DNA of 64,000 bases from Fidelibacterota bacterium (lineage in GTDB: Bacteria > Fidelibacterota > Marinisomatia > Marinisomatales > JACNKV01). The stretch covers positions 7,886 to 71,885 of the forward strand of contig JACNKV010000115.1 in NCBI GenBank assembly GCA_014381855.1, read 5' to 3'. Position numbers and translations under genes: made by a program. The notes below the pieces were generated by a model, which saw only the letters and a program-made list of their open reading frames with translations, was not told the origin of the DNA and ran no database searches. Of the stretch, positions 1-64,000 are shown one piece after another (within the stretch, counting starts at the first letter, position 1; every line of letters begins with the position of its first letter).

Positions 1-225
1 CCTTTACCTGTAGCAGGTTTAATGACTGATACGGACGGATATTTTGTTGCAGAAAAATATTCTGCATTGGAAACCATGGCAAAAGAAATGGGGTCTCCAT
101 TGCAATCTCCATTTATGACGCTATCGTTTATGGCATTGTTAGTCATTCCTCAGCTAAAACTTAGTGACAAAGGTTTGTTTGACGGGAATTCGTTTGAATT
201 AGTTCATAACTTTACCATCGAATAA
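1..225 (+). CDS. ade: adenine deaminase, C-terminal fragment (N-terminus upstream of window)
   Basis: Frame 1 is open from base 1 ([13 protein letters not shown]...) to the stop at 223-225. The tail [26 protein letters not shown] matches the conserved C-terminal signature of Ade/AdeC adenine deaminases as I recall it. Purine genes follow. Confidence 0.6.
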
Positions 226-229
226 AGCC

Positions 230-2503
230 ATGTCAGAACAAAACTATTATCATTACATTGGAACATCACACCTTCGTTCAGATGCTAAGGAAAAAACCAC
301 CGGAGAGACAAAGTTTTTAACGGATATTCCTGACAAAGGAATGCTCCATGCGGCACCGGTATATTCTTCGATTCCATTTGGTGAGACAATATCAATTGAC
401 GTTTCAGTAGCTGAATCTGTGCAAGGCTATGTTGATTTTATTTCAGCAAAGGATATCCCAGGGGAAAACCAGATTGGCGTCATTTTTCAGGATCAGCCCC
501 TATTTGCGGATAAAATCGTTCGGTATGTCGGTGACAGTATCGGTTTGGTCGTTGCAGAAACGTCAGAAGCCGCTTATTATGCTGCCCGTTTAATAAAGAT
601 AAAATACGAAGAGCATACACCGCTATTATCTATCGATGAAAGCAGAGATGCAGAAAACAATTTCATCCACGAAACGAACCTTGCATGCAAACACCGTGTA
701 CGTAAAGGAAATATTGAAATAGGTTTTAATACTGCAGATAAAATCGTAGAAGCCTCGTTTAAAACACCTTTCCAAGAGCATTATTATCTTGAACCTCAGG
801 GATGTATTGTTACTCCCGGAAACAACAGTAATGTTGAAATTGTCGGAACGCTACAATGTCCATTTTATATTCAAAAATCGGTTGCCAAAGTTTTAGGAGT
901 GAATCTGAAGAATGTTTCCGTCGAACAAGCTCCGACCGGAGGAGGCTTTGGAGGAAAAGAGGATATCCCTTCAGAATTAGCAGCTAGAGTTGCTGTTGCG
1001 GCAGTAAAATTGGGACGTACCATAAAAATGGTGTATCGCCGAAAAGAAGATGTGCAATTAACATCTAAACGTCATCCGTTTCAAATGCACTATAAAGTCG
1101 GGGTAAAAAATGACGGAACCTTAGTTGCCGCGGATATTCTATTAGAAGAAAATGCGGGTGCTTATGCGACTTTGTCATCCGTCGTTTCATATCGTGCTTC
1201 CGCTCAGGCAATGGGACCTTATATCATTCCGAATATTCACGTTGATTCAAATTCATACTACACAAATTTACCTCCGACCGGTGCTTTCCGTGGATTCGGA
1301 TCTCCTCAAGCTGCATTCGGGCATGAACGAATGATGGACGTAATCGCAGCAGAACTGAACATGGACCCCGTTGAAATAAGACTAAAAAACATTCTGAAAC
1401 CCGGTGATGCTACCATGACCGATCAGTCCTTACCCATAAGTGTTGGTGCGGAAGAAACGATTCGTAAGGCGGTAAAATCATCCAACTGGAATCATAAAAA
1501 CATTGAAGACGGAAGATATCTCCATGGGATGGGGATAAGCACCATTCATTATGGTAATTGCCTTGGAGCTGCCGGTTGGCATATGGATGGTTCCGCTGCC
1601 CGTATTCAGATACAAAGAGATGGTAAAATTACTGTTGCTTTCGGTTTAGTGGAAATGGGGCAGGGAGCTTTAACAGTTGTGAAACAGATGACGGCTGAAG
1701 CACTTGGAATTTCACCGGAACGAATTACCGTATTACCGACTTCAACAGAATATGTTCCAGACAGCGGACCTGCAGTAGCATCTCGAAATGTCGTAATGAC
1801 TGGAAATGCAATTCGTGACGCGGCGAAAAAACTTCTTCCGATTCTGAAGGATGCTGTAGCGGAACTCATGGAATGTAAACCAAATGATGTCGAGCTGACA
1901 AATGATCGTGTATTCTGTAGAGCTAATAATTCAGAACTCACATTTGAAGAATTGACAAATTATCTCTATATCACAAATCGTAAGACGGAAGAACTTGGTT
2001 GGTGGCATGTCCGTGAGTTAGAGTATAACAAGGATACTGGCATCGGAGAAGCTTACTTTACGTATTCTTATGCAACACATATCGCCAAAGTACGTGTCGA
2101 CAAACTTACAGGATTGGTCCATACTGATAAAATATGGGCGGCACACGATATTGGTAAAGCCATAAATCCTGCCGGGTTGGAGGGACAAATTGAAGGAGGG
2201 ACGGCTCAAGGTGTCGGTTGGGTTACGACGGAGAATTTTATAACCGATCGTGGAATTGTGCAGACAGAAAATCTTTCGACCTATCTTTTGCCGACTGCAA
2301 CCGATGTCCCTGATGTCGAATCCATCATCGTTGAAGACCCGGAACCCGAAGGTCCATGGGGTGCAAAGGGAATTGGTGAACCGGCAGTTATCCCGACCGG
2401 AGCGGCAATTGCTAATGCCGTCAGTAACGCGTTAGGCGTTCAGATGAATGAAATTCCCTTAACCCCGGAAAAAGTATTAAACATAATAATGAAAAACAAA
2501 TGA
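230..2503 (+). CDS. xanthine dehydrogenase/aldehyde oxidase family molybdopterin-binding large subunit
   Basis: 757 aa with an N-terminal a/b-hammerhead-like region. Motifs APTGGGFGGKED, FRGFGSPQ and C-terminal GPWGAKGIGEP are typical of Mo-hydroxylase large subunits. ATGA overlap with the next gene. Confidence 0.9.
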   Translation: MSEQNYYHYIGTSHLRSDAKEKTTGETKFLTDIPDKGMLHAAPVYSSIPFGETISIDVSVAESVQGYVDFISAKDIPGENQIGVIFQDQPLFADKIVRYVGDSIGLVVAETSEAAYYAARLIKIKYEEHTPLLSIDESRDAENNFIHETNLACKHRVRKGNIEIGFNTADKIVEASFKTPFQEHYYLEPQGCIVTPGNNSNVEIVGTLQCPFYIQKSVAKVLGVNLKNVSVEQAPTGGGFGGKEDIPSELAARVAVAAVKLGRTIKMVYRRKEDVQLTSKRHPFQMHYKVGVKNDGTLVAADILLEENAGAYATLSSVVSYRASAQAMGPYIIPNIHVDSNSYYTNLPPTGAFRGFGSPQAAFGHERMMDVIAAELNMDPVEIRLKNILKPGDATMTDQSLPISVGAEETIRKAVKSSNWNHKNIEDGRYLHGMGISTIHYGNCLGAAGWHMDGSAARIQIQRDGKITVAFGLVEMGQGALTVVKQMTAEALGISPERITVLPTSTEYVPDSGPAVASRNVVMTGNAIRDAAKKLLPILKDAVAELMECKPNDVELTNDRVFCRANNSELTFEELTNYLYITNRKTEELGWWHVRELEYNKDTGIGEAYFTYSYATHIAKVRVDKLTGLVHTDKIWAAHDIGKAINPAGLEGQIEGGTAQGVGWVTTENFITDRGIVQTENLSTYLLPTATDVPDVESIIVEDPEPEGPWGAKGIGEPAVIPTGAAIANAVSNALGVQMNEIPLTPEKVLNIIMKNK

Positions 2504-3819
2504 AGACACTCTTAACAAATTGCAGAATTGTAAATCCCTTTAGTAGTCCCGAATTCATTGAAAATGGATATATTTTGATTGAAAATGGTATTGTAGAAGT
2601 AATTAAAGAAGGAATCCCTAATTTTACTGTAGATGAAAAAATCGATTTAAACGGTAAAACCGTCCTTCCCGGAATGATAAATGCACATGCGCATTTATAT
2701 TCCACTTTAGCTATGGGAATGCCATTTCCGAAGGGAAATCCAACAAATTTCACCGAGATCTTGGAACAGGTCTGGTGGATTTTGGATCGAGCTTTGGATC
2801 GGGAAAGTACAAAAGCCTCCTTCGAAGCCGGTTTGCTTGACCACCTGCGTCATGGAGTAACAACAGTTATCGACCATCATTCCAGCCAAAACTATATTGA
2901 CGGTTCGTTGAATTTGTTAGCCGAAACAGCTAAGCAATTTGGCATGAATATCTCTGGTGCATTTGAAATGACCGACCGAAATGGCAAGCAAACCTTTCAA
3001 AACAGTTTGGACGAGAATATCACATTTCATCGTGAATTTATCGAGTATAAATCTGTACGTCCTCTCATAGGATTACACGCATCATTCACGCTTTCGGATG
3101 AATCGCTTAAAAGCATTTCTGACAGACTGAAGTCGGAACGTGATTGGGGAATCCATATTCATACTGCCGAAGACAAAGCTGACAGAACAGATTCAAAATC
3201 ACGCGGGTATAATTCAGTCATTCACCGTTTAGATTCATTTGATCTTTTGAATGAAAATAGTTTGGTGATTCATGGTGTGCATTTTGAGCCTGGTGATGTT
3301 GACATTCTGAAACGAACAGGAGCAATGCTAGTGCATAATCCGTCTTCAAATGCGAATAATCGCGTGGGGATGACCCCAACAGCGCTTATCGAAGAAATGC
3401 AAGCCGGATTAGGTACCGACGGAATGCAGGGAAATATGTTGGAAGAAGCAAAAATAGGAACATTGATTCGAAGTAGCCACCTAGTTGGTGGAGAACCCAG
3501 CGTAAATTATGCCGAAATGCTCTTTAAGCACAATGCGGATATCGCCACGAAATTATTTGGGCGCAAGATAGGAAAACTCGATCAGGGCTATGCTGCTGAC
3601 TTGGCGGTATTTGACTATAATCCACGAACTGAATTCAATGCGGATAATTGGATTGGACATGCGTTATTTGGAATGGAAGCACCAATTGATGTGATGACGA
3701 ATGGAATATTTAGAGTCAGAAATAATTCACTTATCGATCTTGATGAAAAATCGATTTTGACTAATGCGAATAAACAGGCAAATATCTTGTGGAATAATAT
3801 GGAAGAAACAGATGGTTAA
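2500..3819 (+). CDS. ssnA: putative aminohydrolase SsnA (amidohydrolase superfamily)
   Basis: 439 aa. Metal-binding NAHAHLYS, then QVWWILDRALDRES, VIDHHSSQNYIDGSL and EMTDRNG blocks that parallel E. coli SsnA (442 aa) as I recall it. Confidence 0.75.
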   Translation: MKTLLTNCRIVNPFSSPEFIENGYILIENGIVEVIKEGIPNFTVDEKIDLNGKTVLPGMINAHAHLYSTLAMGMPFPKGNPTNFTEILEQVWWILDRALDRESTKASFEAGLLDHLRHGVTTVIDHHSSQNYIDGSLNLLAETAKQFGMNISGAFEMTDRNGKQTFQNSLDENITFHREFIEYKSVRPLIGLHASFTLSDESLKSISDRLKSERDWGIHIHTAEDKADRTDSKSRGYNSVIHRLDSFDLLNENSLVIHGVHFEPGDVDILKRTGAMLVHNPSSNANNRVGMTPTALIEEMQAGLGTDGMQGNMLEEAKIGTLIRSSHLVGGEPSVNYAEMLFKHNADIATKLFGRKIGKLDQGYAADLAVFDYNPRTEFNADNWIGHALFGMEAPIDVMTNGIFRVRNNSLIDLDEKSILTNANKQANILWNNMEETDG

Positions 3820-3937
3820 GTGGAGTAAAAAAAGACAATGAACTCTCAATATTATTTGATAAATTTCCACGCTCTTTCTCGGGGCTTAATCAAGAACTGA
3901 GGGGCGTTCCAAAAGATCGAAAAGCGAGCACAATGTA

Positions 3938-3965
3938 TTGACGTGCTACAGCTACGTCATATATC
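3938..3965 (+). promoter_or_regulatory. candidate sigma70-like promoter (TTGACG-16 nt-TATATC) with an embedded inverted repeat TGACGT-N9-ACGTCA
   Basis: TTGACG at 3938-3943 and TATATC at 3960-3965. The inverted repeat at 3939-3959 fills the spacer. The AAGGAG RBS at 3989-3994 sits 7 nt before the ATG at 4002. It lies in the 182-bp gap that precedes the carbamoyltransferase genes. Confidence 0.3.
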
Positions 3966-4001
3966 AATAAATCTTCATTAACAAATATAAGGAGTAAAAC
4001 T

Positions 4002-4955
4002 ATGAGAAGTTTTGCAGGAAGAGATATACTCTCACTTAAGGACTTTGAACGAAATGAGTTTTTTAGAGTGTTCGATGTGGCCGATCGCCTAAGACACTTT
4101 GCCGAAGATCGAAAAAATACTGATTTGTTGGCAGGAAAAACACTTGTAACCGCATTTTATCAACCCAGCACACGCACACGCTTAGCACACGAAGCTGGCA
4201 TGCATCGCCTCGGCGGACATGTCACCGGTTTTTCCGATGCGAAAATGACTCGAGCCGGCGACTTTTATCAGGAGACAATTAAAGACACCGTCAAAATGTT
4301 GGAATTCTACGGTGACGTTATCGTTATGCGTCATTTCCAACAAGGTGCACCGCACGAAGCCGCTAAGTGGTCTTCTATTCCGATTATCAACGGTGGCGAT
4401 GGTTGGGGAGAACATCCGACACAAATTCTAACAGATCTTTATACTATTTACAAAGAAAAAGGACGTATTGACGGATTAAAATGGTTAGCCGTTGGTGATA
4501 TGAGAATGAGAACAATGCATTCATTGGCTCACGGTTTAACGCAATTTGATTGCCCGATTACGTTTGTTTCTCCACCTGATATGAGTATGACCGATGAATT
4601 CAAAAAGGATATTGAAAAATATAATCTAAACTACAAAGAAGCCGAGCATGTCGAAGAAGCGATCGCTGATGCTGATGTCATTTTAGTTGAACCAGTCGTT
4701 CAACCTGATTATACAAAAGCCAGAGATGAACGCTCCGGCGATGTTGGTTTGACTCCGTCAAATTATAAAATCACACGTGAGCTTCTTTCCACAAAAGCGA
4801 AATCTGACGCCATTCTGCTGCACTCACTTCCTCGCATGGATGAAATCCCTGCTGATGTGGATATCACACGCTGGTCACGCTACTGGCAGGAAGCTTTCAA
4901 CGGTGTCGTTATGCGTATGGCGCTCTTGGCATTAGTTCTTGGCACACAAGAGTAG
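4002..4955 (+). CDS. aspartate-carbamoyltransferase-like transcarbamylase with divergent second-substrate site
   Basis: 317 aa. It has the carbamoyl-phosphate motif PSTRTR, GEHPTQILTDL, and the C-terminal HSLPRMDEI that corresponds to PyrB HPLPRVDEI. The PyrB RVQKER region reads EPVVQPD. There is no pyrI neighbour. Confidence 0.7.
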   Translation: MRSFAGRDILSLKDFERNEFFRVFDVADRLRHFAEDRKNTDLLAGKTLVTAFYQPSTRTRLAHEAGMHRLGGHVTGFSDAKMTRAGDFYQETIKDTVKMLEFYGDVIVMRHFQQGAPHEAAKWSSIPIINGGDGWGEHPTQILTDLYTIYKEKGRIDGLKWLAVGDMRMRTMHSLAHGLTQFDCPITFVSPPDMSMTDEFKKDIEKYNLNYKEAEHVEEAIADADVILVEPVVQPDYTKARDERSGDVGLTPSNYKITRELLSTKAKSDAILLHSLPRMDEIPADVDITRWSRYWQEAFNGVVMRMALLALVLGTQE

Positions 4956-4966
4956 GAGGGAACATT

Positions 4967-5944
4967 ATGCAGACATATCTACGCGGTCGTGACATGATTA
5001 CGACCCAAGAATGGACACGTGAAGAAATTGATACTGTCATGGATGTCGCCATGGATTTAAAACGTAAACGCGCATTGGGTGAACCTCATGCGTATTTGCG
5101 TGATAAAGTCTTGGCGATGCTGTTTTTCTTCTCAAGCACACGTACTCGTGCGTCGTTTGAAGCCGGAATGGCTCAACTGGGCGGACATGCGATGTTCCTA
5201 GATAGCAAAACCACGCAGGTTTCTCACGGCGATACAGCAAAAGAGATTGGTGATATTCTAGGACGTTACAACGATGGATTAGCCATTCGTCAGGTGGATT
5301 GGGAACATGGGAATCAATATATCCGATGGGTTGCTGAAGCAAGCCGTACACCTGTTTTGAATATGCAGTGTGATGAGTATCATCCTCATCAGATTCTCGC
5401 GGACCTTCAGACAATCATAGAGAAAAAGGGCGATCCCCGAGGAAAAACTATCACTGTTAGCTGGGCATACGCTTCCAGCTATTCAAAACCGCAAAGTGTT
5501 CCGAACAGTCTAATCCTGCTCATGACACGCTACGGAATGAATGTACGTTTGGTTCATCCCCCGGAATTTAAGCTAAAATCAAAATTCATTGATCAAGCCA
5601 AGGAAAATGCCAAAAAACATCACGGTAGTTTTGTGATGATGGACGATTTTGAAGCAGGAGTCAAAGATACGGACATTTGGTATGCGAAAAGCTGGGGACC
5701 GATGCTCACAACGACTGATCCTGCAGAGGATAAGCGAATTACGGAAAAATACAGTGATTGGATCGCTGATGAACGTCGTTTAGCCATGGCAAAGCCTGAT
5801 GCAATCTACATGCACCCGTTACCTGCTGATCGCAATGTTGAAGTTACTGACGCCGTCCTCGACGGGCCAAATTCGGTTGTCTTTGATCAGGCAGAAAATC
5901 GTTTGCACGCTCAAAAAGCCGTCATGGCTTTGACAATGACCTAA
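4967..5944 (+). CDS. YgeW-like (knotted-type) carbamoyltransferase, short form
   Basis: 325 aa with motifs SSTRTRASFE, HPHQILADL, VSWAYASSYSKPQSVP, AKSWGP and YMHPLPADR. These resemble the YgeW blocks TWAYSPSYGKPLSVP, PKSWAP and YMHCLPAD that I recall. E. coli YgeW is longer at 396 aa. Confidence 0.6.
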   Translation: MQTYLRGRDMITTQEWTREEIDTVMDVAMDLKRKRALGEPHAYLRDKVLAMLFFFSSTRTRASFEAGMAQLGGHAMFLDSKTTQVSHGDTAKEIGDILGRYNDGLAIRQVDWEHGNQYIRWVAEASRTPVLNMQCDEYHPHQILADLQTIIEKKGDPRGKTITVSWAYASSYSKPQSVPNSLILLMTRYGMNVRLVHPPEFKLKSKFIDQAKENAKKHHGSFVMMDDFEAGVKDTDIWYAKSWGPMLTTTDPAEDKRITEKYSDWIADERRLAMAKPDAIYMHPLPADRNVEVTDAVLDGPNSVVFDQAENRLHAQKAVMALTMT

Positions 5945-5999
5945 TAATTTTAATCTGCCGTAGAAATACAGAGACTCTTAGGTTAAGAAGTATGGATTG

Positions 6000-6026
6000 G
6001 GTATAGGAGAATATTTCTCCTATACC
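6000..6026 (+). promoter_or_regulatory. perfect 12-bp stem / 3-nt loop hairpin between the carbamoyltransferase and carbamate kinase genes
   Basis: GGTATAGGAGAA-TAT-TTCTCCTATACC read directly from the sequence. It is not followed by a clear T-run (TGACCACTCTTTCTG), so it could be an attenuator, a processing site or a protein-binding palindrome rather than a canonical terminator. Confidence 0.3.
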
Positions 6027-6101
6027 TGACCACTCTTTCTGTGACCATATTATTTTTATAACCTTTCTCTGTATCTCCGCCGCTAAATAATTGGAGAATT
6101 T

Positions 6102-7049
6102 ATGAAAAAGAAATTAGCAGTGATTGCCATTGGTGGTAATTCACTTATTCACGACAAACAGCACCAGACGGTGCGTGACCAATACATTGCCGCTCATGAG
6201 ACTTCGGAACATATCGTTTCGATGATTCGTGACGGCTGGGATGTTGCAATATCCCACGGAAATGGTCCGCAAGTTGGATTCATTTTACGCCGTTCAGAAT
6301 TAGCCTCTCACGAGTTGCATGAAGTTCCGCTGGATGTATGCGGTGCCGATAGTCAAGGTGCGATCGGATATGCTCTTCAGCAGAATTTATATAACGAATT
6401 TAAACGTTTTGGCATGGAGAAATACGTCACTACGGTGGTGACTCAGGTAGAAGTATCCGCAAATGATCCATCTTTCAAAGCTCCGGCAAAACCCATTGGA
6501 TCTTTTATGGATGAATCAGAAGCATCCCGTCGACGCGATAAAGAAGGCTGGGATGTGAAAGAGGATGCAGGGCGCGGATGGCGCCGGGTTGTTGCCTCTC
6601 CTAAACCGATCCGTATTGTAGAAGAACCAGCTGTAAAACAATTGTTAGATGCTGGTGTTGTAGTAATTACAACAGGTGGTGGTGGAATTCCGGTGGTCGC
6701 AGATGAAAATGGGCACCTTAGCGGTGTTGCAGCAGTAATTGATAAGGATTTCGCTTCTTCACTCCTGGCAAGCAACTTAGGTGCTGAATTGTTTGTTATG
6801 AGTACCGCCGTTGAGAAAGTCGCTTTAAACTTTGGTAAACCTAACGAAAAATGGCTGGATAAAATAACCTTGCAGGAAGCAAAAGGTTATCTCGCGGAAG
6901 GAACACATTTTGCTGCCGGAAGCATGGCGCCAAAGGTTGAGGCTGCGATTCTTTTCTTAGAAAACGGCGGGAAAGAAGTTGTCATTACCAACCCTGAAAA
7001 TCTTGAAAAAGCATTGGATGGAAAAACCGGAACTCATATCGTCCATTAA
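6102..7049 (+). CDS. arcC: carbamate kinase
   Basis: 315 aa. N-terminal KKLAVIAIGGNSL, SHGNGPQVG and TTGGGGIPV are typical of ArcC/YqeA carbamate kinases. Confidence 0.9.
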   Translation: MKKKLAVIAIGGNSLIHDKQHQTVRDQYIAAHETSEHIVSMIRDGWDVAISHGNGPQVGFILRRSELASHELHEVPLDVCGADSQGAIGYALQQNLYNEFKRFGMEKYVTTVVTQVEVSANDPSFKAPAKPIGSFMDESEASRRRDKEGWDVKEDAGRGWRRVVASPKPIRIVEEPAVKQLLDAGVVVITTGGGGIPVVADENGHLSGVAAVIDKDFASSLLASNLGAELFVMSTAVEKVALNFGKPNEKWLDKITLQEAKGYLAEGTHFAAGSMAPKVEAAILFLENGGKEVVITNPENLEKALDGKTGTHIVH

Positions 7050-7083
7050 TTGATGTAATCTGGGAGAAACAAAGAGGTAAGAT

Positions 7084-8334
7084 ATGGAACATGTCATTGG
7101 ATTAAAGTGTATGGTTTGCGTAAAAGAGTATGATGTGAATGAGATCGACTATGTTTGTCCTGATCACGGCAATGAAGGAATTGTAGATGTTGTTTACGAT
7201 TATGACTACATCGGTAAACATTTTAATCGCGAAGATTTACAGAAGTCTACTGACTTTACAATTTGGCGTTATAAACCACTCTTACCAGTTGAACCTGATT
7301 CTGAAGTACCACCCCTAACTGTTGGCTGGACACCGCTATATAGAACTGATCGCTTAGCATCTTCACTGGGATTAAAGCATCTTTGGATAAAAGACGACGG
7401 TCGATTACCGACAGCCTCTTTCAAAGATAGAGCCAGTGCAATCGCCATTGTTAAAGCACGTGAAAAAGGTGCGGAAATTATCATGACGGCAAGTACCGGG
7501 AACGCCGCTGCAGCACTAAGCGGACTGTGCGCAAGTTTGGATCAAAAGAATGTGATATTTGTTCCGGAAAGTGCTCCAAAAGCGAAGATTGCTCAATTGC
7601 TTGTGTTTGGTGCAAAAGTCATGCTGGTAAAAGGATCCTATGATGATGCATTTGAACTTTGTCTGGAAGCAGAAAAAGAATACGGCTGGTATAATCGAAA
7701 CACCGGATATAATCCATACATGAGCGAAGGGAAGAAAACTGCCAGCTTCGAAATATGCGAACAGTTAAAGTGGAATGCTCCGGATGTCATGTTCGTAAGC
7801 GTTGGTGACGGCTGTATTATCGGTGGATTGCATAAAGGATTGAAAGATTTGATGGCACTTGGTTGGATTGACAAAATTCCCAGAATCATCGGAGTACAAT
7901 CTGCCGGGAGTGATTATATGTATCAAGCATGGAAGAATAATGAAGACGTTTTGACTAAACCTGCCATTGATGCACAAACTGCTGCGGATAGTATCAGTGC
8001 CGGTTTACCACGCGATCGGATTAAAGCCATGAAGGCTGTGAAAGAAACGGACGGTGCTTACATTAGCGTAACAGATGATGAAATCCTGAAAGCCATACCT
8101 ATGATGGCACGCGGCAGCGGAGTGTTTGGAGAACCTGCCGGAGCAGCTGCATTAGCAGGTTTGCTGAAGGCAATTGATGATAGGTTGGTAAATTCTGATG
8201 ACCGGATCGTGGTTCTGAATACCGGCAATGGACTGAAGGACGTTGTCGGTGCAATGAAGTCGGTGGAGCTTGTAGGAACATTTCCTACATACGTAAAGCC
8301 TGACATCGAAGATTTAAAACGAAAATTAGCTTAA
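7084..8334 (+). CDS. threonine-synthase-family PLP-dependent enzyme with N-terminal Cys/His zinc-ribbon
   Basis: 416 aa. C9-x2-C12...C25-x2-H28 at the N-terminus. PLP-lysine motif PTASFKDRAS followed by TASTGNAAAALS, typical of short-form ThrC-like fold-type-II enzymes. Confidence 0.7.
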   Translation: MEHVIGLKCMVCVKEYDVNEIDYVCPDHGNEGIVDVVYDYDYIGKHFNREDLQKSTDFTIWRYKPLLPVEPDSEVPPLTVGWTPLYRTDRLASSLGLKHLWIKDDGRLPTASFKDRASAIAIVKAREKGAEIIMTASTGNAAAALSGLCASLDQKNVIFVPESAPKAKIAQLLVFGAKVMLVKGSYDDAFELCLEAEKEYGWYNRNTGYNPYMSEGKKTASFEICEQLKWNAPDVMFVSVGDGCIIGGLHKGLKDLMALGWIDKIPRIIGVQSAGSDYMYQAWKNNEDVLTKPAIDAQTAADSISAGLPRDRIKAMKAVKETDGAYISVTDDEILKAIPMMARGSGVFGEPAGAAALAGLLKAIDDRLVNSDDRIVVLNTGNGLKDVVGAMKSVELVGTFPTYVKPDIEDLKRKLA

Positions 8335-8365
8335 ATACATAACGAAAAAATAAAGGAAATATCAT

Positions 8366-9832
8366 ATGATAGATTTAACTATTAATTCTGCTGCTTTAGA
8401 AAGAGCGATAGAGAAAGCGCGAAAACAGAATATTATTATTCCGACATTTCAGCAGCAGATTAATCCGGAGTTAGTCCCGGATAACATCAAGAACCAATTA
8501 ATGAATGTTGGACTTTGGGATGTGAATCCGCTCAACCTGTTTCGTATTACTTGGAAAAATGAACCGAAATCACATGGTGGTGTATACGGGGACGTGAATT
8601 TCATCGAATTTCCGAAAGCGATTACCGGAGTTGATGCAAAAATTGTTGCACCGGTTGGAAAATGGTTCCCGACGGGCGCACACAAAGTAGGTGCTGCCTT
8701 CGGCTGTTTGGTTCCGCGTTTAGTTACCGGGCAATTTGATCCATCCACGCAGAAAGCTGTATGGCCATCTACCGGAAATTACTGTCGCGGAGGAGCCTAT
8801 GATTCCACATTACTTGGGTGTGAATCCATCGCAATTTTACCGGAGGAAATGAGTAAAGAACGCTTCGATTGGTTAGCCTCTGTTGCCGGAGAAACCATCA
8901 AGACGCCTGGAAGCGAAAGCAATGTGAAAGAAATATTTGATAAGTGCTGGGAACTTCGGAAATCAGGTGAAGACTTAGTGATTTTCAACCAGTTTGACGA
9001 ATTTGGAAATTATCTCTGGCATTATAATGTTACCGGTCGTGCCTTAGCTGATATTCTTGAAAAAGTCATGGGACCAAATGATACATTCCGAGGTTCTGTG
9101 TACACAACCGGATCGGCCGGAACGATTGGAAGTGGCGACTATCTTAAAAACCTCTTCCCGACCAGTAAAATTGCTGCCAGTGAAGCATTACAGTGTCCGA
9201 CATTACTAAACAATGGTTTTGGCGCACATCGAATCGAAGGCATTGGAGATAAACACATCCCATGGATTCATAATGTGAAAAATACGGACATGGTTATGGC
9301 GATTGATGATGAATCACCAATGTCTGTTATTCGTTTATTCAACGAACCTGCCGGTAAAAAGTATTTAGCATCTCAAGGCGTTTCTGAACAGTTAATTGAT
9401 GCTTTACCGTTGTTAGGTATCTCCGGTGTTGCGAACCTCTTGAGCGCAATAAAATTTGCGAAATACTATGAACTTGGCGAAGGCGATGTTGTTGCAACCA
9501 TTTTGACAGATTCCATGGAAATGTATCAGAGTCGCTTACAAGAGCTTACAGAAGAACACGGAGATTTTACCGATTTAGATGCTGCAGCTTCCTATCACAA
9601 ACATCTTGTAGGAACTACAGTGGATTATGTTGAGGAGCTCACGTATGAAACACGAAAGCGTGTCCATAATTTGAAGTACTATACTTGGGTTGAGCAGCAG
9701 GGGAAAACCTTTGATGAAATCCAATCTCAATGGTATGACGATGATTATTGGTCCAATATGCACAACCAAATTGATAATATGGATGAACTCATCGATGATT
9801 TTAACGCCCGCACCGGGTTATTGAAATCATAG
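8366..9832 (+). CDS. fold-type-II (tryptophan synthase beta-like) PLP-dependent enzyme, unknown specificity
   Basis: 488 aa. Candidate PLP lysine in PTGAHKVGAA (K107) and a phosphate-loop-like YTTGSAGTIGSG. It has extra N-terminal (~90 aa) and C-terminal (~100 aa) regions compared with cysteine-synthase-size enzymes. Confidence 0.5.
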   Translation: MIDLTINSAALERAIEKARKQNIIIPTFQQQINPELVPDNIKNQLMNVGLWDVNPLNLFRITWKNEPKSHGGVYGDVNFIEFPKAITGVDAKIVAPVGKWFPTGAHKVGAAFGCLVPRLVTGQFDPSTQKAVWPSTGNYCRGGAYDSTLLGCESIAILPEEMSKERFDWLASVAGETIKTPGSESNVKEIFDKCWELRKSGEDLVIFNQFDEFGNYLWHYNVTGRALADILEKVMGPNDTFRGSVYTTGSAGTIGSGDYLKNLFPTSKIAASEALQCPTLLNNGFGAHRIEGIGDKHIPWIHNVKNTDMVMAIDDESPMSVIRLFNEPAGKKYLASQGVSEQLIDALPLLGISGVANLLSAIKFAKYYELGEGDVVATILTDSMEMYQSRLQELTEEHGDFTDLDAAASYHKHLVGTTVDYVEELTYETRKRVHNLKYYTWVEQQGKTFDEIQSQWYDDDYWSNMHNQIDNMDELIDDFNARTGLLKS

Positions 9833-9892
9833 TGTAATTGACTGTCATTCATGTGTAATTTTGAGGGAAGATAAGCATAAAGAGCAGCTAAA

Positions 9893-10375
9893 ATGCTCCA
9901 TATTGAAAATCCTGAATATTATACAATAACACTAACCGTAAACGGGAAGGAGCTGGAAAAATCCGTTCCTTCCCATATGCGACTACTTGATCTATTACGT
10001 AATGAACTGCATTTTACCGGCGCCAAAGAAGTCTGTTCAGAAGGAGAATGTGGTGCGTGTACTATTTTCATGGATAGCAAAACCGTTAATTCCTGTCTTA
10101 TACTTGCTGTCGAAGCCGATAAATCCGAAATAATCACCATTGAAGGCTTCCCAAAAGAAAATAGTCTTACCGAGCTGCAACAAGAGTTTATAGATCACCA
10201 CTCTGTTCAATGTGGGTATTGCATCCCGGGTATGGTGTTATCCGGTGAGCAGATTCTAAAGGATCATGAAAATCCTGACAGAATGGAAATCAAGAAGGAA
10301 TTATCAGGAAATATTTGCCGATGTACAGGCTATCATAAAATTGTGGATGCAATTGAACATGCAGGACACAAATAA
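9893..10375 (+). CDS. (2Fe-2S)-binding small subunit of a molybdenum hydroxylase (CoxS/XdhC/PucE-like)
   Basis: 160 aa. Both cluster motifs are intact: C48-x4-C53-x2-C56-x11-C68, then QCGYCIPGM and CRCTGY. Confidence 0.9.
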   Translation: MLHIENPEYYTITLTVNGKELEKSVPSHMRLLDLLRNELHFTGAKEVCSEGECGACTIFMDSKTVNSCLILAVEADKSEIITIEGFPKENSLTELQQEFIDHHSVQCGYCIPGMVLSGEQILKDHENPDRMEIKKELSGNICRCTGYHKIVDAIEHAGHK

Positions 10376-10463
10376 CACAAATGAATCGAATGGATAAAAT
10401 TAAAAATAGAATTTATTTTCGTTTTCCTACGTCATTATTTGTGGAATTTGTGTAAACAATCAC

Positions 10464-11294
10464 ATGAAATATTATACACCAAGCTCATTATCAGAACTAA
10501 ACGATTTATTTTTACAAACTAACAATTCGAAAATAACTATTTTATCAGGCGGTACCGATATCTTACCCCGATGGGAAGAGGGAATAACACTTCCGAAACA
10601 TTTAATCGATTTAAAAAAGATTAATTCTATATCAGGTATTGTTGAGCACGATAATAAAATTATTATCGGTGCTTTAACAACTGTTCAGGATATTTATAAA
10701 TCTGAACTAATTAAAACGAAATACACGGCACTTCACCAAGCCGCTTCTCAGTTTGCCGGTGTTCAGATTCGGCACAGAGCTACCATTGGCGGGAATATCT
10801 GCAACGCATCCCCGGCCGGAGATTTGTTACCCGGGCTTTATGTTCACAACGCCATGATTGAATTAACTGGGCCTAATGGCACAAGAAAATTACCGATAAA
10901 TAAATGTATCACCGGAGTTGGGAAAACGACTCTTAACAATAATGAAATCGTTTCAGCGGTCATTTTAGAGAAAACAGAAGAACTATCAGTATTCTATAAA
11001 TTGGGTTTAAGACAGTCTATGGCGATATCCGTTGTGAATTTTGCTATTGCCTACCGACAAACCTCACCGAATCTTTTTGATTTACAATCAATTGCAGCAG
11101 GAGCTGTGGCTCCAACTGTAGTTTATCTTAAAGAGTTTACTAAAGCAGTGAATGAGGGTCTTCCTTTAGAAAAAGCTATAAGTTTAATAGAACATGATAT
11201 TTCGCCCATAGATGATATCCGAGCTTCTGCTGATTACAGGAAAACAGTTTTGAAAAATTTACTTACCCATAAGTTGAAAGAATTATATGTCTGA
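10464..11294 (+). CDS. FAD-binding subunit of a molybdenum hydroxylase (CoxM/XdhB/PucC-like)
   Basis: 276 aa. SGGTDILP and ATIGGNICNASPAGD motifs, with the C-terminal DIRASADYR typical of the CO-dehydrogenase flavoprotein domain. It overlaps ygfK by 8 nt. Confidence 0.85.
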   Translation: MKYYTPSSLSELNDLFLQTNNSKITILSGGTDILPRWEEGITLPKHLIDLKKINSISGIVEHDNKIIIGALTTVQDIYKSELIKTKYTALHQAASQFAGVQIRHRATIGGNICNASPAGDLLPGLYVHNAMIELTGPNGTRKLPINKCITGVGKTTLNNNEIVSAVILEKTEELSVFYKLGLRQSMAISVVNFAIAYRQTSPNLFDLQSIAAGAVAPTVVYLKEFTKAVNEGLPLEKAISLIEHDISPIDDIRASADYRKTVLKNLLTHKLKELYV

Positions 11295-14200
11295 TAAGTT
11301 ATACCCAATGGAGTTAACCCACTTATTGAAGTGGATTCTTGAAGAAGAGAAACATGGAAGTATCTTTGGAGTCACGAAGGAACTGTTCTTCAATCCAAGT
11401 GAGCAAGATGTCTTTCGTATGAAACGTTACGGCCAGCTGATGGAAACTCCCATCGGTGTTGCTGCCGGACCTCATACCCAGATGGCTCAAAATATCATTT
11501 TAGCGTGGTTAATGGGCGCTAGGTACATTGAGCTTAAAACTATACAGACGCTGGATGAGCTGAAAGTCTCTAAACCCTGTATTGATATGCAGGATGAAGG
11601 CTACAATTGTGAATGGTCACAGGAACTTAAATTAAATCAGTCTTTCTCTGAATATTTAAATGCCTGGATTATCATTCATATCCTCAAAGATAAATTCGGA
11701 TGGGGGTATGATAAAGACTTGGGCGGGATATTTAATATGTCTGCCGGATATAATCTAGTCGGAATTAAAAAACCAAATGTTCAACAGTTCTTAGATTTGA
11801 TGGAGGATTGTCAGCCTAATCTTGATGATAGACTAAATAGCATCGAGCATATTTATCCGAATATAAAGAATCTAAGTATCCCGGCAAAATTATCGGATAA
11901 TCTCACGCTTTCAACCATGCACGGCTGTCCGCCGGATGAAATAGAATCGATCGGAAAATACCTGATAGAAGAACGTAAATATCACATGACTGTTAAACTG
12001 AATCCGACGCTTTTAGGACCTGATAAATTGAGAGAAATTCTTAACAATCGCCTTGGATTTAAAGAAGTCACTGTTCCTGATGAAGCGTTTAGTCATGACT
12101 TAAAATATTATGATGCTTTAAAACTGATCAAAAGTTTACAATCATCTGCGGAAAATAATGGTGTAGACTTTGGCTTAAAATTGACAAATACTCTTGAGGT
12201 AGAAAATCATAAACCAATTTTTCCGTCCAATGAAAAAATGATGTATATGAGCGGACGAGCACTACATCCGATTAGTATCCATGTCGCAGAGAAACTGCAA
12301 ACCGAATTCAATGGAAATCTGGATATTTCATTTTCCGCGGGAATGGATGCGTTCAATGTCGCTGATGTATTGGCAGCGAACATAAAACCGATTACCGTCT
12401 GTACTGACATCTTAAAACCAGGTGGATACACACGGTTAGCACAATATCTGTCCGAGATAAAAAAACAGTTTGCAGATACAAATGCATCCTCAATTGATGA
12501 ATTTATTTTGTCAAAAGACAACGCTGCAACTGATTTAAAAACAGCCGGATTAAACAATCTGAAATATTTTGCTGAGTCTGTTCTGAATCATGCCGCTTAT
12601 CACAAAGATATTAAGCATTTTGAATCCATTAAGACTCCGAGACCTCTTACTCGATATGACTGTGTTAAAGCGCCGTGCACTGAATCATGTGCCACAGATC
12701 AGGAAATTCCTGAGTATTTGCATCAGGTTGCAAACGGAAATTTCGACAAAGCTTATGAAACTATTTTAAGAACAAATGCAATGCCGGGCGTCACTGGTTA
12801 TGTCTGTGATCATCTTTGTCAAACCAAATGCACACGAAACAATTTAGACAGCACGTTATTAATACGTGAAATCAAAAGGTTTGCCACTGAAAATAATTCC
12901 GTTAAAACGCTAGTTTCTAAACCCTCCAACGGATTAAAAACCGCTGTCATCGGAGCTGGTCCTTCAGGGTTAACCTGTGCTTACTATCTAGCGCTTGAAG
13001 GATTTGAAGTTGATATTTACGAAGCTAAACCTTTTGCCGGAGGAATGGTATCTGATGCAATTCCCGGTTTTCGGCTTACCAACGATTCGATAAAGAATGA
13101 TATCGAATTAGTGAAATCTGTCGGGGTCAAATTCCATTTCAATTCAAGTATTGATAAAAATAGATTTAACGAATTACGATCAAATTATGATTATGTTTAT
13201 CTTGGAGCCGGTGCTCAAGATAACAAGAGATTGAATATCCAAGGAGAAGAATCATCAAACGTCATTGAACCTCTGACATTTTTATCTGATGTACGACAAG
13301 GAAACGTTAAGGAATTGGGTGAGCGTGTTGCTGTGATTGGGGGAGGAAACACAGCAATGGATGCCGCACGGACCTCACGCCGGTTAGGATCAGATGTAAC
13401 AATACTTTACCGCAGAACGATGAAAGAGATGCCGGCTGACATGGAAGAAATTGTAGCCGCGCTGGAGGAAGGTATCTATCTGCAGGAACTTGTTGCTCCT
13501 GAAAAGATTGCTGACGGTGGTGACGGACCTGCGATATTAACATGTTTCAAAATGGAATTGGGGAAACCGGATGAGAGCGGACGGGAACGCCCGATAAAAA
13601 TTGACGGTTCAGAGTTTGAACTTGCCTTCGATAAAATTATCCCGGCAGTCGGACAAGATATCGCATTGGACTATGTAACTTGGCAAGAATTGGTCCCTGA
13701 TAATGTGACCGGAGAAACAAAGCTGAAGAATGTTTTTGCCGGTGGGGATATTGTCCGCGGAGCTTCTTCCGTAATCAATGCCGTGGGAGATGGGCGTAAA
13801 GCCGCTGATAATATAATCCGTGCCGCTAAGTTGGATAATCATCATGCGCCAGATTCCTCATTGCGATTTGAAAAATTCGAATATCAAAAGAAATTAGCAT
13901 TAAGAGAATATGGAATTACCACACCGCATTTATCCCCGGATGAACGAATTAATTTTAATTTAGTAACAAGGACGCTTGCTAAAGAAGAAGCCATGGCAGA
14001 AGCCTCAAGGTGTCTCCAATGTGATGATGTTTGTGATGTTTGTGTAAGTGTATGTCCTAACTTAGCGAATATGTCATATATAGCCAGACGAAGAACCTAT
14101 CCTGTTTATCAATTATTGGCTAAAGATGATGGCGTGAATATTATACAAATTGATACATTCACAATCTCCCAAGAACCACAAATTATCAATATCGGTGACT

Positions 14201-14559
14201 TTTGTAATGAATGCGGAAATTGTACAACTTTCTGTCCGACGGCGGGTGATCCGTATAAAACGAAGCCCAAATTCTTTCTGAATGGAGAAACCTTTGATGC
14301 AGAAGAAAATGGATATTGGATGGATGGAAATACACTTTTCTCAAAAATGGATGGCATACAATCATCACTCAATTTAACAGAAGGGAATTACAGGTATAAA
14401 TCAGATATTATTAATATTAAAATGGATTCATCTAATTATGAAATAATTTCAGCTCAATTCTTAAATGGAAAAAGTGAAATGCAATCATCCGATATAACAG
14501 AAATGATTGTATTATTTGAAAACATGAAAGATTATCCATTATTTAATACGGACAAATAA
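11287..14559 (+). CDS. ygfK: YgfK-like multidomain Fe-S flavoprotein oxidoreductase (annotated elsewhere as putative selenate reductase subunit YgfK)
   Basis: 1090 aa. The N-terminus PMELTHLLKWILEEEKHGSIFGV parallels E. coli YgfK. Domain order is a DPD-like barrel region, a GltD-like Cys cluster, the dinucleotide folds VIGAGPSGLTCAYYL and VIGGGNTAMDAAR, then C-terminal ferredoxin motifs CLQCDDVCDVCVSVCP and CNECGNCTTFCP. Confidence 0.85.
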   Translation: MSDKLYPMELTHLLKWILEEEKHGSIFGVTKELFFNPSEQDVFRMKRYGQLMETPIGVAAGPHTQMAQNIILAWLMGARYIELKTIQTLDELKVSKPCIDMQDEGYNCEWSQELKLNQSFSEYLNAWIIIHILKDKFGWGYDKDLGGIFNMSAGYNLVGIKKPNVQQFLDLMEDCQPNLDDRLNSIEHIYPNIKNLSIPAKLSDNLTLSTMHGCPPDEIESIGKYLIEERKYHMTVKLNPTLLGPDKLREILNNRLGFKEVTVPDEAFSHDLKYYDALKLIKSLQSSAENNGVDFGLKLTNTLEVENHKPIFPSNEKMMYMSGRALHPISIHVAEKLQTEFNGNLDISFSAGMDAFNVADVLAANIKPITVCTDILKPGGYTRLAQYLSEIKKQFADTNASSIDEFILSKDNAATDLKTAGLNNLKYFAESVLNHAAYHKDIKHFESIKTPRPLTRYDCVKAPCTESCATDQEIPEYLHQVANGNFDKAYETILRTNAMPGVTGYVCDHLCQTKCTRNNLDSTLLIREIKRFATENNSVKTLVSKPSNGLKTAVIGAGPSGLTCAYYLALEGFEVDIYEAKPFAGGMVSDAIPGFRLTNDSIKNDIELVKSVGVKFHFNSSIDKNRFNELRSNYDYVYLGAGAQDNKRLNIQGEESSNVIEPLTFLSDVRQGNVKELGERVAVIGGGNTAMDAARTSRRLGSDVTILYRRTMKEMPADMEEIVAALEEGIYLQELVAPEKIADGGDGPAILTCFKMELGKPDESGRERPIKIDGSEFELAFDKIIPAVGQDIALDYVTWQELVPDNVTGETKLKNVFAGGDIVRGASSVINAVGDGRKAADNIIRAAKLDNHHAPDSSLRFEKFEYQKKLALREYGITTPHLSPDERINFNLVTRTLAKEEAMAEASRCLQCDDVCDVCVSVCPNLANMSYIARRRTYPVYQLLAKDDGVNIIQIDTFTISQEPQIINIGDFCNECGNCTTFCPTAGDPYKTKPKFFLNGETFDAEENGYWMDGNTLFSKMDGIQSSLNLTEGNYRYKSDIINIKMDSSNYEIISAQFLNGKSEMQSSDITEMIVLFENMKDYPLFNTDK

Positions 14560-15965
14560 TGAAAACACTGTTAATTAAAAACCCGCTGTCTGTTGCCACC
14601 ATGAATGATTCGAAAGAAGAGTTCAATGGCGGACATATTTTGATTGAGGGTAATACAATTAAATCCATTGGTCCAGCAGAAATCAGCGTGAATGCCGATG
14701 AGGTGATAGATGCAACAGGAATGGTCGTGCTTCCCGGTTTTATTAACACACATCATCATTTATATCAAACGCTGACTAGGAATATTCCGTTGATGCAGAA
14801 TCAACCATTATTTAGTTGGCTGACCAATCACTATGAGGTATGGCGTGAATTGACTGAGGAAGCCGTTACTGTCAGTACAACAGTCGGTTTGCTGGAGCTG
14901 ATGAAATCTGGAACGACCACAAGTTCTGATCATTTGTACTTATTTCCGAATAAAATTTCCGGGAAACTCATTGATGCAGAAATAGAGAGTGCAAAACATT
15001 TGGGCATGCGCTTTCAACCGACGCGCGGTTCTATGTCTCTGGGAAAATCTCAGGGAGGATTACCACCGGATGGCACCGTCCAGACTGAAGCAGAAATCCA
15101 ACAAGATTCTGAACGCCTCATAAACACTTATCACGACGCTTCTGATGGTGCGATGGTTCGCATATCACTGGCACCATGTTCACCGTTTTCTGTTACACCG
15201 GAGTTAATGAGATCCACTGCAGAGTTCGCAATGTCCAACGATATTCAAATGCACACCCATCTTGCTGAGACCATCGATGAGGAAAATTTCTGCGTAGAGG
15301 AATTTGGAGAGCGTCCGGCTGCGTATGTTGATAGCTTAGGCTGGATGAATCCGAAAGCCTGGTTTGCTCATGCGATCCACCTGAACGATGAAGAGATCAA
15401 ACGAATGGCGGATACGGGCGCAGGTATGACCCATTGCCCGACATCTAATATGCGTTTGGGAAGCGGTATTGCACGTATAAAGGAAATGATGGATGCGAAT
15501 GTCCGCGTTAGCATTGGTGTAGATGGTTCTGCGTCCAACGATGCAGGGAATATGCTAATGGAAATCCGAAATGCCATGATGCTTTCACGGTTACGCGATG
15601 AAGAGTATTGGCTGACAGCACAAGATGTCTTGTGGCTGGCAACACGTGGCGGTGCTTCGGTTTTGGGCAGGGATGATATCGGTCAGCTTTCGGTGGGTAA
15701 ACAGGCGGACTTAGCCCTTTTCTCAATGGATAAACTTGAATACGCCGGGGGGATGTCGGATCCGGTGGCGGCATTGATATTCAATGTTCGCACTTCACCG
15801 GTGGATTATTTAATCATCAATGGTAAACTACAAGTTAGAAACGGCAAAACAAGCACAAATGAATCTTCCTTAATTCATGTTCATAATAAAATTGCTGAGA
15901 GAATGATTTCTCAAGCAACGAAAAAAACCGGAATAAACTTCTACAGCAGTCGCAAAGACCATTAA
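14559..15965 (+). CDS. COG0402-type amidohydrolase (8-oxoguanine/guanine deaminase or chlorohydrolase-like)
   Basis: 468 aa. Motifs FINTHHHLYQTLTR, HTHLAET and CPTSNMRLGSGIA, plus VDGSASND. The TAATG junction with ygfK suggests coupling. Confidence 0.7.
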   Translation: MKTLLIKNPLSVATMNDSKEEFNGGHILIEGNTIKSIGPAEISVNADEVIDATGMVVLPGFINTHHHLYQTLTRNIPLMQNQPLFSWLTNHYEVWRELTEEAVTVSTTVGLLELMKSGTTTSSDHLYLFPNKISGKLIDAEIESAKHLGMRFQPTRGSMSLGKSQGGLPPDGTVQTEAEIQQDSERLINTYHDASDGAMVRISLAPCSPFSVTPELMRSTAEFAMSNDIQMHTHLAETIDEENFCVEEFGERPAAYVDSLGWMNPKAWFAHAIHLNDEEIKRMADTGAGMTHCPTSNMRLGSGIARIKEMMDANVRVSIGVDGSASNDAGNMLMEIRNAMMLSRLRDEEYWLTAQDVLWLATRGGASVLGRDDIGQLSVGKQADLALFSMDKLEYAGGMSDPVAALIFNVRTSPVDYLIINGKLQVRNGKTSTNESSLIHVHNKIAERMISQATKKTGINFYSSRKDH

Positions 15966-16094
15966 TATCTGCAAATTGGAAAGAATAATTTAGGCTTAGT
16001 AAACAATTTTGAAAATAACCATAATTAGGATGGTATAAATATGCACTTACAAAAAATAATCTTCGTGTTACTTTGCAAACTTGGTGGCTGTTAG

Positions 16095-16859
16095 ATGTGG
16101 AATTCAATAAATTCGGTCGTTAAACCAAAAACATTAACCGAAGCATATTCCTTGGTTGACGGAAAGCATGTTGTACTTTTTGGAGGTGGGAGTTATTTAG
16201 TCTCAGAAAAGGATGAAACTATACATACATTGGTTGATATTAATAGTTTAGTTAATAATACGATCAAAGCTGATGTTGAAGGTGTCATCATAGGAGGAGG
16301 CGCAACACTGCAAGCCTTTATAAATACAGTGACCACTGTCAATCCTGATTGTCGGTTAATTGACGGATGCAGATATGCCTGTCCGTCTAAGAATATCCGT
16401 AACCAACGGACGTTCGGCGGAGAACTCGGGAAAGGTCGTTGTGATTCAGATATATTAGTATTTTTAAATGCCGTAAATGCCGATATAACAGTTGTTGCGG
16501 AAAGCAAAAAAACAGAAAGCATTCGTAATTGGGACGGAAGAGGAATTGTAACACAGATCGAATATATTCCAAACAATATTGAAGGGGTGGAACTAATGAG
16601 GTCTGCAAGAATTCCTTCTGCGCCGTCAGTCGTTAGTGTTTGTGCAATTAAAAAGAAGGATTATTTTGATATCAGTATCGGCGGTAAATGCTCAGAAATT
16701 CAAACTTTTTCTGTCCCGGAGGAAAAATGGAATAATACTGAAATAAAAACGATAAGTTCAAAAGTAGTAAGATGTTTTTCTGATGACCAATATGGTTCGC
16801 TTGATTACAAGCATATTCTCATTGAAACGTTGATTAATAGATCAGGGAGTACCCTATGA
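16095..16859 (+). CDS. ygfM: YgfM-like FAD-binding subunit
   Basis: 254 aa (E. coli YgfM is 259 aa). LFGGGSYL and NQRTFGGELG motifs of the FAD_binding_5 fold. It sits directly upstream of the XdhD-type genes. Confidence 0.65.
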   Translation: MWNSINSVVKPKTLTEAYSLVDGKHVVLFGGGSYLVSEKDETIHTLVDINSLVNNTIKADVEGVIIGGGATLQAFINTVTTVNPDCRLIDGCRYACPSKNIRNQRTFGGELGKGRCDSDILVFLNAVNADITVVAESKKTESIRNWDGRGIVTQIEYIPNNIEGVELMRSARIPSAPSVVSVCAIKKKDYFDISIGGKCSEIQTFSVPEEKWNNTEIKTISSKVVRCFSDDQYGSLDYKHILIETLINRSGSTL

Positions 16860-17317
16860 TAGGATTTTATTTAAACGGAAAACCGGTTTTTGGGGAATTC
16901 AATCCGGGAACAACATTGTTCGATTATCTCAGAGATCAGGAAATATTCAGCGTTAAATTTGGTTCTGAAAAAGGGGAAACCGGAGCAGATTCAGTATTAC
17001 TTGACGGTAAGGTCATGAATTCTTCGCTCTTGTTAATGCATACGATAGATGGAAAAGTCATTGAAACGATCGAATCATTTTCGCAGGGAGTTGACGTTCA
17101 TCCTTTGCAGGAAGCATTTATCGAAGAAGGAGCCGTCCAATGCGGCTATTGCACCCCGAGTATGATTTTAGCCGCAGAATCGCTTTTACGTGAGAATCCC
17201 ACCCCAAATGATGATTATGTGCGAGAGAGCCTTTCCGGCGTTTATTGCCGTTGCACAGGATTCGTAAAACCCATACAGGCGATTATGAAGTACGCTACAT
17301 CACGGGAGGATCGATAA
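16856..17317 (+). CDS. 2Fe-2S-type small subunit of the XdhD-like hydroxylase with a degenerate first cluster site
   Basis: 153 aa. The second cluster motifs QCGYCTPSM and CRCTGF are present. The four first-cluster Cys positions are S37, T42, D45 and S57. Overlaps both neighbours (ATGA and TAATG). Confidence 0.8.
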   Translation: MIGFYLNGKPVFGEFNPGTTLFDYLRDQEIFSVKFGSEKGETGADSVLLDGKVMNSSLLLMHTIDGKVIETIESFSQGVDVHPLQEAFIEEGAVQCGYCTPSMILAAESLLRENPTPNDDYVRESLSGVYCRCTGFVKPIQAIMKYATSREDR

Positions 17318-19602
17318 TGAAGGTGATTGGTCAAAAAACAAAACGTGTCGATGGGCTTGGGTTAGTCAAAGGAAAACCCGTATTTGCTGACGATGTGCCG
17401 AAGAAAGATTTTCTATATTTAAAAATCCTTCGAAGTCCGTTTGCTCATGCAAAAATAACATCAATAGATTATTCAAAAGCGTTAGAAGTAGAGGGAGTCG
17501 ACCTTGTATTGACGCACGAAGATTTTAAACCAATTTACTACACAACTGCCGGACAAGGCGCACCGGAACCCTCTCCGCATGACACATTGGTTTTGGATTC
17601 TACCGTCCGATTTGTCGGCGATCGCGTTGCCGTAGTGGCAGGTGAAACTTTGGAAGCTGCCGAAAAAGCAACGCGCTTAATCGAAGTGAAATATGAGGAA
17701 CTGCCGGCAATTTTTGATATCGAAAAGTCTATCGGGAATCAAACATTAATTCATCCGGATAAAGAGGGGTTTAGTTTTGTTTTTGATCCAAAGAACAACA
17801 TTGCTGCGAATATCGATGAAGAACTGGGTGATGTTGAAAAAGCGTTGTCCGAATCAGAATTTGTTTTTAAAAATACCTACTCAACTCCCTATGCCCAACA
17901 TGCGCATATTGAACCGCATATATCACTATCTTGGTTGGACGAGAATGACCGGATCGTCATCCGTACAGCAACTCAGGTTCCGCATCATGTTCGCCGAATC
18001 GTGGCGGAAGTATTAGATATTCCTATTGCTAAGATCAGAGTGATCAAGCCACGTATCGGAGGCGGATTTGGTTCCAAGCAAGAAATTATCGGGGAGGAAT
18101 TAGTCGCTGCCGTCACTTTACGAACAGGGAGACCTGCACGTTTAGAGTACACCCGTGAGGAAGAATTCACCGCTGCCCGTTCACGGCATCCTCAAAAAGT
18201 GACCTTCAGTATCGGTTTGGACAAAAACTTATTCATTAACGCGATCGATATGGAAATTCTCCAAAATTCGGGTGCCTATGGACCGCATGCACTAACAGTT
18301 ATGTCCGTTTCCGCCAGTAAAACCTTGGCACTCTACAAATCTTTGAATGTGCGGATAAAGGCGAATTCTGTGTATACAAATTTACCGCCTGCAGGTGCTT
18401 ACCGCGGATATGGCGCTCCCCAAGGATTTTTCGCCCTGGAATCGATGATGGATGAAATTGCAAATGACTTAAATGTCAATCCGATAGAGTTTCGAGAGAA
18501 AAACTATTTCCAAGAAGGGGATGAAGTCCCGATTGCTAAGGTATTAGGAGAGGGCCGTGAAGGATTTCCAGTCATTTTATATACCTCCGGTGTGCGTGAA
18601 TGTATTGTTGAAGGAAAACAACTTATCGACTGGAATACGTTAAGAGTATCGGAGAAAACCGGCATTCACCGTCGTGGTGTGGGTATAGCGACGGTTGCTC
18701 AGGGGTCAGGAATTGCCGGAATCGATATGGGGGCTGCCTACATCAAAATGAATGAGGACGGCAGTTTTAATCTTAATATTGGTGCAACGGATCTGGGAAC
18801 CGGTTCGGATACAGCAATGGCTCAGATTGCGGCAGAGATCCTTGAAGTACCTGTTGAAAAAATCATTGTTTATTCTTCTGACACAGATTTAACACCGTTC
18901 GATACAGGCGCTTATGCATCAAGCACGACGTTTATCACCGGTGGTGCTGTTATAAAAGCATCTGAAGACATTCGAAATCAAATTCTTGATCAAGGCATGA
19001 AACTTTTGGATGTAGAGGAGGCAGTAATAAAAGACAATTATGTTGTAGCTGCAAATGATGATAAAATCTCCTATCAAGATATTTGTACAAAATCATTTTA
19101 TACTGACCATCAAAAACAAATCCAAGCCGTATCCTCGCACATGAGTTATGACAGTCCTCCGCCGTATAATGCGACATTTGCGGATGTTACAGTCGACACT
19201 GAAACCGGATTTGTGACGGTGAATAAAATTGTCTCAGTTACGGATGCCGGCAGAATAATCAATCCGCAGATGTCGGAGGGTCAAGTCGAAGGAGCAATTC
19301 CGCAATCCCTGGGAATGGCATTATCGGAATTTATGATATTCGATGAGAAGGGGAGACCAGTCAATCGAGATTTTGGGACATACAATATTTATACAGCGAT
19401 TGATATGCCGGAGATTGTCACTAAGTTTATTCACACCGATGAACCGACTGGCCCGTTTGGTGCCAAGGCGGTAGCGGAAATTCCAACCAATGGACCTGCG
19501 CCGGCTGTGGTAAATGCAATCTATAACGCCTGCGGTGTACGTATTAGAAACCTTCCGATTACTCCTGAAAAAATACTGCGCGGATTAGGGAAACTTAAAT
19601 AA
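17317..19602 (+). CDS. xdhD: XdhD-like molybdopterin-binding subunit (possible selenium-dependent Mo hydroxylase)
   Basis: Start chosen at ATG 17317 (MKVIGQKTKRVDG), which overlaps the upstream stop. The track ORF starts 72 nt earlier, inside the FeS gene. TAGQGAPEPSPHD...VRFVGDRVAVVAGE parallels E. coli XdhD PGGQSAPEPSPLD...HVGDRVAAVVAE. RIGGGFGSKQE and GPFGAKAVAEIP motifs are present. Confidence 0.85.
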   Translation: MKVIGQKTKRVDGLGLVKGKPVFADDVPKKDFLYLKILRSPFAHAKITSIDYSKALEVEGVDLVLTHEDFKPIYYTTAGQGAPEPSPHDTLVLDSTVRFVGDRVAVVAGETLEAAEKATRLIEVKYEELPAIFDIEKSIGNQTLIHPDKEGFSFVFDPKNNIAANIDEELGDVEKALSESEFVFKNTYSTPYAQHAHIEPHISLSWLDENDRIVIRTATQVPHHVRRIVAEVLDIPIAKIRVIKPRIGGGFGSKQEIIGEELVAAVTLRTGRPARLEYTREEEFTAARSRHPQKVTFSIGLDKNLFINAIDMEILQNSGAYGPHALTVMSVSASKTLALYKSLNVRIKANSVYTNLPPAGAYRGYGAPQGFFALESMMDEIANDLNVNPIEFREKNYFQEGDEVPIAKVLGEGREGFPVILYTSGVRECIVEGKQLIDWNTLRVSEKTGIHRRGVGIATVAQGSGIAGIDMGAAYIKMNEDGSFNLNIGATDLGTGSDTAMAQIAAEILEVPVEKIIVYSSDTDLTPFDTGAYASSTTFITGGAVIKASEDIRNQILDQGMKLLDVEEAVIKDNYVVAANDDKISYQDICTKSFYTDHQKQIQAVSSHMSYDSPPPYNATFADVTVDTETGFVTVNKIVSVTDAGRIINPQMSEGQVEGAIPQSLGMALSEFMIFDEKGRPVNRDFGTYNIYTAIDMPEIVTKFIHTDEPTGPFGAKAVAEIPTNGPAPAVVNAIYNACGVRIRNLPITPEKILRGLGKLK

Positions 19603-19649
19603 TTTCGACCCTATTAAGGATTGATTTCTCAACAAGTTGGTAAAATAAT

Positions 19650-20129
19650 ATGGAAAATAATAAACAGACTAAGTATTTTAATGTGAGCTGGCAAGAATTG
19701 CATCGGGATGCACGTGCATTAGCATGGCGTTTACTTTCTAAAAAAGAGTGGAAAGGAATAGCCGCTATTACACGAGGCGGACTTGTCCCTGCAGCTATTG
19801 TATCAAGAGAGTTAGATATTCGCGTTATAGATACAATCTGCGTTGCGACGTATGACCGTCAAATTATCGGAAAACCCAAATTATTAAAAGGGATTGATCA
19901 CGATGGAGAAGGATGGCTCTTGATTGATGATTTGGTGGATACCGGAACAACGGCTCAAATTGCACGAGATATCTTTCCAAAAGCACATTTTGCGACCATC
20001 TATGCAAAACCAGAAGGTCGTCCTTTGGTCGATACATTTATCACTGAAGTAAGTCAGGATACATGGATTCAATTTCCATGGGATATGGTATCGGATTATG
20101 CCGTGCCGTTGGCTGAACAAAATAGTTGA
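19650..20129 (+). CDS. gpt: xanthine-guanine phosphoribosyltransferase
   Basis: 159 aa. [38 protein letters not shown] and [10 protein letters not shown] closely parallel E. coli Gpt. Confidence 0.9.
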
Positions 20130-20230
20130 TATTCGTTCAATATATTTCAGCATATTTAAAGTCTATTTGCCTATTACGGACATTGGTATCTGTCCGTAAT
20201 ATAGAGAGCTATGGTGTCTGTATTAATAAA

Positions 20231-21199
20231 ATGGTTTATGTTGGCTACGATGGGAATCCAACCCCGCTAAAATATTTTATACCAACCAAGTCATCTAAAC
20301 ATACTCTCTTAATCTATCCCGGGGCTTCACCGTCAGGGGAAGACCATGAAAAGCTCCATACATTAGGTATAGCATTTTCCCGGATTGGTTATGAGGTTTA
20401 TATTCCAAGAATTCCTCCCTTGAAGCAGTTGATAATTACTGAGGAAGTTAACGAATGGATGGCACATTTTTATTCTTGGTTTTTGGATGAAAAACAAATT
20501 GATTCTAATAATGTTAGTATCATCGGGATAAGTTTTGGAGGATCCATGGTACTTAAAACCAGTTTGGTTGAGTCTGTACGTCGCCGCTCTCCAAGAACAT
20601 TGTTCTCGTATGGTACCTACTTTCATTTTAAATCCGTTTTAGACTTTTTGTATTCCGGTAAAATTGAAAAAGACGGAAAAACCATCAATATTGCCACGGA
20701 TAATTGGGCACTTGTTGGCTTAATATATAATTATCTACCCAAAGTCGATGTGGGCTTTAGCACAAAAATATTGGTCGCTACACTACGAGACTACATTCAA
20801 GAGAAAGATAAGAATGTGAGTGAAGCCTTAAAAGACTTAAGCAATAATGAAAGACAAATATGGGATGATATCGTGGACGGAAATTTATCAACAGAAATAA
20901 AGAGAATTATTAATGTATTTCAAAAAGAATGTGCAACCGAGTTTGAAAATTATTCTCCAAAACTATGGGGAAGTCAGGTGACAAATAAAGTTTATATCCT
21001 TCATGGAACGTATGATAATATGGTCCCGTTTACTGAATCAGTAAAATTGGCAAATGTATTACCAAATTCTGTTTTGCATATTACAGATTTGTATAGCCAT
21101 AAGGAATTTTCTCTTGGTGGAAAACTGATACATATTATTAAAGAGAGTATTGGATTATTAAGATTTTTATCAAAATTTATTCGCGATACAATTTATTAA
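20231..21199 (+). CDS. alpha/beta-fold hydrolase, unknown substrate
   Basis: Nucleophile elbow GISFGGS, HGTYDNMVP and a late His (YSHKEF). ATG 20231 (MVYVGYDG) is preferred over the TTG at 20126 given in the track. Confidence 0.5.
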   Translation: MVYVGYDGNPTPLKYFIPTKSSKHTLLIYPGASPSGEDHEKLHTLGIAFSRIGYEVYIPRIPPLKQLIITEEVNEWMAHFYSWFLDEKQIDSNNVSIIGISFGGSMVLKTSLVESVRRRSPRTLFSYGTYFHFKSVLDFLYSGKIEKDGKTINIATDNWALVGLIYNYLPKVDVGFSTKILVATLRDYIQEKDKNVSEALKDLSNNERQIWDDIVDGNLSTEIKRIINVFQKECATEFENYSPKLWGSQVTNKVYILHGTYDNMVPFTESVKLANVLPNSVLHITDLYSHKEFSLGGKLIHIIKESIGLLRFLSKFIRDTIY

Positions 21200-21291
21200 C
21201 ATATTTTACAAATTTATTAGTAACTCATGTTGGTCTTACTAATTAAAACTTCTTAAACTTTCAGTATGAATATTAACGATATGAGGCAAAT

Positions 21292-22323
21292 ATGAACAAA
21301 CCAATTCGAATTGCATTATTTGGATTCGGCCGAATCGGAAGAAATATTTTCCGTATAGGCTACAATAATCCTAATTATGAATTCGTTGCAATTAGTGATT
21401 TGGGTGAACCGGAATCACTGCATTACTTATTGATGCGTGACTCAATTCACGGTCCCATGAAAGATAAATTTATTTTAGAGGATAATTTTCTTGTCTATGG
21501 CAATCGGCGAACCCGAATTTTGCCGGGAGGTAAACCCGGTGTTTTACCCTGGGATGCTTATGATGTAGATATTGTTTTAGATACAACAGGTGTATATCGA
21601 AGCAGAATCGAACTTGAACCACATCTAAAAGCGGGTGCAAAACGTGTAATCGTCTCTAAACCACCCTTAGATGATGTAGACAGAATTGTTATCCCCGGAT
21701 TAAATGATGACGAAATTCTCCCGGATGATAGAATCATTTCAACCACGTCTGCCACGACGCAAGTATTAGCGTTGATGTTAACGGTACTTGACAGAGAATT
21801 TGGAGTAGAAAAAGCCATGATGACGACGGTTCATGCTTATACATCAGATCAACCCCTTGCAGATGCGGTTCGTTCAGATCTCCGGCGTAGCCGCTCAGCC
21901 GTTGAGAACATTATTCCAAATGAAACATGGGCAACAGATTATGTTGAGCGATTAATCCCTAAATTCAAAGGGAAGCTGAGCGGAGTTGCATTTAATGTCC
22001 CTGTACCTAATGGGTCTTGTATAGATTTAACAACCGAACTTAAAAACATGCCAACCGTTGATGAAGTAAATCTATCTATGAAAAAAGCTGCTGATGGAGA
22101 CTTTAAAAACCTAATCGGATACACAGAGGATCCAATTGTTTCCAGTGATTTAACTGCCAGCGGTGAAACGCTTGTATTTGATTCTCAGGCAACCATGCTG
22201 GCATCCGGAAAACTTGTAAAAACGATTTCATGGTTTGATAATGGGTGGGGATTCGGAAAAAGAGTGCTTGATGTTGTGGATGCCTATGCAGCACTTAGTA
22301 AAGATATGGAGGTAAAATCATGA
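21292..22323 (+). CDS. GAPDH-like protein lacking the catalytic cysteine (probable non-catalytic paralogue)
   Basis: 343 aa. Rossmann GFGRIGRN and HAYTSDQ are retained. The active-site SNASCTTNCLAP reads STTSATTQVLAL (Ala154, codon gcc at 21751-21753), TTGAA reads NETWA, and RVP reads NVP. Confidence 0.8.
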   Translation: MNKPIRIALFGFGRIGRNIFRIGYNNPNYEFVAISDLGEPESLHYLLMRDSIHGPMKDKFILEDNFLVYGNRRTRILPGGKPGVLPWDAYDVDIVLDTTGVYRSRIELEPHLKAGAKRVIVSKPPLDDVDRIVIPGLNDDEILPDDRIISTTSATTQVLALMLTVLDREFGVEKAMMTTVHAYTSDQPLADAVRSDLRRSRSAVENIIPNETWATDYVERLIPKFKGKLSGVAFNVPVPNGSCIDLTTELKNMPTVDEVNLSMKKAADGDFKNLIGYTEDPIVSSDLTASGETLVFDSQATMLASGKLVKTISWFDNGWGFGKRVLDVVDAYAALSKDMEVKS

Positions 22324-23321
22324 GAATTGCTATCAATGGATTTGGACGAATAGGTCGTTCGGTGTTTCGTGTGCTGAATGCCAGAGATGATTTTGATGTG
22401 GTGGCAATTAACGACATCGCGGATAACGCGGCATTGGGTTACCTTTTAAAATATGATACAGTTATGGGGCGATTTCCTGACACCGTTCGCACAGAAGGTG
22501 ATATGCTTTACACATCCTCTAATGAAGTACATATGTTAGCTGAGCGTAACCCGGCTGATCTTCCATGGAAAAAATTAAGTGTTGATGCAGTAGTGGAGGC
22601 AACCGGAATATTTCGTACAGTCGATACATTAAAACCACATCTGGATGCAGGAGCAAAACGTATTATTTTAACGGTTCCCGCCAAAGAAGAAATTGACTAT
22701 ACAGTCGTTATTGGCGTGAATGACAAAGGGTTGAATTCCAGCCATCGAATTATATCCAATGCAAGTTGCACGACAAACTGTCTTGCTCCGATTGTTAAAG
22801 TTCTAAATGATGCATTTGGGATTGAATACGGTGTCATAAACACGATTCATGCGTATACGAATGACCAGCGCCTAGCAGATGTACCGCATTCAGACTGGCG
22901 GCGAAGCCGAGCTGCCGCTGAGAATATAATTCCGACAACAACCGGTGCTGCCCGCGCAGTTGGGAAAGTGTTACCTGAACTAGCAGGAAAACTTGATGGA
23001 ATTGCAATGCGTGTTCCCGTCGCAGATGGATCTGTCGTCGATTCTGTGTTTCAGCTTAATAAATCCGTGACGATAGATCAAATAAATGAAGTGGTCTACG
23101 ATGCATCTGAGACGCCTGAGCTGAAACGCATCTTAGAATATTCGACATTACCGGTTGTCTCTACAGATATAATCGGTAACCCTCATTCATCTATCTTTGA
23201 TGCTCCATTTACCAGAGTCGTGGAAGGAAATTTTGTAAAAACGCTGAATTGGTATGATAATGAATGGGGATATTCGAATCGTGTCGTTGATCTATTGAAG
23301 ATTATATCCAATTGGTCATAG
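22320..23321 (+). CDS. gap: glyceraldehyde-3-phosphate dehydrogenase, type I
   Basis: 333 aa with canonical GFGRIGRS, SNASCTTNCLAP, HAYTNDQ, IIPTTTGAA and WYDNEWGYS. ATGA overlap with the upstream paralogue. Confidence 0.92.
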   Translation: MRIAINGFGRIGRSVFRVLNARDDFDVVAINDIADNAALGYLLKYDTVMGRFPDTVRTEGDMLYTSSNEVHMLAERNPADLPWKKLSVDAVVEATGIFRTVDTLKPHLDAGAKRIILTVPAKEEIDYTVVIGVNDKGLNSSHRIISNASCTTNCLAPIVKVLNDAFGIEYGVINTIHAYTNDQRLADVPHSDWRRSRAAAENIIPTTTGAARAVGKVLPELAGKLDGIAMRVPVADGSVVDSVFQLNKSVTIDQINEVVYDASETPELKRILEYSTLPVVSTDIIGNPHSSIFDAPFTRVVEGNFVKTLNWYDNEWGYSNRVVDLLKIISNWS

Positions 23322-23340
23322 CATTCACTCTCATTTCCAT

Positions 23341-23377
23341 TTGAACAAAAACCCCAATTATTGGGGTTTTTGTTCAA
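23341..23377 (+). terminator. rho-independent-type terminator hairpin after gap
   Basis: Perfect 17-bp inverted repeat TTGAACAAAAACCCCAA-TTA-TTGGGGTTTTTGTTCAA, 20 nt after the gap stop. T-rich sequence lies in and after the 3' arm. Confidence 0.7.
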
Positions 23378-23420
23378 AATCAACCTTTTTATTTTATGAA
23401 AAACCGTTCTAATTTCCGTC

Positions 23421-23744
23421 ATGAATAAAGAACCTATCATTATTCTCACAACCGTGAAAGATAAAGGTGAAGCCGAAAGTATGGCTGAGGCGTTGTTGGA
23501 TAATCATCAGGCGGCTTGTGTATCAATTCTATCTGGAGTTCAATCGATTTATCGCTGGAATAATAAAATATATCATGAGAAAGAGCACCAATTGCTAATC
23601 AAAACAGTTCAAATAATGGAACAACACGTCTATGCATTAATACGGAAGTTACATTCCTATGAAGTACCGGAAATAATGACGTTACCTGTACAATCGATAG
23701 ATACATCTTACAAAAACTGGATAGTCGGAGAAGTATCCGGATGA
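23421..23744 (+). CDS. cutA: divalent-cation tolerance protein CutA
   Basis: 107 aa. AACVSILSGVQSIYRWNNKI...EHQLLIKT...HSYEVPEI is typical of CutA1. Confidence 0.85.
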   Translation: MNKEPIIILTTVKDKGEAESMAEALLDNHQAACVSILSGVQSIYRWNNKIYHEKEHQLLIKTVQIMEQHVYALIRKLHSYEVPEIMTLPVQSIDTSYKNWIVGEVSG

Positions 23745-24733
23745 GAAGACTAGGAAAATCACTATTCTTAATATATTTTTTCCTTTTACTATCAATTGGC
23801 GCTGCAGGATATTATATCATTGGCGGAAAAGAGTGGACAATTATTGATAGTATTTACATGACAATTATCACATTATCTACCGTCGGTTTTGGTGAAGTAC
23901 ATCCACTGACTCAAATGGCAAAATTATGGTCTATCATCGTTATTATATTCGGTGTGAGCGGGGTAGCAATGATTATCTCGAAAATAGGAACAGATTTAAT
24001 GGAATTCAAACAATATCGGAAACGTGCTATGCATAATAAAATACAAAAAATGAGAAATCATTATATCTTATGTGGCTACGGAAGAACCGGAGCAGTTATC
24101 GCAAAAGAACTACATGAGAAAAAACATAAATTTGTCGTCATAGACAATAATAGAGAAAAAATAGATATCATCGAGGAAATAGGATATAGATTTCTTAAAG
24201 AAGATGCAACATTAGATGAAACTCTGCTAAATGCCGGTATAGAAAACGCAAAAGGTGTTGTAATCACCCTTGATAATGATCAAGATAATTTATTTGTTAC
24301 CATGTCTGCAAGGAATTTAAATAAGGAGGCCTACTTAATTACAAGATGCAGTAAACATGATACCGGAAAAAAATTAAAACGTGCCGGAGCGAGCAAAGTT
24401 GTTAACCCATATATTGCCGGTGGACACAAAATGGCTGAACTGCTGTTAACGCCGTATGTTGAAGATACTGTTTCTTTATCAACGCCAACATCAACGATGG
24501 AAATGGTCATTAATGAAATCAGTTTAGAGTCTATTGATCGATATGATGGCATTATGATAAAAGATTCAAAACTCAGAGAAGAATATAATCTGATTGTTGT
24601 AGGTATTATTGGACATGATGGTGAAACGATTCTAAACCCAGATCCACATACAGTATTACGGTTAGATCAAACGATATTACTCATAGGCTCAAAAGAAACT
24701 ATGCGGGCATTTAAAGAAACAATACTCGCATAG
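23741..24733 (+). CDS. potassium channel with RCK/TrkA-N domain
   Basis: 330 aa. Two TM segments flank the selectivity filter TLSTVGFGE. An RCK Rossmann (ILCGYGRTGAVIA) and a TrkA-C-like tail follow. ATGA overlap with cutA. Confidence 0.85.
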   Translation: MRRLGKSLFLIYFFLLLSIGAAGYYIIGGKEWTIIDSIYMTIITLSTVGFGEVHPLTQMAKLWSIIVIIFGVSGVAMIISKIGTDLMEFKQYRKRAMHNKIQKMRNHYILCGYGRTGAVIAKELHEKKHKFVVIDNNREKIDIIEEIGYRFLKEDATLDETLLNAGIENAKGVVITLDNDQDNLFVTMSARNLNKEAYLITRCSKHDTGKKLKRAGASKVVNPYIAGGHKMAELLLTPYVEDTVSLSTPTSTMEMVINEISLESIDRYDGIMIKDSKLREEYNLIVVGIIGHDGETILNPDPHTVLRLDQTILLIGSKETMRAFKETILA

Positions 24734-24791
24734 TATATACCACATAACATAGATTATGTATAATAGCGTTTCCGTGGAAATATTTAATAAC

Positions 24792-27251
24792 TTATCTTAC
24801 AACGAAATTTACTAAACGACCGGGTACATAGATTTCTTTAATTAGTGTCTTCCCTTCTAAATAGGATAAGACATTTTTTTCTTTTTTAGCCAGATGAAGA
24901 ATTGATTCTTTATCTTCATCACTCGCGATACTAATTTCCCCACGAAGTTTTCCATTGACTTGAATGACGATTATAATCGAGTCTTTAACAAGATTATCTT
25001 TTTTGTATTTAGGCCAATCAGCATAATTAATAGATGACGTGTGTCCCATTGTTTCCCAGAGTTCTTCACTTAGATGTGGTGCAAATGGTGATACTAAGAG
25101 AATTAACGTTTCTGCAGCTTTCAAAGGAATTACAGCATACGTACTCATCTCGTTCACAAATATCATTAATTGGCTAATAGCTGTATTAAGATTCAGAGAA
25201 TCAATATCTTCGGTTACTTTTTTCATTGTCGTATGTAATTGGTATAATTGATCTTTATTTAACGAAATATCTTTTATAGGTGTATGAGTAAATAGCCGCC
25301 AAATCCTTTTAATAAACCGTTCAGTACCAGAAATACTTTTTGTGTCCCAAGATGCAGATTGGTCAAACGGACCGATAAACATTTCATAGGTACGAAAAAC
25401 ATCTGCTCCATATTTTTCTACAACATCATCAGGATTAATAACATTTCCACGTGATTTGGACATTTTTTCTCCACCTTCACCCAAAATCATACCATGCGAT
25501 GTTCGCTTTAAATAAGGCTCAGATGCTGGAATATATCCACAATCTGAAAGAAATTGATTCCAAAACCGTGAATACAACAAGTGTAAAGTCGTATGTTCCA
25601 TTCCCCCATTATACCAATCTACGGGCATCCAATAGTTTAATTTATCATAATCCGCGAATGACGAATTATTTTTTGGATCTATATAGCGTAAGAAATACCA
25701 AGAAGATCCTGCCCAATTTGGCATAGTATCTGTCTCTCTTTTTGCACTTCCACCGCATTTAGGACACTCTGTATTTACCCACTCTTCGATTGTGGCTAAC
25801 GGAGACTCTCCTGTCTCAGTTGGCTCATATTTTTCCACATCCGGAAGTACCACCGGCAAATCTTTTTCAGGGACAGGAATCCATCCACATGAGTTACAAT
25901 GGATTAAGGGTATTGGCTCTCCCCAATACCGTTGTCTAGAAAATACCCAATCTCTTAATTTATAATTAACTGCATGCTTACCTGCACCGTATTTTTCTAA
26001 CCATTCAACTGTTTCTTTCACAGCGGATTTTACATTTTTCCCATTGAGATTTAAATCTCGATTATTAGAAGAGTTTATACATTCTCCTTCAAATGGCCAG
26101 CAGACATTACCGGACAACACGTCAATTGGATTAATACTTTCTTTTTGGGCGAGTTGTTCATCAGGGTGGTTAATACAATTAATGGCAATATTAAATTTCT
26201 TTGCAAATTCAAAATCTCGTGTATCATGCGCAGGTACAGCCATGATAGCGCCAGTTCCGTAACTTATTAGCACATAATCAGCAATCCAAATGGGTATTTT
26301 TTCATTATTCACCGGATTAATTGCATAAGCGCCGGTAAATACTCCGGTTTTTTCTTTGCTTAATTCTGTCCGTTCAAGATCACTTTTGCGTGCTGAGTGA
26401 CGAATGTAGTGTTCGATTTCAGATTTTTGTTCATCACTTGTAATTGTTTGTATAAGGTCATGTTCCGGGGATAAAATCATAAATGTTGCACCAAATAACG
26501 TATCCGGACGAGTCGTAAATACTCTAATCTTTTTATCAGACCCATCGATGAGAAAATCGACTTCAGCTCCTTCAGACTTACCAATCCAATTCACTTGCTG
26601 AGTTTTAATGCGATCGAGAAAATCTACATCTTCTAATCCTTTTAACAATTTGTCAGCATACGCAGTAATTTTCAGCATCCATTGATCAATCGAGCGCTTT
26701 TCTACCTCTCCCCCACACCGTTCGCAATTCCCATCAAGTACTTCTTCATTTGCTAATCCAATTTTACAGGAAAGACACCAATTAATGGGCATTTCTTTTT
26801 TGTAGGCTAATCCTTTATTAAAAAACTGAAGAAATATCCACTGTGTCCATTTATAATAATCAGGGTCTGTTGTAGATACTGCTCTTTCCCAGTCAAATGA
26901 AAATCCCAAAGATTTAAGCTGATTAGTGAATTGTTCAATGTTTTTCTTTGTAGTAATTGATGGATGAATGCCGGTTTTTATCGCATAATTTTCTGAAGGC
27001 AAACCAAAACTGTCAAATCCCATAGGAAAGAGGACGTTATAGCCTTCCATTCTTTTCTTGCGAGCAAGGATATCTAACGCTGTATAGGATCTTGGATGTC
27101 CAACGTGTAACCCGTCTCCCGAGGGGTAAGGAAACTCAACAAGACAATAATACTTAGGTTTGCTTGAGAAATCTTCAGCACGGAATATTTTATTTTCTTC
27201 CCAATATGCCTGCCATTTGGCTTCGATAGTTTTATGGTTGTATTCAGTCAT
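24792..27251 (-). CDS. leuS: leucine--tRNA ligase
   Basis: 819 aa. HVGHPRSYT (HIGH-type) and KMSKSRGN (KMSKS) motifs. N-terminal KWQAYWEENKIF is typical of LeuS. Confidence 0.95.
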   Translation of the reverse strand: MTEYNHKTIEAKWQAYWEENKIFRAEDFSSKPKYYCLVEFPYPSGDGLHVGHPRSYTALDILARKKRMEGYNVLFPMGFDSFGLPSENYAIKTGIHPSITTKKNIEQFTNQLKSLGFSFDWERAVSTTDPDYYKWTQWIFLQFFNKGLAYKKEMPINWCLSCKIGLANEEVLDGNCERCGGEVEKRSIDQWMLKITAYADKLLKGLEDVDFLDRIKTQQVNWIGKSEGAEVDFLIDGSDKKIRVFTTRPDTLFGATFMILSPEHDLIQTITSDEQKSEIEHYIRHSARKSDLERTELSKEKTGVFTGAYAINPVNNEKIPIWIADYVLISYGTGAIMAVPAHDTRDFEFAKKFNIAINCINHPDEQLAQKESINPIDVLSGNVCWPFEGECINSSNNRDLNLNGKNVKSAVKETVEWLEKYGAGKHAVNYKLRDWVFSRQRYWGEPIPLIHCNSCGWIPVPEKDLPVVLPDVEKYEPTETGESPLATIEEWVNTECPKCGGSAKRETDTMPNWAGSSWYFLRYIDPKNNSSFADYDKLNYWMPVDWYNGGMEHTTLHLLYSRFWNQFLSDCGYIPASEPYLKRTSHGMILGEGGEKMSKSRGNVINPDDVVEKYGADVFRTYEMFIGPFDQSASWDTKSISGTERFIKRIWRLFTHTPIKDISLNKDQLYQLHTTMKKVTEDIDSLNLNTAISQLMIFVNEMSTYAVIPLKAAETLILLVSPFAPHLSEELWETMGHTSSINYADWPKYKKDNLVKDSIIIVIQVNGKLRGEISIASDEDKESILHLAKKEKNVLSYLEGKTLIKEIYVPGRLVNFVVR

Positions 27252-27268
27252 AGATATTGAGAGTAAGA

Positions 27269-27472
27269 TTAGTCCTGTTTCAGTCGCATTAAATTTCGTA
27301 TTATTCCCAGTATACCTGCGATAGCTAAGAAAATAGCTGCCAGTCGAAGATTGCTGCTTGGGATTTCGTGTCCAGCAAAATATATTGAAATTCCTGCGGC
27401 AGTGTATAAGACAAACCGCGTTATCCGAAGTACACTGAATTCGTTAAAGTCTTTTTTCATGTTTTTCTCCAT
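27269..27472 (-). CDS. small two-TM membrane protein, hypothetical
   Basis: 67-aa ORF with two hydrophobic segments between tRNA-Pro and leuS. No recognisable family. Confidence 0.35.
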   Translation of the reverse strand: MEKNMKKDFNEFSVLRITRFVLYTAAGISIYFAGHEIPSSNLRLAAIFLAIAGILGIIRNLMRLKQD

Positions 27473-27619
27473 TTTACTTTTATAAGGGGTTTAAGAGTGT
27501 TTAGGTATTCTAGTAATTAGGTAGTGTTATTTACTAATTATTCTTGTCGACGTAGTATGCCCTGTGTAATACCGATTGTCAGTTGCACTAAACAAGATAT
27601 ATGTCCAATGTTTCATGTG

Positions 27620-27694
27620 TCGGGGTGAAAGGATTTGAACCTTCGACCTCGTCGTCCCGAACGACGCGCGCTAACCGGGCTGCGCTACACCCCG
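27620..27694 (-). tRNA. tRNA-Pro (anticodon CGG)
   Basis: The minus-strand 75 nt, CGGGGTG-TA-GCGC-AGCCCGGTTA-GCGC-G-CGTCG-TTCGGGA-CGACG-AGGTC-GAAGG-TTCAAAT-CCTTT-CACCCCG-A, folds by hand into a full cloverleaf. CCA is not encoded. Confidence 0.9.
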
Positions 27695-27965
27695 AATTTC
27701 TTTATAAAAAAGCGATGCGAATTTACGGATTGTCATTTACCCTACACAATACAAAAGGGGTTATCCGCGATAATTATTTAAATTTCTAATGTAACAATAA
27801 AACCTCGGTAAAACAGGAGTTAGAAAAATAACAGACAGAAATAAAGAACAAGATTATTAACCTACCACCTTCCCGACCCGTCGAGACGTGCTAACCGGAC
27901 TGCGCTACACCCCGAATTTCTTTATAAAAAAGCGATGCGAATTTACTGATGGTAATTTACCTAAA
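27668..27965. repeat. tandem duplication (220-bp period) of the tRNA-Pro 5' part plus about 45 bp of its upstream region
   Basis: 27668-27740 and 27888-27960 align at a fixed 220-bp offset with about five mismatches over ~73 bp, through CTAACCGG(G/A)CTGCGCTACACCCCGAATTTCTTTATAAAAAAGCGATGCGAATTTAC. Confidence 0.8.
27840..27914 (-). pseudogene. decayed tRNA-Pro copy (5' third intact; anticodon and T arms no longer fold)
   Basis: The minus-strand CGGGGTGTAGCGCAGTCCGGTTAGCAC matches the tRNA-Pro 5' part. The remainder, GTCTCGACGGGTCGGGAAGGTGGTAGGTTAATAATC, only loosely resembles the anticodon and T arms, and there is no acceptor 3' strand. Confidence 0.55.
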
Positions 27966-27994
27966 TATATGTGGAAAGAAGCCTTTAAATTTAT

Positions 27995-29092
27995 TCACAT
28001 AATACGAATAAATTGTTTTCCGCCAATTTGTTTAATTGCACCTTTGAGTTCAAGTTGAAGCAAAATCGTCAGAAGTTGTGTAATTTCAACAGAAGATATT
28101 CGTGTGAGTTCATCAATATGTTTTGGATCATTGTCTAAGATATTTAGAATTTGTTTTTCTTCTTCAGTTATATCAAAACGAATTTTCGTTTGTTTAGCTT
28201 TTCGTGGTTTAAACAAGCAATGTTGAATATGCTCAATGATTTGCTCAGCATTTTCAACAGGGACTGCACCGTGTCGAAGCAAACGTAAACATCCCACACT
28301 TTGTTTATCATAAATACGTCCCGGAACTGCAAACACTTCTCTATTCTGGTCAATAGAGTTTAACGCAGTCAACATCGCTCCGCTTCTGTCTCCTGCTTCG
28401 ACAACGATCGTTCCATGAGAAAGACCGCTAATTATTCGGTTTCTCTGAGGAAAATTACCTGGATCGGGTTTAGTCCCCAGAGGAAATTCAGAGATAATTG
28501 TACCATCTTTTGTAATAGCGTCCGCAAGGTCTCGGTTTTCAGCCGGATAAATAATATCAATCCCGCTACCAAGGACAGCAATTGTTTTCCCTCCTCCGGT
28601 AACCACTTCTTTATGAGCAACAGTATCTATGCCACGAGCAAGCCCGCTCACAATTGTCAGATTATTTGCACTAAGATCTTTAGCCAACGATTGAGCAACT
28701 CTCCTTCCGTATTGAGTCGTATTTCTTGATCCAACAATGGCAACAGTATCTTCTTTTGGATTTAACGGCTGGCCTTTAAGATACAGTAAAACGGGCGGGT
28801 TATAGATGTTTTTTAAGGGCACAGGATACTCCTCGTCCCATAAAGAAATAATCCGAGCATCTTTATCTTGGGCAGTATCCCATTCCTTTTTTCCATAATC
28901 AAAATCAGAATATGATTTAATTGTTTTCGCCAAACGTTGGTCTATTCCGTCAATAGCACAAAGGTCTTTTTCGGATAAAGAGAATATTGAGTCTAAAATA
29001 TCGTGTTTTAATAATAATGCGCGTACTCGTTTAGGACCGATTTTTGGTACATTTAATAAATTTAGTATAGTGATAATATTTGTTCTGCTCAT
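27995..29092 (-). CDS. dprA: DNA-processing protein DprA (Smf)
   Basis: 365 aa. VGSRNTTQYG, IVSGLARGIDTVAHK and a C-terminal winged-helix-like tail. Confidence 0.9.
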   Translation of the reverse strand: MSRTNIITILNLLNVPKIGPKRVRALLLKHDILDSIFSLSEKDLCAIDGIDQRLAKTIKSYSDFDYGKKEWDTAQDKDARIISLWDEEYPVPLKNIYNPPVLLYLKGQPLNPKEDTVAIVGSRNTTQYGRRVAQSLAKDLSANNLTIVSGLARGIDTVAHKEVVTGGGKTIAVLGSGIDIIYPAENRDLADAITKDGTIISEFPLGTKPDPGNFPQRNRIISGLSHGTIVVEAGDRSGAMLTALNSIDQNREVFAVPGRIYDKQSVGCLRLLRHGAVPVENAEQIIEHIQHCLFKPRKAKQTKIRFDITEEEKQILNILDNDPKHIDELTRISSVEITQLLTILLQLELKGAIKQIGGKQFIRIM

Positions 29093-29198
29093 CAGTTAAA
29101 TCCTATACATTATTTCAAACCTAAATTGAGTACTTTTTCAACGAACAGGTCGGCTACGTGTTTTACGAAATCGTTCAATTTAGAACAAAATAAAATCA

Positions 29199-30179
29199 TC
29201 AGTAAGATTGCGTCAATAAAGGTACGATTTTCTGTATTAGAATCTTTATTCCATAGCCGGTGACAGAAGAAATATCAATATATTCCTCAGAAAATTCTTT
29301 CCATGTCGCTGAAATCTCTTGATGTTGAATAGTATCATATTTACTGCGAACAATAATGTAAGGTTTCAATTTTAAAGACGGATTGTAAAGTAAGACTTCG
29401 TTTTTTAACGTATCAAATACAGATTGTGGATTCTCTTCACCTGCGTCAATCATGTACAACAAAAGTCGATTACGCTCAATATGCCGTAAAAATTGATGTC
29501 CTAGACCTTTACCTTGGCTTGCTCCCTCGATTAATCCCGGTATGTCTGCCATGACGAATGAAGTAAAATCACCATATTTAACTATCCCTAAATGAGGCTG
29601 CATAGTGGTAAACGGGTAATTGGCAATCTTGGGTTTCGCTGCAGAAATTGCAGATAATAATGTGGACTTCCCTGCGTTCGGCAGTCCTACCAATCCTACA
29701 TCGGCAAGAACTTTCAATTCGAGTTCAACGACTTTATGTTCACCCGGTAATCCCGGTTGTGACTGACGAGGTGTTTGATTTGTAGGTGTTTTAAAATGTG
29801 TGTTTCCTCGTCCACCCTTTCCTCCATAACATGCTACATATTCATCACCAACGATAGTTAAATCAGCCAACACTTCGTCATTATTGGCATCTTTGATTAC
29901 CGTACCCGGTGGTACTGATATTTTTATATCTTTTCCATTTTTACCAAATCGTTGATTTTTCCCTCCTTGCCCACCCCTTTCAGCTTTATAGAGTTTATGA
30001 TATCGAATATCTTGAAGCGTATGTAAATTATTGTCAACGGAAAACATGATATGTCCTCCCCTTCCGCCATCACCACCATCAGGACCACCTTTCGGTACAT
30101 ACTTTTCCCTACGGAAGGAAATGATCCCTGCTCCTCCGTCTCCAGATTTTATTTCTATTTTCGTGTAATCAACAAACAT
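29199..30179 (-). CDS. obg: GTPase Obg/CgtA
   Basis: 326 aa. N-terminal MFVDYTKIEIKSGDGGAG...GGPDGGDGGRGG Obg fold, then GLPNAGKST and DIPGLIEGA G motifs. Confidence 0.93.
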   Translation of the reverse strand: MFVDYTKIEIKSGDGGAGIISFRREKYVPKGGPDGGDGGRGGHIMFSVDNNLHTLQDIRYHKLYKAERGGQGGKNQRFGKNGKDIKISVPPGTVIKDANNDEVLADLTIVGDEYVACYGGKGGRGNTHFKTPTNQTPRQSQPGLPGEHKVVELELKVLADVGLVGLPNAGKSTLLSAISAAKPKIANYPFTTMQPHLGIVKYGDFTSFVMADIPGLIEGASQGKGLGHQFLRHIERNRLLLYMIDAGEENPQSVFDTLKNEVLLYNPSLKLKPYIIVRSKYDTIQHQEISATWKEFSEEYIDISSVTGYGIKILIQKIVPLLTQSY

Positions 30180-30229
30180 TGAAATTTTATGCTAATCCCT
30201 GACTGAAGTTGAACTCTTCATAAAACACT

Positions 30230-32446
30230 TTAAATACTATTAACAATTGAATTTAATGTCGCACTTGGTCTCATTACAGCATTGGCTTTAGCATCATCGG
30301 GTTGGAAATATCCGCCTATATCCTGTTTAGTATTTTCAGTAGAAAGTAGTTCTTTTATAATATTATCTTCATTTTTCTCTAAGTCATCAGCAATCATAGA
30401 AAATTTCTCAGATAATATTTTGTCATCTTTTTGAGAAGCAAGTGCTCTTGCCCAATATTGTGCTAAATAAAAATGCCCTGATGTATTCCCAAGTTCACCG
30501 GCAATACGTGAGGGTGATTTCCTATTCTCCAAGTATTTTGAATTTGCAACATCAAGCGCCGATGTTACTATTTCCAAAGTCTTTGATGAATTTTTCTGAG
30601 CTACGTAGCGTAAAGATTCTGCTAACGCTAAAAATTCTCCTAGAGAATCCCATCTTAAATGACCTTCTTTAATAAATTGAGCAATATGTTTTGGAGCCGA
30701 TCCTCCTGCACCGGTTTCAAATAATCCACCACCGGCAATTAACGGAACGACTGATAACATCTTTGCCGACGTCCCAAGCTCTAAGATTGGAAACAGATCC
30801 GTTAAATAATCTCTTAATACATTTCCGGTTGCGCTGATTGTATCCAGTCCTGCCCGTACTCTTTCTAATGTAAATTTCATCGCAAGTTGTGGTGAGAATA
30901 TATGATATTCAATATCATTGTCTATGTTATAATATGGTAAATATTTCAGCACTCTGTCAATAATATTGGCATCATGAGGACGGTTTTTATCCAGCCAAAA
31001 GACGACAGGTAATCTGGTTAATTTTGCTCTGGTGTACGCAAGTTTAACCCAGTCTTTAATAGGGATATCTTTTGTAGTAGCCATTCGCCATATATCCTCA
31101 TTTTCAACTTGATGGCTTATTAAGATATCTCCCTCTGAATCTACCACGTTTACAATACCGTCGGCAGGGATTTCAAACGTCGTCAGATGTGAGCCATATT
31201 CTTCGGCTTTTTGCGCCATGAGCCCCACATTTGAAACATTTCCCATCTTGGCCACATCAAATTGTCCGTTGACAACACAATCATGAATAATCTCTTTATA
31301 CATGGTCGCGTAAGATCTGTCAGGGATGACAGCCTTGCACTCCTGAAGCTCACCATTTGGATTCCACATTTGCCCGCCGTCTCTCACGACCACCGGCATA
31401 GATGCATCGATAATCACATCATTAGGGGCATGTAAGTTGGTAATGCCGTTGTCAGAGTCCACCATAGCTAAAGCCGGGCTGATTTTATACACATCCTGAA
31501 TTGCTTGTTCAATTTCAGATTTCTTATTGGAAGAAAGTGAAGTCAGTTTATTATAGAGATCGTTCAAACCCAAATTTGGATTTATACTTAAATTTTCAAA
31601 CTCTTCTGCATACTTTTTAAAGACATCACGATAAAATACGCGGACAGCGTGACCAAACAAGATTGGATCAGACACTTTCATCATGGTCGCTTTCAGATGC
31701 AGGGAGAATAATAAACCCTGCTCGTGTGCATCAGTGATTTCTCGGGCATAAAAAGTTTTTAAGGAGTTGACAGACATAAATGTGGCATCAATAACTTCTT
31801 TATCCTGAATTTGAACTTCTTTAAGCAGTTGCTTGTTTCCATCTTTTGTGTGGAATTCTATTTTTACAACTCCTGCTCCATTTTTAATCATGGATTTTTC
31901 ATTCCCATAGAAATCATTGTCCTGCATATGTGCAACATGCGTTTTTGAGTTATCCGCAAATTGTTTCAATTTATGAGGATGATTAATCGCATAGTTTTTA
32001 ACAGAATCAGGTGCTCTTCTGTCTGAATTTCCTTCTCTCAACACCGGATTTACCGCTGAACCTAAACATGTCGAATATTTTTCTCTAACGACTATTTCTT
32101 TTTGGGTTGTTGGTTCTTCGGGGAAATCCGGAATGGAGTATCCCTTACTTTGGAGTTCAGCGATGCATGCTTTTAACTGAGGAATGGAGGCAGATATATT
32201 TGGTAGTTTGATAATATTTCCATCCGATGTTTTAACGACATTTCCTAAATAGGAAAGATCATCATTGATTTTTTGTTCGGGTGTCATTTTTTCCGGAAAT
32301 GTAGCAATAATTCTCCCCGCTAATGAAATGTCTCTCAATTCAACTTCAATGTCTGCAACACGTATAAACGCTTTCAAAATGGGGAAAAATGATCGTGTTG
32401 CTAATGCCGGTGCTTCGTCAGTTTTTGTCCAAATAATTTTTGACAT
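30230..32446 (-). CDS. icd: isocitrate dehydrogenase (NADP), monomeric type
   Basis: 738 aa. The N-terminal KIIWTKTDEAPALATRSFFPILKAF and the size are characteristic of monomeric IDH. Confidence 0.9.
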   Translation of the reverse strand: MSKIIWTKTDEAPALATRSFFPILKAFIRVADIEVELRDISLAGRIIATFPEKMTPEQKINDDLSYLGNVVKTSDGNIIKLPNISASIPQLKACIAELQSKGYSIPDFPEEPTTQKEIVVREKYSTCLGSAVNPVLREGNSDRRAPDSVKNYAINHPHKLKQFADNSKTHVAHMQDNDFYGNEKSMIKNGAGVVKIEFHTKDGNKQLLKEVQIQDKEVIDATFMSVNSLKTFYAREITDAHEQGLLFSLHLKATMMKVSDPILFGHAVRVFYRDVFKKYAEEFENLSINPNLGLNDLYNKLTSLSSNKKSEIEQAIQDVYKISPALAMVDSDNGITNLHAPNDVIIDASMPVVVRDGGQMWNPNGELQECKAVIPDRSYATMYKEIIHDCVVNGQFDVAKMGNVSNVGLMAQKAEEYGSHLTTFEIPADGIVNVVDSEGDILISHQVENEDIWRMATTKDIPIKDWVKLAYTRAKLTRLPVVFWLDKNRPHDANIIDRVLKYLPYYNIDNDIEYHIFSPQLAMKFTLERVRAGLDTISATGNVLRDYLTDLFPILELGTSAKMLSVVPLIAGGGLFETGAGGSAPKHIAQFIKEGHLRWDSLGEFLALAESLRYVAQKNSSKTLEIVTSALDVANSKYLENRKSPSRIAGELGNTSGHFYLAQYWARALASQKDDKILSEKFSMIADDLEKNEDNIIKELLSTENTKQDIGGYFQPDDAKANAVMRPSATLNSIVNSI

Positions 32447-32719
32447 TTAACTATCCTTTTTCTTCGTTTTCGTTTCGGTATTCACTTTTGATTTTTGTTT
32501 CGGTTTATTTTTTATTGTGGTATCCTTTGAATTGCTTTTCTTTTTGTAATCTGTCAGATAAAAACCTGTTCCTTTGAAAATCAATCCCGTGCCACCGCTA
32601 ATGAGTCTGCGAACAGAGGATCCACATGAAGGGCAATCAGTTAATGGTAAATCAGACATGGTCTGAAAATGTTCAAAGTTATGTCCGCATTTCTTACATA
32701 AATAATCATATGTAGGCAT
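32447..32719 (-). CDS. FmdB-family zinc-ribbon protein with Lys-rich tail
   Basis: 90 aa. MPTYDYLCKKCGHNFE...CPSCGS...GFYLTDYKK is typical of the FmdB/CxxC_CxxC_SSSS family. Its stop directly abuts the icd ATG (TAAATG). Confidence 0.8.
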   Translation of the reverse strand: MPTYDYLCKKCGHNFEHFQTMSDLPLTDCPSCGSSVRRLISGGTGLIFKGTGFYLTDYKKKSNSKDTTIKNKPKQKSKVNTETKTKKKDS

Positions 32720-32788
32720 TGTATATCTTTCTTTCTCGACTGTAATGAATAATAAGTTGCTAAGTGTAGAGGATTCTGAATACTATAT

Positions 32789-33271
32789 TCAGTCTAAATC
32801 AAACTTTTTATTTAAACACATCAGAACCTTATTTGGCACATAATCAACAATATTTCCACCCAATTTTGCCACATCTTTTACAACTGTTGAGTTTAAATGG
32901 ATGAATTTTTCATCAGGCATCATGAGTAATGTTGTGACTTCAGGATTGAGATGGTAATTCATCATAGCCATTTGAAATTCAAATTCAAAATCACTCACAT
33001 GTCGTAAGCCACGAATTAAAGCGACTGCCTTTTCCTGTTTTGCAAATTCTACAATCAAATATTTTGTGGATGACACCCTTACATTAGGAAGATGTTTCGT
33101 AGCCTCTTCAATCATTTCCACACGTTCTTTCGTTGTGAACAAGGGCTCTTTTAAGACATTCTCTGCCACAACAAAAATCAATTCATCAAATAATTTTGAT
33201 GCACGCTCGGCAATATCTATGTGTCCATTATGTATCGGGTCAAACGTACCCGGATAGATTATATTTTTCAT
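32789..33271 (-). CDS. coaD: phosphopantetheine adenylyltransferase
   Basis: YPGTFDPIHNGHIDI motif. The ATG at 33271 forms an ATGA overlap with the rsmD stop. The track start at 33283 would be a TTG. Confidence 0.9.
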   Translation of the reverse strand: MKNIIYPGTFDPIHNGHIDIAERASKLFDELIFVVAENVLKEPLFTTKERVEMIEEATKHLPNVRVSSTKYLIVEFAKQEKAVALIRGLRHVSDFEFEFQMAMMNYHLNPEVTTLLMMPDEKFIHLNSTVVKDVAKLGGNIVDYVPNKVLMCLNKKFDLD

Positions 33272-33777
33272 GATAATCCCCAAAATATTAATTTAGTATC
33301 TCCGTATTTTTTTTCTCGTAATCCCGAAATAGTGGTGTCTGATGCATGTGTTTCTAAAACAAATGTACCGTTAGGCTTCAATTTAGATACGCAGATTTCT
33401 ACCAATGGTGAAAGTGAATACAGTTCGTATGGAGGATCTGCCATAATAAGATCAAATTCATCACATGATTCTAAAAACCTAAACGCATCCTGTCGAAATA
33501 TATTGAAAACAGATGATTTAAATCTGCATTTATTTTCCTGAAGAAGTTTAACTGCTGTCCCATTTTTTTCTACAAATGTGATAGAAGCCGCTCCCCTGCT
33601 TGCTGCCTCAAATCCTAATATGCCTGACCCTGAGAACAAATCGAGAACAGAATATTGTTCAATATCTCCAAGGATATCAAAAAGACTTTTTCTAACCCGC
33701 GTTTGGGTCGGACGATACGAGGCATGTCGAATTGTCCTGATCTTATGACCTTTGTATTTTCCAGCTAGAATATTCAT
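33268..33777 (-). CDS. rsmD: 16S rRNA (guanine966-N2)-methyltransferase RsmD
   Basis: 169 aa. SAM motif DLFSGSGILGFEAASRGA and catalytic ADPPY. Confidence 0.85.
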   Translation of the reverse strand: MNILAGKYKGHKIRTIRHASYRPTQTRVRKSLFDILGDIEQYSVLDLFSGSGILGFEAASRGAASITFVEKNGTAVKLLQENKCRFKSSVFNIFRQDAFRFLESCDEFDLIMADPPYELYSLSPLVEICVSKLKPNGTFVLETHASDTTISGLREKKYGDTKLIFWGLS

Positions 33778-35399
33778 TATTTTGTCGAATCTAATACAGA
33801 TAAATAAAACACTGTCGAAAACTGCAATTGGTCTTCTTGTCGTTCTATAATCAATTTGTTAAATCGTATATTATCTGCAAAGGTTGCAATGTAGTCTATG
33901 AGTTTCTGCGGAGGAAAATTACTCACTGTACGAATCATGAGAGGTCTGAATTTACTAGATTTTGCTTGGGGTATGTAAAATCTTGCCGTAGGAAAATGAC
34001 TCTGAATATCTTTTACTGCTGAATCTACAGATACCCAGTTTATTTGTTTTGAAATGAACAGAGATTCAACGTTTAATTCTATAATATTCTTTTCAATATA
34101 TTCTTGATTAACGGTGTCCTTCTCAGAAATATCCAATGATGAATCTGTTTCTATTACTAGAACTCCATCCTGCAACTTTAATGATGTAATGTTTTTTATG
34201 TCTTGCTTTCCAAGGATTTCAATCAATGATAATAATTGACCGTTCGCTTTAGTTAATTCACTTATTTCGGACATATGTATATCTGATTGCAACGTGTCTT
34301 GAACAAAAGGAACAGGATTTAAGTCTGGTTGTGATGAATCTCTACTATTTAAATATATCAATCCGACAAAAAGAAGTGCAATAATTACAGAAATGATTGA
34401 CGAAATTTGTTTATTCAACCTAAGTGTTGATTTCTCATTTTTCTTTCGCAGAGTTGTTATTTTTTTTTCAACGTTGTGTGATTTTTCTTTTTTTACTTGA
34501 ACCTCTTGAGGTTTCCACATTGTTATATTATTTTGTCTGAAATAATTCATATTTGATTCATGGTCATCATGGATTATCAACCGTGTTAAGCTGTTCAATT
34601 CACGGCTGGTAGTCTCCTCAGGTATGAATACTCCTTCAATGACAACCTCGTTGGAAGGGTCCATTATGTTGTGATTATATGGCGCCCATCTGGAGAGTTT
34701 GTTCTCAGAGAGATTGTCAACGATAATTATATTATTCTCGGTATTGAAAATATCTGCAATAGTCATCGTCTTCGATTCTTCCAGCAACTTGATACCGCCG
34801 GCTAGGAATCTAAGTTTTCCGGAAGCGATACCGTTTTTTCCACGATGTAAAAAACGATACAGATTGTTTTCTTCAAAAATATATACTGATCGATGATTAC
34901 TTGTCTCCAAAAATAATATATGTTCCGGTCCCATCCAAATCGGCTGTGCACTGAGTTCTGAAACCGTTAACTTGATAATTTCTATTAAATGTGTCGGGCA
35001 CTCATTAACAAAATACTGATTAGGATTTTCGGGATAATTTTGTGCAAATAACGAATAATCCTTGTGAAACGTTCTACCCCATTTTTGATTTTGGCGCCAA
35101 ATAAAGTAATCATATAAATCATCAATATGTAATTCTTCATTTACAGTGACAATTTCCTCAAGCAATAATTCTTGATGAACACCAATTGTGACATCTCGTC
35201 CATTAAGAGGAATTATTTCTATTAATTGACTAAATGCCGTTCCGATAACTGCATTTAGTTCAGCTTCGTCATCCAGGACAGTTGATAAGTGGTGATTAAA
35301 AGAAATCGCGCACAGGTTTGTGGCGATGTGTTTCTTTTTCTCAGTATTTGACCATTCTGCGCAAACGAGTTTTGCATCTGTGATAAGAATAGATACCAC
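33777..35399 (-). CDS. hypothetical bitopic membrane protein (~330-aa cytoplasmic part, one TM, ~185-aa external part)
   Basis: 540 aa with a single hydrophobic helix, ISSIISVIIALLFVGLIYL, near residue 340, preceded by a Lys-rich linker. No motif I can assign. The architecture is reminiscent of fused PilM/PilN/PilO-type assembly proteins (inference only). Confidence 0.3.
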   Translation of the reverse strand: MVSILITDAKLVCAEWSNTEKKKHIATNLCAISFNHHLSTVLDDEAELNAVIGTAFSQLIEIIPLNGRDVTIGVHQELLLEEIVTVNEELHIDDLYDYFIWRQNQKWGRTFHKDYSLFAQNYPENPNQYFVNECPTHLIEIIKLTVSELSAQPIWMGPEHILFLETSNHRSVYIFEENNLYRFLHRGKNGIASGKLRFLAGGIKLLEESKTMTIADIFNTENNIIIVDNLSENKLSRWAPYNHNIMDPSNEVVIEGVFIPEETTSRELNSLTRLIIHDDHESNMNYFRQNNITMWKPQEVQVKKEKSHNVEKKITTLRKKNEKSTLRLNKQISSIISVIIALLFVGLIYLNSRDSSQPDLNPVPFVQDTLQSDIHMSEISELTKANGQLLSLIEILGKQDIKNITSLKLQDGVLVIETDSSLDISEKDTVNQEYIEKNIIELNVESLFISKQINWVSVDSAVKDIQSHFPTARFYIPQAKSSKFRPLMIRTVSNFPPQKLIDYIATFADNIRFNKLIIERQEDQLQFSTVFYLSVLDSTK

Positions 35400-35408
35400 A
35401 GTAATTCA

Positions 35409-36155
35409 CTAACGATCCCAGCTTAAAAACCCGTCATCAATATATCCATGATTATCCGCCACAAAGGCGAAGATGAGGAATCTTTTTTCTTTATATTTGT
35501 CAACAATTGGACTGGAAATTCGAATTTTATCCTCCTGTATAGTAATAGTATAGTTCTCGTGTGTAAGAGGGCAGTAAAAATATGAGGAATCCGGAATGTA
35601 TGTGTCATAATATGTTACAGATTCAATACGCTGGACAGGCTCTTCGGCAATAATTTCGCGGAAATTTGGTTCAGACTGAAGCCGAGTTAATGATTTTTTT
35701 TGGATAAACATGGTATCATTACGGGCTAACTCCTCGGAAAACACAACAACGGTCATGGTCGTATCTGTAATAGTGTCTCTTCGAGATCGATGAAATCCAA
35801 ATGTCGTGTCGTATTCTACATCAAACCCTTTAGGAATGTTCACACTGATTTCTTTTTCAAACAATGTCAATACCTGTGTGTCGATATAGGTTGAATCTGC
35901 TATCAGAGAATCTCGAACCGCATTCACAACATTCATTGCCCAAAACCCGTCTTTCTCATAGTCGTCAGTTAATTGATGGTAAAAGCTTTCAAGATTATAA
36001 ATGTCTTCCATTCTAAAGTGGCTTTCATCTTGGACAATTGCTTCTTCCTCCCAAATAGCTACCGGAACATAAATCACGAAAATCATAAAGAGTATCATAA
36101 ATACAATTAACAATTCAAGAAAATCTGTAATTCGTTGTCTTTTTTTGCGATTCAT
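35409..36155 (-). CDS. hypothetical protein with pilin-like hydrophobic N-terminus
   Basis: 248 aa. The N-terminus KRQRITDFLELLIVFMILFMIFVIY resembles, but does not match, the G-FTLIELLIV class III signal: there is no Gly at -1 and the Glu is displaced. Confidence 0.3.
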   Translation of the reverse strand: MNRKKRQRITDFLELLIVFMILFMIFVIYVPVAIWEEEAIVQDESHFRMEDIYNLESFYHQLTDDYEKDGFWAMNVVNAVRDSLIADSTYIDTQVLTLFEKEISVNIPKGFDVEYDTTFGFHRSRRDTITDTTMTVVVFSEELARNDTMFIQKKSLTRLQSEPNFREIIAEEPVQRIESVTYYDTYIPDSSYFYCPLTHENYTITIQEDKIRISSPIVDKYKEKRFLIFAFVADNHGYIDDGFLSWDR

Positions 36156-36156
36156 T

Positions 36157-36567
36157 TTAATCTTCCTCTGTAATAGTAATTCTTGGCTTTAATCTTTCTA
36201 ATGTTTTGGGACCAATCCCTTTAACTCTTGTTAAGTTGTCTATCAGCTTAAAAGCTCCGTAATCTTCACGATAGTGCAAAATTCTTTCTGCAGTAACAGG
36301 ACCAATCTTCGGCAGAGTCATTAATTCAGCTTTATTTGCAGTATTAATATTAATGATTTCACTCGATTGAAACACAGTATTTTCTTCATCATTATCATTA
36401 TTTACCATCCCATTTGTGAGCGAGGCTGCTTTAGAAAAATCCTCAGACGCCGACTGTTTTGGAATGTGAGTATAAAAAAGACCATGTCTTATACTTCCAA
36501 CAAGTAGGCCGACAACTGCGACAATCAGAATAAAATACCAAACAGTCTTTTCCTTTTTTGTGAACAT
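36157..36567 (-). CDS. comEA: ComEA-family helix-hairpin-helix DNA-binding protein
   Basis: 136 aa with an N-terminal TM. The C-terminal ININTANKAELMTLPKIGPVTAERI...VKGIGPKTLERL is a tandem HhH. Confidence 0.85.
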   Translation of the reverse strand: MFTKKEKTVWYFILIVAVVGLLVGSIRHGLFYTHIPKQSASEDFSKAASLTNGMVNNDNDEENTVFQSSEIININTANKAELMTLPKIGPVTAERILHYREDYGAFKLIDNLTRVKGIGPKTLERLKPRITITEED

Positions 36568-36572
36568 AATCT

Positions 36573-37712
36573 CTATAAATCTACTTTCCGGAAAATGGGT
36601 TTCAATTTTGAGATGCCATACAAATTCTCAAATAATATTTTTTCTTCTTTAGATAGCTTATCAGGAGTTTTTATCTGTATTCGCACGAGTTGGTCACCTC
36701 GTTGGCTTCCACGAAGTTTTGGGTATCCTTTTCCCTTCATACGAAGAATCTGTCCCGATTGTATTCCTTTGGGAATGGATAATTTAGCTTTTCCCTCAAT
36801 GGTAGGGATTTCAATCGAGTCACCTAACGCAGCTTGCGAAAACGAGATAACGGTTTCAATAAATACATCTTCTCCGTGTCGAGTAAAATATGAATGGTCT
36901 TTTTCTTCAATAAAGACTAACAAGTCTCCGGGGTGAACTCCTTTGCCTCCTTTATTTCCTTGACCTTCTAATGTCATGTAATTTCCCGAGGCGACACCTT
37001 TGGGTACTTTTATCGTAATATTTGCAGATTTCCGAGTAATACCGTTTCCGCTACAATCTCTACATGGATTTTCAATGATGGTTCCTTCCCCATGACAAAT
37101 AGGGCATTCACTCACGACGACAGATTGTCCAAAAAATGTTTGTGTTGCACGACGAACTTGTCCACTTCCTCCACAGTGCCTGCAGCGAGAAGGTGATGCT
37201 CCTTCTCTTACACCGCTACCTTGACAGGTGGTACAAGTCTCATTCCGGTGAATTCGAATTTTCTTCTCGGTACCATTCAAAATTTCTATCGGTTCTAATT
37301 TTATTGAAACACGTAAATCCTTTGCTTTTCTGGCGTATCCCTTCGACCGTGATCCTCCTCCTCCGCCAAAGATGTCCTGAAATGGATTATGTCCACCAAA
37401 GATATCACCAAACTGGTTAAAAATGTCATCCATGGACATGTGTATCCCGCCGCCAAATCCTTGTGCTCCTGCCCCGCCCGCGGCATCACCCATGCCAACA
37501 CCCGCATGACCAAATTGATCATACCGAGCTCGTTTCTTTTCATCCCTTAGAACGGCGTAAGCTTCTGCGGCTTCTTTGAACTTTTGTTCGGCTTTTGTAT
37601 CACCGGGATTTCTATCAGGGTGATGTTTCATCGCGATTTTTCGATACGCTTTTTTTATAGTACCTTTAGAATCACTCTTATTGACTCCGATAATGTCATA
37701 TAAATCTCTCAT
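36573..37712 (-). CDS. dnaJ: molecular chaperone DnaJ
   Basis: 379 aa. J domain with HPDRNP, a G/F-rich region and four CxxCxGxG zinc-finger repeats. Confidence 0.95.
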   Translation of the reverse strand: MRDLYDIIGVNKSDSKGTIKKAYRKIAMKHHPDRNPGDTKAEQKFKEAAEAYAVLRDEKKRARYDQFGHAGVGMGDAAGGAGAQGFGGGIHMSMDDIFNQFGDIFGGHNPFQDIFGGGGGSRSKGYARKAKDLRVSIKLEPIEILNGTEKKIRIHRNETCTTCQGSGVREGASPSRCRHCGGSGQVRRATQTFFGQSVVVSECPICHGEGTIIENPCRDCSGNGITRKSANITIKVPKGVASGNYMTLEGQGNKGGKGVHPGDLLVFIEEKDHSYFTRHGEDVFIETVISFSQAALGDSIEIPTIEGKAKLSIPKGIQSGQILRMKGKGYPKLRGSQRGDQLVRIQIKTPDKLSKEEKILFENLYGISKLKPIFRKVDL

Positions 37713-38263
37713 ATCTTATTCACTATCACCTTTGCATGCCTAAGTACACGATCTTTATATCGGTAGCCTTTTTCAAAAACTTCAAGTATTTCTTCGTCAT
37801 GCTTTCCTTCTTCAGTTTTTACCATCATTGCATTATGATATTCCGCGTCTAACATGTCACCCGGTTCCCCAAAGGATTCGACATCAATCGCCTGAAGATA
37901 TTTTTTAAGTTTTGACTGTATAAGCTCAACTCCCTTTTTTAATGATTCCCTACTCTCGTCTTTGTGAGTGTCCCATACCCCTATCATTCTTTCAAAATCG
38001 TCGACGATTGGGAGTAGCCCTTCTATGATATTTTCTCCTTCATATCTCAGCATTCTTTGAATCTCTTTTTCCTTACGGCGTCTAAAGTTATCAAACTCTG
38101 CTTTTAGACGTAAATGCTTATCTTCTAATGTCGTGTGAGTTAGTAATAATTCTTTAAGAAGTTTTGTGTCCTTTGCAGAACTTATTTTTTTGGAAACTTT
38201 TTTTGCGGTTTTTTTTACCGAAGTTTTTTGTTTTGTTCTTTTATTTTTATTGTCAGCAGACAT
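37709..38263 (-). CDS. grpE: nucleotide exchange factor GrpE
   Basis: 184 aa. LRLKAEFDNFRRR and C-terminal GYRYKDRVLRHAKV motifs. ATGA overlap with dnaJ. Confidence 0.9.
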   Translation of the reverse strand: MSADNKNKRTKQKTSVKKTAKKVSKKISSAKDTKLLKELLLTHTTLEDKHLRLKAEFDNFRRRKEKEIQRMLRYEGENIIEGLLPIVDDFERMIGVWDTHKDESRESLKKGVELIQSKLKKYLQAIDVESFGEPGDMLDAEYHNAMMVKTEEGKHDEEILEVFEKGYRYKDRVLRHAKVIVNKI

Positions 38264-39284
38264 GAGGAATAATCTCCGAAAATTTTTCTAATATTGTTTT
38301 GATATTTTTATATGGAATTCTTGTGGGACCCAATACAGCTAATTGCCCTACAAGATATTCGCTTTGAAAACCTGTAGATAAAACAGAAAATTGTTTAAAA
38401 GCGTTATCTGAGTTTTCTCTTCCAATGATCATGGTTTCTTTTGATTGATTGCCGTGAGACATTAACATCCGTTTAATTTTCTGTTTTTCCAACGTATGTA
38501 AGGTCGCCTTAATAATGTCTATTTGTTGAAATTCAGGTTGCATCAACAAAAATTGGTTCGTCGAAGTAAAAATAAGATTATTTGCGGGAAGAGTAAAATA
38601 TTCTTTCGATTGACGAATTAATATTTGAACAATCTCATGATTATAAATCGTGGTATCATGGAGACGTTCTCGTACAGTCGCTTGTATTTCCTCCAACGTA
38701 TGTCCGGTTAATTGTTCATTTAGAATTTGGTTAATGTACCGTAAATCATCCTGTCGTATACTGATTTTCAGATTAAAAACCATGGATCGGACAATCCCTG
38801 ACTCCATGGCGAGAACAACCATAATTCGGTCAGAAGATAAGGAAATAAACTCTATATCTTTTAAGATTCCACGTTGGATCTGAGAGACGAGCACCACACC
38901 AAAAAATTGACTGGCTTTGGCTAACATCGTTGCAGTTGCCTGCATAAGATCTTCGATATTAGAAGAGAGAGTTTTTAATACGGATGACCATTTTTCCACA
39001 TCCCCAAGATTAGATGAAGACGTATCCATCAGACAATCCACATAATATCGATAACCTAGGTCCGTCGGTATTCGTCCGGAAGATGTATGCGGCTGCATAA
39101 CTAAACCCTTTGATTCCAAAACGGAAAGAGTGTTCCGAATAGTTGCAGGACTAATATTAAATCTATGGTGTTTTTTAAGATACGATGAGCCGATGGGCCG
39201 GTTTGTAACAATAAATTCCTCAACAGTAAATTTGAGTATCGTCGTCTCTCTCTCAGTCAAATGGATGTTTTTATTATGAATCAT
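38253..39284 (-). CDS. hrcA: heat-inducible transcription repressor HrcA
   Basis: 343 aa. N-terminal winged helix (PIGSSYL...SPATIRN...LESKGL...PHTSSGRIPT) and the position upstream of grpE-dnaJ. Confidence 0.9.
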   Translation of the reverse strand: MIHNKNIHLTERETTILKFTVEEFIVTNRPIGSSYLKKHHRFNISPATIRNTLSVLESKGLVMQPHTSSGRIPTDLGYRYYVDCLMDTSSSNLGDVEKWSSVLKTLSSNIEDLMQATATMLAKASQFFGVVLVSQIQRGILKDIEFISLSSDRIMVVLAMESGIVRSMVFNLKISIRQDDLRYINQILNEQLTGHTLEEIQATVRERLHDTTIYNHEIVQILIRQSKEYFTLPANNLIFTSTNQFLLMQPEFQQIDIIKATLHTLEKQKIKRMLMSHGNQSKETMIIGRENSDNAFKQFSVLSTGFQSEYLVGQLAVLGPTRIPYKNIKTILEKFSEIIPHVC

Positions 39285-39372
39285 AGTGTAAAAATTAATT
39301 CGTTTAGTTTTTCCATGTCAATAATTGAATGCGTGTATTTTATCCTTTGGAGAATATTTTCAAAGATCAAGT

Positions 39373-40236
39373 TCAAATAATCTTAGATACGGCTCTGTAA
39401 CTGCCAATCAAAGAGATTACTACAGATATCCCGATAAGCCAAAATGTTGTGGTGTGTTGATAATTAATTTGGAAAGTAATAATCTTATTTATATAAAGGT
39501 TTCCGGTATGAACTAATCCAATTAGTGTTCCTGTGGCAAGCAGGGCTCCAAATAATCCATGGAACATTCCTTCTAATAGAAACGGTGTTTTAATAAACAG
39601 ATTAGTTGCTCCAATTAATTTTAATGTCTTAATCATTTCCGTTCTTGCATAGATCGTAAGCCGTATTGTGCTTGAAATAATAAAAATTGTAATTACGATT
39701 ATAACACCTGCTACAATAATAAATGCATTTAAAAACTTTTGATAAAATCGTTCTATTCTCTGAATAAGCCTTCCTTGATATTTTACGGTATCAATTCCGG
39801 ATATATTCTTAATGGATCGTATAATAGGTTCAACACTGAATTCTTCTTGACCTGTATCAATGATATTCACGACAGCGCTGGATGGGAGAGGATTGTACCC
39901 TAGCATTTCATGAATATCCTCCTCAAACTGATCTTTAAAGATCCTAATTGCATCATTGGACGAAATATAGGTAGCATTACGTACTCCCGAAATATTTCGA
40001 ATTTCATTCAGAATCATTTTTGATTCTTTGTCACCCATTTCCTTTTTAAAAAATACTTCGATTTTATATTTTGAGCGCAAATATTTAATGAGAGAATTCG
40101 AATTATCAATCGTAATAAACAAGCTGCCAATAATCATGAGGGTTAAAAACACAGAAGTCACCGATGTAAATACCGTCAGCTTGTGCCGCCATACATTTTT
40201 TAAGCCTTCAAGGATTAAAAACGCTAACTTATTCAT
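39373..40236 (-). CDS. ftsX: cell division permease-like protein FtsX
   Basis: 287 aa with four TM segments, N-terminal LKNVWRHKL, and a position downstream of ftsE with a 4-nt overlap. Confidence 0.85.
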   Translation of the reverse strand: MNKLAFLILEGLKNVWRHKLTVFTSVTSVFLTLMIIGSLFITIDNSNSLIKYLRSKYKIEVFFKKEMGDKESKMILNEIRNISGVRNATYISSNDAIRIFKDQFEEDIHEMLGYNPLPSSAVVNIIDTGQEEFSVEPIIRSIKNISGIDTVKYQGRLIQRIERFYQKFLNAFIIVAGVIIVITIFIISSTIRLTIYARTEMIKTLKLIGATNLFIKTPFLLEGMFHGLFGALLATGTLIGLVHTGNLYINKIITFQINYQHTTTFWLIGISVVISLIGSYRAVSKII

Positions 40237-40889
40237 AGTCCGTTTCTTAATTTCCCCTCATGGATTTCCATAATTCGGTGTCCACGGCCTTTGATTAAGT
40301 TGTAATTATGTGATGCCATAAAGATAGACGTTCCCTCCTGATTTATTTTCTCTAAGAGTTTAATCAGTTCAAAAGCAGCTATGGGATCTAAATTCCCGGT
40401 AGGCTCATCTGCCAAAATAATTTCCGGCTCTTTTACAAGAGCACGCGCCAAACAAGCGCGTTGTTGCTCTCCACCGGAAAGTTCATTCGGTTTTCGATCT
40501 TCTTTTCCATCAAGACCAACTTCGTATAAAACATCCATAACCCGATCTTCCAGTTCAGCGCTGTCAATTCCAACGATGTGCAGTGCTAACGCCACGTTAT
40601 CGAAAAGTGTTCGATCCGTGAGAAGGTGATAATCCTGAAATACCATCCCAATATTTCTTCTCAGGTGTGGAATTTTTCTACGTTTTATTTTATTCGAATG
40701 ATACCCATTCACGGTAACAATACCGGACTCAGGGAATAAATCCATGTAGATTAATCGCATAATGGTCGTTTTGCCAGAACCCGTGGGACCAATTAAAAAT
40801 GCAAAGTCTTCAGCATCAATTTGCAGGTCAGCATTGTAAATACCACTTTCACGATTATGGGAATAGGAGACGTTTTTGAACGAAATCAT
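40233..40889 (-). CDS. ftsE: cell division ATP-binding protein FtsE
   Basis: 218 aa. Walker A GPTGSGKTT, signature LSGGEQQR and Walker B ILADEPTGNLD. Confidence 0.9.
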   Translation of the reverse strand: MISFKNVSYSHNRESGIYNADLQIDAEDFAFLIGPTGSGKTTIMRLIYMDLFPESGIVTVNGYHSNKIKRRKIPHLRRNIGMVFQDYHLLTDRTLFDNVALALHIVGIDSAELEDRVMDVLYEVGLDGKEDRKPNELSGGEQQRACLARALVKEPEIILADEPTGNLDPIAAFELIKLLEKINQEGTSIFMASHNYNLIKGRGHRIMEIHEGKLRNGL

Positions 40890-40997
40890 GGTTGGAAATT
40901 ACCGACAATATGCCATGTATTCAATCACATAGGCAAATTTTTTGTCGTCGTTTTATCCTCGTATTTTTTGATTATACAGCTTTAGAAATGAAAAAGA

Positions 40998-41918
40998 TTA
41001 ACGGAATAACAGAATTATGAAGAAAACATAGCCGGTAATTAATCCGATAGAACTTATTCTGGAGATTGGTTGCTTCATTAATCCCAATGGAATCAAAACA
41101 AGGCCATATCCAACCATAAATGGGATTTCGAGATGAAGTATGTTCGTTGGTGAATCTAATGGATGAATTATTGCAACAATTCCGAGTACGGATAAAATAT
41201 TGAATAAATTTGACCCTACAATATTCCCGACCGAAATCGCACTTTCTTTACGAAATGCAGCAATCACAGAAGTGGCCAATTCCGGAAGAGAAGTCCCGAA
41301 AGCAACCACACTCATTCCAATGACAGCCTCACTTACACCTAGCTTTGTAGCAATACCAATCGCTCCGTCAACGAAATAATCCGCCCCAAAATATAACGTA
41401 ATACATCCAAGGATAAATGTTGCTGCTATCCACATGATGGATGTTTTTGTGCTCTCAACGGAATCTACTTTCCCTGATGGATGTGAAATACACATCCAAG
41501 TATAGGCGATGATGCCGGCAAAAAGAAGAATACCCTCTCCACGTGAAATTAATCCGTTCATGATAAAATAAATAAAAATAACGGTGACCCCCAGATAGAT
41601 GAACACATCCCTGCGTGAACGCTCAAAATGTATCGTCACCGGAAATATCAATGAACTTAATCCAAGCACCAATCCAACATTTGCGACGTTAGAACCGATG
41701 ACATTGCCGATAGCAATGGTAGATGACCCTGAGATTGCGGCTTTAAGACTCACAACAAGTTCAGGAAGTGATGTCCCAAATGCAACGACTGTCAACCCGA
41801 CAACAAGTGGAGATAATCTGAATTTTTCAGAAAGTGAAACAGAACTTTTTACAATCCATTCTGCTCCATAATACAGAAGAATCGTCCCGATTGTTAAATA
41901 AAAAAGACTACCCAACAT
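40998..41918 (-). CDS. Ca2+/Na+ antiporter (CaCA/YrbG family)
   Basis: 306 aa, about 10 TM, with alpha-repeats GNVIGSNVANVGLVLG and GNIVGSNLFNILSVLG. Confidence 0.85.
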   Translation of the reverse strand: MLGSLFYLTIGTILLYYGAEWIVKSSVSLSEKFRLSPLVVGLTVVAFGTSLPELVVSLKAAISGSSTIAIGNVIGSNVANVGLVLGLSSLIFPVTIHFERSRRDVFIYLGVTVIFIYFIMNGLISRGEGILLFAGIIAYTWMCISHPSGKVDSVESTKTSIMWIAATFILGCITLYFGADYFVDGAIGIATKLGVSEAVIGMSVVAFGTSLPELATSVIAAFRKESAISVGNIVGSNLFNILSVLGIVAIIHPLDSPTNILHLEIPFMVGYGLVLIPLGLMKQPISRISSIGLITGYVFFIILLFR

Positions 41919-42504
41919 CAGGGATATATAAATTGTAATTATTGATATATTCCCAGACAGGCTGTGTCACCATATACCGGATGGTTTTGTTTTCCCGCCA
42001 GCGATTTCGAATGTTCGTTGATGAAATTTCGAATCGTGGTATGTTAGCAAATTGAATATGATGGAGTATCCATCCCGGGATAGCACTGGGTTTAAATCCC
42101 GGGCGAATGGCAACAATGACCTTACATTCTTTTAAAATTGTTTTAGGATCTTTCCATGTATGAAAATCCATTAGCGTATCACTCCCGATAAGGAAGTAAA
42201 TATCGTTTTTCTCTATTTTATATTTCTTTTTAACCGCTTTGATTGTGTCAATTGAGTAAGAAACTCCTCCCCTTTCTATCTCTATATTACATAATTCAAA
42301 ATGCGGATTTTCATTAATAGCAGATCTCAACATACTCACACGATGACTGACCGGCGTAATGTTCTTGTCATTTTTATGCGGCGGTGCATTTGCAGGGATG
42401 AAAAGAATTTTTTCAAAATTCTCCGCTTCACAAATAGTTTGAGCAATTAATAAATGTCCAACGTGGGGTGGATCAAATGTTCCGCCAAACAGACATATCT
42501 TCAT
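41908..42504 (-). CDS. nadD: nicotinate-nucleotide adenylyltransferase
   Basis: 198 aa. GGTFDPPHVGHL and ISSTNIR motifs. Confidence 0.9.
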   Translation of the reverse strand: MKICLFGGTFDPPHVGHLLIAQTICEAENFEKILFIPANAPPHKNDKNITPVSHRVSMLRSAINENPHFELCNIEIERGGVSYSIDTIKAVKKKYKIEKNDIYFLIGSDTLMDFHTWKDPKTILKECKVIVAIRPGFKPSAIPGWILHHIQFANIPRFEISSTNIRNRWRENKTIRYMVTQPVWEYINNYNLYIPDVG

Positions 42505-43256
42505 TTTGATTTCCTATTTAATTCGTTTTCAGTCTCGGATAAAAGTGTTTCTAATTGCTTTTGGTTCTTCGTCGTGAGTTGATTACGAATTGAATCAAAA
42601 TAGTCTTTGGCGGAAGAAATATCGGATAACTTACAATAGGATTCTACAATTTTAACTTGGGTTTTCTCTACCAGCGATGTATCATAATATTTAGACAGGA
42701 TTTCTTCAAAGGCAAGAATGGCGGAATCAAATGCACCAAGTTTAATATACAATATCCCGGTTTCATATACTTTCTTCCCAAGTTTTTCACGCAAATCCAT
42801 GATTGTTTTCTGAGCTGAATGACGGAATTCCGAATCGGGATAATCCTCCATAAACTCCTGAAGTTTATCAATTGCATTTTCGGTGTAAGACTGATCATGA
42901 AAATATTTCGGTGATTCATATACAAAAGATTCACAAATGCGCCATCTTGCTTTTTCTACATACGGACTGAACCCCATCCTTCTGGTTAATCGGTCAAACT
43001 CTGAGATAGCCAACAGATATTCATCATTTAGAAAATAGGATTCTCCGAGATAAAACAACACATCATCACCTAAATCAGTATGAGATGCTTTTAATACTAA
43101 TGATTGAAATACCTCTTGAGCTTTTAAATACTTTTCCTTCTCCAGTAAGGATTTTCCATAGTCAAATTGTGCAGGGAAATCATCATCTTTTGGACGATTC
43201 CCGGCGCAACCAATTATGAAGATGCTTATAAGCCCGATTAACATTACTTTTTTCAT
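42501..43256 (-). CDS. bamD: outer membrane protein assembly factor BamD-like TPR lipoprotein
   Basis: 251 aa. Lipobox FIIGC, TPR-like repeats throughout, and size and layout typical of BamD/YfiO. Confidence 0.65.
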   Translation of the reverse strand: MKKVMLIGLISIFIIGCAGNRPKDDDFPAQFDYGKSLLEKEKYLKAQEVFQSLVLKASHTDLGDDVLFYLGESYFLNDEYLLAISEFDRLTRRMGFSPYVEKARWRICESFVYESPKYFHDQSYTENAIDKLQEFMEDYPDSEFRHSAQKTIMDLREKLGKKVYETGILYIKLGAFDSAILAFEEILSKYYDTSLVEKTQVKIVESYCKLSDISSAKDYFDSIRNQLTTKNQKQLETLLSETENELNRKSK

Positions 43257-43311
43257 TGAATTTTCCTTTATTGCATTTTGATATTGCTTAATTAATGGTT
43301 TCGGAAATATT

Positions 43312-44223
43312 TTACCATATCATTGAAAAAGAAATACCACCAATTCCATAAGGTGCTGATTTGTTGTACATTAACCCAACAGATGTATCGTATTCTTTTT
43401 CTTTCTTATTCTCTCCTGCCGTCCATACAGCTTCCAACCCACTAATAACATGGTTAAACATAATCGCACTCACGGCATACGTTGCCATATTTAAATAGGT
43501 ATTCGCTTCATATCTTTGATTAAGATAGTCTTCTTTATGTTTTGTCATTACAACAATTTTTTGGCCATCTTCAATTTCTTTATTTTCCTTCCACCATAGT
43601 GCATACGTAGAGTCCCCAATTGTTTCCCATGTATCATCCCAGCCGGCGACGAATTTATCATATTTCCCGATATTTTCATAAAAGTCTCTGTTCCGTAACA
43701 CGGTGGCATTTTCTAAGAACGTCAGTCCATCCGGTGTCGCAAGCGTATCTGAGGGGAAATAGATTCCATCATAAATAATCGTCAGGTCATGAGATCCGCC
43801 CCCAATACTTATATCACGCAAGGTTGTATCTAAAAGTGCTTCAGCTTCAAACAAAACTGTACCGGTAACCCAGTTCTCTAAATCCCAGTAGTCGTCGGCA
43901 AAAGCTTCATAGTTTAAGCGTAAGTCTTCCGCTTTTAGATTCCACTGCCACCAACCAACGATTCCTGCAATTTCAATTCCGGCAAAAAGTGTTGGTTTCC
44001 ACCAAGAATCGTTGTTATACACTTGCCCCCACCCCGGGATGACCAACGAGCGAACCATTGCCTGTGCCGGATAGGATTTCTCTTTTTGATCTGTCGAATC
44101 TTCATCAGTATTTGCAAAATAAGAAACATCATACTTCATTTCAAAACGATTGTCATAAGACGAGAGGATATCCTTTCCAAATCCAAAAGATAAGATTAAA
44201 ATTATGCTCAATAGTGTTTTCAT
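43312..44223 (-). CDS. DUF5683-like outer-envelope protein
   Basis: The start was moved to ATG 44223 (MKTLLSIILILSFGFG signal peptide, AAGGAGA RBS upstream). This removes a 68-nt overlap with the upstream gene. VIPGWGQVYNNDSWWKPTLFAG resembles the DUF5683 PGxGQxYN motif. Confidence 0.5.
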   Translation of the reverse strand: MKTLLSIILILSFGFGKDILSSYDNRFEMKYDVSYFANTDEDSTDQKEKSYPAQAMVRSLVIPGWGQVYNNDSWWKPTLFAGIEIAGIVGWWQWNLKAEDLRLNYEAFADDYWDLENWVTGTVLFEAEALLDTTLRDISIGGGSHDLTIIYDGIYFPSDTLATPDGLTFLENATVLRNRDFYENIGKYDKFVAGWDDTWETIGDSTYALWWKENKEIEDGQKIVVMTKHKEDYLNQRYEANTYLNMATYAVSAIMFNHVISGLEAVWTAGENKKEKEYDTSVGLMYNKSAPYGIGGISFSMIW

Positions 44224-44251
44224 TATTTTTCTCCTTAATGATTCAATATTT

Positions 44252-47185
44252 TCAAAAACCAAACAGGGCTGTAAAATACCAACGTATCTCTTCGCCGTAG
44301 TTAATATTCTTTTTTTCAAAATTATCTAAGCCATAATGGGCTTCTACGCCAATTGCAGTGGGGTAATTATAAAATGAAAAACCATTTACACGCCATTGAA
44401 TTCCTACACTTTTTTTCCAGTCAGGAATTGTTGTTGTCCATGCATCTCCCGCTTGCACAATGAATCCAAGCACACTGTTTTGCAAGATGAACCAGCCCAA
44501 AGCGTAATGCTTTTCCCGAAATAACGGGATTCGAAAATCTAACTCCGCGATGGCTTTATTTGTTCCCTCAATACTGTAAAAAGAATACCCTTTAATTCCG
44601 TCCATTCCACCCGCAAAATAATTGAAGAATGAATCCACTTTTGTTGTCGTAATCCAACCTAAATCAGTGTGTGCGGAAAGACACAATCGGTTTGTATATG
44701 GAATTTCCCAGTGATAGGAGCCTTTCAGTTCTATACGACCAAGATCATTCTGTTTAAATTGTTCAATGAGAGTACCCGCATCAGAAAAATCAAGTCCATC
44801 TATAAAATCATTATTTTCGTAGGCAACATGAACATCTATGTCAAAGCCATTCGACGGATTTATATTTCCATCTGCCCGAGATTTTGAAGCAGATGTGTGC
44901 AAATTTACTCCCGTAACAACGCCTCTGTAGTAATCATATGACGCACCCCCTTGAATGTTCTCTGTCGGGATATTTTGTTTAACATGTGCACGGTATCGTT
45001 GCCAAAGCGTATATATTTCTAAAGAGTGCATTCCAAGAATCGGAACTCTAAATCCACTCTTAAAAGCCAGCATCCTGAATTTTAAATTGTCATCGATGGG
45101 ATACACATCTCTCCAATTAAATGAATCCGTTTTGTTACGGGTTAAATAAAACACTTGTGCAAATAGAGTCGGGTAAAACCTCTTGAATTCAAAAAGGAAA
45201 AATAAGTCCAGATCCTTCATGGTATTCATAGATGCACCACCAAATACCGATAATCTCTGAAGAACTTCACTTGAGTAAAAGAAAAAACCCGGCTTCAGCG
45301 TTCCATAATCTATCATTAGTTTTGGCATGAGAAACATCGGAGGAAAGGCATCTTGATATGTCGATGGGACTGTAGAGTCCTTTGTACCGATATGTTGTGA
45401 AAGATATTGATTCCTTAAATAATAATCCGGTGAATAGCCGACAACCGCGGAATTTACAAACTGTTGGGAATCCAGCAATGCGATTGAATATCTTCCATTG
45501 TCATATAAAGAATAAATTACCTGACCGCTCTTATTAACGTCAGACATGAATGCACCACCGGTAGCATTTGTAAGATACCCTTGTTCTTTCGTCTCTCTAT
45601 TTATAGAATATAAATTAAAGACTCCACTGCGATCATCGCTGTAAATTATCGTTTCTGCAGAGCTAAAAGAAGGGTCTCTCTCATCCCATTCTGAGTTAGC
45701 TAGAATATCTTCTTCGTGAAGATTGTTCAATGAAATTTGAGAAATATTTCGAAAATGGTTGAGGGTGTAATCCACAATAATTTTGTTGGTATTCTTATTT
45801 ATAGCGAGTGTATGTAATATGCGATGATCCTTATAATCCGTAACTTGCGTAATTGACTTAGAGTCAAGGTTTAAAAGAAATACATTCTGAATACCTCCGC
45901 GAGTAGATATGTAAGCAAGACTTGAATCTCTAGTAATAAATACAGGCGAAAATGCACGAGCTTCCTCAGTTAATCTGTCCTCTTCATCATTTTTGAAATT
46001 GTATTCAAATAAGTCGAAATATTTTGATCCGTGTTTATTTGGAAATGTTGGTTTTTTTGAAAAATAAATTACGTCTCCCGATGGATTCCAAGTAACGGCA
46101 CTTTTTACGCCGGAAACGAACTTTTCTTCCATGCCGGATTTCATATCGTAAACAAATAAATCTGTTTGAGAAAAATAATCATTTTCCTGATTGGAAATGA
46201 ATGCGAACCGGTTTCCGTCTGGTGACCATATCGGGTGTAAATTGGTCGTACCTTTCTTAAGTAAGACTTTTCCTTCACGACGATTAGTTTTAATCGACTC
46301 TGTTAATTTTTCGTAATACTGTTCTAATGTGCGTTGGAAATCATTATAGAGTTCATCTCCGGTAATACCAATACTTCGCTTTATCGCATTGCCAATCGAA
46401 AATTGAAACGGAGAAGATAATTCAACCATAATCATTTTTAATTTATCCGTTCCATATTTTTCGGCAATAAATCGGCACATCGCATATCCGGCATTATAGG
46501 TGGATTCATTCCCGATTCCCGTCTTTCCAAAAGTGTTCATCTCGGTAAATGTGAGCAGATTATTATGCAAAACTCTGTCGCGGAGTATCATATCTCTGTG
46601 TGTATCCCAATTATCCAAATCTGCACCTTCATACATATATTGTGCTGTTCCTTCCGCTAGCCATGGAGGTACAACCGTTCCCGGAATCGGATAGCTGACC
46701 AATGTGTTCGGATATCCGTATAAAACGTCTTTTCGTTTCTCCTTTTCGTAACCCATCCACTGTAAATATGCCCCGGGTATTTTCATCCCGGCCTTCATGG
46801 CGGTTTGGATTGAAACAATATGCGTAAACTCGTGGGTAATAACATTTTGCAGCCAACGATGACTTCCTCGGAGTTCAAAATCCAATGGGGATGTCCAAAT
46901 ATAAATTTTATTATCATAGTAGTATGCAGCGCCATTGGAAATGTCATCCGTATCTAAAAAAATAATATGTGTTTTAGACGGTGGCTCATATTGATATAAT
47001 TGGGTGACGTGAGGATAAATCTTTTCGGCTACCGTAGCCCCTTCTCTGGCGGATAATTCCGTCTGGCCATAAAAGTGGATCATAAAATGATCCGTTTCAA
47101 TTGTCTGCCAATCAAGCTCAGGGTGATTATAATCTACCTGAGAAAACCCAAAGGATATTAGAAATAATATAAAAACACGTACCAT
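44252..47185 (-). CDS. large secreted/outer-membrane protein: HExxH peptidase-like N-domain, TolB-like beta-propeller repeats, C-terminal beta-barrel
   Basis: 977 aa with a signal peptide. HEFTH at residues 118-122 (46820-46834). The mid region has repeated PxWSPDG-type blades (HPIWSPDGNRFAFIS, WNPSGDVIYFS, DPSFS). The C-terminus ends in an aromatic-rich ...YFTALFGF. Confidence 0.5.
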   Translation of the reverse strand: MVRVFILFLISFGFSQVDYNHPELDWQTIETDHFMIHFYGQTELSAREGATVAEKIYPHVTQLYQYEPPSKTHIIFLDTDDISNGAAYYYDNKIYIWTSPLDFELRGSHRWLQNVITHEFTHIVSIQTAMKAGMKIPGAYLQWMGYEKEKRKDVLYGYPNTLVSYPIPGTVVPPWLAEGTAQYMYEGADLDNWDTHRDMILRDRVLHNNLLTFTEMNTFGKTGIGNESTYNAGYAMCRFIAEKYGTDKLKMIMVELSSPFQFSIGNAIKRSIGITGDELYNDFQRTLEQYYEKLTESIKTNRREGKVLLKKGTTNLHPIWSPDGNRFAFISNQENDYFSQTDLFVYDMKSGMEEKFVSGVKSAVTWNPSGDVIYFSKKPTFPNKHGSKYFDLFEYNFKNDEEDRLTEEARAFSPVFITRDSSLAYISTRGGIQNVFLLNLDSKSITQVTDYKDHRILHTLAINKNTNKIIVDYTLNHFRNISQISLNNLHEEDILANSEWDERDPSFSSAETIIYSDDRSGVFNLYSINRETKEQGYLTNATGGAFMSDVNKSGQVIYSLYDNGRYSIALLDSQQFVNSAVVGYSPDYYLRNQYLSQHIGTKDSTVPSTYQDAFPPMFLMPKLMIDYGTLKPGFFFYSSEVLQRLSVFGGASMNTMKDLDLFFLFEFKRFYPTLFAQVFYLTRNKTDSFNWRDVYPIDDNLKFRMLAFKSGFRVPILGMHSLEIYTLWQRYRAHVKQNIPTENIQGGASYDYYRGVVTGVNLHTSASKSRADGNINPSNGFDIDVHVAYENNDFIDGLDFSDAGTLIEQFKQNDLGRIELKGSYHWEIPYTNRLCLSAHTDLGWITTTKVDSFFNYFAGGMDGIKGYSFYSIEGTNKAIAELDFRIPLFREKHYALGWFILQNSVLGFIVQAGDAWTTTIPDWKKSVGIQWRVNGFSFYNYPTAIGVEAHYGLDNFEKKNINYGEEIRWYFTALFGF

Positions 47186-49953
47186 CAGTGAATCACAGCA
47201 ATCTTAATGATTTTCGTCTGAGTCTTCTCTCCCGCTTTTGCCGTTACATTCGCAAAATAGACACCGGATTCAATGTCGCTCACGTTCCAAATAACTTCAT
47301 TTGGCATACCTTGTGCGGGATGCTCTATGAAAAATCTCTCAACATAATACCCTGCAAGGTCATAAATATTAATTTCGATGGATTCAGCAGATTCAGTTTG
47401 AATTCGAAGAGTCACCAATCCATCGCGTGAAGGATTGGGATAAGCATAGCATCGGTCTGCATCTAAAAGTTGTGATTGGTTGGCAACAGATTCAGAATAT
47501 TTCAATGCCAATGTTCTTGACTGATAAGGATTCCCATTCTGATGAGACCACTCATTCCCCATGGGGTCAGTTGCTTCATCAAATTTCCAAAGATTAAACG
47601 ATGTTGCTAAGTAAGAAAATTCCGTCATATTTCCAAAATACTGAATTTCCTCCGTCTGAAATTTTGCAATCTCATACAGTGTTTCGCCAAAATAATTTAA
47701 TATGACAATCCGATCTCCACTGCTGGATTCGACCGCTATTTCCGGATGGTTATCTCCCACCACATCAAAGGCAAATATTGGCGAATTAAACTGTTCTCCT
47801 AACGGAAATCCGGGCATTAAAATAAGATTTTTATCAAACGCATATAATTTACCTGCATCATCAGTAGCTAGTATATCCGGGTTCCCATCCAAATTAAGGT
47901 CAATAGCTGCGATAGAGACAAAATTCATGTCTTGGTATGCAACTAAATGAGAACCGGGTTTATAAATACCTAATCCACCATCTTCTTCAATTATTGCTAT
48001 TAGTGTATCAGTTGAACTATGTAATACTGCTTCTTTTTGAAATTGTTGATATTGTACTGTTCCCAACATACTAATTTGAGTATGATATTGATTATTAACA
48101 ATCCATATTGGATCAAGATATGGTTCATCTTCTTCCGGAATTACATTTAGCTCTTCTTCATAATATTCAAAACTATAAAGATAGGAAGAATCATCATTAT
48201 GGACAGCAACATAGATTCTGGTAGGTAAACCCGGTTGACTAAACTTTGTTAAATGTGCTTCTCCATCAATAATAAATGTCCCATCATTTGCAATAAAATA
48301 TTTTCGATTCATAACATCATTTTCCGGAGCCCACCACAGTGAATCTTTTCCCCCGATTATTTCTTTTGTGCCATCATCATTGATGTCGCACACCATACGA
48401 AAATACGCGGTCGTATCAGGAAAACCGTTTACTAATAATGTATTTGAAACCGTAAACGTCATCGTATCATTTGGAGCACTTATATTTTCGATCTGTGTAA
48501 AGGTTGATACTCCATCATTTGATTGCGTATTCGGGTAGGTGTAAGGACCAAAAACAGGTTCACCTGTCCCATTGATGGATGCATACTCTTGGTTGCCCTT
48601 AAACCACATATCGCCAAAATACCCGCTGGAAGGGTCTGCGAACATGTGAATAGAGGGATACCCGATATCCTGAGCACCGTCAGCTTCTTCTAAATCAATC
48701 CCGGGTCTGCTGCGATCAGCATTAATGGAATACCAATCCGGTGCTGAGTTAATTACAGATTCATCCACATGCCAAATGAGTAATCCGGAAGCAGGAAGTC
48801 CTATATCATAACTTGGGACGGATGTAATGACTCCGTTATCTTCAATCTCAATGTTTACTGAATCAAATAATATTTTGTAAAAAGCCGGATAATCACCGGT
48901 TTCTTCCCAAATAGCAAACCGGGTTGAATCAATACTGACCCCGTCTTTGTGCCAATTATTTCTGTTTTCAATCAGAAAATATTCATCCTGATTAATATTA
49001 ACTTGGATAGGCGAATCGTCGATATGTGTAGCCGAAAGTGAAATCTTCTCTGCTGTGGGGATGATAACTTCCGGCGACGTCCATCCTGCCCATTTTCGGG
49101 TCCACGCGTCCGGTGGTGATGGAATTATCCCCCGTCCGTTGTTTGATCCCTGATCCATGAGCCCAAAAACGCCGATACCACTCTCCCCTGTTTCGGTATT
49201 CCACAAAGGTGGTAATCCTACGGAAAATCCGATCATTAACGCAAATGTACCGGTAAGACCAAATTGATATTCACACGGATCCTCTGATGAGGAAAATATG
49301 GACTCAGTCTCAGGGAATAATAAATGGTTTTGTGTTTCCGGTAAAATCATTCCATGTTCGACGCCATTGATAGGTGTTCCCAACATTTCACGGTCAACAT
49401 AGGTTGAGGGAATATCTTCCGGTGTAGGGTCAAGCGTCGGGAGGGAAAAATCCTGCCCGATACCAGCATGAAATACAACCACCAAATCATATTCATTATA
49501 CGGAATTGTATCAGCTACAGTCAGCGCGTCACGAAAAAGTTGGGTTAAGCTCTCTTCGCGAGCTTCATCCGTTACACCATACGGATGATACCACGACATG
49601 ATATTTGGTAATGTATATGTAGATTCAGGCTCGTCCGGATAGACCGTTGAATGTTGTATATCTATGCCAAACATACTATCGGAAACTGTTCGATAATATG
49701 AATCTACAGCGTTGAGTTGCGATATAAAATACGCCTGATTATGCGGAGGTGGATCTATGGTATAACTCCCGCATGCTTCCGTATCAAGGGTGAGCAAAAA
49801 CGTACCATCTCCCGTTGTACCGGGCGCGTCATCCACGGCAAATTCTACCCGGATTGCTGCGACCTTAAGAAACCCGGTTAAGCTGTCAGAAAATGCAGAA
49901 GTAACGAAAATGAGCAGGATGAATATCCACGTCCTGCCCTGAGAGTGCAACAT
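47185..49953 (-). CDS. T9SS-secreted protein with a degenerate M6 (InhA-like) metallopeptidase domain and FG-GAP/VCBS-like repeats
   Basis: 922 aa with a signal peptide. LLIWHVDES and GIDLEEADGAQD blocks are as in M6-type domains. The zinc-site position reads FALMIGFSVGLPPLW. DLNLDGNPDILATDDAGKLYAF is an FG-GAP-like repeat. The C-terminal ~85 aa (YPNPS...INIYDLAGY...GVYFANV...KIAVIH) form a Por secretion tail. Confidence 0.6.
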   Translation of the reverse strand: MLHSQGRTWIFILLIFVTSAFSDSLTGFLKVAAIRVEFAVDDAPGTTGDGTFLLTLDTEACGSYTIDPPPHNQAYFISQLNAVDSYYRTVSDSMFGIDIQHSTVYPDEPESTYTLPNIMSWYHPYGVTDEAREESLTQLFRDALTVADTIPYNEYDLVVVFHAGIGQDFSLPTLDPTPEDIPSTYVDREMLGTPINGVEHGMILPETQNHLLFPETESIFSSSEDPCEYQFGLTGTFALMIGFSVGLPPLWNTETGESGIGVFGLMDQGSNNGRGIIPSPPDAWTRKWAGWTSPEVIIPTAEKISLSATHIDDSPIQVNINQDEYFLIENRNNWHKDGVSIDSTRFAIWEETGDYPAFYKILFDSVNIEIEDNGVITSVPSYDIGLPASGLLIWHVDESVINSAPDWYSINADRSRPGIDLEEADGAQDIGYPSIHMFADPSSGYFGDMWFKGNQEYASINGTGEPVFGPYTYPNTQSNDGVSTFTQIENISAPNDTMTFTVSNTLLVNGFPDTTAYFRMVCDINDDGTKEIIGGKDSLWWAPENDVMNRKYFIANDGTFIIDGEAHLTKFSQPGLPTRIYVAVHNDDSSYLYSFEYYEEELNVIPEEDEPYLDPIWIVNNQYHTQISMLGTVQYQQFQKEAVLHSSTDTLIAIIEEDGGLGIYKPGSHLVAYQDMNFVSIAAIDLNLDGNPDILATDDAGKLYAFDKNLILMPGFPLGEQFNSPIFAFDVVGDNHPEIAVESSSGDRIVILNYFGETLYEIAKFQTEEIQYFGNMTEFSYLATSFNLWKFDEATDPMGNEWSHQNGNPYQSRTLALKYSESVANQSQLLDADRCYAYPNPSRDGLVTLRIQTESAESIEINIYDLAGYYVERFFIEHPAQGMPNEVIWNVSDIESGVYFANVTAKAGEKTQTKIIKIAVIH

Positions 49954-49971
49954 GAATGAGCGTGATAGTTG

Positions 49972-51330
49972 TTAAAATTGCCAGTTCAATGAGAAGCGCA
50001 TGGTGTTCGTCAGCGGATGCCCAACCTCACCGGATGTGTAGCCAAAATCAAACCCATATTCGCCAAAACGAAGTCCAACGCCGATTGTCGGATTAGCAAT
50101 TTTTCCTGTTTTGTCGTAGTAAAACCCGGTACGCAGGGCAAAGTACTTTGAGTACCAATATTCAATTCCAAAATTATGAATTAATTTATCTAATTCATTC
50201 TTAATTGAGCGTTTATCGCCACTTCCAACTTCTATATCGCCGTAAGCATTATATCGCCCCCAATCCGAGTCACCAGGCTCAACATGATCTGTTCTAACCA
50301 TTTCATTCTCGTCAGGTTCTCCATCTCCATCTATATCATTTGCGGCATCCCATTCATATCCGCCAATCATCCCATCTTTTTTTCCATCTGAGGGTGCCAA
50401 ATCCTGATCTCCGCCTAAAATCCAATCGTCAACCCATGAGGTAAAAATGGCAAAATATATCGGGTCGGTATGCGCGATTTCTTTCTTACCATCTTTGTTA
50501 TATTCACCATCCGGGTCTGAATGCCCCTCTTCGTCGTATCGTCCGACATAGCCATCGCCGTCCCAATCCATATCCGGATAGGAAGCAACCAGCATTTTAT
50601 TCACATCATACACAAGGTTCAATCGGTTATATTCTGAGTCAATCAGGTGGTAGTTAAAACCGAGCGTAAGGTTTGTGGGCTGGGGGTCTGCTTGAGCAGG
50701 ATCAATAAACGCCACTTTTGGACCGATATTCGTTACAGTTGCGGCAACGTCTAATCGTGAGAGTAAAAATTCTTTGTGAAGATAACCAAGATCAAATCCG
50801 AAATCAATGGAGGTCCCTTTCCCCTCTTCAGCTCCTGCTCCAAACTCTGTAAGGTGTTGGTAAGATATTTTGGCATTGAGTCCGAAAGCTGAGTTCGATG
50901 ACAACATAGCACCATAAGAGATCGTTGATGCCATCATAAAACTGGTAAAGACTCCTTGATAGTCATCAGGATGATCTCCCATCCTAATTTGCTCACCAAG
51001 ATTTAAATAAATGATATGGCCTCCCAACGTCCCAAGATGCGGAACGTGACGGCGAAATGCTAAAAAATCGTAGTAGAGGTCATCTGCTAAGTTTGGTAGC
51101 CAATTGACGTGCATCATGGCGATTTCGGTTCCTTTGAGAAAGCCAAGCCCTGCCGGATTCCAGTAACTTGCATATGCGTCATCAGCGATTGCGATTTGAG
51201 CTTCGCCCATGCCTCCGGCACGTGCACCCGGGGAAATAAGTAAGAAAATAGCACCGGCTTCACTTTGCGCGAAACCATGACCGGTGATGGTCAGTGTGAT
51301 GAGAAATGCAGTTGTGATAAAACGCTTCAT
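49972..51330 (-). CDS. PorV-like (T9SS-associated) outer-membrane beta-barrel with an acidic insertion
   Basis: 452 aa with a signal peptide. AIFLLISPGARAGGMGEAQIAIADDAYASYWNPAGLGF parallels the PorV N-terminal signature (FLLI..DARAAGLG...WNPA) as I recall it. C-terminal residue is F. Confidence 0.5.
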   Translation of the reverse strand: MKRFITTAFLITLTITGHGFAQSEAGAIFLLISPGARAGGMGEAQIAIADDAYASYWNPAGLGFLKGTEIAMMHVNWLPNLADDLYYDFLAFRRHVPHLGTLGGHIIYLNLGEQIRMGDHPDDYQGVFTSFMMASTISYGAMLSSNSAFGLNAKISYQHLTEFGAGAEEGKGTSIDFGFDLGYLHKEFLLSRLDVAATVTNIGPKVAFIDPAQADPQPTNLTLGFNYHLIDSEYNRLNLVYDVNKMLVASYPDMDWDGDGYVGRYDEEGHSDPDGEYNKDGKKEIAHTDPIYFAIFTSWVDDWILGGDQDLAPSDGKKDGMIGGYEWDAANDIDGDGEPDENEMVRTDHVEPGDSDWGRYNAYGDIEVGSGDKRSIKNELDKLIHNFGIEYWYSKYFALRTGFYYDKTGKIANPTIGVGLRFGEYGFDFGYTSGEVGHPLTNTMRFSLNWQF

Positions 51331-51363
51331 ATTAGAGACTCCTAAGTTTTTGAATGAAGTTTT

Positions 51364-51383
51364 GGGACACCGTCCCTTTTTTT
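51364..51383 (+). terminator. short terminator-like hairpin plus T7 run, oriented opposite to all flanking genes
   Basis: GGGAC-ACC-GTCCC followed by TTTTTTT on the plus strand. It sits in the 179-bp gap between two minus-strand genes. The stem is only 5 bp. Confidence 0.25.
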
Positions 51384-51509
51384 GTAAGAATGTGTTAGCG
51401 TTTAGTGATGCATTTTCTCCTGATAACGGGAGCGAATATATCCTGTGTTACGCTCGTTAGTCAAGGATTGTTTCTTACAAATTGCCGAAGTGATATTTTC
51501 CTTATAATT

Positions 51510-53312
51510 TTAGTTTAGCAGGAAAAGGGATAAAAACGGAACATATGTAATAACTAAAACAGCAATCAGCCGGATGAAAAAGAACGGTAATGTAGATTTG
51601 TATATCGTGGGCATATCACGATTGAAGCGATAAGCGGACAAAAAGAGATTCATTCCAACTGGAGGAGTAAAGAAACCCAGTTCAAGATTTGCAATAAAAA
51701 TCACTGCAAGATGTATTGGGTTTATTCCAAAATGCGCTCCAATGGGTGCAATTAAGGGGGCAATGACAATCATGGCGGAGAAGATATCCATAAAACAGCC
51801 CACGGCAAGTAGGAAGACATTTAGCATCAAGAGAAAAGTGAGTTTTGATGTAATCGCCGTCTTTACCCATGTAAGTATCATTGCCGGGACTTGGGCATCT
51901 ACAAAATAACTTGTCAGCCCCATGGCGACTCCAAGTATGATAAGCACCCCTCCTACCAGCGTTGCACATTCCACAATAATTCCCGGTAACTTCTTCAAAG
52001 ATAAATCCTTATAAACAAAAACCTCTATAAATAGAATATAAACTACGGATATGGCGGCAGTTTCCACTAACGTTGTAAAACCGGCAAACACTCCTGATAA
52101 AATAATAATTGGGATTAATATTTCCCATTTGGTTTCAACAATAGATTTAAGAACTTTTTTTATATTAAAGGGCGGTCGTTTAATTTTTTGAATCCTTCCC
52201 TGAAAGATAGACCAACCTGACATCAGAACAATCAAAAGTATGCCTGGAATAAGTCCGGCTATAAATACACTTTTTACACTAATTCCTGCGGTCACACTAT
52301 AAATAATTGCCGGTAAACTTGGCGGAAAAAGTAGCCCTATCGACCCGGCGACGGTAATGAGTCCGAGTGTAAACTGATCAGAATACCCCTCTTTTTTCAG
52401 GAGTGGGTAAAGCAGTCCGCCCAGCGCAAGAATGGTAACACCGGAGCCCCCGGTTAATGCAGTAAAGAATCCGCAAAGAAGAACCACGACCACTGGAGTT
52501 CCACCCGGTATCCAGCCAAATAATGCACTGAACAAACGAAACATGCGCTCGGATGCCTTACTCTCTGCCAACAAATATCCCGCAAGCGTAAATAATGGAA
52601 TAGTAGGTAAAGTAGGAGAAACAACGATGCGGTATGTTTCGGCCGGAATAGATGCGATGGGTGTAGAATCCATCCAAAATAATAAAGCAGCAATTCCACC
52701 TAACCCAACAAAGATAGGCGCACCAAATACCAATGAAAGTAATAGAATCAACATACCAAACCAAACAAACCACGATTGCTCAACAAATGCATCGGTAATC
52801 GATAACATAAACCATATCAGAGATACCATCAAGATAGATCCGATATAGAAGCGATCTTTTCCGCTATTTTTTAGGATATGAAACGCGATCAGGGCAAATC
52901 CAATGGGAATAATCAATTGAGCAAACCAACGCGGTATATTGGGCGCGATATCCACCGGATAAAGAAATTCCCACTTTATAAAGTGGATACTTCCCCACAT
53001 CAATGAAATAATGACAATAAAGGAGACAGTTTTTGCCATCCACCGCCCAAAATGAATTTCATTTTCAGAATTGAAAAGCGGTTTTACAGACAACGATAAT
53101 AATTTATTCTGCTGTGCGGCTAATACTGCACCTATAAAGCCAATCCACAATGTTAAATGTTGTACTAAAACAGGTGCTGCCGGAATACCACGAACATCCA
53201 GCCAACGAGACACAGTCTCTATTACCGGAATGAAAATCATTGCAAAAAAAACTGCAAGAGCAAGAATATCTTCACCCAACCTCAAACGATCCATTATTGG
53301 ACGTGGCTTCAT
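51510..53312 (-). CDS. TRAP transporter fused small/large permease (DctQ-DctM fusion)
   Basis: 600 aa and highly hydrophobic. An N-terminal DctQ-like four-helix part is followed by a DctM-like 12-TM part. It overlaps the binding-protein gene by 4 nt. Confidence 0.85.
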   Translation of the reverse strand: MKPRPIMDRLRLGEDILALAVFFAMIFIPVIETVSRWLDVRGIPAAPVLVQHLTLWIGFIGAVLAAQQNKLLSLSVKPLFNSENEIHFGRWMAKTVSFIVIISLMWGSIHFIKWEFLYPVDIAPNIPRWFAQLIIPIGFALIAFHILKNSGKDRFYIGSILMVSLIWFMLSITDAFVEQSWFVWFGMLILLLSLVFGAPIFVGLGGIAALLFWMDSTPIASIPAETYRIVVSPTLPTIPLFTLAGYLLAESKASERMFRLFSALFGWIPGGTPVVVVLLCGFFTALTGGSGVTILALGGLLYPLLKKEGYSDQFTLGLITVAGSIGLLFPPSLPAIIYSVTAGISVKSVFIAGLIPGILLIVLMSGWSIFQGRIQKIKRPPFNIKKVLKSIVETKWEILIPIIILSGVFAGFTTLVETAAISVVYILFIEVFVYKDLSLKKLPGIIVECATLVGGVLIILGVAMGLTSYFVDAQVPAMILTWVKTAITSKLTFLLMLNVFLLAVGCFMDIFSAMIVIAPLIAPIGAHFGINPIHLAVIFIANLELGFFTPPVGMNLFLSAYRFNRDMPTIYKSTLPFFFIRLIAVLVITYVPFLSLFLLN

Positions 53313-54337
53313 CTGGATTTGCTTTTCATTTTTGGCATGTTTATTCTTTCCTCTTTTAATTTCATCATTTTATCAAATATTTCTTCTGGAACATACGCCC
53401 CGCGAATGAAAGGATACCATGTTTGAATAAATTGTTTCCACTGTTCTTTTTCGTCATTTGTTGGTGTATGAATAACCAACCCATGCTTTTTCATAACGGC
53501 TATGGCTGCTTGATCATCGTACCGGTTTTTTTCTTGATGAATCTGAGCCATTTCTTGTGCAATCTTCATAATAATATTTTGATCAGAGAGTTTTATTTTA
53601 TGCCAAGTTCGTAAATCAATAACAACCGCTGCTGATAAGACACCCCAATTGATGTCCAACATATGATTTGCGACCCCAAACCATTGAGAGGATAAAGAAA
53701 ACAGCGGTGTTGTCGCAATTGCATCGACTAACCCTGTTTGCAAGCCGGTCAATACATCGGTTGTCGCAAGCGGTACCGGACTAAATCCGCCTTTTTTCCA
53801 CAGTTCTGCGGATTTATAATCGCCTGCCCATGTAAATATTTTTGTTTTTTTCAAATCTTCAGGCAAACGCACCGGATGTTTTGTAAACCAATGTGCCCAC
53901 CCTACGTCTGCCCAAAAAAGAAGTTTAAACCCGGCAGCTTCAATCCCGGCGACTAAATCATCAGATATTCGTTCCCGGTACCAATCGACATCATCATAGT
54001 CTTCCAATAAGAGTGGAATATAAAAAGCCTGAACGTTCCGATTTAATTCAGACAATCCTTCGAGACTAATGGCAGCTCCCTGAATTTGACCGATACGCAT
54101 TTTGCGTATCATGTCTCGTTCGTCACCCACAACGCCACCCGGATAAATTCTCAGAACGACTGCACCATCTGTTGCTTTTTTCCATTGTTGTCCCATCTCA
54201 AGCATCATACCATGCCACTTTGTTCCTTCGGGAGCAAGCGTTGCCATCTTGATGACAGTTTTACCGTTTATGGATGAAAAGATAATTATCATAACCATGA
54301 CAATTATCCGGTGGTAATACTTATAATTGTGTTTCAT
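53309..54337 (-). CDS. TRAP transporter substrate-binding protein (DctP family)
   Basis: 342 aa with a signal/anchor segment. IKMATLAPEGTKWH and YPGGVVGDERDMIRKMRIGQIQGA are typical of DctP-type SBPs. Confidence 0.85.
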   Translation of the reverse strand: MKHNYKYYHRIIVMVMIIIFSSINGKTVIKMATLAPEGTKWHGMMLEMGQQWKKATDGAVVLRIYPGGVVGDERDMIRKMRIGQIQGAAISLEGLSELNRNVQAFYIPLLLEDYDDVDWYRERISDDLVAGIEAAGFKLLFWADVGWAHWFTKHPVRLPEDLKKTKIFTWAGDYKSAELWKKGGFSPVPLATTDVLTGLQTGLVDAIATTPLFSLSSQWFGVANHMLDINWGVLSAAVVIDLRTWHKIKLSDQNIIMKIAQEMAQIHQEKNRYDDQAAIAVMKKHGLVIHTPTNDEKEQWKQFIQTWYPFIRGAYVPEEIFDKMMKLKEERINMPKMKSKSR

Positions 54338-54345
54338 ATTTTCCT

Positions 54346-55260
54346 TTAGTAAAATAATTCATCTGTTTGTGTTAATAACCATTCCGCCCTGGATTGTGCA
54401 ATAATATTACTGAAATATAATTCCGGATTATCATTTGCTTGCAAGGATAATACTTTATTTAACAAGGATATAAATTCAGACCGATTCTGTGTTAGAACGG
54501 AAATTTTTTCAGCGTAAGTTACGTACAACGAACAATCCAAACCGTTGGAAGCAATAATTGCTTTTTCATAGTAACTCAACGCATGTTTTTCAGTGGTCGC
54601 ATTTTTATCCGGACGACTCATCAAGTATGAAAACATCGCTGAAGATAATGCCCCATAATTCCAACCGGGAGATATTTCGATAGCATGTTCCAATAACCAT
54701 CCAATGTCCGGCAGTTGAATTAGGTCTGCTGGGTTCGCTCTACCAGCTGATATTTTACCGCCAATTGCTGCTGCCGTCCAATAGACAATTGGGACATCTT
54801 CTGTTTGCAATATATGTTGAGTTGATTTTGTCTTTATCCATTTTGGGAAATCCGGATGTCGAATACTGAGCGCATGAAGACCATATTTTTCCGCACGTGT
54901 AAAATATGTAATCGATTCATCATATAAGGAAATTGCTGTTTGATATGATTCAGATTTCAATCGATCTGCTTTTTCTAAAAGAAAACCGTATGCATATTGT
55001 GTGTTGAGTTTCGTTGCTGTGATTAAAAGCTCCAAATCATTTGGATTCTTTTCTATTAATTTTTCTAAATGATCTACCTTATACCGAAAATATGAGGATG
55101 TGAGATTTGGTTGATGTTTCAGATAATAGGCTGGCGCACATGCACTCGCAAACAATATAATAAGAATGCACATTAAATAAAAACGGCTGGAGGTATACAA
55201 ATCCCCAGCCATTTGTTCAATAAGCAGATTGGTTTTTTGATTAGGAGTCAAGTTCCTCAT
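54346..55260 (-). CDS. TatT-like TPR lipoprotein, the T component of a TPAT-type TRAP transporter
   Basis: 304 aa with lipobox LFASAC and an all-helical, TPR-like sequence. It lies immediately upstream of the DctP/DctQM genes, as in Treponema TatT-TatP-TatQM. An alternative start at M17 (55212) would remove the 20-nt overlap with glyA. Confidence 0.55.
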
Positions 55261-56539
55261 AGAGCGAAAAAGATTTGCAGATTTGATGCACGTGTTCTTT
55301 TATGGAAGCCGTCAGCGTTTCATTTTCAGGGTCCAGAATAACTTGGTCAATGAGATTTGCAATAAGCTTCATCTCTTCTTTTCCCATTCCACGAGTCGTA
55401 ATTGCCGGAGTACCAATTCGTATTCCACTCGTGATAAACGGGCTTTTTTGATCAAAGGGAACCATATTTTTATTCACAGTAATTCCGGCACGTTCTAACG
55501 CATTTTCGGCTTTTTTCCCGGTAATTCCCTTGTTAGTTAAGTCAATAAGCATCACATGGGTATCTGTTCCGCCGGAGACTAACGCATAATCTTTTTTCAG
55601 AAATTCTTCTGCCATCGTTTTGGCATTTTCTACTACGTGTTCAGTATAATCTCTAAACTCGGAGGTTAGTGCTTCACCAAATGCAACCGCTTTTGCCGCA
55701 ATGATATGCATTAAAGGTCCACCTTGAATTCCGGGCATAACAGTAGAATCAATGAGTTCCGAAATATTTTTTACCCGTCCGGATTTTGGCGCTACTTTTC
55801 CCCATGGATTTTCTCTGTCTTTTCCCATCAGAATCATTCCACCCCGAGGACCTCGAAGCGTTTTGTGTGTCGTGGTTGTTATGATATCGCAAAATGGCAT
55901 CGGAGAAGGATGCAATCCGGTGGCAACTAAGCCGGAAGGATGCGCAATATCTGCCATAAGAAACGCCCCGACTTCATCTGCAACTTCGCGAAATTGCTCA
56001 AACTCGATAAACCGCGGATAAGCACTTCCGCCACAAATTATAAGTTTGGGTTTGTGTTTTCGTGCTAAAGATAGTACTTCATCAAAATCTACGCGCCCCG
56101 TTTTCGGATGCACATGATAAGAAACAAAATTGTACAATTTTCCTGAGAAATTCACCGGACTGCCGTGCGTCAAATGTCCGCCATGTGCAAGATCAAGTCC
56201 CATCACGGTATCTCCCACATCCACAAATGTCATTAATGCTGCCATATTTGCTTGTGAACCGGAATGAGGTTGTACATTTGCATATTCAGCAGAAAATAGT
56301 ATTTTCGCCCGGTCTCTGGCGATATTTTCTGCCTCATCCACGGCTTCACAACCGCCATAATATCGTTTCCCGGGATACCCTTCTGCGTATTTGTTCGTCA
56401 TGACGCCACCGGCCATCTCCAATACAGAGTAACTGGTGAAATTTTCCGACGCAATTAATTCCAGCGTAGTTTGCTCCCGCCGGGACTCTTTTTGCAATAT
56501 CTCAAATAATTTGGAATCTGTCTTCTTCAAAAAGGACAT
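55241..56539 (-). CDS. glyA: serine hydroxymethyltransferase
   Basis: 432 aa. [22 protein letters not shown] and [14 protein letters not shown] (PLP lysine) motifs. Confidence 0.95.
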
Positions 56540-56551
56540 GAATCGTTTCCT

Positions 56552-57826
56552 TTACCAACCGGGTTGTTTCTTGAGCTTTTCGTCAACCCATTTGTAACAT
56601 GCTGACTGTGGCTTGAGATATCCTCTGCTTTTTACGTCAGAGTCTAACATAAACCAGTTCGCTTTCGTAAAGAGAACTTCATTTTCTTTTAACCACGATT
56701 TGGAATTAGAAAAACGATAACATCCTTCCTCTTCGCCCTTTTCAAAATAATTATACGCCAAGGTAGCAATCACACGATCATCAAGAGAGATATCAGCAGA
56801 TCTGCAATATTGAAACGTTTTATAATAGACATCTCCTTTTTGCCCGAGAGATTCACCGGATGACCTTGATATCTGAACACTTTTATCAGCCCATCGCATG
56901 GCTTTTTCGAAATCCTCCAATTCAACATTTATATTCGAAATCGTAATGGGCGTCTTTATATCTCTGGGATCTAACTTAAACAATTCTTCGTAAGTTTTTG
57001 AAGACGAGGCAAGGTCGTCATTCCGATAATGTGCTTCCGCAAGTTTATTCAATGCAATTTTACTTGTATTATCTACTCTGACAACACGTTCTAAAACTTT
57101 GACGGCTTCAGAAAACCGATCATTCACAAGGAGATTTTCAGCATAATCAATACCGTATGATGTATTATCAGGATTTTGTTCAAATCGTTCTTTCATGAAA
57201 CTTAGCGGGTCTTTACCGCTTTTTTTGAACGCAACAACGATCTCACTTTGAGCAATTTCATTTTCGGGATCTCTCTCCAAAATCTTGCGCAATACGAATA
57301 TTTGGTCGTCAAACCTATCGTTATCGCCATATAATTCTGCTAGATCAGTCATAATGTTCAGATCATCCGGAACCATGTCAATCAATCGTTCATATTCATT
57401 AATTTGTTGACTAATTTTATTTTGCTTCTTATAGGCATACGCCAATCGTTTTCTTAAATTAACATCGTCCGGTAAATTTTGAAGTCCTTTTAACAAGACA
57501 ACCTCTGCACTGTCAAGTTTACCAAGATTCTCATACGCGACGGCATAGTACAGATAGATTTCTGAGGCATAGTCTGTGTCCCATTCATCACATCCAAGTT
57601 CTATAATTTCACCGTAGACTCTCGAGGTTGCCGGCCAGTCTCGATTTCGGTAATATTCTGCCGCACTACTCATTAACCGTGGACATCTCCGCTCACGAAG
57701 TGAATCCAACTTTTCTAAGTCAGCACTTCCGTCATCCACAGGTTTTGATGGTGGTACACACATGCTGAGAAAGAACGTGGCTAACAAAATGGATATTATT
57801 TGGTAGTTTGATTGTATTATTTTCAT
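56552..57826 (-). CDS. TPR-repeat protein with N-terminal signal/anchor
   Basis: 424 aa. Multiple TPR-like units (AEYYRNRDW, YYAVAYENLGKLD, AYAYKKQNK, AEAHYRNDDL). Confidence 0.5.
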   Translation of the reverse strand: MKIIQSNYQIISILLATFFLSMCVPPSKPVDDGSADLEKLDSLRERRCPRLMSSAAEYYRNRDWPATSRVYGEIIELGCDEWDTDYASEIYLYYAVAYENLGKLDSAEVVLLKGLQNLPDDVNLRKRLAYAYKKQNKISQQINEYERLIDMVPDDLNIMTDLAELYGDNDRFDDQIFVLRKILERDPENEIAQSEIVVAFKKSGKDPLSFMKERFEQNPDNTSYGIDYAENLLVNDRFSEAVKVLERVVRVDNTSKIALNKLAEAHYRNDDLASSSKTYEELFKLDPRDIKTPITISNINVELEDFEKAMRWADKSVQISRSSGESLGQKGDVYYKTFQYCRSADISLDDRVIATLAYNYFEKGEEEGCYRFSNSKSWLKENEVLFTKANWFMLDSDVKSRGYLKPQSACYKWVDEKLKKQPGW

Positions 57827-57827
57827 T

Positions 57828-59111
57828 TTATCTTTGTCTCCGTTTTACGAACCATAAATCACCAATACTTAACCCCACATTAATGTATTGAATTATTTCA
57901 TTTTCAAAATATAAGCCATTTCTTACTGCAAGAGAATATCCAAAATCAACTTGATTTTTCATAGGGCCAAATTGTATTCCTATGCCAAATGAAATGCCCT
58001 TTTCATTAATCCATTCTTCTGATGATGAAATTAGAAAACGTTTCATTGACAGACCAAATCTGTATTCAAAAATATCTTTGCTGCTTCGTGACAGCTGAGG
58101 AGTGAATTTACTTAAGCCGATATTCCAATGGTCCGAAGATTGGATTCTTTCTCCAATTACGGAAAAATCCTCCGCTTTATTTGAATTATCCTGCCAATGC
58201 TGCCACTCTGTCTGAAAACTTACTGATTTGCGTTTTATGTCAAAACCAACATGATATTCCGTAGGTGAAAGGACATTTTCGAAGATGTTTTCAACCGGAG
58301 AAGGAATTAAACTCGGAGACGGGAAATCCCACGAATCGTAATTCCCTAAATCAGAGGCGTACGTGGTTGTTGCATCTTCAAATGGATGGTAAATATGTTG
58401 TTCGAGCGAAATAGGAGATAACGCAGAAGAAAATGACAAATAAGCACCCACGTCGTACTGTTTGAACTTTAGTCGCTGACTGTGGAAATATACATGAAAC
58501 AATACACCGTTGTAAATATCCCGTTCTTTTTGGATGTAATCTAATTCATTAACGCGAAGTGTTTTTACTCCACGGGATGACCCAAATAAATATTCCAGAG
58601 AAACTGCCATTCTTTCATGCTCCGTCAAGGGGAAAGAGAACGCAGCTGACAGCGAATTAATACCGCCATATCCGGAAATAGTTTTCTGTAATGAAAGTGT
58701 GTCTTGAAATACGGGGTCAATATATGCTGTCTCAGGTCCTTGTAAAAGGAAATACCTGTCTAAATACGGTGTAACGGTTAATCCAAATGCATAGGTATTT
58801 TTCATAGGCACGATTAGCTGAAATTTTCCGACACCTGTAATTTCGTTTTCTATTGCGGGGATTTCAATCTTGGAGTGGTTTACTTTGTACCCCAAGGAAA
58901 TATACGCATAAGAAAGTTTATTCCATGTTACCGGATTTATTAAGGATACTCCCTCTCTGAAAGAAGGCAATAATCCGGCTGAAGATGTTCCCAAGGATGC
59001 AGGGTCCGATATCCCAATCCGGTTTCCTATGCCATATGTGTTTATCATTGACTGACCAAAAACAACTGTCAATAATACAATGCTTGTAATCAGTCTATTT
59101 CGTAACCACAT
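57828..59111 (-). CDS. hypothetical outer-membrane beta-barrel protein
   Basis: 427 aa with a signal peptide and alternating hydrophobic beta-strand pattern throughout. No family recognised. Confidence 0.4.
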   Translation of the reverse strand: MWLRNRLITSIVLLTVVFGQSMINTYGIGNRIGISDPASLGTSSAGLLPSFREGVSLINPVTWNKLSYAYISLGYKVNHSKIEIPAIENEITGVGKFQLIVPMKNTYAFGLTVTPYLDRYFLLQGPETAYIDPVFQDTLSLQKTISGYGGINSLSAAFSFPLTEHERMAVSLEYLFGSSRGVKTLRVNELDYIQKERDIYNGVLFHVYFHSQRLKFKQYDVGAYLSFSSALSPISLEQHIYHPFEDATTTYASDLGNYDSWDFPSPSLIPSPVENIFENVLSPTEYHVGFDIKRKSVSFQTEWQHWQDNSNKAEDFSVIGERIQSSDHWNIGLSKFTPQLSRSSKDIFEYRFGLSMKRFLISSSEEWINEKGISFGIGIQFGPMKNQVDFGYSLAVRNGLYFENEIIQYINVGLSIGDLWFVKRRQR

Positions 59112-60321
59112 ATCGTACCTTTATATAGGGATGAAACGTATCGTCATTGATAAATGTTTGGGTAATAAACGGGTTATTTTCAGCAGAACTTGATAACTGT
59201 AGCTCATATCGTGATAATTGTCCAAGATGAAGATATGCAATAAAATTCCTAAGGTTTAGAATGACATAATTGTCCGTTGTATCGGTGAATGCGGAACTAG
59301 CCCCAATAAATTCAAGGCTGGTCGTGTCCATAACTTCTACCGAAAACAGGTTCATATCTACTGAATCTCTTAAAGGATAGGATAAAACTTTATAGCCGGC
59401 ATTTTCAAACTCATCTCCATCTCGTTGCAAGTATAAATCTGCATCTTTAAAAACAATAGAATCAGAGAATGTATTCAGCGTATCCAAATTGAATTTTAGT
59501 ATTGATTTTAACCCTTTTGCTCGTCCGATAGAGAATCTTCCTTCATTTTCTACCCAATCACCCGGATTAACAATTGTCAGTTTTTCAATCGTAGAAAATG
59601 TCGTGGTTAATGTATCTGTCCAAGTTGAGTCAGTATTCTCACTTATTCGGAAATAATGCACGTCCATCTTTGGTGCATTAAATGCCACCAGACTATCCAT
59701 CCTTTCACCGCCGATTATTTTATATGTAAATGAATTAAGGCGATTTGTGTCTAATATAAACTCTTGAAATATATCAGTTACATCAAACTGGAATGACGAA
59801 TTATCTAAGGTATCTGTAACAATTGTGACAGCTCCGGAGGATGTTGTCTGTAAGTTGCCGTCTATATTAAAAGTAAAAAAGGATGATTCTTCCTGTGAAA
59901 ATAGGTTGGTGTCACCATCGCTGGAAAAATAAAAAAGTTCAGGAGGAGTAATCGTGTCTTCCGATGTAACCAAGTTTAGTGTAAAATAAACTGCATTAAT
60001 GGAAAAGACAGACATTATCAAGCTATCAGCCGAATAAAGTGTATCCAGAAAAAAATCGGCCTCAACCGGTGTAATTTCTACCAAGGAATAAATATCAGAA
60101 TAACCTTCTTGACTTCCGTAGAATAATTCACTCACCCCGCCCATTTCCGGTGAAGAGCGGTATGAGCGAAAATAACTGGTGGAATCAGGATCTAATCGAA
60201 ATGACATAATCGTTCCGACAATAGAGTCATCCGGAGACGGTTCCGGCTCTCTTGTACACCCGATAAAGATGCTAAGAGTTGCGAGCCACAGAAAGTGGTT
60301 TATAAAATGTGTATGTTTCAT
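59095..60321 (-). CDS. hypothetical lipoprotein
   Basis: 408 aa with lipobox IFIGC followed by a Ser/Thr/Asp-rich beta-type sequence. Possibly DUF4270-like, given its position next to the short GT5 gene (memory of Bacteroidota neighbourhoods, unverified). Confidence 0.4.
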   Translation of the reverse strand: MKHTHFINHFLWLATLSIFIGCTREPEPSPDDSIVGTIMSFRLDPDSTSYFRSYRSSPEMGGVSELFYGSQEGYSDIYSLVEITPVEADFFLDTLYSADSLIMSVFSINAVYFTLNLVTSEDTITPPELFYFSSDGDTNLFSQEESSFFTFNIDGNLQTTSSGAVTIVTDTLDNSSFQFDVTDIFQEFILDTNRLNSFTYKIIGGERMDSLVAFNAPKMDVHYFRISENTDSTWTDTLTTTFSTIEKLTIVNPGDWVENEGRFSIGRAKGLKSILKFNLDTLNTFSDSIVFKDADLYLQRDGDEFENAGYKVLSYPLRDSVDMNLFSVEVMDTTSLEFIGASSAFTDTTDNYVILNLRNFIAYLHLGQLSRYELQLSSSAENNPFITQTFINDDTFHPYIKVRYVVTK

Positions 60322-60345
60322 GAAAGATGGTCTGTGTACGTTCGA

Positions 60346-61170
60346 TTAGTCAGAAAGTTTCTGAAGAGTTGCTTCTAAGTCTATGGCAACTGCGTCATAA
60401 TCGGGAGATGCGTCATCCCATTCAATCACGGTCACTTTATCCTTGTTTTCTTTAACACCTTCTAATTTAAGGAGGTCTTCTGATACCTTATTATTAGGGG
60501 TATCAAAAACAATCACTTGATCAGCGAAAAACGATGCTGCTTCATGACAATTGACATGATCATCCTTGAAAAAGTCAGGGAGTTTTACTCCTGCCAAATC
60601 AAAGGATTTTCTGCTAAATACATCATAGTCACCCAAAGAATGTACTACATGCACAGTTTTTATCCCTTGATAAAATTCTTTATCTCGGTACAATTGTTGA
60701 TAAACGATGGGGATAAATGATGTCTGCCATCCACAGCCCAACATGATGTCCGGACTCCAAAATAAGTGCGGCAGCGTCGCAAGAGCAGCACTTCCATAGA
60801 ATGAATATCTCATGTCATTGTCACTAAGAATCCGTCCATTTTTTGATTTATATAATAAATTTGTTAAGGGTTTAAACCAATTAATATCTTCGAGGAAATA
60901 CACCTGAACTCTTGTCTTTGGAATAAAAGCGCTCTTGGCAGAAGTTATAATTTCTTCTTCATTGTAAATAAATGGTATTTCTCTTAGGCGAATCACTTCT
61001 CGTAAAATATATTTTCGTTCGCTTACGAAACCATATTTTGGCAACATTGTACGAATATCATGACCTTTTCCTTGGAGGGATAAAGGAACTTTTACAGAAA
61101 AGTTACCTAATGAAGAAGTACTTGCAAATGGAGATATCTCCGTTGTTATGTAAAATATTTTTAACGCCAT
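60346..61170 (-). CDS. half-size glycogen/starch-synthase-like protein (GT5 N-terminal domain only)
   Basis: 274 aa. MALKIFYITTEISPFASTSSLGNF...GHDIRTMLPKYG parallels the GlgA N-terminus, but KTGGL reads STSSL. The C-terminal GT-B half is absent. Confidence 0.6.
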   Translation of the reverse strand: MALKIFYITTEISPFASTSSLGNFSVKVPLSLQGKGHDIRTMLPKYGFVSERKYILREVIRLREIPFIYNEEEIITSAKSAFIPKTRVQVYFLEDINWFKPLTNLLYKSKNGRILSDNDMRYSFYGSAALATLPHLFWSPDIMLGCGWQTSFIPIVYQQLYRDKEFYQGIKTVHVVHSLGDYDVFSRKSFDLAGVKLPDFFKDDHVNCHEAASFFADQVIVFDTPNNKVSEDLLKLEGVKENKDKVTVIEWDDASPDYDAVAIDLEATLQKLSD

Positions 61171-61178
61171 AAATTAGT

Positions 61179-61994
61179 CTACTCTATGTTTAATTGTTTT
61201 AAAGTTTCTTTTGCTTTTTCGTAATATTCGCTTCCGGGGAAATAATCTATCAATCGTTGATATTCCTCACGAGCTTTCTCAAAATTGCCCATACTTTGAT
61301 GAGCCAGTCCCAGTTTTAACTGAGCATCATCATCTTTATCTGTCCCGGGAAAAGTGAACACTTTCTCAAACTCTTTTACTGCACGTTTATAATTTTTCAG
61401 CGAATAATAGCATTCCGCTAACCAATATTGACTATTATCTGCTAACTCATTCATCGGATCATTTATAACTAATTTGGAAAATCCGGTAGTGGCTTCCTCA
61501 TAACCCCCATTTTGATAATAGCTTAAACTCTCAATATATTTCTTTTTATATTCTGCCGGGCTAATCTTAGCGGGGTGAGAGGGTGAAGTCTTGCCGGATT
61601 TCAAACTATACATCTCCGTAAAACTACTTGTCAAGGTGACAATTTTATTCTCAATCATGACAAGCTGAGCTAGTAATTCAAAATTAGTACTGTCAACATA
61701 AGCAGCTTTATCTTCTAAGTGACTTATTTTGTTTTGCAAAGTATTAATACGATTAATCAACATAATTGCCACGGAATCCGTTTGTTGTTTAGCATTGACT
61801 GTAGCCCGAAGCGTGTTTCTGAGATCCGGTAGCAAAATGCGAATTTCTGTTTCCAGCGAATCAACTCTTACTTTTTCGCGATTTATCTTTGCATTTAATC
61901 TTTTTAATTCCCGTGAGGTACTATTTTGAGCAAAACAAATCCCGCCAAGAATTACAAATATCAGAATAGTTTTAAACATGCGTATTTTATTCAT
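61179..61994 (-). CDS. CpoB/YbgF-like periplasmic protein (coiled coil plus TPR)
   Basis: 271 aa with a signal peptide and a long coiled-coil region. A C-terminal TPR block follows (YYQNGGYEEATTGF, AECYYSLKNYKRAVKEF, LGLAHQSMGNFEKAREEY). Confidence 0.5.
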   Translation of the reverse strand: MNKIRMFKTILIFVILGGICFAQNSTSRELKRLNAKINREKVRVDSLETEIRILLPDLRNTLRATVNAKQQTDSVAIMLINRINTLQNKISHLEDKAAYVDSTNFELLAQLVMIENKIVTLTSSFTEMYSLKSGKTSPSHPAKISPAEYKKKYIESLSYYQNGGYEEATTGFSKLVINDPMNELADNSQYWLAECYYSLKNYKRAVKEFEKVFTFPGTDKDDDAQLKLGLAHQSMGNFEKAREEYQRLIDYFPGSEYYEKAKETLKQLNIE

Positions 61995-62076
61995 AATGAC
62001 CTTTTTAGCAATTTCATGCGTTTTTGAATGACTGGAATTTACCGCTACTGTAATGTATCTCCAATAGGTTTCCCTC

Positions 62077-63303
62077 TCAACTACGAGATGTATCTCCGAT
62101 ATTTAATATCAGACCTATCATCATGTAACATGAAACCAAAAAAGATCCCCCTGCAGAAATGAACGGTAGAGGTAGTCCTTTAACCGGAATCAATCCAACC
62201 GTCATTGCAGAATTCACAAATACGTGAGATAAAAGTATTGTCGAAACTCCAACCAACACTAAAGAGAAATATCTGTCATTTGAGTCATAAGCCATTTTGA
62301 GAATTTTTAAAATGATATATGCAAAACAAAGAAAAATAACCATGATAGAGATAAAACCAAGTTCTTCTCCAATCACAGAAAGAATGAAATCAGATTCCTG
62401 AACCGGTAGAAACTTTAAGTGAGTTTGTGTCCCCATCCCCCAACCCTTTCCTATAAACCCACCGGAACCGATTGCTGTCTTACTCTGAATTATTTGATAG
62501 GCTGCTCCCAGAGGGTCTAGGTCAGGTTTGAATAACGTCAATATTCTATTTTGCTGATACGACCGCAGACTGTTCCAGATGACCGGCCACAGTAAGCCTA
62601 AAAATATATTCGTGAAAAACAGACTCACTCCGAATAATAATCTCGGTCTGGAAAAAAAGATTACAATCGCCAATATGAAAGCCCAAATTGTAAATGGAAT
62701 TGTATGAAATGCTGTTAATACACTTAATAAGGGAGCGACAAGTATAAACAAGTGAAAAGGTCTTGAGCCTGCCCAATACAACATCGTCATTACAGGTACA
62801 ATCATGATAACTGCAGACCCCAGATCAGGTTGCTTCAAAACAATCGCCGTAGGGATTAGCGCTATCCCAAATGGAATCACAACTGAGGTTATCCGTCTCA
62901 TTTCAATATTATGATCTGATAAATACCGTGCCAGAGCAAGGATTAAAATCCACTTGGCGAATTCTGACGGTTGAAATCCAATCCCACCAATGTTTATCCA
63001 TCGATACGTCCCGGCAATATGTGAACCAAGATAAGGGATGGCAACTCCAATCACTGCAAAAACATAAAGAACATAGCTGTAATTATGGATAATATGTCGT
63101 GGAATAAAAAATATCAAGAGGAATCCAATTATCGATGGAATAACGAATATGAGTTGTTTCGAAAAAGCAGAATGAAAGAAATCACCCCCCTGATGTTGTG
63201 AGACGCTGTACAATGAGAATAGTCCGATTGCGGTCAAGATAATCACAATCGCAGGGATTTTATAGCTTAATTCGGAGATTTTATTATTGGCGTTGAAAAA
63301 CAA
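62077..63303 (-). CDS. rodA: SEDS peptidoglycan glycosyltransferase RodA
   Basis: 408 aa with about 10 TM segments. FQPSEFAK and LPFISAGGS motifs of the FtsW/RodA family. It lies directly downstream of the PBP2 gene. Confidence 0.85.
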   Translation of the reverse strand: MFFNANNKISELSYKIPAIVIILTAIGLFSLYSVSQHQGGDFFHSAFSKQLIFVIPSIIGFLLIFFIPRHIIHNYSYVLYVFAVIGVAIPYLGSHIAGTYRWINIGGIGFQPSEFAKWILILALARYLSDHNIEMRRITSVVIPFGIALIPTAIVLKQPDLGSAVIMIVPVMTMLYWAGSRPFHLFILVAPLLSVLTAFHTIPFTIWAFILAIVIFFSRPRLLFGVSLFFTNIFLGLLWPVIWNSLRSYQQNRILTLFKPDLDPLGAAYQIIQSKTAIGSGGFIGKGWGMGTQTHLKFLPVQESDFILSVIGEELGFISIMVIFLCFAYIILKILKMAYDSNDRYFSLVLVGVSTILLSHVFVNSAMTVGLIPVKGLPLPFISAGGSFLVSCYMMIGLILNIGDTSRS

Positions 63304-63305
63304 AA

Positions 63306-64000
63306 TTAATAATCGGAATTTGACGTTTCAATATTTAAGGCACTATTATTAAAATGAGAACGGAATGCTTCTCGAGCAATAGGTGCAGCGGTTTCTCCTC
63401 CATGTCCTCCATTTTCAATGAGGATAGCCACAGAGACGATATCATTCTCCTTCTTACCATAGCCGACGAACCAGGCATGAGGTTCACCGTGCGGATTTTC
63501 TGCAGTTCCGGTTTTCCCTGAAATAATTACATTTTTTATATTTGGATTAGCCGCCTTCCCGGTGCCTTTATTATCATAAACCACCGCAGTTAAATATCTC
63601 TCTATTCTTTTCCATGTTTTTGATGAAAATACCGGTCTGCGAGAAGGCTCCTCTGGTTTTTTGTGTACAAGATGTAGGAGATTTGCATTTCCGTGAGTGG
63701 CAATCTGATTGATATAATGAAGCATTTGTAAAGGAGTTACTAGCACATCTCCTTGCCCGATGGCCACATTAAGCATTACACCTTTAGACCACCCCCAGCG
63801 TCCATAGCGAGCATTCATGTAGTCCGATGTAGGTATAACTCCGGTTTTTTCCATTGGTAGGTCAATCCCTGTTTTCTTGCCAAAACCAAATTGTTTGCAA
63901 GTCTCAGACCACTCCGTCAACGTTAATCTCTGAACAACTTTATAAAAGTATACATTGCACGATTGCGCAATCGCTTTTCTGAGATCCACTTCTCCGTGTC
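63306..64000 (-). CDS. mrdA: penicillin-binding protein 2 (transpeptidase), C-terminal part; the 5' end lies beyond the window
   Basis: The open frame runs to the window edge. SCNVYFY (SxN) and SGKTGTAE (KTG) transpeptidase motifs. Followed by rodA. Confidence 0.85.
   Translation of the reverse strand, partial: HGEVDLRKAIAQSCNVYFYKVVQRLTLTEWSETCKQFGFGKKTGIDLPMEKTGVIPTSDYMNARYGRWGWSKGVMLNVAIGQGDVLVTPLQMLHYINQIATHGNANLLHLVHKKPEEPSRRPVFSSKTWKRIERYLTAVVYDNKGTGKAANPNIKNVIISGKTGTAENPHGEPHAWFVGYGKKENDIVSVAILIENGGHGGETAAPIAREAFRSHFNNSALNIETSNSDY

Follow-up and report, generated by a model that had tools for sequence, protein, structure and literature searches.

Gene content and order of the locus

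Sixteen co-directional genes, all on the + strand, occupy positions 1-20129 of the window, i.e., the whole 64 kb stretch of DNA that was analyzed (Table 1). The first-pass annotation had counted 17 genes. All open reading frames (ORFs) it listed were recovered in place as a real gene run on the + strand, and the recount yielded 16. ORFs overlap at the junctions 2500-2503, 11287-11294, 14559, 16856-16859, and 17317. The identical 16-gene order was found in two further Marinimicrobia contigs (L092 and L093), with proteins 50-97% identical. Gene order is therefore conserved among relatives and the arrangement is not due to chance. In L093, gpt was also found at the same place. The proposed FCB-type host was correct, as shown by a 100% identical protein deposited as Candidatus Marinimicrobia, and by PorV and a T9SS C-terminal sorting domain in the window.

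Directly upstream of the window and in the same direction lie genes for an outer-membrane porin, a Bmp-family ABC importer, and adenine deaminase. The full adenine deaminase gene encodes 558 aa on the source contigs, and its copy in the upstream locus L001 exceeds the model cut-off (TIGR01178, 633 > 472). The earlier statement that a purine permease is missing holds inside the window, where tblastn with E. coli proteins returned no match for xanQ, ghxQ, and uacT in 64 kb, and fails just upstream, given the porin and the importer. At the other end of the run, an alpha/beta-hydrolase-like ORF overlaps the gpt stop codon. It had no homologue in 83 related loci, and its membership in the purine system is uncertain.

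Table 1. Features of the purine locus with window coordinates and best model evidence (score vs or > cut-off where two values are given).
Feature	Position	Strand	Evidence
Adenine deaminase, 3' end	1..225	+	PF13382 Adenine_deam_C, 81 bits
Mo1, molybdopterin subunit of canonical XDH	230..2503	+	best models pucD and XdhA, all below cut-off
SsnA-like amidohydrolase	2500..3819	+	NF005540 420 vs 444; TIGR03314 383 vs 455.5
ATC_317, ATCase-derived carbamoyltransferase	4002..4955	+	TIGR00670 257.1 > 236.95
OTC_325, short YgeW-like carbamoyltransferase	4967..5944	+	all NCBIfam models below cut-off
CK, carbamate kinase, YqeA/ArcC type	6102..7049	+	NF009007 408 > 266; TIGR00746 376 > 358
PLP_416, ThrC-like fold-type II PLP enzyme	7084..8334	+	PF00291 254 bits; NF006050 306 vs 303
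PLP_488, CysK/TrpB-like PLP enzyme, 488 aa	8366..9832	+	weak cysK-type matches only
FeS1, 2Fe-2S subunit of XDH	9893..10375	+	XdhC_XDHase 186 bits; 40% to E. coli XdhC
FAD1, FAD subunit of XDH	10464..11294	+	XdhB_XDHase 177 bits; 30% to E. coli XdhB
YgfK, Fe-S flavoenzyme, predicted 2,8-dioxopurine reducer	11287..14559	+	TIGR03315 927.7 > 835.3
AH_468, 8-oxoguanine deaminase orthologue	14559..15965	+	NF006055 629 > 532
FAD2, FAD-domain subunit in YgfM position	16095..16859	+	PF00941 49 bits; TIGR03312 30.8 vs 241.5
FeS2, 2Fe-2S part of split XdhD	16856..17317	+	matches XdhD N-terminus, TIGR03313 positions 1-147
Mo2, Mo part of split XdhD-type enzyme	17317..19602	+	best E. coli match XdhD 530 bits vs XdhA 460 bits
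Gpt, xanthine-guanine phosphoribosyltransferase (salvage branch)	19650..20129	+	NF006613 246 > 138
Alpha/beta-hydrolase-like ORF	20126..21199	+	marginal Pfam matches only: S9, BD-FAE, Abhydrolase_2

Xanthine dehydrogenase and base deaminase genes

The best E. coli match of Mo1 was XdhA (30.5%). Its motifs GGGFGGKE, FRGFG, and GEP are the equivalents of bovine E802, R880, and E1261. These canonical XDH residues are present and the XdhD insertion is missing; FeS1 and FAD1 are its partners.

AH_468, previously described as a COG0402 amidohydrolase, was refined to an orthologue of 8-oxoguanine deaminase, as it exceeds the NCBIfam equivalog cut-off and aligns end to end with PDB 3HPA and 7WW2 (E 2e-134, about 1e-134). 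Its gene follows ygfK in the ssnA slot with a 1-nt overlap, likewise in L038 and L028, and environmental loci place AH_468-like genes next to adenine deaminase and the ATC-OTC-CK triad. While the protein resembles the known 8-oxoguanine deaminases over its full length, the gene differs in being translationally coupled to ygfK within a purine catabolic operon, which suggests a role as a catabolic funnel and not in damage-base disposal.

Probable core of the reductive urate pathway

Over 1069 aa, YgfK and its E. coli namesake were 37% identical. The best E. coli match of the SsnA-like amidohydrolase was SsnA (35.6% over 433 aa, 227 bits vs 74 bits for GuaD), and this enzyme is predicted to open the reduced purine ring. 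The adjacency of Mo1 and SsnA recurs in L028, L047, L061, L083, and L100, and in L066 with one unassigned ORF between them. FAD2 occupies the position of ygfM in E. coli and L038, and its closest, though weak, matches were the YgfM-like gene of L038 and E. coli YgfM (23-25%).

Mo2 most likely starts at the ATG at 17317 behind a GGGAGG site, not at the TTG at 17245. Mo2 contains the insertion specific to XdhD, including the E606 motif LGEGR, and Glu606 has been singled out for urate orientation in XdhD (Li et al. 2025, PMC12507026). Mo2 keeps Arg (R880-equivalent) where the XdhD of E. coli and L038 have Gln, which counts against the explanation favored below. Mo2 is a candidate for the reductase converting urate to 2,8-dioxopurine.

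The block of YgfK, amidohydrolase, FAD, FeS, and Mo genes mirrors ygfK-ssnA-ygfM-xdhD of E. coli and the block of L038. Among the five core models, TIGR03315 alone passed its trusted cut-off, while TIGR03313 (624 < 1102; 1101.9 unrounded), TIGR03312 (31 < 241), TIGR03314 (383 < 455), and TIGR03316 (164 < 500) failed. Because four of the five fall below their cut-offs, orthology rests on best E. coli matches, synteny, and signature motifs. The claimed YgfK/SsnA/XdhD-type core in a genome of the FCB superphylum was supported by this evidence.

Carbamoyltransferases, carbamate kinase, and PLP enzymes

ATC_317, OTC_325, carbamate kinase, PLP_416, and PLP_488 form a conserved set, hereafter the five-gene module, and the substrates assigned to all five products are predictions. 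The carbamoyl-phosphate site of ATC_317 is intact. Invariantly in nine orthologues, KKGE of the 80s loop (Lys84 site) is changed to (F/W)YQE, and an 8-residue insertion and TK[AS]R[DQ]ER are found where TRVQKER (Arg229/Gln231, TRxQKER) is expected, with the residue correspondence in the aspartate site being alignment-dependent. ATC_317 would carry out phosphorolysis of the 2-ureido group.

OTC_325 was 32.6% identical to E. coli YgeW and has the motifs NxQCDxxHPxQ and Y[PA]KSW[AG] in common with it. It lacks the 16-residue insertion of YgeW and falls outside the YgeW models (NF005538, 171 vs 453, in addition to TIGR03316). AKSWGPM replaces the ornithine-binding motif DxxxSMG of OTC, and all OTC models were below cut-off. 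Phosphorolysis of the other ureido group is its putative role. The best E. coli match of the carbamate kinase was YqeA, with 52% identity.

PLP_416 has an N-terminal Cys-rich segment and an SFKDR lysine motif, and scored 199 vs 167 on the threonine synthase model TIGR00260, but its gene is linked to PLP_488 and purine genes in 56 of 83 loci. The YgeX models failed on it (69 vs 276 and 54 vs 532), and E. coli YgeX matched the window in PLP_416 only, locally at 25% (tblastn). PLP_488 carries a C-terminal extension of about 100 aa and the invariant features K107, STGN loop, TGSAGT loop, and GIS353. Its family is highly conserved, with 67-85% identity across phyla. At least 593 species genomes of many phyla carry a member, and the 90%-clusters number more than 8000. 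Together, PLP_416 and PLP_488 may stand in for YgeX (diaminopropionate ammonia-lyase). That two PLP enzymes occur where YgeX alone suffices is a point against this explanation.

It is very improbable that these genes are housekeeping pyrB, argF, thrC, and cysK placed by chance inside a purine oxidation/salvage cluster. ATC_317 does score above the equivalog cut-off for aspartate carbamoyltransferase (257 > 237), and PLP_416 lies barely above a threonine synthase model (306 > 303), but neither the 80s-loop lysines nor the TRxQKER aspartate motif remain in ATC_317, OTC_325 is without DxxxSMG, and PLP_488 reaches 91 vs 351 bits on cysK models. Moreover, the five genes travel as a set across phyla. 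Their proteins show 65-87% identity between phyla, rising to 83-97% within Marinimicrobia, where the adjoining redox genes show lower values of 50-80%.

Distribution of the five-gene module

The accessory set extends well beyond this island, as the module occurs in hundreds of genomes of other phyla. Across 83 PLP_488-anchored loci from many phyla, PLP_416 was found in 56 (adjoining PLP_488 in 56-57), carbamate kinase in 31, OTC_325-type genes in 24, HyuA in 22, XDH in 17, YgeY in 14, SsnA in 11, and YgfK in 7, while YgeX occurred in none. OTC_325-type genes and true YgeW were found in 24 and 3 of these loci, respectively, and both together in none. In metagenome loci, the ATC_317-type gene was directly followed by the OTC_325-type gene in 62 of 63, with carbamate kinase nearby in 45 of 47.

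In Anaerolineae, the slot upstream of OTC-CK-PLP-PLP is taken by an M20 YgeY-like hydrolase instead of ATC_317. ATC_317-type and M20 genes are not strictly exclusive, which counts against the explanation favored below: distant M20 genes, at 34-39% to YgeY, lie ahead of ATC in L145, L157, L158, and L177, and both occur in L057.

PLP_488 has XDH, SsnA, YgfK, HyuA, or YgeY genes as neighbors across phyla. About a quarter of the long loci have PLP_488 with neither PLP_416 nor a pathway gene near, which likewise counts against the favored explanation. The module might instead degrade a different ureido compound and be merely co-located with purine oxidation genes, candidates being a pyrimidine reduction intermediate, an allantoin/oxalurate fermentation intermediate, and free albizziin or citrulline-like compounds. 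This is unlikely. In many Anaerolineae loci, the module does have an M20 hydrolase and a GntR regulator as its only companions, and XDH, SsnA, and YgfK are all missing within 10 kb, PydA-like genes also occur in L030, and a carbamoyltransferase with carbamate kinase is a general ATP-yielding motif. Against it, the module adjoins XDH, SsnA, YgfK, HyuA, adenine deaminase, 8-oxoguanine deaminase, or Bmp nucleoside-type importers in several phyla, OTC_325 carries the substrate-site motifs of YgeW and is mutually exclusive with it, and no uricase, allantoinase, or allantoicase genes were seen. From established enzymology, fold-type II PLP enzymes are not known to take substrates of the type of beta-alanine, as derived from pyrimidines, which also argues against a different ureido compound.

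Missing canonical partners

By tblastn with E. coli proteins, no match to ygeY, hyuA, yqeB, yqeC, mocA, or selD was found in 64 kb, bearing out the claim that canonical partners are missing from the window. YgeX, YgeY, HyuA, YqeB/C, MocA, and SelD were missing from the window and 8.4 kb upstream combined. A canonical ygeX-ygeY-hyuA cluster just upstream would have made the gene complement ordinary; the porin, Bmp ABC importer, and adenine deaminase genes are there instead. In the PLP_488-anchored loci, tblastn likewise gave no SelD, YqeB, or YqeC at significant coverage. One fragmentary YqeB-like ORF (29%) was seen in L073. Selenium-cofactor genes are reported to be universal in gut strains with the reductive urate pathway, and their absence from the window is a point against the explanation favored below.

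No hydantoinase was found in 72 kb of context (window and L001). Since HyuA homologues accompany the module in 22 of the 83 other loci, HyuA is more likely encoded elsewhere in the host genome, and the different ring-opening step suggested earlier was not indicated. A bypass of the hydantoinase, with different ring opening by the SsnA-like enzyme, AH_468, or the post-gpt alpha/beta hydrolase yielding intermediates that need unusual transferases and PLP enzymes, appears quite unlikely. It would fit the lack of HyuA in the window and 8.4 kb upstream, the ssnA slot held by AH_468 here and in L038 and L028, and the occurrence of AH_468-type genes and HyuA in 3 and 22 PLP_488-anchored loci, respectively, with both together in none. 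However, the 8-oxoguanine deaminases to which AH_468 is closely orthologous are defined by structure and biochemistry, and the AH_468 counterpart in L176 adjoins adenine deaminase, as a base deaminase would. The 22 loci combining HyuA homologues with the same PLP/transferase module also speak against a bypass, as does the alpha/beta hydrolase being without counterpart in any related locus.

Proposed pathway

The sequences directly establish which genes are present, their orthology or near-orthology, the changes in motifs, and the conserved co-occurrence. Judged from sequence, the operon probably serves oxygen-independent catabolism of purine bases by the reductive urate (2,8-dioxopurine) route with a different back end. 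The route itself is known, and the back end formed by the five-gene module would be a variant of it.

The upstream porin and the ABC importer of Bmp type would admit purines or nucleosides. Adenine deaminase would produce hypoxanthine, and the XDH of Mo1, FeS1, and FAD1 would convert hypoxanthine and xanthine to urate, with 8-oxoguanine deaminase feeding in guanine-derived bases as urate or xanthine. FAD2/FeS2/Mo2 would then reduce urate to 2,8-dioxopurine, followed by reduction of the ring by YgfK and ring opening by the SsnA-like hydrolase. A hydantoinase step not encoded at the locus would give 2,3-diureidopropionate. From this, OTC_325 and ATC_317 would each take off one ureido group with phosphate, and carbamate kinase would use both carbamoyl phosphates for ATP, i.e., two ATP per purine vs one. 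Finally, PLP_416 and PLP_488, in place of YgeX, would convert 2,3-diaminopropionate to pyruvate and ammonia. This fits the published pathway, which requires exactly two cleavages of ureido groups together with a diaminopropionate lyase. The SsnA-like enzyme, Mo2, FAD2, and OTC_325 lie below the curated cut-offs of the SsnA, XdhD, YgfM, and YgeW models, respectively, which counts against this explanation.

The earlier suggestion of a difference in C3 processing was supported, in that the locus encodes different enzymes for these late steps. More tentatively, the module may serve reductive purine degradation as a back end that had gone unrecognised, is phosphorolytic throughout, yields two ATP per purine, and has a new two-enzyme PLP system in place of diaminopropionate ammonia-lyase. 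The PLP pair possibly represents new chemistry or stereochemical handling of D-configured intermediates. If true, not gut bacteria alone but also abundant uncultured lineages of the environment (Marinimicrobia, Anaerolineae, Desulfobacterales, and SAR324) would gain energy from purine fermentation. The disputed order of ureido cleavage could also be easier to settle, since the two transferases have separate origins, one in an alpha-N-carbamoyl enzyme and one in YgeW.

Comparison with known systems

The reductive uric acid/2,8-dioxopurine cluster has been described from E. coli (ygeW-ygeX-ygeY-hyuA-yqeA ... ygfK-ssnA-ygfM-xdhD) and Clostridium sporogenes/difficile (Li et al. 2025, PMC12507026; Liu et al. 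2025, bioRxiv 10.1101/2025.04.24.650524). The Marinimicrobia locus resembles it in YgfK, an SsnA-type hydrolase, and an XdhD-type Mo enzyme with FAD partner in the same order, as well as in carbamate kinase, a YgeW-related carbamoyltransferase, and co-located XDH and base deaminases. In contrast, its XdhD is split into FeS and Mo genes with the XdhA-like Arg kept, two other fold-type II PLP enzymes are found for YgeX, an ATCase-derived transferase for YgeY, and a shorter clade without the 16-residue insertion for YgeW. HyuA, YqeB/YqeC/MocA/SelD, and UacT/XanQ genes are missing from the locus, for which uptake by porin and Bmp ABC system is predicted, and the host belongs to a free-living, marine-type FCB-superphylum lineage, unlike the gut anaerobes.

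Published cluster variants include UacX for YgfK, UacY for YgeW and YqeA, and an F420-dependent reductase in Chloroflexota (Li et al. 2025, PMC12507026). These share with the present locus a modular enzyme replacement that changes redox carrier or energy yield, whereas a PLP pair for YgeX and an ATCase-like enzyme for YgeY are undescribed in Li et al. or Liu et al. As any PF00291 protein was scored as "YgeX" and any PF00185 protein as "YgeW" in the published neighborhood analysis, it would not separate these replacements.

The predicted conversion of ureido groups by phosphorolysis to carbamoyl phosphate and substrate-level ATP resembles the arginine deiminase pathway, with its catabolic ornithine carbamoyltransferase and carbamate kinase. 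The Marinimicrobia locus differs in having no arginine deiminase, in transferases without the ornithine and aspartate site motifs, and in two transferases feeding one kinase.

Gene content and order of the operon

The operon is a new variant of the already known reductive urate pathway. The ORF listing of the window gives 16 tightly packed plus-strand genes in 1-20129, where the first-pass annotation had counted 17. NCBIfam and Pfam scans of the window proteins bore out its gene list with refinements, and the purine island as such stands, its interpretation being supported in part. Adjacent genes overlap at 2500-2503, 11287-11294, 14559, 16856-16859, and 17317. The second Mo subunit (Mo2) most likely begins at ATG 17317, which lies behind GGGAGG, overlaps the stop codon of the 2Fe-2S gene FeS2 (TAATG), and agrees with where homology begins and with the protein length of 760-768 aa in relatives. 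The mechanical ORF call at TTG 17245, inside the FeS2 gene, was judged probably wrong. The full 16-gene order was found again in two further Marinimicrobia contigs (L092 and L093) with proteins 50%-97% identical.

Genes of the operon with window positions, model scores (score against cut-off), and best E. coli matches from pairwise BLAST against the E. coli region
Gene	Position	Strand	Model or database match	Best E. coli match
Adenine deaminase tail	1-225	+		
Mo1, XDH-family Mo subunit	230-2503	+		XdhA, 30.5%
SsnA-like amidohydrolase	2500-3819	+	420 vs 444 and 383 vs 455, slightly below cut-offs	SsnA, 35.6%; 227 bits vs 74 for GuaD
ATC_317, ATCase-like	4002-4955	+	TIGR00670, 257 > 237, passes	
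OTC_325, carbamoyltransferase	4967-5944	+	no model passed; YgeW model 171 vs 453	
Carbamate kinase	6102-7049	+	passes model	YqeA, 52%
PLP_416, ThrC-like PLP enzyme	7084-8334	+	306 vs 303	
PLP_488, 488-aa PALP enzyme	8366-9832	+	weak cysK-type matches only	
FeS1 and FAD1 (2Fe-2S and FAD subunits)	9893-11294	+		
YgfK	11287-14559	+	928 > 835	YgfK, 37%
AH_468, 8-oxoguanine deaminase orthologue	14559-15965	+	629 > 532; E 2e-134 to PDB 3HPA/7WW2	
FAD2 (FAD domain), FeS2 (2Fe-2S), Mo2 (second Mo subunit)	16095-19602	+		XdhD (Mo2), 530 bits vs 460 for XdhA
Gpt	19650-20129	+		

Redox enzymes

The published pathway dates only from 2025 and has been presented as characteristic of anaerobes from the gut and other host-associated habitats. 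XdhD-YgfM reduces urate to 2,8-dioxopurine, the ring is reduced by YgfK and opened by SsnA to ureidomethyl-hydantoin, and HyuA forms 2,3-diureidopropionate. YgeW then uses phosphate to release one ureido group as carbamoyl phosphate, from which YqeA makes ATP, the second ureido group is taken off by YgeY, and YgeX converts diaminopropionate to pyruvate (PMC12507026; 10.1101/2025.04.24.650524).

The window order YgfK - amidohydrolase - FAD2 - FeS2 - Mo2 is that of E. coli ygfK-ssnA-ygfM-xdhD. It recurs in a Desulfobacteraceae contig (L038), where an AH_468 orthologue takes the place of ssnA and XdhD is a single fused protein of 959 aa (58% to E. coli). Mo2 shares the XdhD-specific insertion in a multiple alignment, its motif LGEGR corresponding to E. 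coli GAIGE606GK, while XdhA, Mo1, and all Mo1-like proteins lack it; Glu606 has been proposed by Li et al. as the urate-orienting residue (PMC12507026). The Arg of Mo2 at the position of bovine R880, which is Gln in XdhD and the L038 orthologue, counts against full equivalence, and Mo2 scores below the TIGR03313 cut-off (624 vs 1102). Mo1 carries equivalents of the classical XDH triad (GGGFGGKE, FRGFG, and GEP). We read Mo1/FeS1/FAD1 as a xanthine dehydrogenase; FAD2/FeS2/Mo2 would be an XdhD-YgfM in split form. This allocation is not certain, since Mo1 also adjoins SsnA in SAR324, Desulfobacteraceae, Terriglobia, and Chloroflexota loci.

The position of AH_468, translationally coupled to ygfK, led to its consideration as a ring opener replacing HyuA. 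This role was largely rejected: over its full length AH_468 is closely orthologous to 8-oxoguanine deaminases that have been characterised, 18 of 80 metagenome loci have a similar gene 5' of their ATC-OTC-CK triad, and in one locus (L176) such a gene directly adjoins those for an adenine deaminase and a GntR regulator. More simply, AH_468 can be read as a base deaminase that works beside the adenine deaminase and channels purines derived from guanine into urate or xanthine.

Two carbamoyltransferases

OTC_325 lacks the ornithine motif DxxxSMG and shares NxQCDxxHPxQ and Y[PA]KSW[AG] with YgeW, without the 16-residue insertion of the latter. It is best placed in a short YgeW-like clade. Two subtypes of its orthologues were seen in ten loci (L008, L009, L011, L012, L013, L023, L025, L026, L029, and L030), YAKSWG[PA] with HPLPA beside an ATCase-like gene and YPKSWGC with HCLPA beside an M20 gene. 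They could reflect different substrates, the order of action, or phylogeny alone.

The carbamoyl-phosphate site of ATC_317 is kept (STRTR, the Arg of IVMRH, HPTQ, and the Arg of RTMH). At the aspartate site, the 80s-loop reads (F/W)YQE in place of KKGE, and an 8-residue insertion with TK[AS]R[DQ]ER replaces TRxQKER (Arg229, Gln231). Both changes are invariant in nine orthologues, the residue-by-residue correspondence being aligner-dependent. An independent ATC_317-anchored scan of metagenome contigs gave at least 585 matches. An OTC_325-type gene lies directly 3' of ATC_317 in 62 of the 63 loci with room for it, and a carbamate kinase no more than three genes away in 45 of 47. ATC_317 therefore belongs specifically to the five-gene module (ATC_317, OTC_325, carbamate kinase, PLP_416, and PLP_488) and is not a stray pyrB, even if the curated model would call it an aspartate carbamoyltransferase. 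Curated NCBIfam cut-offs give "aspartate carbamoyltransferase" and "threonine synthase" for 4002-4955 and 7084-8334; context and site motifs speak against both names for the ATC_317/PLP_416 clade, and public genomes probably mis-annotate the family.

In Anaerolineae, an M20 YgeY-like hydrolase, and not ATC_317, stands upstream of OTC-CK-PLP-PLP, which suggests that ATC_317 does the job of YgeY phosphorolytically. Strict mutual exclusion of ATC_317 and M20 was not upheld: PLP-anchored loci divide 7 vs 13 with one locus of 83 carrying both, and the pattern is weakened by several ATC-anchored loci with a distant M20 gene, sometimes preceding the ATC gene. Several Anaerolineae modules have a small "23S rRNA intervening sequence protein" gene (PF05635) between their M20/OTC and OTC/CK genes (L008:6116-6478, L009:6214-6576, and L096:553-1080).

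The PLP pair and the module census

The PLP_488 family is very large and very conserved, with more than 8000 sequence clusters; the search returned at least 8000 candidates, and among the matches listed all were at least 74% identical. In a scan of species-representative genomes, PLP_488 was encoded in at least 593 genomes at 67-85% identity. Most of these belong to Chloroflexota (Anaerolineae), the other hosts being Desulfobacterales, SAR324, Terriglobia, Acidimicrobiia, Myxococcota, Halanaerobiales, Spirochaetaceae, and Burkholderiaceae. The invariant Schiff-base K107, carboxylate-binding STGN loop, glycine-rich phosphate loop, and GIS serine argue for a competent beta-family PLP enzyme. Neither a curated family nor a solved structure is close to PLP_488, and an AlphaFold2 model from an 18-sequence alignment was set aside (mean pLDDT 60.8; residues 101-211 below 50).

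Window and E. coli proteins were mapped onto 83 PLP_488-anchored loci. The ThrC-like PLP_416 occurred in 56 of these, carbamate kinase in 31, OTC_325-type genes in 24, HyuA-like in 22, XDH subunits in 17, YgeY-like M20 in 14, SsnA in 11, ATC_317-type in 8-10, YgfK in 7, true YgeW in 3, and YgeX in 0. OTC_325-type genes and true YgeW never occurred together (0/83), and where true YgeW is present (three loci, 66-69% to E. coli), the PLP pair and YgeY are present too. This pattern suggests that the PLP pair takes the place of YgeX specifically, and OTC_325 that of YgeW. Called-gene views of further contigs showed the orders Bmp ABC - XDH - MFS - PALP - PALP and GntR - M20 - OTC - CK - PALP - PALP. 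A third conserved gene between or after the PLP genes was rejected, as the intervening ORFs of other loci are unrelated (glycosyltransferase, MBL-fold, alcohol dehydrogenase, and alpha/beta hydrolase).

Seven loci of about 21 kb (L021, L036, L040, L053, L062, L082, and L084) carry PLP_488 with neither PLP_416 nor any gene recognisable as part of the purine pathway nearby. Perhaps the family extends beyond that pathway, or its partners are dispersed. One Anaerolineales locus has, besides YgfK and SsnA, two PydA/UacX-like ORFs of the dihydropyrimidine-dehydrogenase type (L030:12220-13131 and 16440-17726) adjoining its ATC-OTC-CK-PLP module. Selenium-cofactor genes, reported as universal in gut strains with the pathway, were absent from the window and the related loci examined, except for a fragmentary YqeB-like ORF in L073.

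The five module proteins are 83-97% identical within Marinimicrobia and 65-87% to other phyla, compared with 50-80% and 30-57%, respectively, for the redox and hydrolase proteins. The module is much more strongly constrained. Recent horizontal transfer is not needed to account for the 65-87% cross-phylum identity, as the module proteins are the slowest-evolving within Marinimicrobia. The GC shift is small (0.42-0.45 vs ~0.40), and lateral transfer may contribute, though it is not required.

Proposed route and significance

In the proposed route, OTC_325 would take one ureido group of 2,3-diureidopropionate, and the second, presumably the alpha-N-carbamoyl group, would go to ATC_317, because ATCases handle that bond type. 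Carbamoyl phosphate would be the product in both cases, and from it the one carbamate kinase would form two ATP. PLP_416 and PLP_488 would then convert diaminopropionate to pyruvate and ammonia, possibly as a heteromer, by racemisation and elimination of a D-configured intermediate, or by sequential replacement and elimination; a D configuration has been proposed in the published pathway work. The hypoxanthine route would be redox-neutral, with XDH releasing four electrons and XdhD and YgfK consuming four, the urate pathway including a four-electron reduction (PMC12507026). No candidate for the hydantoinase step was found in the window or the upstream locus. We think a hyuA elsewhere in the genome more likely than a hydantoinase bypass, because 22 other loci have a HyuA homologue alongside the module.

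Three variants have been published, with UacX, UacY, and an F420-dependent reductase in Chloroflexota (pathway papers and commentary; PMC12507026), and the phyla listed there as SsnA-bearing are Pseudomonadota, Bacillota, Chloroflexota, Actinomycetota, Spirochaetota, and Elusimicrobiota (PMC12507026; 10.1101/2025.04.24.650524). Neither pathway paper mentions the threonine-synthase-like, cysteine-synthase-like, or ATCase-like members, and no mention of the five-gene module was found by full-text searching or in these two papers, Liu et al. being covered in the preprint version. Published neighbourhoods are coloured by whole Pfam family, PF00291 as "YgeX" and PF00185 as "YgeW" (PMC12507026), so that this variant would be merged with the canonical one. 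Automated annotation likewise hides the pathway through the curated labels.

A recognisable version of the reductive urate pathway is now placed in free-living Marinimicrobia, with a conserved five-gene module standing in for three characterised enzymes. The main value lies in tying a large orphan PLP family and a mis-annotated carbamoyltransferase to purine catabolism. If the proposed chemistry is true, the substrate-level ATP yield would be doubled, the orphan PLP family would gain a function, and there would be independent evidence as to the ureido group that is attacked by each class of enzyme, on which the literature has not settled. With the route redox-neutral, adenine or hypoxanthine would be fermentable as a self-contained substrate in anoxic waters and sediments.

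Surroundings of the operon

Six metagenome contigs identified by exact-protein look-up (L001-L006) reach 8.1-8.4 kb 5' of the window. The first-pass annotation had allowed for ygeX-ygeY-hyuA just upstream; none lie there. A porin-like gene, a Bmp-family binding protein, an ABC ATPase, and two permeases precede window position 1 in operon direction (L001:425-6682), together with the complete adenine deaminase (TIGR01178, 633 > 472). The 471-aa porin-like protein has a signal peptide and a C-terminal ...YLF, is without a Pfam or NCBIfam match, and looks like an outer-membrane porin; with the Bmp ABC importer it probably forms an uptake system. The claim that a purine permease is missing therefore holds inside the window and fails for the locus. 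The tblastn search with E. coli proteins gave no match to ygeY, hyuA, yqeB, yqeC, mocA, xanQ, ghxQ, uacT, or selD, either within the 64 kb or upstream of it. All six independent contigs stop 90-425 nt upstream of the porin-like gene, which suggests a repeat or strain-variable region.

An Rfam scan of the window and upstream locus detected no purine, xanthine, or 8-oxoguanine riboswitch, the sole match being a tRNA (27620-27694). Promoter (61 vs 52±8 in shuffled controls) and terminator (11 vs 16±4) scans gave no excess.

Housekeeping genes follow gpt (a hydrolase, two GAPDH paralogues, CutA, a K+ channel, LeuRS, DprA, Obg, and a monomeric IDH). The alpha/beta-hydrolase-like ORF (20126-21199, TTG start) overlaps the gpt stop codon, has marginal Pfam matches, and has a homologue in 0 of 83 related loci. 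The tandem GAPDH-family paralogues (343 and 333 aa; 21292-23321) overlap by 4 nt on the same strand directly 3' of the operon. Two minus-strand ORFs (33777-35399 and 59095-60321; 540 and 408 aa) have no Pfam match at E <= 1e-5.

The earlier view of an FCB-type host with T9SS proved right: a protein deposited as Candidatus Marinimicrobia is 100% identical to PLP_488, and PorV adjoins a 922-aa protein with a Por_Secre_tail sorting domain (47185-51330). A 977-aa Peptidase_MA-like protein is encoded at 44252-47185.

Follow-up and report, generated by a model that had tools for sequence, protein, structure and literature searches.

Two noncanonical carbamoyltransferases and a carbamate kinase in a variant reductive uric-acid operon of a Fidelibacterota bacterium

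Results

The window (the whole 64-kb stretch of DNA analysed) contains a series of genes, all on the forward strand, beginning with an Xdh-family molybdenum subunit (set 1; positions 230 to 2503), for which the top NCBIfam matches (pucD, 502 bits; XdhA, 478 bits) were each under cut-off and identity to E. coli XdhD/XdhA was 27 to 30% (tblastn). An SsnA-type amidohydrolase, of the kind that opens the ring in the reductive urate pathway, lies at 2500 to 3819 (NF005540 SsnA, 420 bits, slightly below the cut-off of 444; 36% identity to E. coli SsnA). Two carbamoyltransferase genes, CT1 (4002 to 4955; 317 aa, ATG start, AAGGAG 7 nt upstream) and CT2 (4967 to 5944; 325 aa), are separated by an 11-nt spacer, and both products carry OTCace_N and OTCace domains (E values, 1e-25 to 1e-46). 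A carbamate kinase (6102 to 7049; 315 aa), which converts carbamoyl phosphate and ADP to ATP, follows CT2; it passed two curated cut-offs (NF009007, 408 > 266; TIGR00746, 376 > 358) and was 52% identical to E. coli YqeA. An earlier sequence-only reading of this DNA had described these three genes and their order, and all three genes and every motif it quoted are present.

Downstream are two pyridoxal phosphate (PLP) enzymes. The first (7084 to 8334) is a ThrC-like fold-type-II enzyme with an N-terminal Zn ribbon (PALP, 254 bits; NF006050, 306 > 303), its top PDB matches being threonine synthases; it was also the sole, weak match in the window in a tblastn search with E. coli YgeX, the diaminopropionate ammonia-lyase (24.7% over 174 aa), and is a candidate replacement for that enzyme. 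The second (8366 to 9832) is a long CysK/TrpB-like enzyme with a TGAHK lysine motif (PALP, 42 bits), which returned only cysteine synthase matches, all distant. Open reading frames at 9893 to 10375 and 10464 to 11294 were assigned to the 2Fe-2S and FAD-binding subunits of Xdh set 1 (in related loci, homologues of the former adjoin the Xdh molybdenum subunit and those of the latter are XdhB type). A YgfK-type flavin/Fe-S reductase (2,8-dioxopurine reductase; 11287 to 14559; TIGR03315, 928 > 835; 37% identity to E. coli YgfK across 1,069 aa) has its stop overlapped by the start of an 8-oxoguanine-deaminase-type amidohydrolase (14559 to 15965; NF006055, 629 > 532). A second Xdh set at 16095 to 19602 (Pfam; FAD, 16095 to 16859; 2Fe-2S, 16856 to 17317; Mo, 17245 to 19602) scored 723 bits as XdhA type, below cut-off, and is a candidate for the conversion of urate to 2,8-dioxopurine because its best E. 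coli match is XdhD (37% identity).

Searches of the 64-kb window (tblastn) with E. coli PyrI, HyuA, and YgeY found none of the three, and no pyr or arg genes lie near the CT1-CT2-kinase genes, in keeping with the earlier statement that pyrI and other pyrimidine genes are missing nearby. The operon has Xdh, YgfK, and SsnA but not HyuA, YgeY, or YgeX, and encodes a variant of a pathway reported in 2025, the reductive (2,8-dioxopurine) breakdown of uric acid (Liu et al., bioRxiv 10.1101/2025.04.24.650524; Li et al., PMC12507026).

CT1 is an ATCase-fold protein with an intact carbamoyl-phosphate site. Its AF2 model (pLDDT 84) gave a TM score of 0.85 against PDB 1ml4, and its top PDB match was the P. 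abyssi ATCase. The strings PSTRTR, GEHPTQ, HSLPRMDEI, ILVEPVVQPDY, and TRAGDFYQETI are all present; S-T-R-T, Arg105, His134, Gln137, and Arg167 are retained, whereas Ser80, Lys84, Arg229, Gln231, and Arg234 of ATCase are not, and HSLP stands where ATCase has HPLP. The aspartate site is altered, as had been claimed (RxQxER, Lys84, and HPLP lost). Three alignments (HMMER against the P. abyssi ATCase, MAFFT with 96 diverse relatives, and profile-profile hhalign against canonical ATCases) agreed in placing Pro231 at Arg229, Val233 at Gln231, Tyr89 at Lys84, and Arg84 at Ser80. A single two-family MAFFT run differed, setting TKARDER against TRVQKER past an 8-residue insertion, so that Arg241 could contribute, or Lys239 and Arg241 could stand in for Arg229 and Gln231; model confidence was low at residues 230 to 250 (pLDDT, about 58 to 60), and the 80s and 240s loops are uncertain. 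The CT1 family shows no variation in the replacement residues, the carbamoyl-phosphate-binding residues, or either substrate loop. CT1 passed the TIGR00670 ATCase profile (257 > 237) and failed NF002032 (227 < 263); the named public records among the matches listed are all annotated as ATCase.

ATCase paralogues without RxQ were earlier named pseudo-ATCases (Barba et al. 2013, PMC4016543). CT1 resembles them in its ATCase annotation, intact STRT and HPTQ, lost RxQ, H(S/T)LP motif, and purine-catabolic context with a carbamate kinase. It differs in reading PVV at positions 229 to 231, where the published subgroups have AIA/AIS/SIA, GX[SC], or VXP, and has signatures of its own (TRAGD-FYQE in the 80s loop, EPVVQPDYT, and a 240s region 7 residues longer). 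On these motifs, we place CT1 among the pseudo-ATCases in the sense of that paper, in a signature subgroup absent from its list. Most relevant among these are subgroup 1 (Rubrobacter UGTCase) and, above all, subgroup 2, of which the Nocardioides JS614 member adjoins a ygeW homologue, xdhABC, and hyuA; this is the one earlier case of pairing with a YgeW-type gene, and no function was proposed for that subgroup (PMC4016543).

CT2 is a trimmed AOTCase/YgeW-class enzyme (AF2 model, pLDDT 87). The YgeW-type blocks noted earlier (SWAYASSYSKPQSVP, KSWGP, and HPLPADR) are there, KSWGPML aligning to the DxxxSMG motif of OTCase, and the protein is 71 aa shorter than the 396-aa E. coli YgeW (32.7% identity), which bears out the estimate of about 70. 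It keeps four of the five distinctive proposed second-substrate residues of YgeW (equivalents of Q160, S200, K203, and K270) and the proline-rich loop, but the N- and C-terminal helices are missing, the 120s loop is 11 residues and the 240s loop 16 residues shorter, the motif is HPLP rather than HCLP, and the score was 171 against a YgeW cut-off of 453. The top PDB match of CT2 was the P. furiosus OTCase and that of its C-terminal domain the X. campestris N-acetylornithine transcarbamylase (AOTCase; PDB 3kzc), with which CT2 shares an identical YAKSWG, including the second-substrate lysine (K252), a proline-rich loop, and ENRLH; it did not reach the AOTCase cut-off, however (260 < 288), its surroundings include no arginine biosynthesis, and it has HPLP for HCLP. 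CT2 fell under every curated OTCase, AOTCase, PTCase, and YgeW cut-off, and the description of both enzymes as noncanonical holds.

CT1, CT2, and the kinase form a fixed module in at least 585 species of several phyla, usually accompanied by ThrC-like and CysK/TrpB-like PLP enzymes. Synteny was sampled in 80 genomes from several phyla (“Candidatus Marinimicrobia,” Chloroflexota, KSB1, and others). Of 71 informative loci, 69 had CT2 no more than 2.5 kb downstream of CT1, and a carbamate kinase was present in 65 of 70; tblastn found the ThrC-like gene in 37 of the 80 loci, the CysK/TrpB-like gene occurred in 26 and also, further downstream, in the extended type-A operons, and the 8-oxoguanine-deaminase family was present in 40. 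True SsnA adjoins the module in two loci (L008, 511 bits; L039, 515 bits; cut-off, 444), and a Se-dependent XDH (926 bits; cut-off, 830) occurs in related loci. One locus (L170) runs Xdh, SsnA-like, F420 LLM reductase, CT1, CT2, kinase, PLP, PLP; another (L172) additionally has CofG/CofH and an LLM reductase, which agrees with the F420 variant of PMC12507026. Operons of other genomes include a GntR/UTRA regulator and a nucleoside ABC transporter. Counting against the pathway assignment, in many Chloroflexota operons with Xdh, neither SsnA nor a reductase was seen over a span of about 20 kb. YgeY was found with CT1 and CT2 in 17 of the 80 loci, and CT1 is therefore no strict YgeY replacement. 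HyuA was absent from 78 of the 80 (a hydantoinase lies nearby in L001, L061, and L157); none lies in the window either, which counts against 2,3-diureidopropionate as the compound formed, and the true substrates may be cyclic intermediates. Within the module, CT1 evolves slowest (mean pairwise identity, 87.7%, against 78.6% for CT2 and 66.4% for the kinase).

Some CT1-type genes stand apart from both CT2 and the kinase (Actinoplanes L167, Streptomyces, and L169). SbnA and SbnB make 2,3-diaminopropionate, and CT1 relatives in actinobacteria are associated with their genes in three loci. Actinoplanes P0487, within the CT1 clade at 74% identity to CT1, is 1.8 to 5 kb from a ThrC-like PLP gene, SbnB (386 > 327), and SbnA (366 > 350); in a Streptomyces sister clade sharing the TRAGD, EPVVQPDYT, and HSLPR signatures, the gene sits between an NRPS gene and SbnA (374 > 350), with SbnB (398 > 327) near. 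These contexts point to 2,3-diaminopropionate, already on the list of candidates in the sequence-only reading, as the acceptor of CT1.

Discussion

The catabolic, ATP-yielding role of CT1 and CT2 is well founded, because the operon is purine-catabolic, the kinase lies directly downstream, and the order is conserved (69/71; 65/70). That part of the earlier proposal stands; the substrates themselves, with the regiochemistry, step order, and yield of two ATP, we infer from homology and gene context. Its remark that neither substrate is known has been overtaken: work from 2025 on the reductive uric-acid pathway showed that YgeW phosphorolyses 2,3-diureidopropionate (bioRxiv 10.1101/2025.04.24.650524; PMC12507026). 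In E. coli, ATP comes from this compound via YgeW and YqeA, and the second ureido group is hydrolysed by YgeY; the two papers conflict on which ureido group YgeW removes. The intermediates were reported as (R), i.e., D-configured, which, set against the L-aspartate of ATCases, counts against our reading of CT1.

We give an even chance to a scheme in which CT2 performs the YgeW step and CT1 a second phosphorolysis in place of YgeY, the two and the kinase forming the energy-conserving lower half of a reductive urate/purine degradation variant. The Xdh enzymes, YgfK, and SsnA would reduce and open the purine to 2,3-diureidopropionate or a cyclic precursor. CT2, predicted from its retained residues to be the YgeW counterpart, would convert one ureido group of 2,3-diureidopropionate to carbamoyl phosphate. 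CT1, a predicted N-carbamoyl-2,3-diaminopropionate carbamoyltransferase working in the phosphorolytic direction, would take the remaining N-carbamoyl group of mono-ureido-diaminopropionate, removed hydrolytically in E. coli (YgeY). Its likeliest substrate would be 3-amino-2-ureidopropanoate, i.e., carbamoyl-aspartate with -NH3+ replacing -COO-; in CT1 the β-carboxylate binders Lys84, Arg229, Gln231, and Arg234 have given way to Tyr, Pro, Val, and Asp, and Asp87 and Glu230 are additions in the vicinity. The kinase would turn both carbamoyl phosphates into ATP, two per urate instead of one, and the two PLP enzymes would dispose of the 2,3-diaminopropionate.

It is unlikely that CT1 and CT2 act outside a linear two-step route, on cyclic SsnA products (ureidomethyl-hydantoin or 5-ureido-dihydrouracil, the ring being opened later by a PLP enzyme or amidohydrolase), on opposite stereoisomers, or in parallel branches. 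SsnA gave two products in vitro, a single lyase would suffice where a pair of PLP enzymes is conserved, YgeY accompanies both transferases in 17 loci, and neither the window nor nearly any of the loci has HyuA; a hydantoinase may, however, sit elsewhere in the genome, as the three loci with one nearby suggest, and this reading must also face the YgeW substrate residues kept in CT2, the α-carboxylate-binding Arg167 kept in CT1, and the CT1 relatives beside genes making free diaminopropionate.

An allantoin-type route, in which CT1 as a ureidoglycine carbamoyltransferase (UGTCase) would convert allantoate and Pi to ureidoglycine and carbamoyl phosphate and CT2, as the orphan oxamate carbamoyltransferase, oxalurate and Pi to oxamate and carbamoyl phosphate, is improbable. 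Allantoate likewise has two ureido groups, a Rubrobacter pseudo-ATCase adjoining a carbamate kinase was assigned UGTCase activity, and the H(T/S)LP motif given for UGTCase in a review fits the HSLP of CT1. Against this, the 80s-loop Ser and Lys lost from CT1 are present in UGTCase, PVV fits none of the three published subgroups, and the substrate residues of CT2 are YgeW-like. The oxamate identity suggested earlier is not supported: no allantoin-branch gene, and no allantoinase family among the conserved neighbours, turned up in the window or in the loci studied (a search not specific for uricase or HIU hydrolase), the neighbours being instead YgfK, SsnA, YgeY, and F420-type reductases, and the E. 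coli oxamate carbamoyltransferase is the unrelated AllFGH (PMC11326118).

Slow evolution and fixed gene order would suit CT1 as mainly a structural or channelling partner, passing labile carbamoyl phosphate along within a complex shared with CT2, the kinase, or both, but we think this very improbable, as its binding residues and substrate loops are invariant, as for an active enzyme, and CT1-type genes occur without CT2 or kinase. Least credible is an ordinary anabolic pair, ATCase and OTCase/AOTCase, drawing carbamoyl phosphate from a carbamate-kinase-type synthetase in the manner of Pyrococcus: the TIGR00670 score, ATCase annotations, and top PDB matches favour it, but CT1 lacks RxQxER, Lys84, and HPLP and fails NF002032, CT2 lacks DxxxSMG and HCLP and is below all curated cut-offs, and the operon is purine-catabolic, without pyr or arg genes nearby and, in other genomes, with a GntR/UTRA regulator and nucleoside transporter.

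The preferred scheme of two phosphorolyses has parallels. As in E. coli YgeW-YqeA, a transferase gene immediately precedes a carbamate kinase gene within a cluster of Xdh, YgfK, and SsnA; unlike there, the operon has a second transferase, which is ATCase-like, and the place of YgeX is taken by two other PLP enzymes. The arginine deiminase pathway (catabolic OTCase and carbamate kinase) likewise turns a ureido group into carbamoyl phosphate and ATP, but with other substrates, one transferase per kinase rather than two, and the ornithine-binding DxxxSMG that CT1 and CT2 lack. The L-2,3-diaminopropionate transcarbamylase (DPTCase) known from pathways of the viomycin/zwittermicin type (Shi et al. 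2015, PMC4581275) shares the acceptor predicted for CT1, 2,3-diaminopropionate, and the closest relatives of CT1 adjoin SbnA/SbnB in NRPS clusters; DPTCase, however, belongs to the OTCase branch (HDLP, (T/S)RWQTTG) and CT1 to the ATCase branch (HSLP, EPVVQPDYT), and CT1 would run phosphorolytically, probably on the α-N-carbamoyl isomer. If the scheme is true, each of the two urea-like groups left once the purine ring is opened would yield ATP in this marine bacterium, where E. coli recovers only one.

Results

Three co-directional open reading frames of 317, 325 and 315 amino acids encode an ATCase-fold carbamoyltransferase (CT1; 4002-4955), a carbamoyltransferase of the AOTCase/YgeW class (CT2; 4967-5944) and a carbamate kinase (CK; 6102-7049). 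An AAGGAG ribosome-binding site precedes the CT1 ATG by 7 nt, CT1 and CT2 each carry two Pfam carbamoyltransferase domains, and CK scored above the curated carbamate kinase cut-offs (NF009007, 408 against 266 bits; TIGR00746, 376 against 358 bits). Every motif string cited in the sequence-only reading of this DNA was recovered from CT1 or CT2. The three genes lie in a 19-kb same-strand run with the Mo subunit of a first xanthine dehydrogenase (Xdh) set (230-2503), an SsnA-type amidohydrolase (2500-3819; marginal, at 420 bits against the SsnA model cut-off of 444), a ThrC-like pyridoxal-phosphate (PLP) enzyme (7084-8334), a long CysK/TrpB-like PLP enzyme (8366-9832), the 2Fe-2S and FAD subunits of Xdh set 1 (9893-11294), YgfK (11287-14559; TIGR03315, 928 against 835), an 8-oxoguanine-deaminase-type amidohydrolase (14559-15965; equivalog, 629 against 532) and a second, complete Xdh set (16095-19602).

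The Mo subunit of the first of these two Xdh sets is split from its own 2Fe-2S/FAD subunits by the SsnA-CT1-CT2-CK-PLP-PLP block (given as seven genes). The set-2 Mo subunit is closer to E. coli XdhD and XdhA (37% and 34% identity) and is therefore the likelier enzyme for conversion of urate to 2,8-dioxopurine. Neither PLP enzyme is a YgeX-type lyase; the ThrC-like protein has an N-terminal CxxC...CPxH zinc ribbon, and the CysK-like protein (488 amino acids) carries long extensions at its termini and a TGAHK lysine motif like that of TrpB. Past the second Xdh set (19650-23321) are a phosphoribosyltransferase, an alpha/beta hydrolase and two tandem GAPDH paralogues (343 and 333 amino acids). 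Type IX secretion components occupy 44252-53312, among them a 922-amino-acid protein with a Por secretion tail (47185-49953) and a PorV-like gene (49972-51330), followed by a fused DctQ-DctM TRAP transporter (51510-53312). The secretion genes and the 100% identity of CT1 to a protein labelled Candidatus Marinimicrobia (Neomarinimicrobiota) place the source bacterium in that group. Rfam, promoter and terminator scans around the genes returned nothing significant. A perfect palindrome, TGACGT-N9-ACGTCA (3939-3959; 0.06 expected by chance), falls within the 182-nt gap that precedes CT1 and overlaps a promoter-like pair (TTGACG...TATATC); a one-mismatch copy lies within CT1 (4313-4333), and the upstream palindrome was absent from every related locus compared.

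The nearest solved relative of CT1 is the Pyrococcus abyssi ATCase (E value, 1.6e-68), to which its AF2 model (pLDDT, 84; pTM, 0.88) compares with a TM score of 0.85; Foldseek searches with the AF2 models gave ATCase folds for CT1 and OTCase/AOTCase folds for CT2. With E. coli PyrB numbering used for the comparison, CT1 keeps Ser52-Thr53-Arg54-Thr55, Arg105, His134, Gln137, Arg167 and Leu267, and has the carbamoyl-phosphate motifs of PyrB (STRTR, MRH [Arg105] and HPTQ). In ATCase, Arg229 and Gln231 of the 240s loop hold the aspartate beta-carboxylate, with Ser80 and Lys84 contributed by the adjacent subunit (PMC4581275). Alignments with HMMER, with MAFFT (96 diverse representatives) and by profile-profile hhalign against canonical ATCases agreed that CT1 replaces Thr228 with Glu230, Arg229 with Pro231, Gln231 with Val233, Arg234 with Asp236, Ser80 with Arg84, Lys83 with Phe88 (Asp87 being inserted ahead of it), Lys84 with Tyr89 and Pro266 with Ser275. 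EPVVQPD thus stands opposite TRxQxER, the Ser80 and Lys84 of the 80s loop are gone, and HPLP reads HSLP, which bears out the earlier claim of an altered aspartate site; as also claimed, there is no pyrI or other pyrimidine gene near CT1, none being found in the 64 kb. All of the replacement residues are invariant across the CT1 family. With the changes in the 80s loop and around Arg229/Gln231 (RxQ), CT1 lacks the residues holding the beta-carboxylate and has acidic residues nearby. MAFFT with E. coli PyrB as the sole outgroup gave a deviating alignment, with TKARDER opposite TRVQKER after an 8-residue insertion, and the 240s region of CT1 is ~7 residues longer than in ATCases and of low AF2 confidence; Lys239 or Arg241 may therefore have a role.

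Among the ATCase models, CT1 scored above TIGR00670 (257 against 237) and below NF002032 (227 against 263) and all others; because it passes TIGR00670, the public records that give it a name all call it aspartate carbamoyltransferase. In a neighbor-joining tree it grouped with other RxQ-less ATCase-like proteins, separate from canonical ATCases. Such "pseudo-ATCases" have been known since 2013 (PMC4016543), and CT1 is one of them in belonging to the ATCase branch, keeping the carbamoyl-phosphate motifs, lacking RxQ and having an altered HxLP. Comparison with the published subgroup signatures, rather than with a Nocardioides sequence, showed HSLP to be compatible with subgroups 2 and 3 and the PVV at positions 229 to 231 to match neither GX[SC] nor VXP; judged by its signature, CT1 is outside all three subgroups. 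Identity with diaminopropionate transcarbamylase (DPTCase), an enzyme of the OTCase branch, was rejected for CT1 and CT2, as HDLP and (T/S)RWQTTG are absent (CT1, HSLP; CT2, HPLP and KSWGPML). Ureidoglycine carbamoyltransferases (UGTCases) combine H(T/S)LP with retention of Ser and Lys in the 80s loop (PMC4581275); CT1 has HSLP but has lost Ser80 and Lys84, and this identity was likewise rejected.

CT2 fell under the cut-off of every curated family model: OTCase (267 against 306 and 251 against 281), AOTCase (260 against 288), PTCase (222 against 500) and YgeW (171 against 453 and 164 against 500). Its OTCase motifs are lost (DxxxSMG to KSWGPML and HCLP to HPLP), and it is very unlikely to be the ordinary OTCase that would have overturned the sequence-only reading. 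The best match for its C-terminal domain is the Xanthomonas campestris AOTCase; its YAKSWG is identical to AOTCase around the second-substrate residue Lys252, and its proline-rich loop (SSYSKPQSVP) is homologous to those of YgeW and AOTCase. CT2 shares this loop, and a conserved Lys where the 240s loop begins, with the knotted carbamoyltransferases (AOTCase, SOTCase and YTCase), and may itself be knotted. The AF2 model (pLDDT, 87) has TM scores of 0.89 to OTCase and 0.85 to AOTCase. CT2 is 32.7% identical to E. coli YgeW. Of the five distinctive second-substrate residues proposed for YgeW, CT2 and its family keep Gln160, Ser200, Lys203 and Lys270, and the fifth (Asp124) has no clear alignment; the published list also includes L331 of the common HxLP motif (PMC4581275). 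At 325 against 396 amino acids CT2 is 71 residues shorter than YgeW, close to the 70 first estimated; the first 14 residues and the C-terminal helices of YgeW have no counterpart in CT2, in which the 120s and 240s loops are shorter by 11 and 16 residues. The 120s loop is 4 residues longer than in Pyrococcus furiosus OTCase and 11 shorter than in YgeW. The extra N- and C-terminal helices, extended 240s loop, HCLP and curated scores of YgeW-type proteins are thus missing from CT2, whereas its gene context, beside a carbamate kinase in a uricolytic cluster, is of the YgeW type.

Two 2025 studies, both of gut bacteria only, worked out an anaerobic reductive ("2,8-dioxopurine") uric acid pathway, in which urate is reduced by XdhD, the product is dearomatized by YgfK, and SsnA and HyuA open both rings to give 2,3-diureidopropionate; of the two ureido groups, one is phosphorolysed by YgeW to carbamoyl phosphate, which YqeA uses to form ATP, and the other is hydrolysed by YgeY, after which YgeX converts 2,3-diaminopropionate to pyruvate (bioRxiv 10.1101/2025.04.24.650524; PMC12507026). 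The two papers conflict as to the ureido group that YgeW takes off. Encoded in the window are the upper part of this pathway and the kinase, with XdhD-type, YgfK-type and (marginally) SsnA genes. In tblastn searches of the 64 kb with E. coli proteins, HyuA and YgeY had no match and YgeX had weak PALP similarity only; the window has CT1, CT2 and the ThrC-like and CysK-like PLP enzymes instead. HyuA is missing from the window and from 78 of 80 related loci, being present in L001, L061 and the metagenome locus L157. The 8-oxoguanine-deaminase-type gene begins on the final base of the YgfK stop codon, a position held by SsnA in E. coli, and in Chloroflexota this deaminase family lies two or three genes upstream of CT1, adjoining adenine deaminase. 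An alternative reading of the deaminase genes was not adopted because both exceed the equivalog cut-offs for their named functions.

With one genome scanned per species, at least 585 genomes had a close relative of CT1 (Chloroflexota, Marinimicrobia, KSB1, Zixibacteria and Acidimicrobiia), and the best 80 (L001 to L080) were analysed; these were mostly Chloroflexota (Anaerolineae), plus Marinimicrobia, KSB1 and Eisenbacteria. In these best 80, CT2 lay no more than 2.5 kb downstream of CT1 in 69 of 71 informative loci, and the kinase was present in 65 of 70. Other neighbors among the 80 were a GntR/UTRA regulator (70 loci), 8-oxoguanine deaminase (40), the ThrC-like enzyme (37), adenine deaminase (35), a Bmp-type nucleoside ABC transporter (28), the CysK-like enzyme (26), YgeY (17), FolD (10), Xdh (7), SsnA (5) and HyuA (2). 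The commonest Chloroflexota operon, extended with metagenome contigs, runs [FolD]-8-oxoguanine deaminase-adenine deaminase-GntR-[YgeY]-CT1-CT2-CK-ABC transporter-XdhB-Xdh-ThrC-like-...-CysK-like. A true SsnA adjoins the module in L008 and L039 (511 and 515 bits; cut-off, 444), and L008 has a Se-dependent Xdh (926 against 830). L170 (Acidimicrobiia) has the order Xdh, SsnA-like, F420-dependent LLM reductase, CT1, CT2, CK, PLP, PLP, and L172 the order amidohydrolase, CT1, CT2, CK, Xdh, CofG/CofH, LLM reductase; both agree with an F420-type variant in Chloroflexota mentioned by Li et al., who did not examine its lower half (PMC12507026). F420 genes found with the module include the FO synthase CofG/CofH (L172:15857-19416), an LLM-class F420-dependent oxidoreductase (L170:1457-2464) and an F420-type NADP oxidoreductase (L008:14747-15475), and in several genomes such genes stand in for the YgfK reductase of the window.

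CT1 had a mean pairwise identity of 87.7% across L001 to L080 (somewhat inflated, as loci were picked by CT1 similarity), ahead of CT2 (78.6%), the CysK-like enzyme (70%), CK (66%) and the ThrC-like enzyme (60%). CT1 is the slowest-evolving gene of the module, with 84 to 89% identity between Marinimicrobia and Chloroflexota; extra protein contacts or horizontal transfer are possible reasons. In an exhaustive representative search, full-length 50%-identity representatives of its family were 70 to 72% identical to CT1; below them is a gap down to at most 49%, where other RxQ-less ATCase-like proteins begin, and canonical ATCases are 36 to 43% identical. A gene for a ~125- to 140-amino-acid four-helix bundle ("23S rRNA intervening sequence protein" family) lies between CT1 and CT2 in 13 of the 80 loci (e.g., L028:10998-11366 and L042:11036-11404) and also at L171:9393-9773. 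In the cultured Chloroflexota species Ardenticatena maritima (L081; GCA_001306175.1), CT2 (78% identity) directly precedes the kinase, CT1 is absent, and ThrC-like and distant CysK-like genes lie 6 to 9 kb downstream; CT2-CK can therefore stand alone, like YgeW-YqeA. Loci bearing the names Anaerolinea thermophila and Caldilinea aerophila come from metagenome-assembled genomes. A tblastn search of plasmids with CT1, for an annotated pseudo-ATCase and YgeW pair, returned canonical pyrB genes only.

The nearest outgroup of CT1 is actinobacterial and shares the signatures TRAGD(F/Y)..E, DxRM-RTM, EPVVQPDYT and HSLPR. SbnA and SbnB, so named in NCBIfam, jointly make L-2,3-diaminopropionate. In Streptomyces massasporeus and Streptomyces griseoflavus, the outgroup gene lies between an NRPS gene and SbnA (374 against 350), with SbnB (398 against 327) a few kilobases off. 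An Actinoplanes protein (74% identity to CT1) branches inside the CT1 clade, its gene lying 1.8 to 5 kb from a ThrC-like PLP gene (L167:2859-4052), SbnB (386 against 327) and SbnA (366 against 350). These three loci provide an independent lead to diaminopropionate as the compound handled by the CT1 subfamily; the SbnA/SbnB product is also the backbone that remains after decarbamoylation in the uric acid pathway. In a further Streptomyces sp. (L166:9042-10954), a sister-clade carbamoyltransferase adjoins a DcsG-like ATP-grasp gene (D-cycloserine type), near an aminotransferase, TauD and stand-alone NRPS domains, which suggests another ureido-amino-acid natural-product pathway.

Discussion

CT1 and CT2 are likely to be catabolic transferases of purine breakdown that feed the kinase. 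In the scheme we propose, CT2 would carry out the YgeW reaction, and CT1 would phosphorolyse the leftover mono-ureido-diaminopropionate to diaminopropionate and carbamoyl phosphate, where E. coli YgeY hydrolyses it; a single kinase would then yield two ATP per urate. The mono-ureido intermediate of Liu et al., which would be the CT1 substrate, is 3-amino-2-ureidopropanoate (bioRxiv 10.1101/2025.04.24.650524), the analogue of carbamoyl-aspartate in which -NH3+ replaces the beta-carboxylate. On the alignments, this compound would fit a site that keeps the alpha-carboxylate ligand Arg167, has lost Lys84, Arg229, Gln231 and Arg234, and has gained Asp87, Glu230 and Asp236. Counting against the two steps are the 17 loci in which YgeY coexists with CT1-CT2, the lack of a hydantoinase in most clusters and the (R) configuration of the pathway intermediates (bioRxiv 10.1101/2025.04.24.650524), and we judge the case for the complete scheme to be evenly balanced. 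Strict replacement of YgeY by CT1 is weakened, since YgeY lies beside CT1 in those loci.

Action of CT1 and CT2 on cyclic or stereoisomeric intermediates, rather than in the linear sequence, would account for the absence of HyuA and for there being two PLP enzymes; we consider it unlikely. An allantoate/oxalurate route, in line with the oxamate carbamoyltransferase put forward in the sequence-only reading, has a precedent in the Rubrobacter UGTCase and is nonetheless very improbable: the context has no allantoin-branch genes (allantoinase is missing from the window and from the loci inspected), UGTCase keeps the 80s-loop Ser and Lys that CT1 lacks, and oxamate transcarbamylation in E. coli is the work of the unrelated AllFGH (PMC11326118). 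The oxamate suggestion thus finds no support. There is still less to favor a mainly structural or channelling CT1, given that its catalytic residues are invariant and that it also occurs without CT2 and CK. That the pair are an ordinary ATCase and OTCase served by a kinase-type carbamoyl-phosphate synthetase is at odds with the surrounding operon and with the motifs that have been lost, and is scarcely credible.

Taking the phosphorolytic scheme and the actinobacterial loci together, we tentatively put forward CT1 as a new diaminopropionate class of the ATCase branch, a carbamoyltransferase for N-carbamoyl-2,3-diaminopropionate/2,3-diaminopropionate that would be catabolic in anaerobes and biosynthetic in actinomycetes. 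Environmental anaerobes would use CT1, a mini-YgeW and one kinase to gain two ATP from uric acid by substrate-level phosphorylation, in a self-contained five-gene lower pathway (two transferases, kinase and two PLP enzymes) with no YgeY or YgeX and possibly no hydantoinase. In actinomycetes, a CT1-type enzyme would supply a ureido-diaminopropionate building block for nonribosomal peptides.

In Nocardioides, a pseudo-ATCase gene is accompanied by xdhABC, hyuA and an adjoining homologue of ygeW, a pairing that was given no function (PMC4016543); a CT1-CT2-like pair is therefore not unprecedented. In the literature searched (pseudo-ATCase, UGTCase, diureidopropionate, SbnA/SbnB and Chloroflexi), the module, its distribution and a two-transferase version of the pathway were undescribed. 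The CT1-CT2-CK module is a widespread uncharacterized variant of the energy-yielding half of the pathway, found in at least 585 species, and if both ureido groups end as carbamoyl phosphate, ATP from that part of the pathway doubles. Public annotation labels CT2 as ornithine or N-acetylornithine carbamoyltransferase and CT1 as ATCase, and metabolic reconstructions of the groups concerned therefore assign wrong functions and miss a capacity for purine fermentation. From the occurrence of the CT1 signature next to SbnA/SbnB in Streptomyces and Actinoplanes, an unrecognized ureido-amino-acid step in natural-product biosynthesis is predicted. The module would overturn nothing; it defines a widespread, misannotated energy-conserving variant and predicts a new specificity in the ATCase branch.
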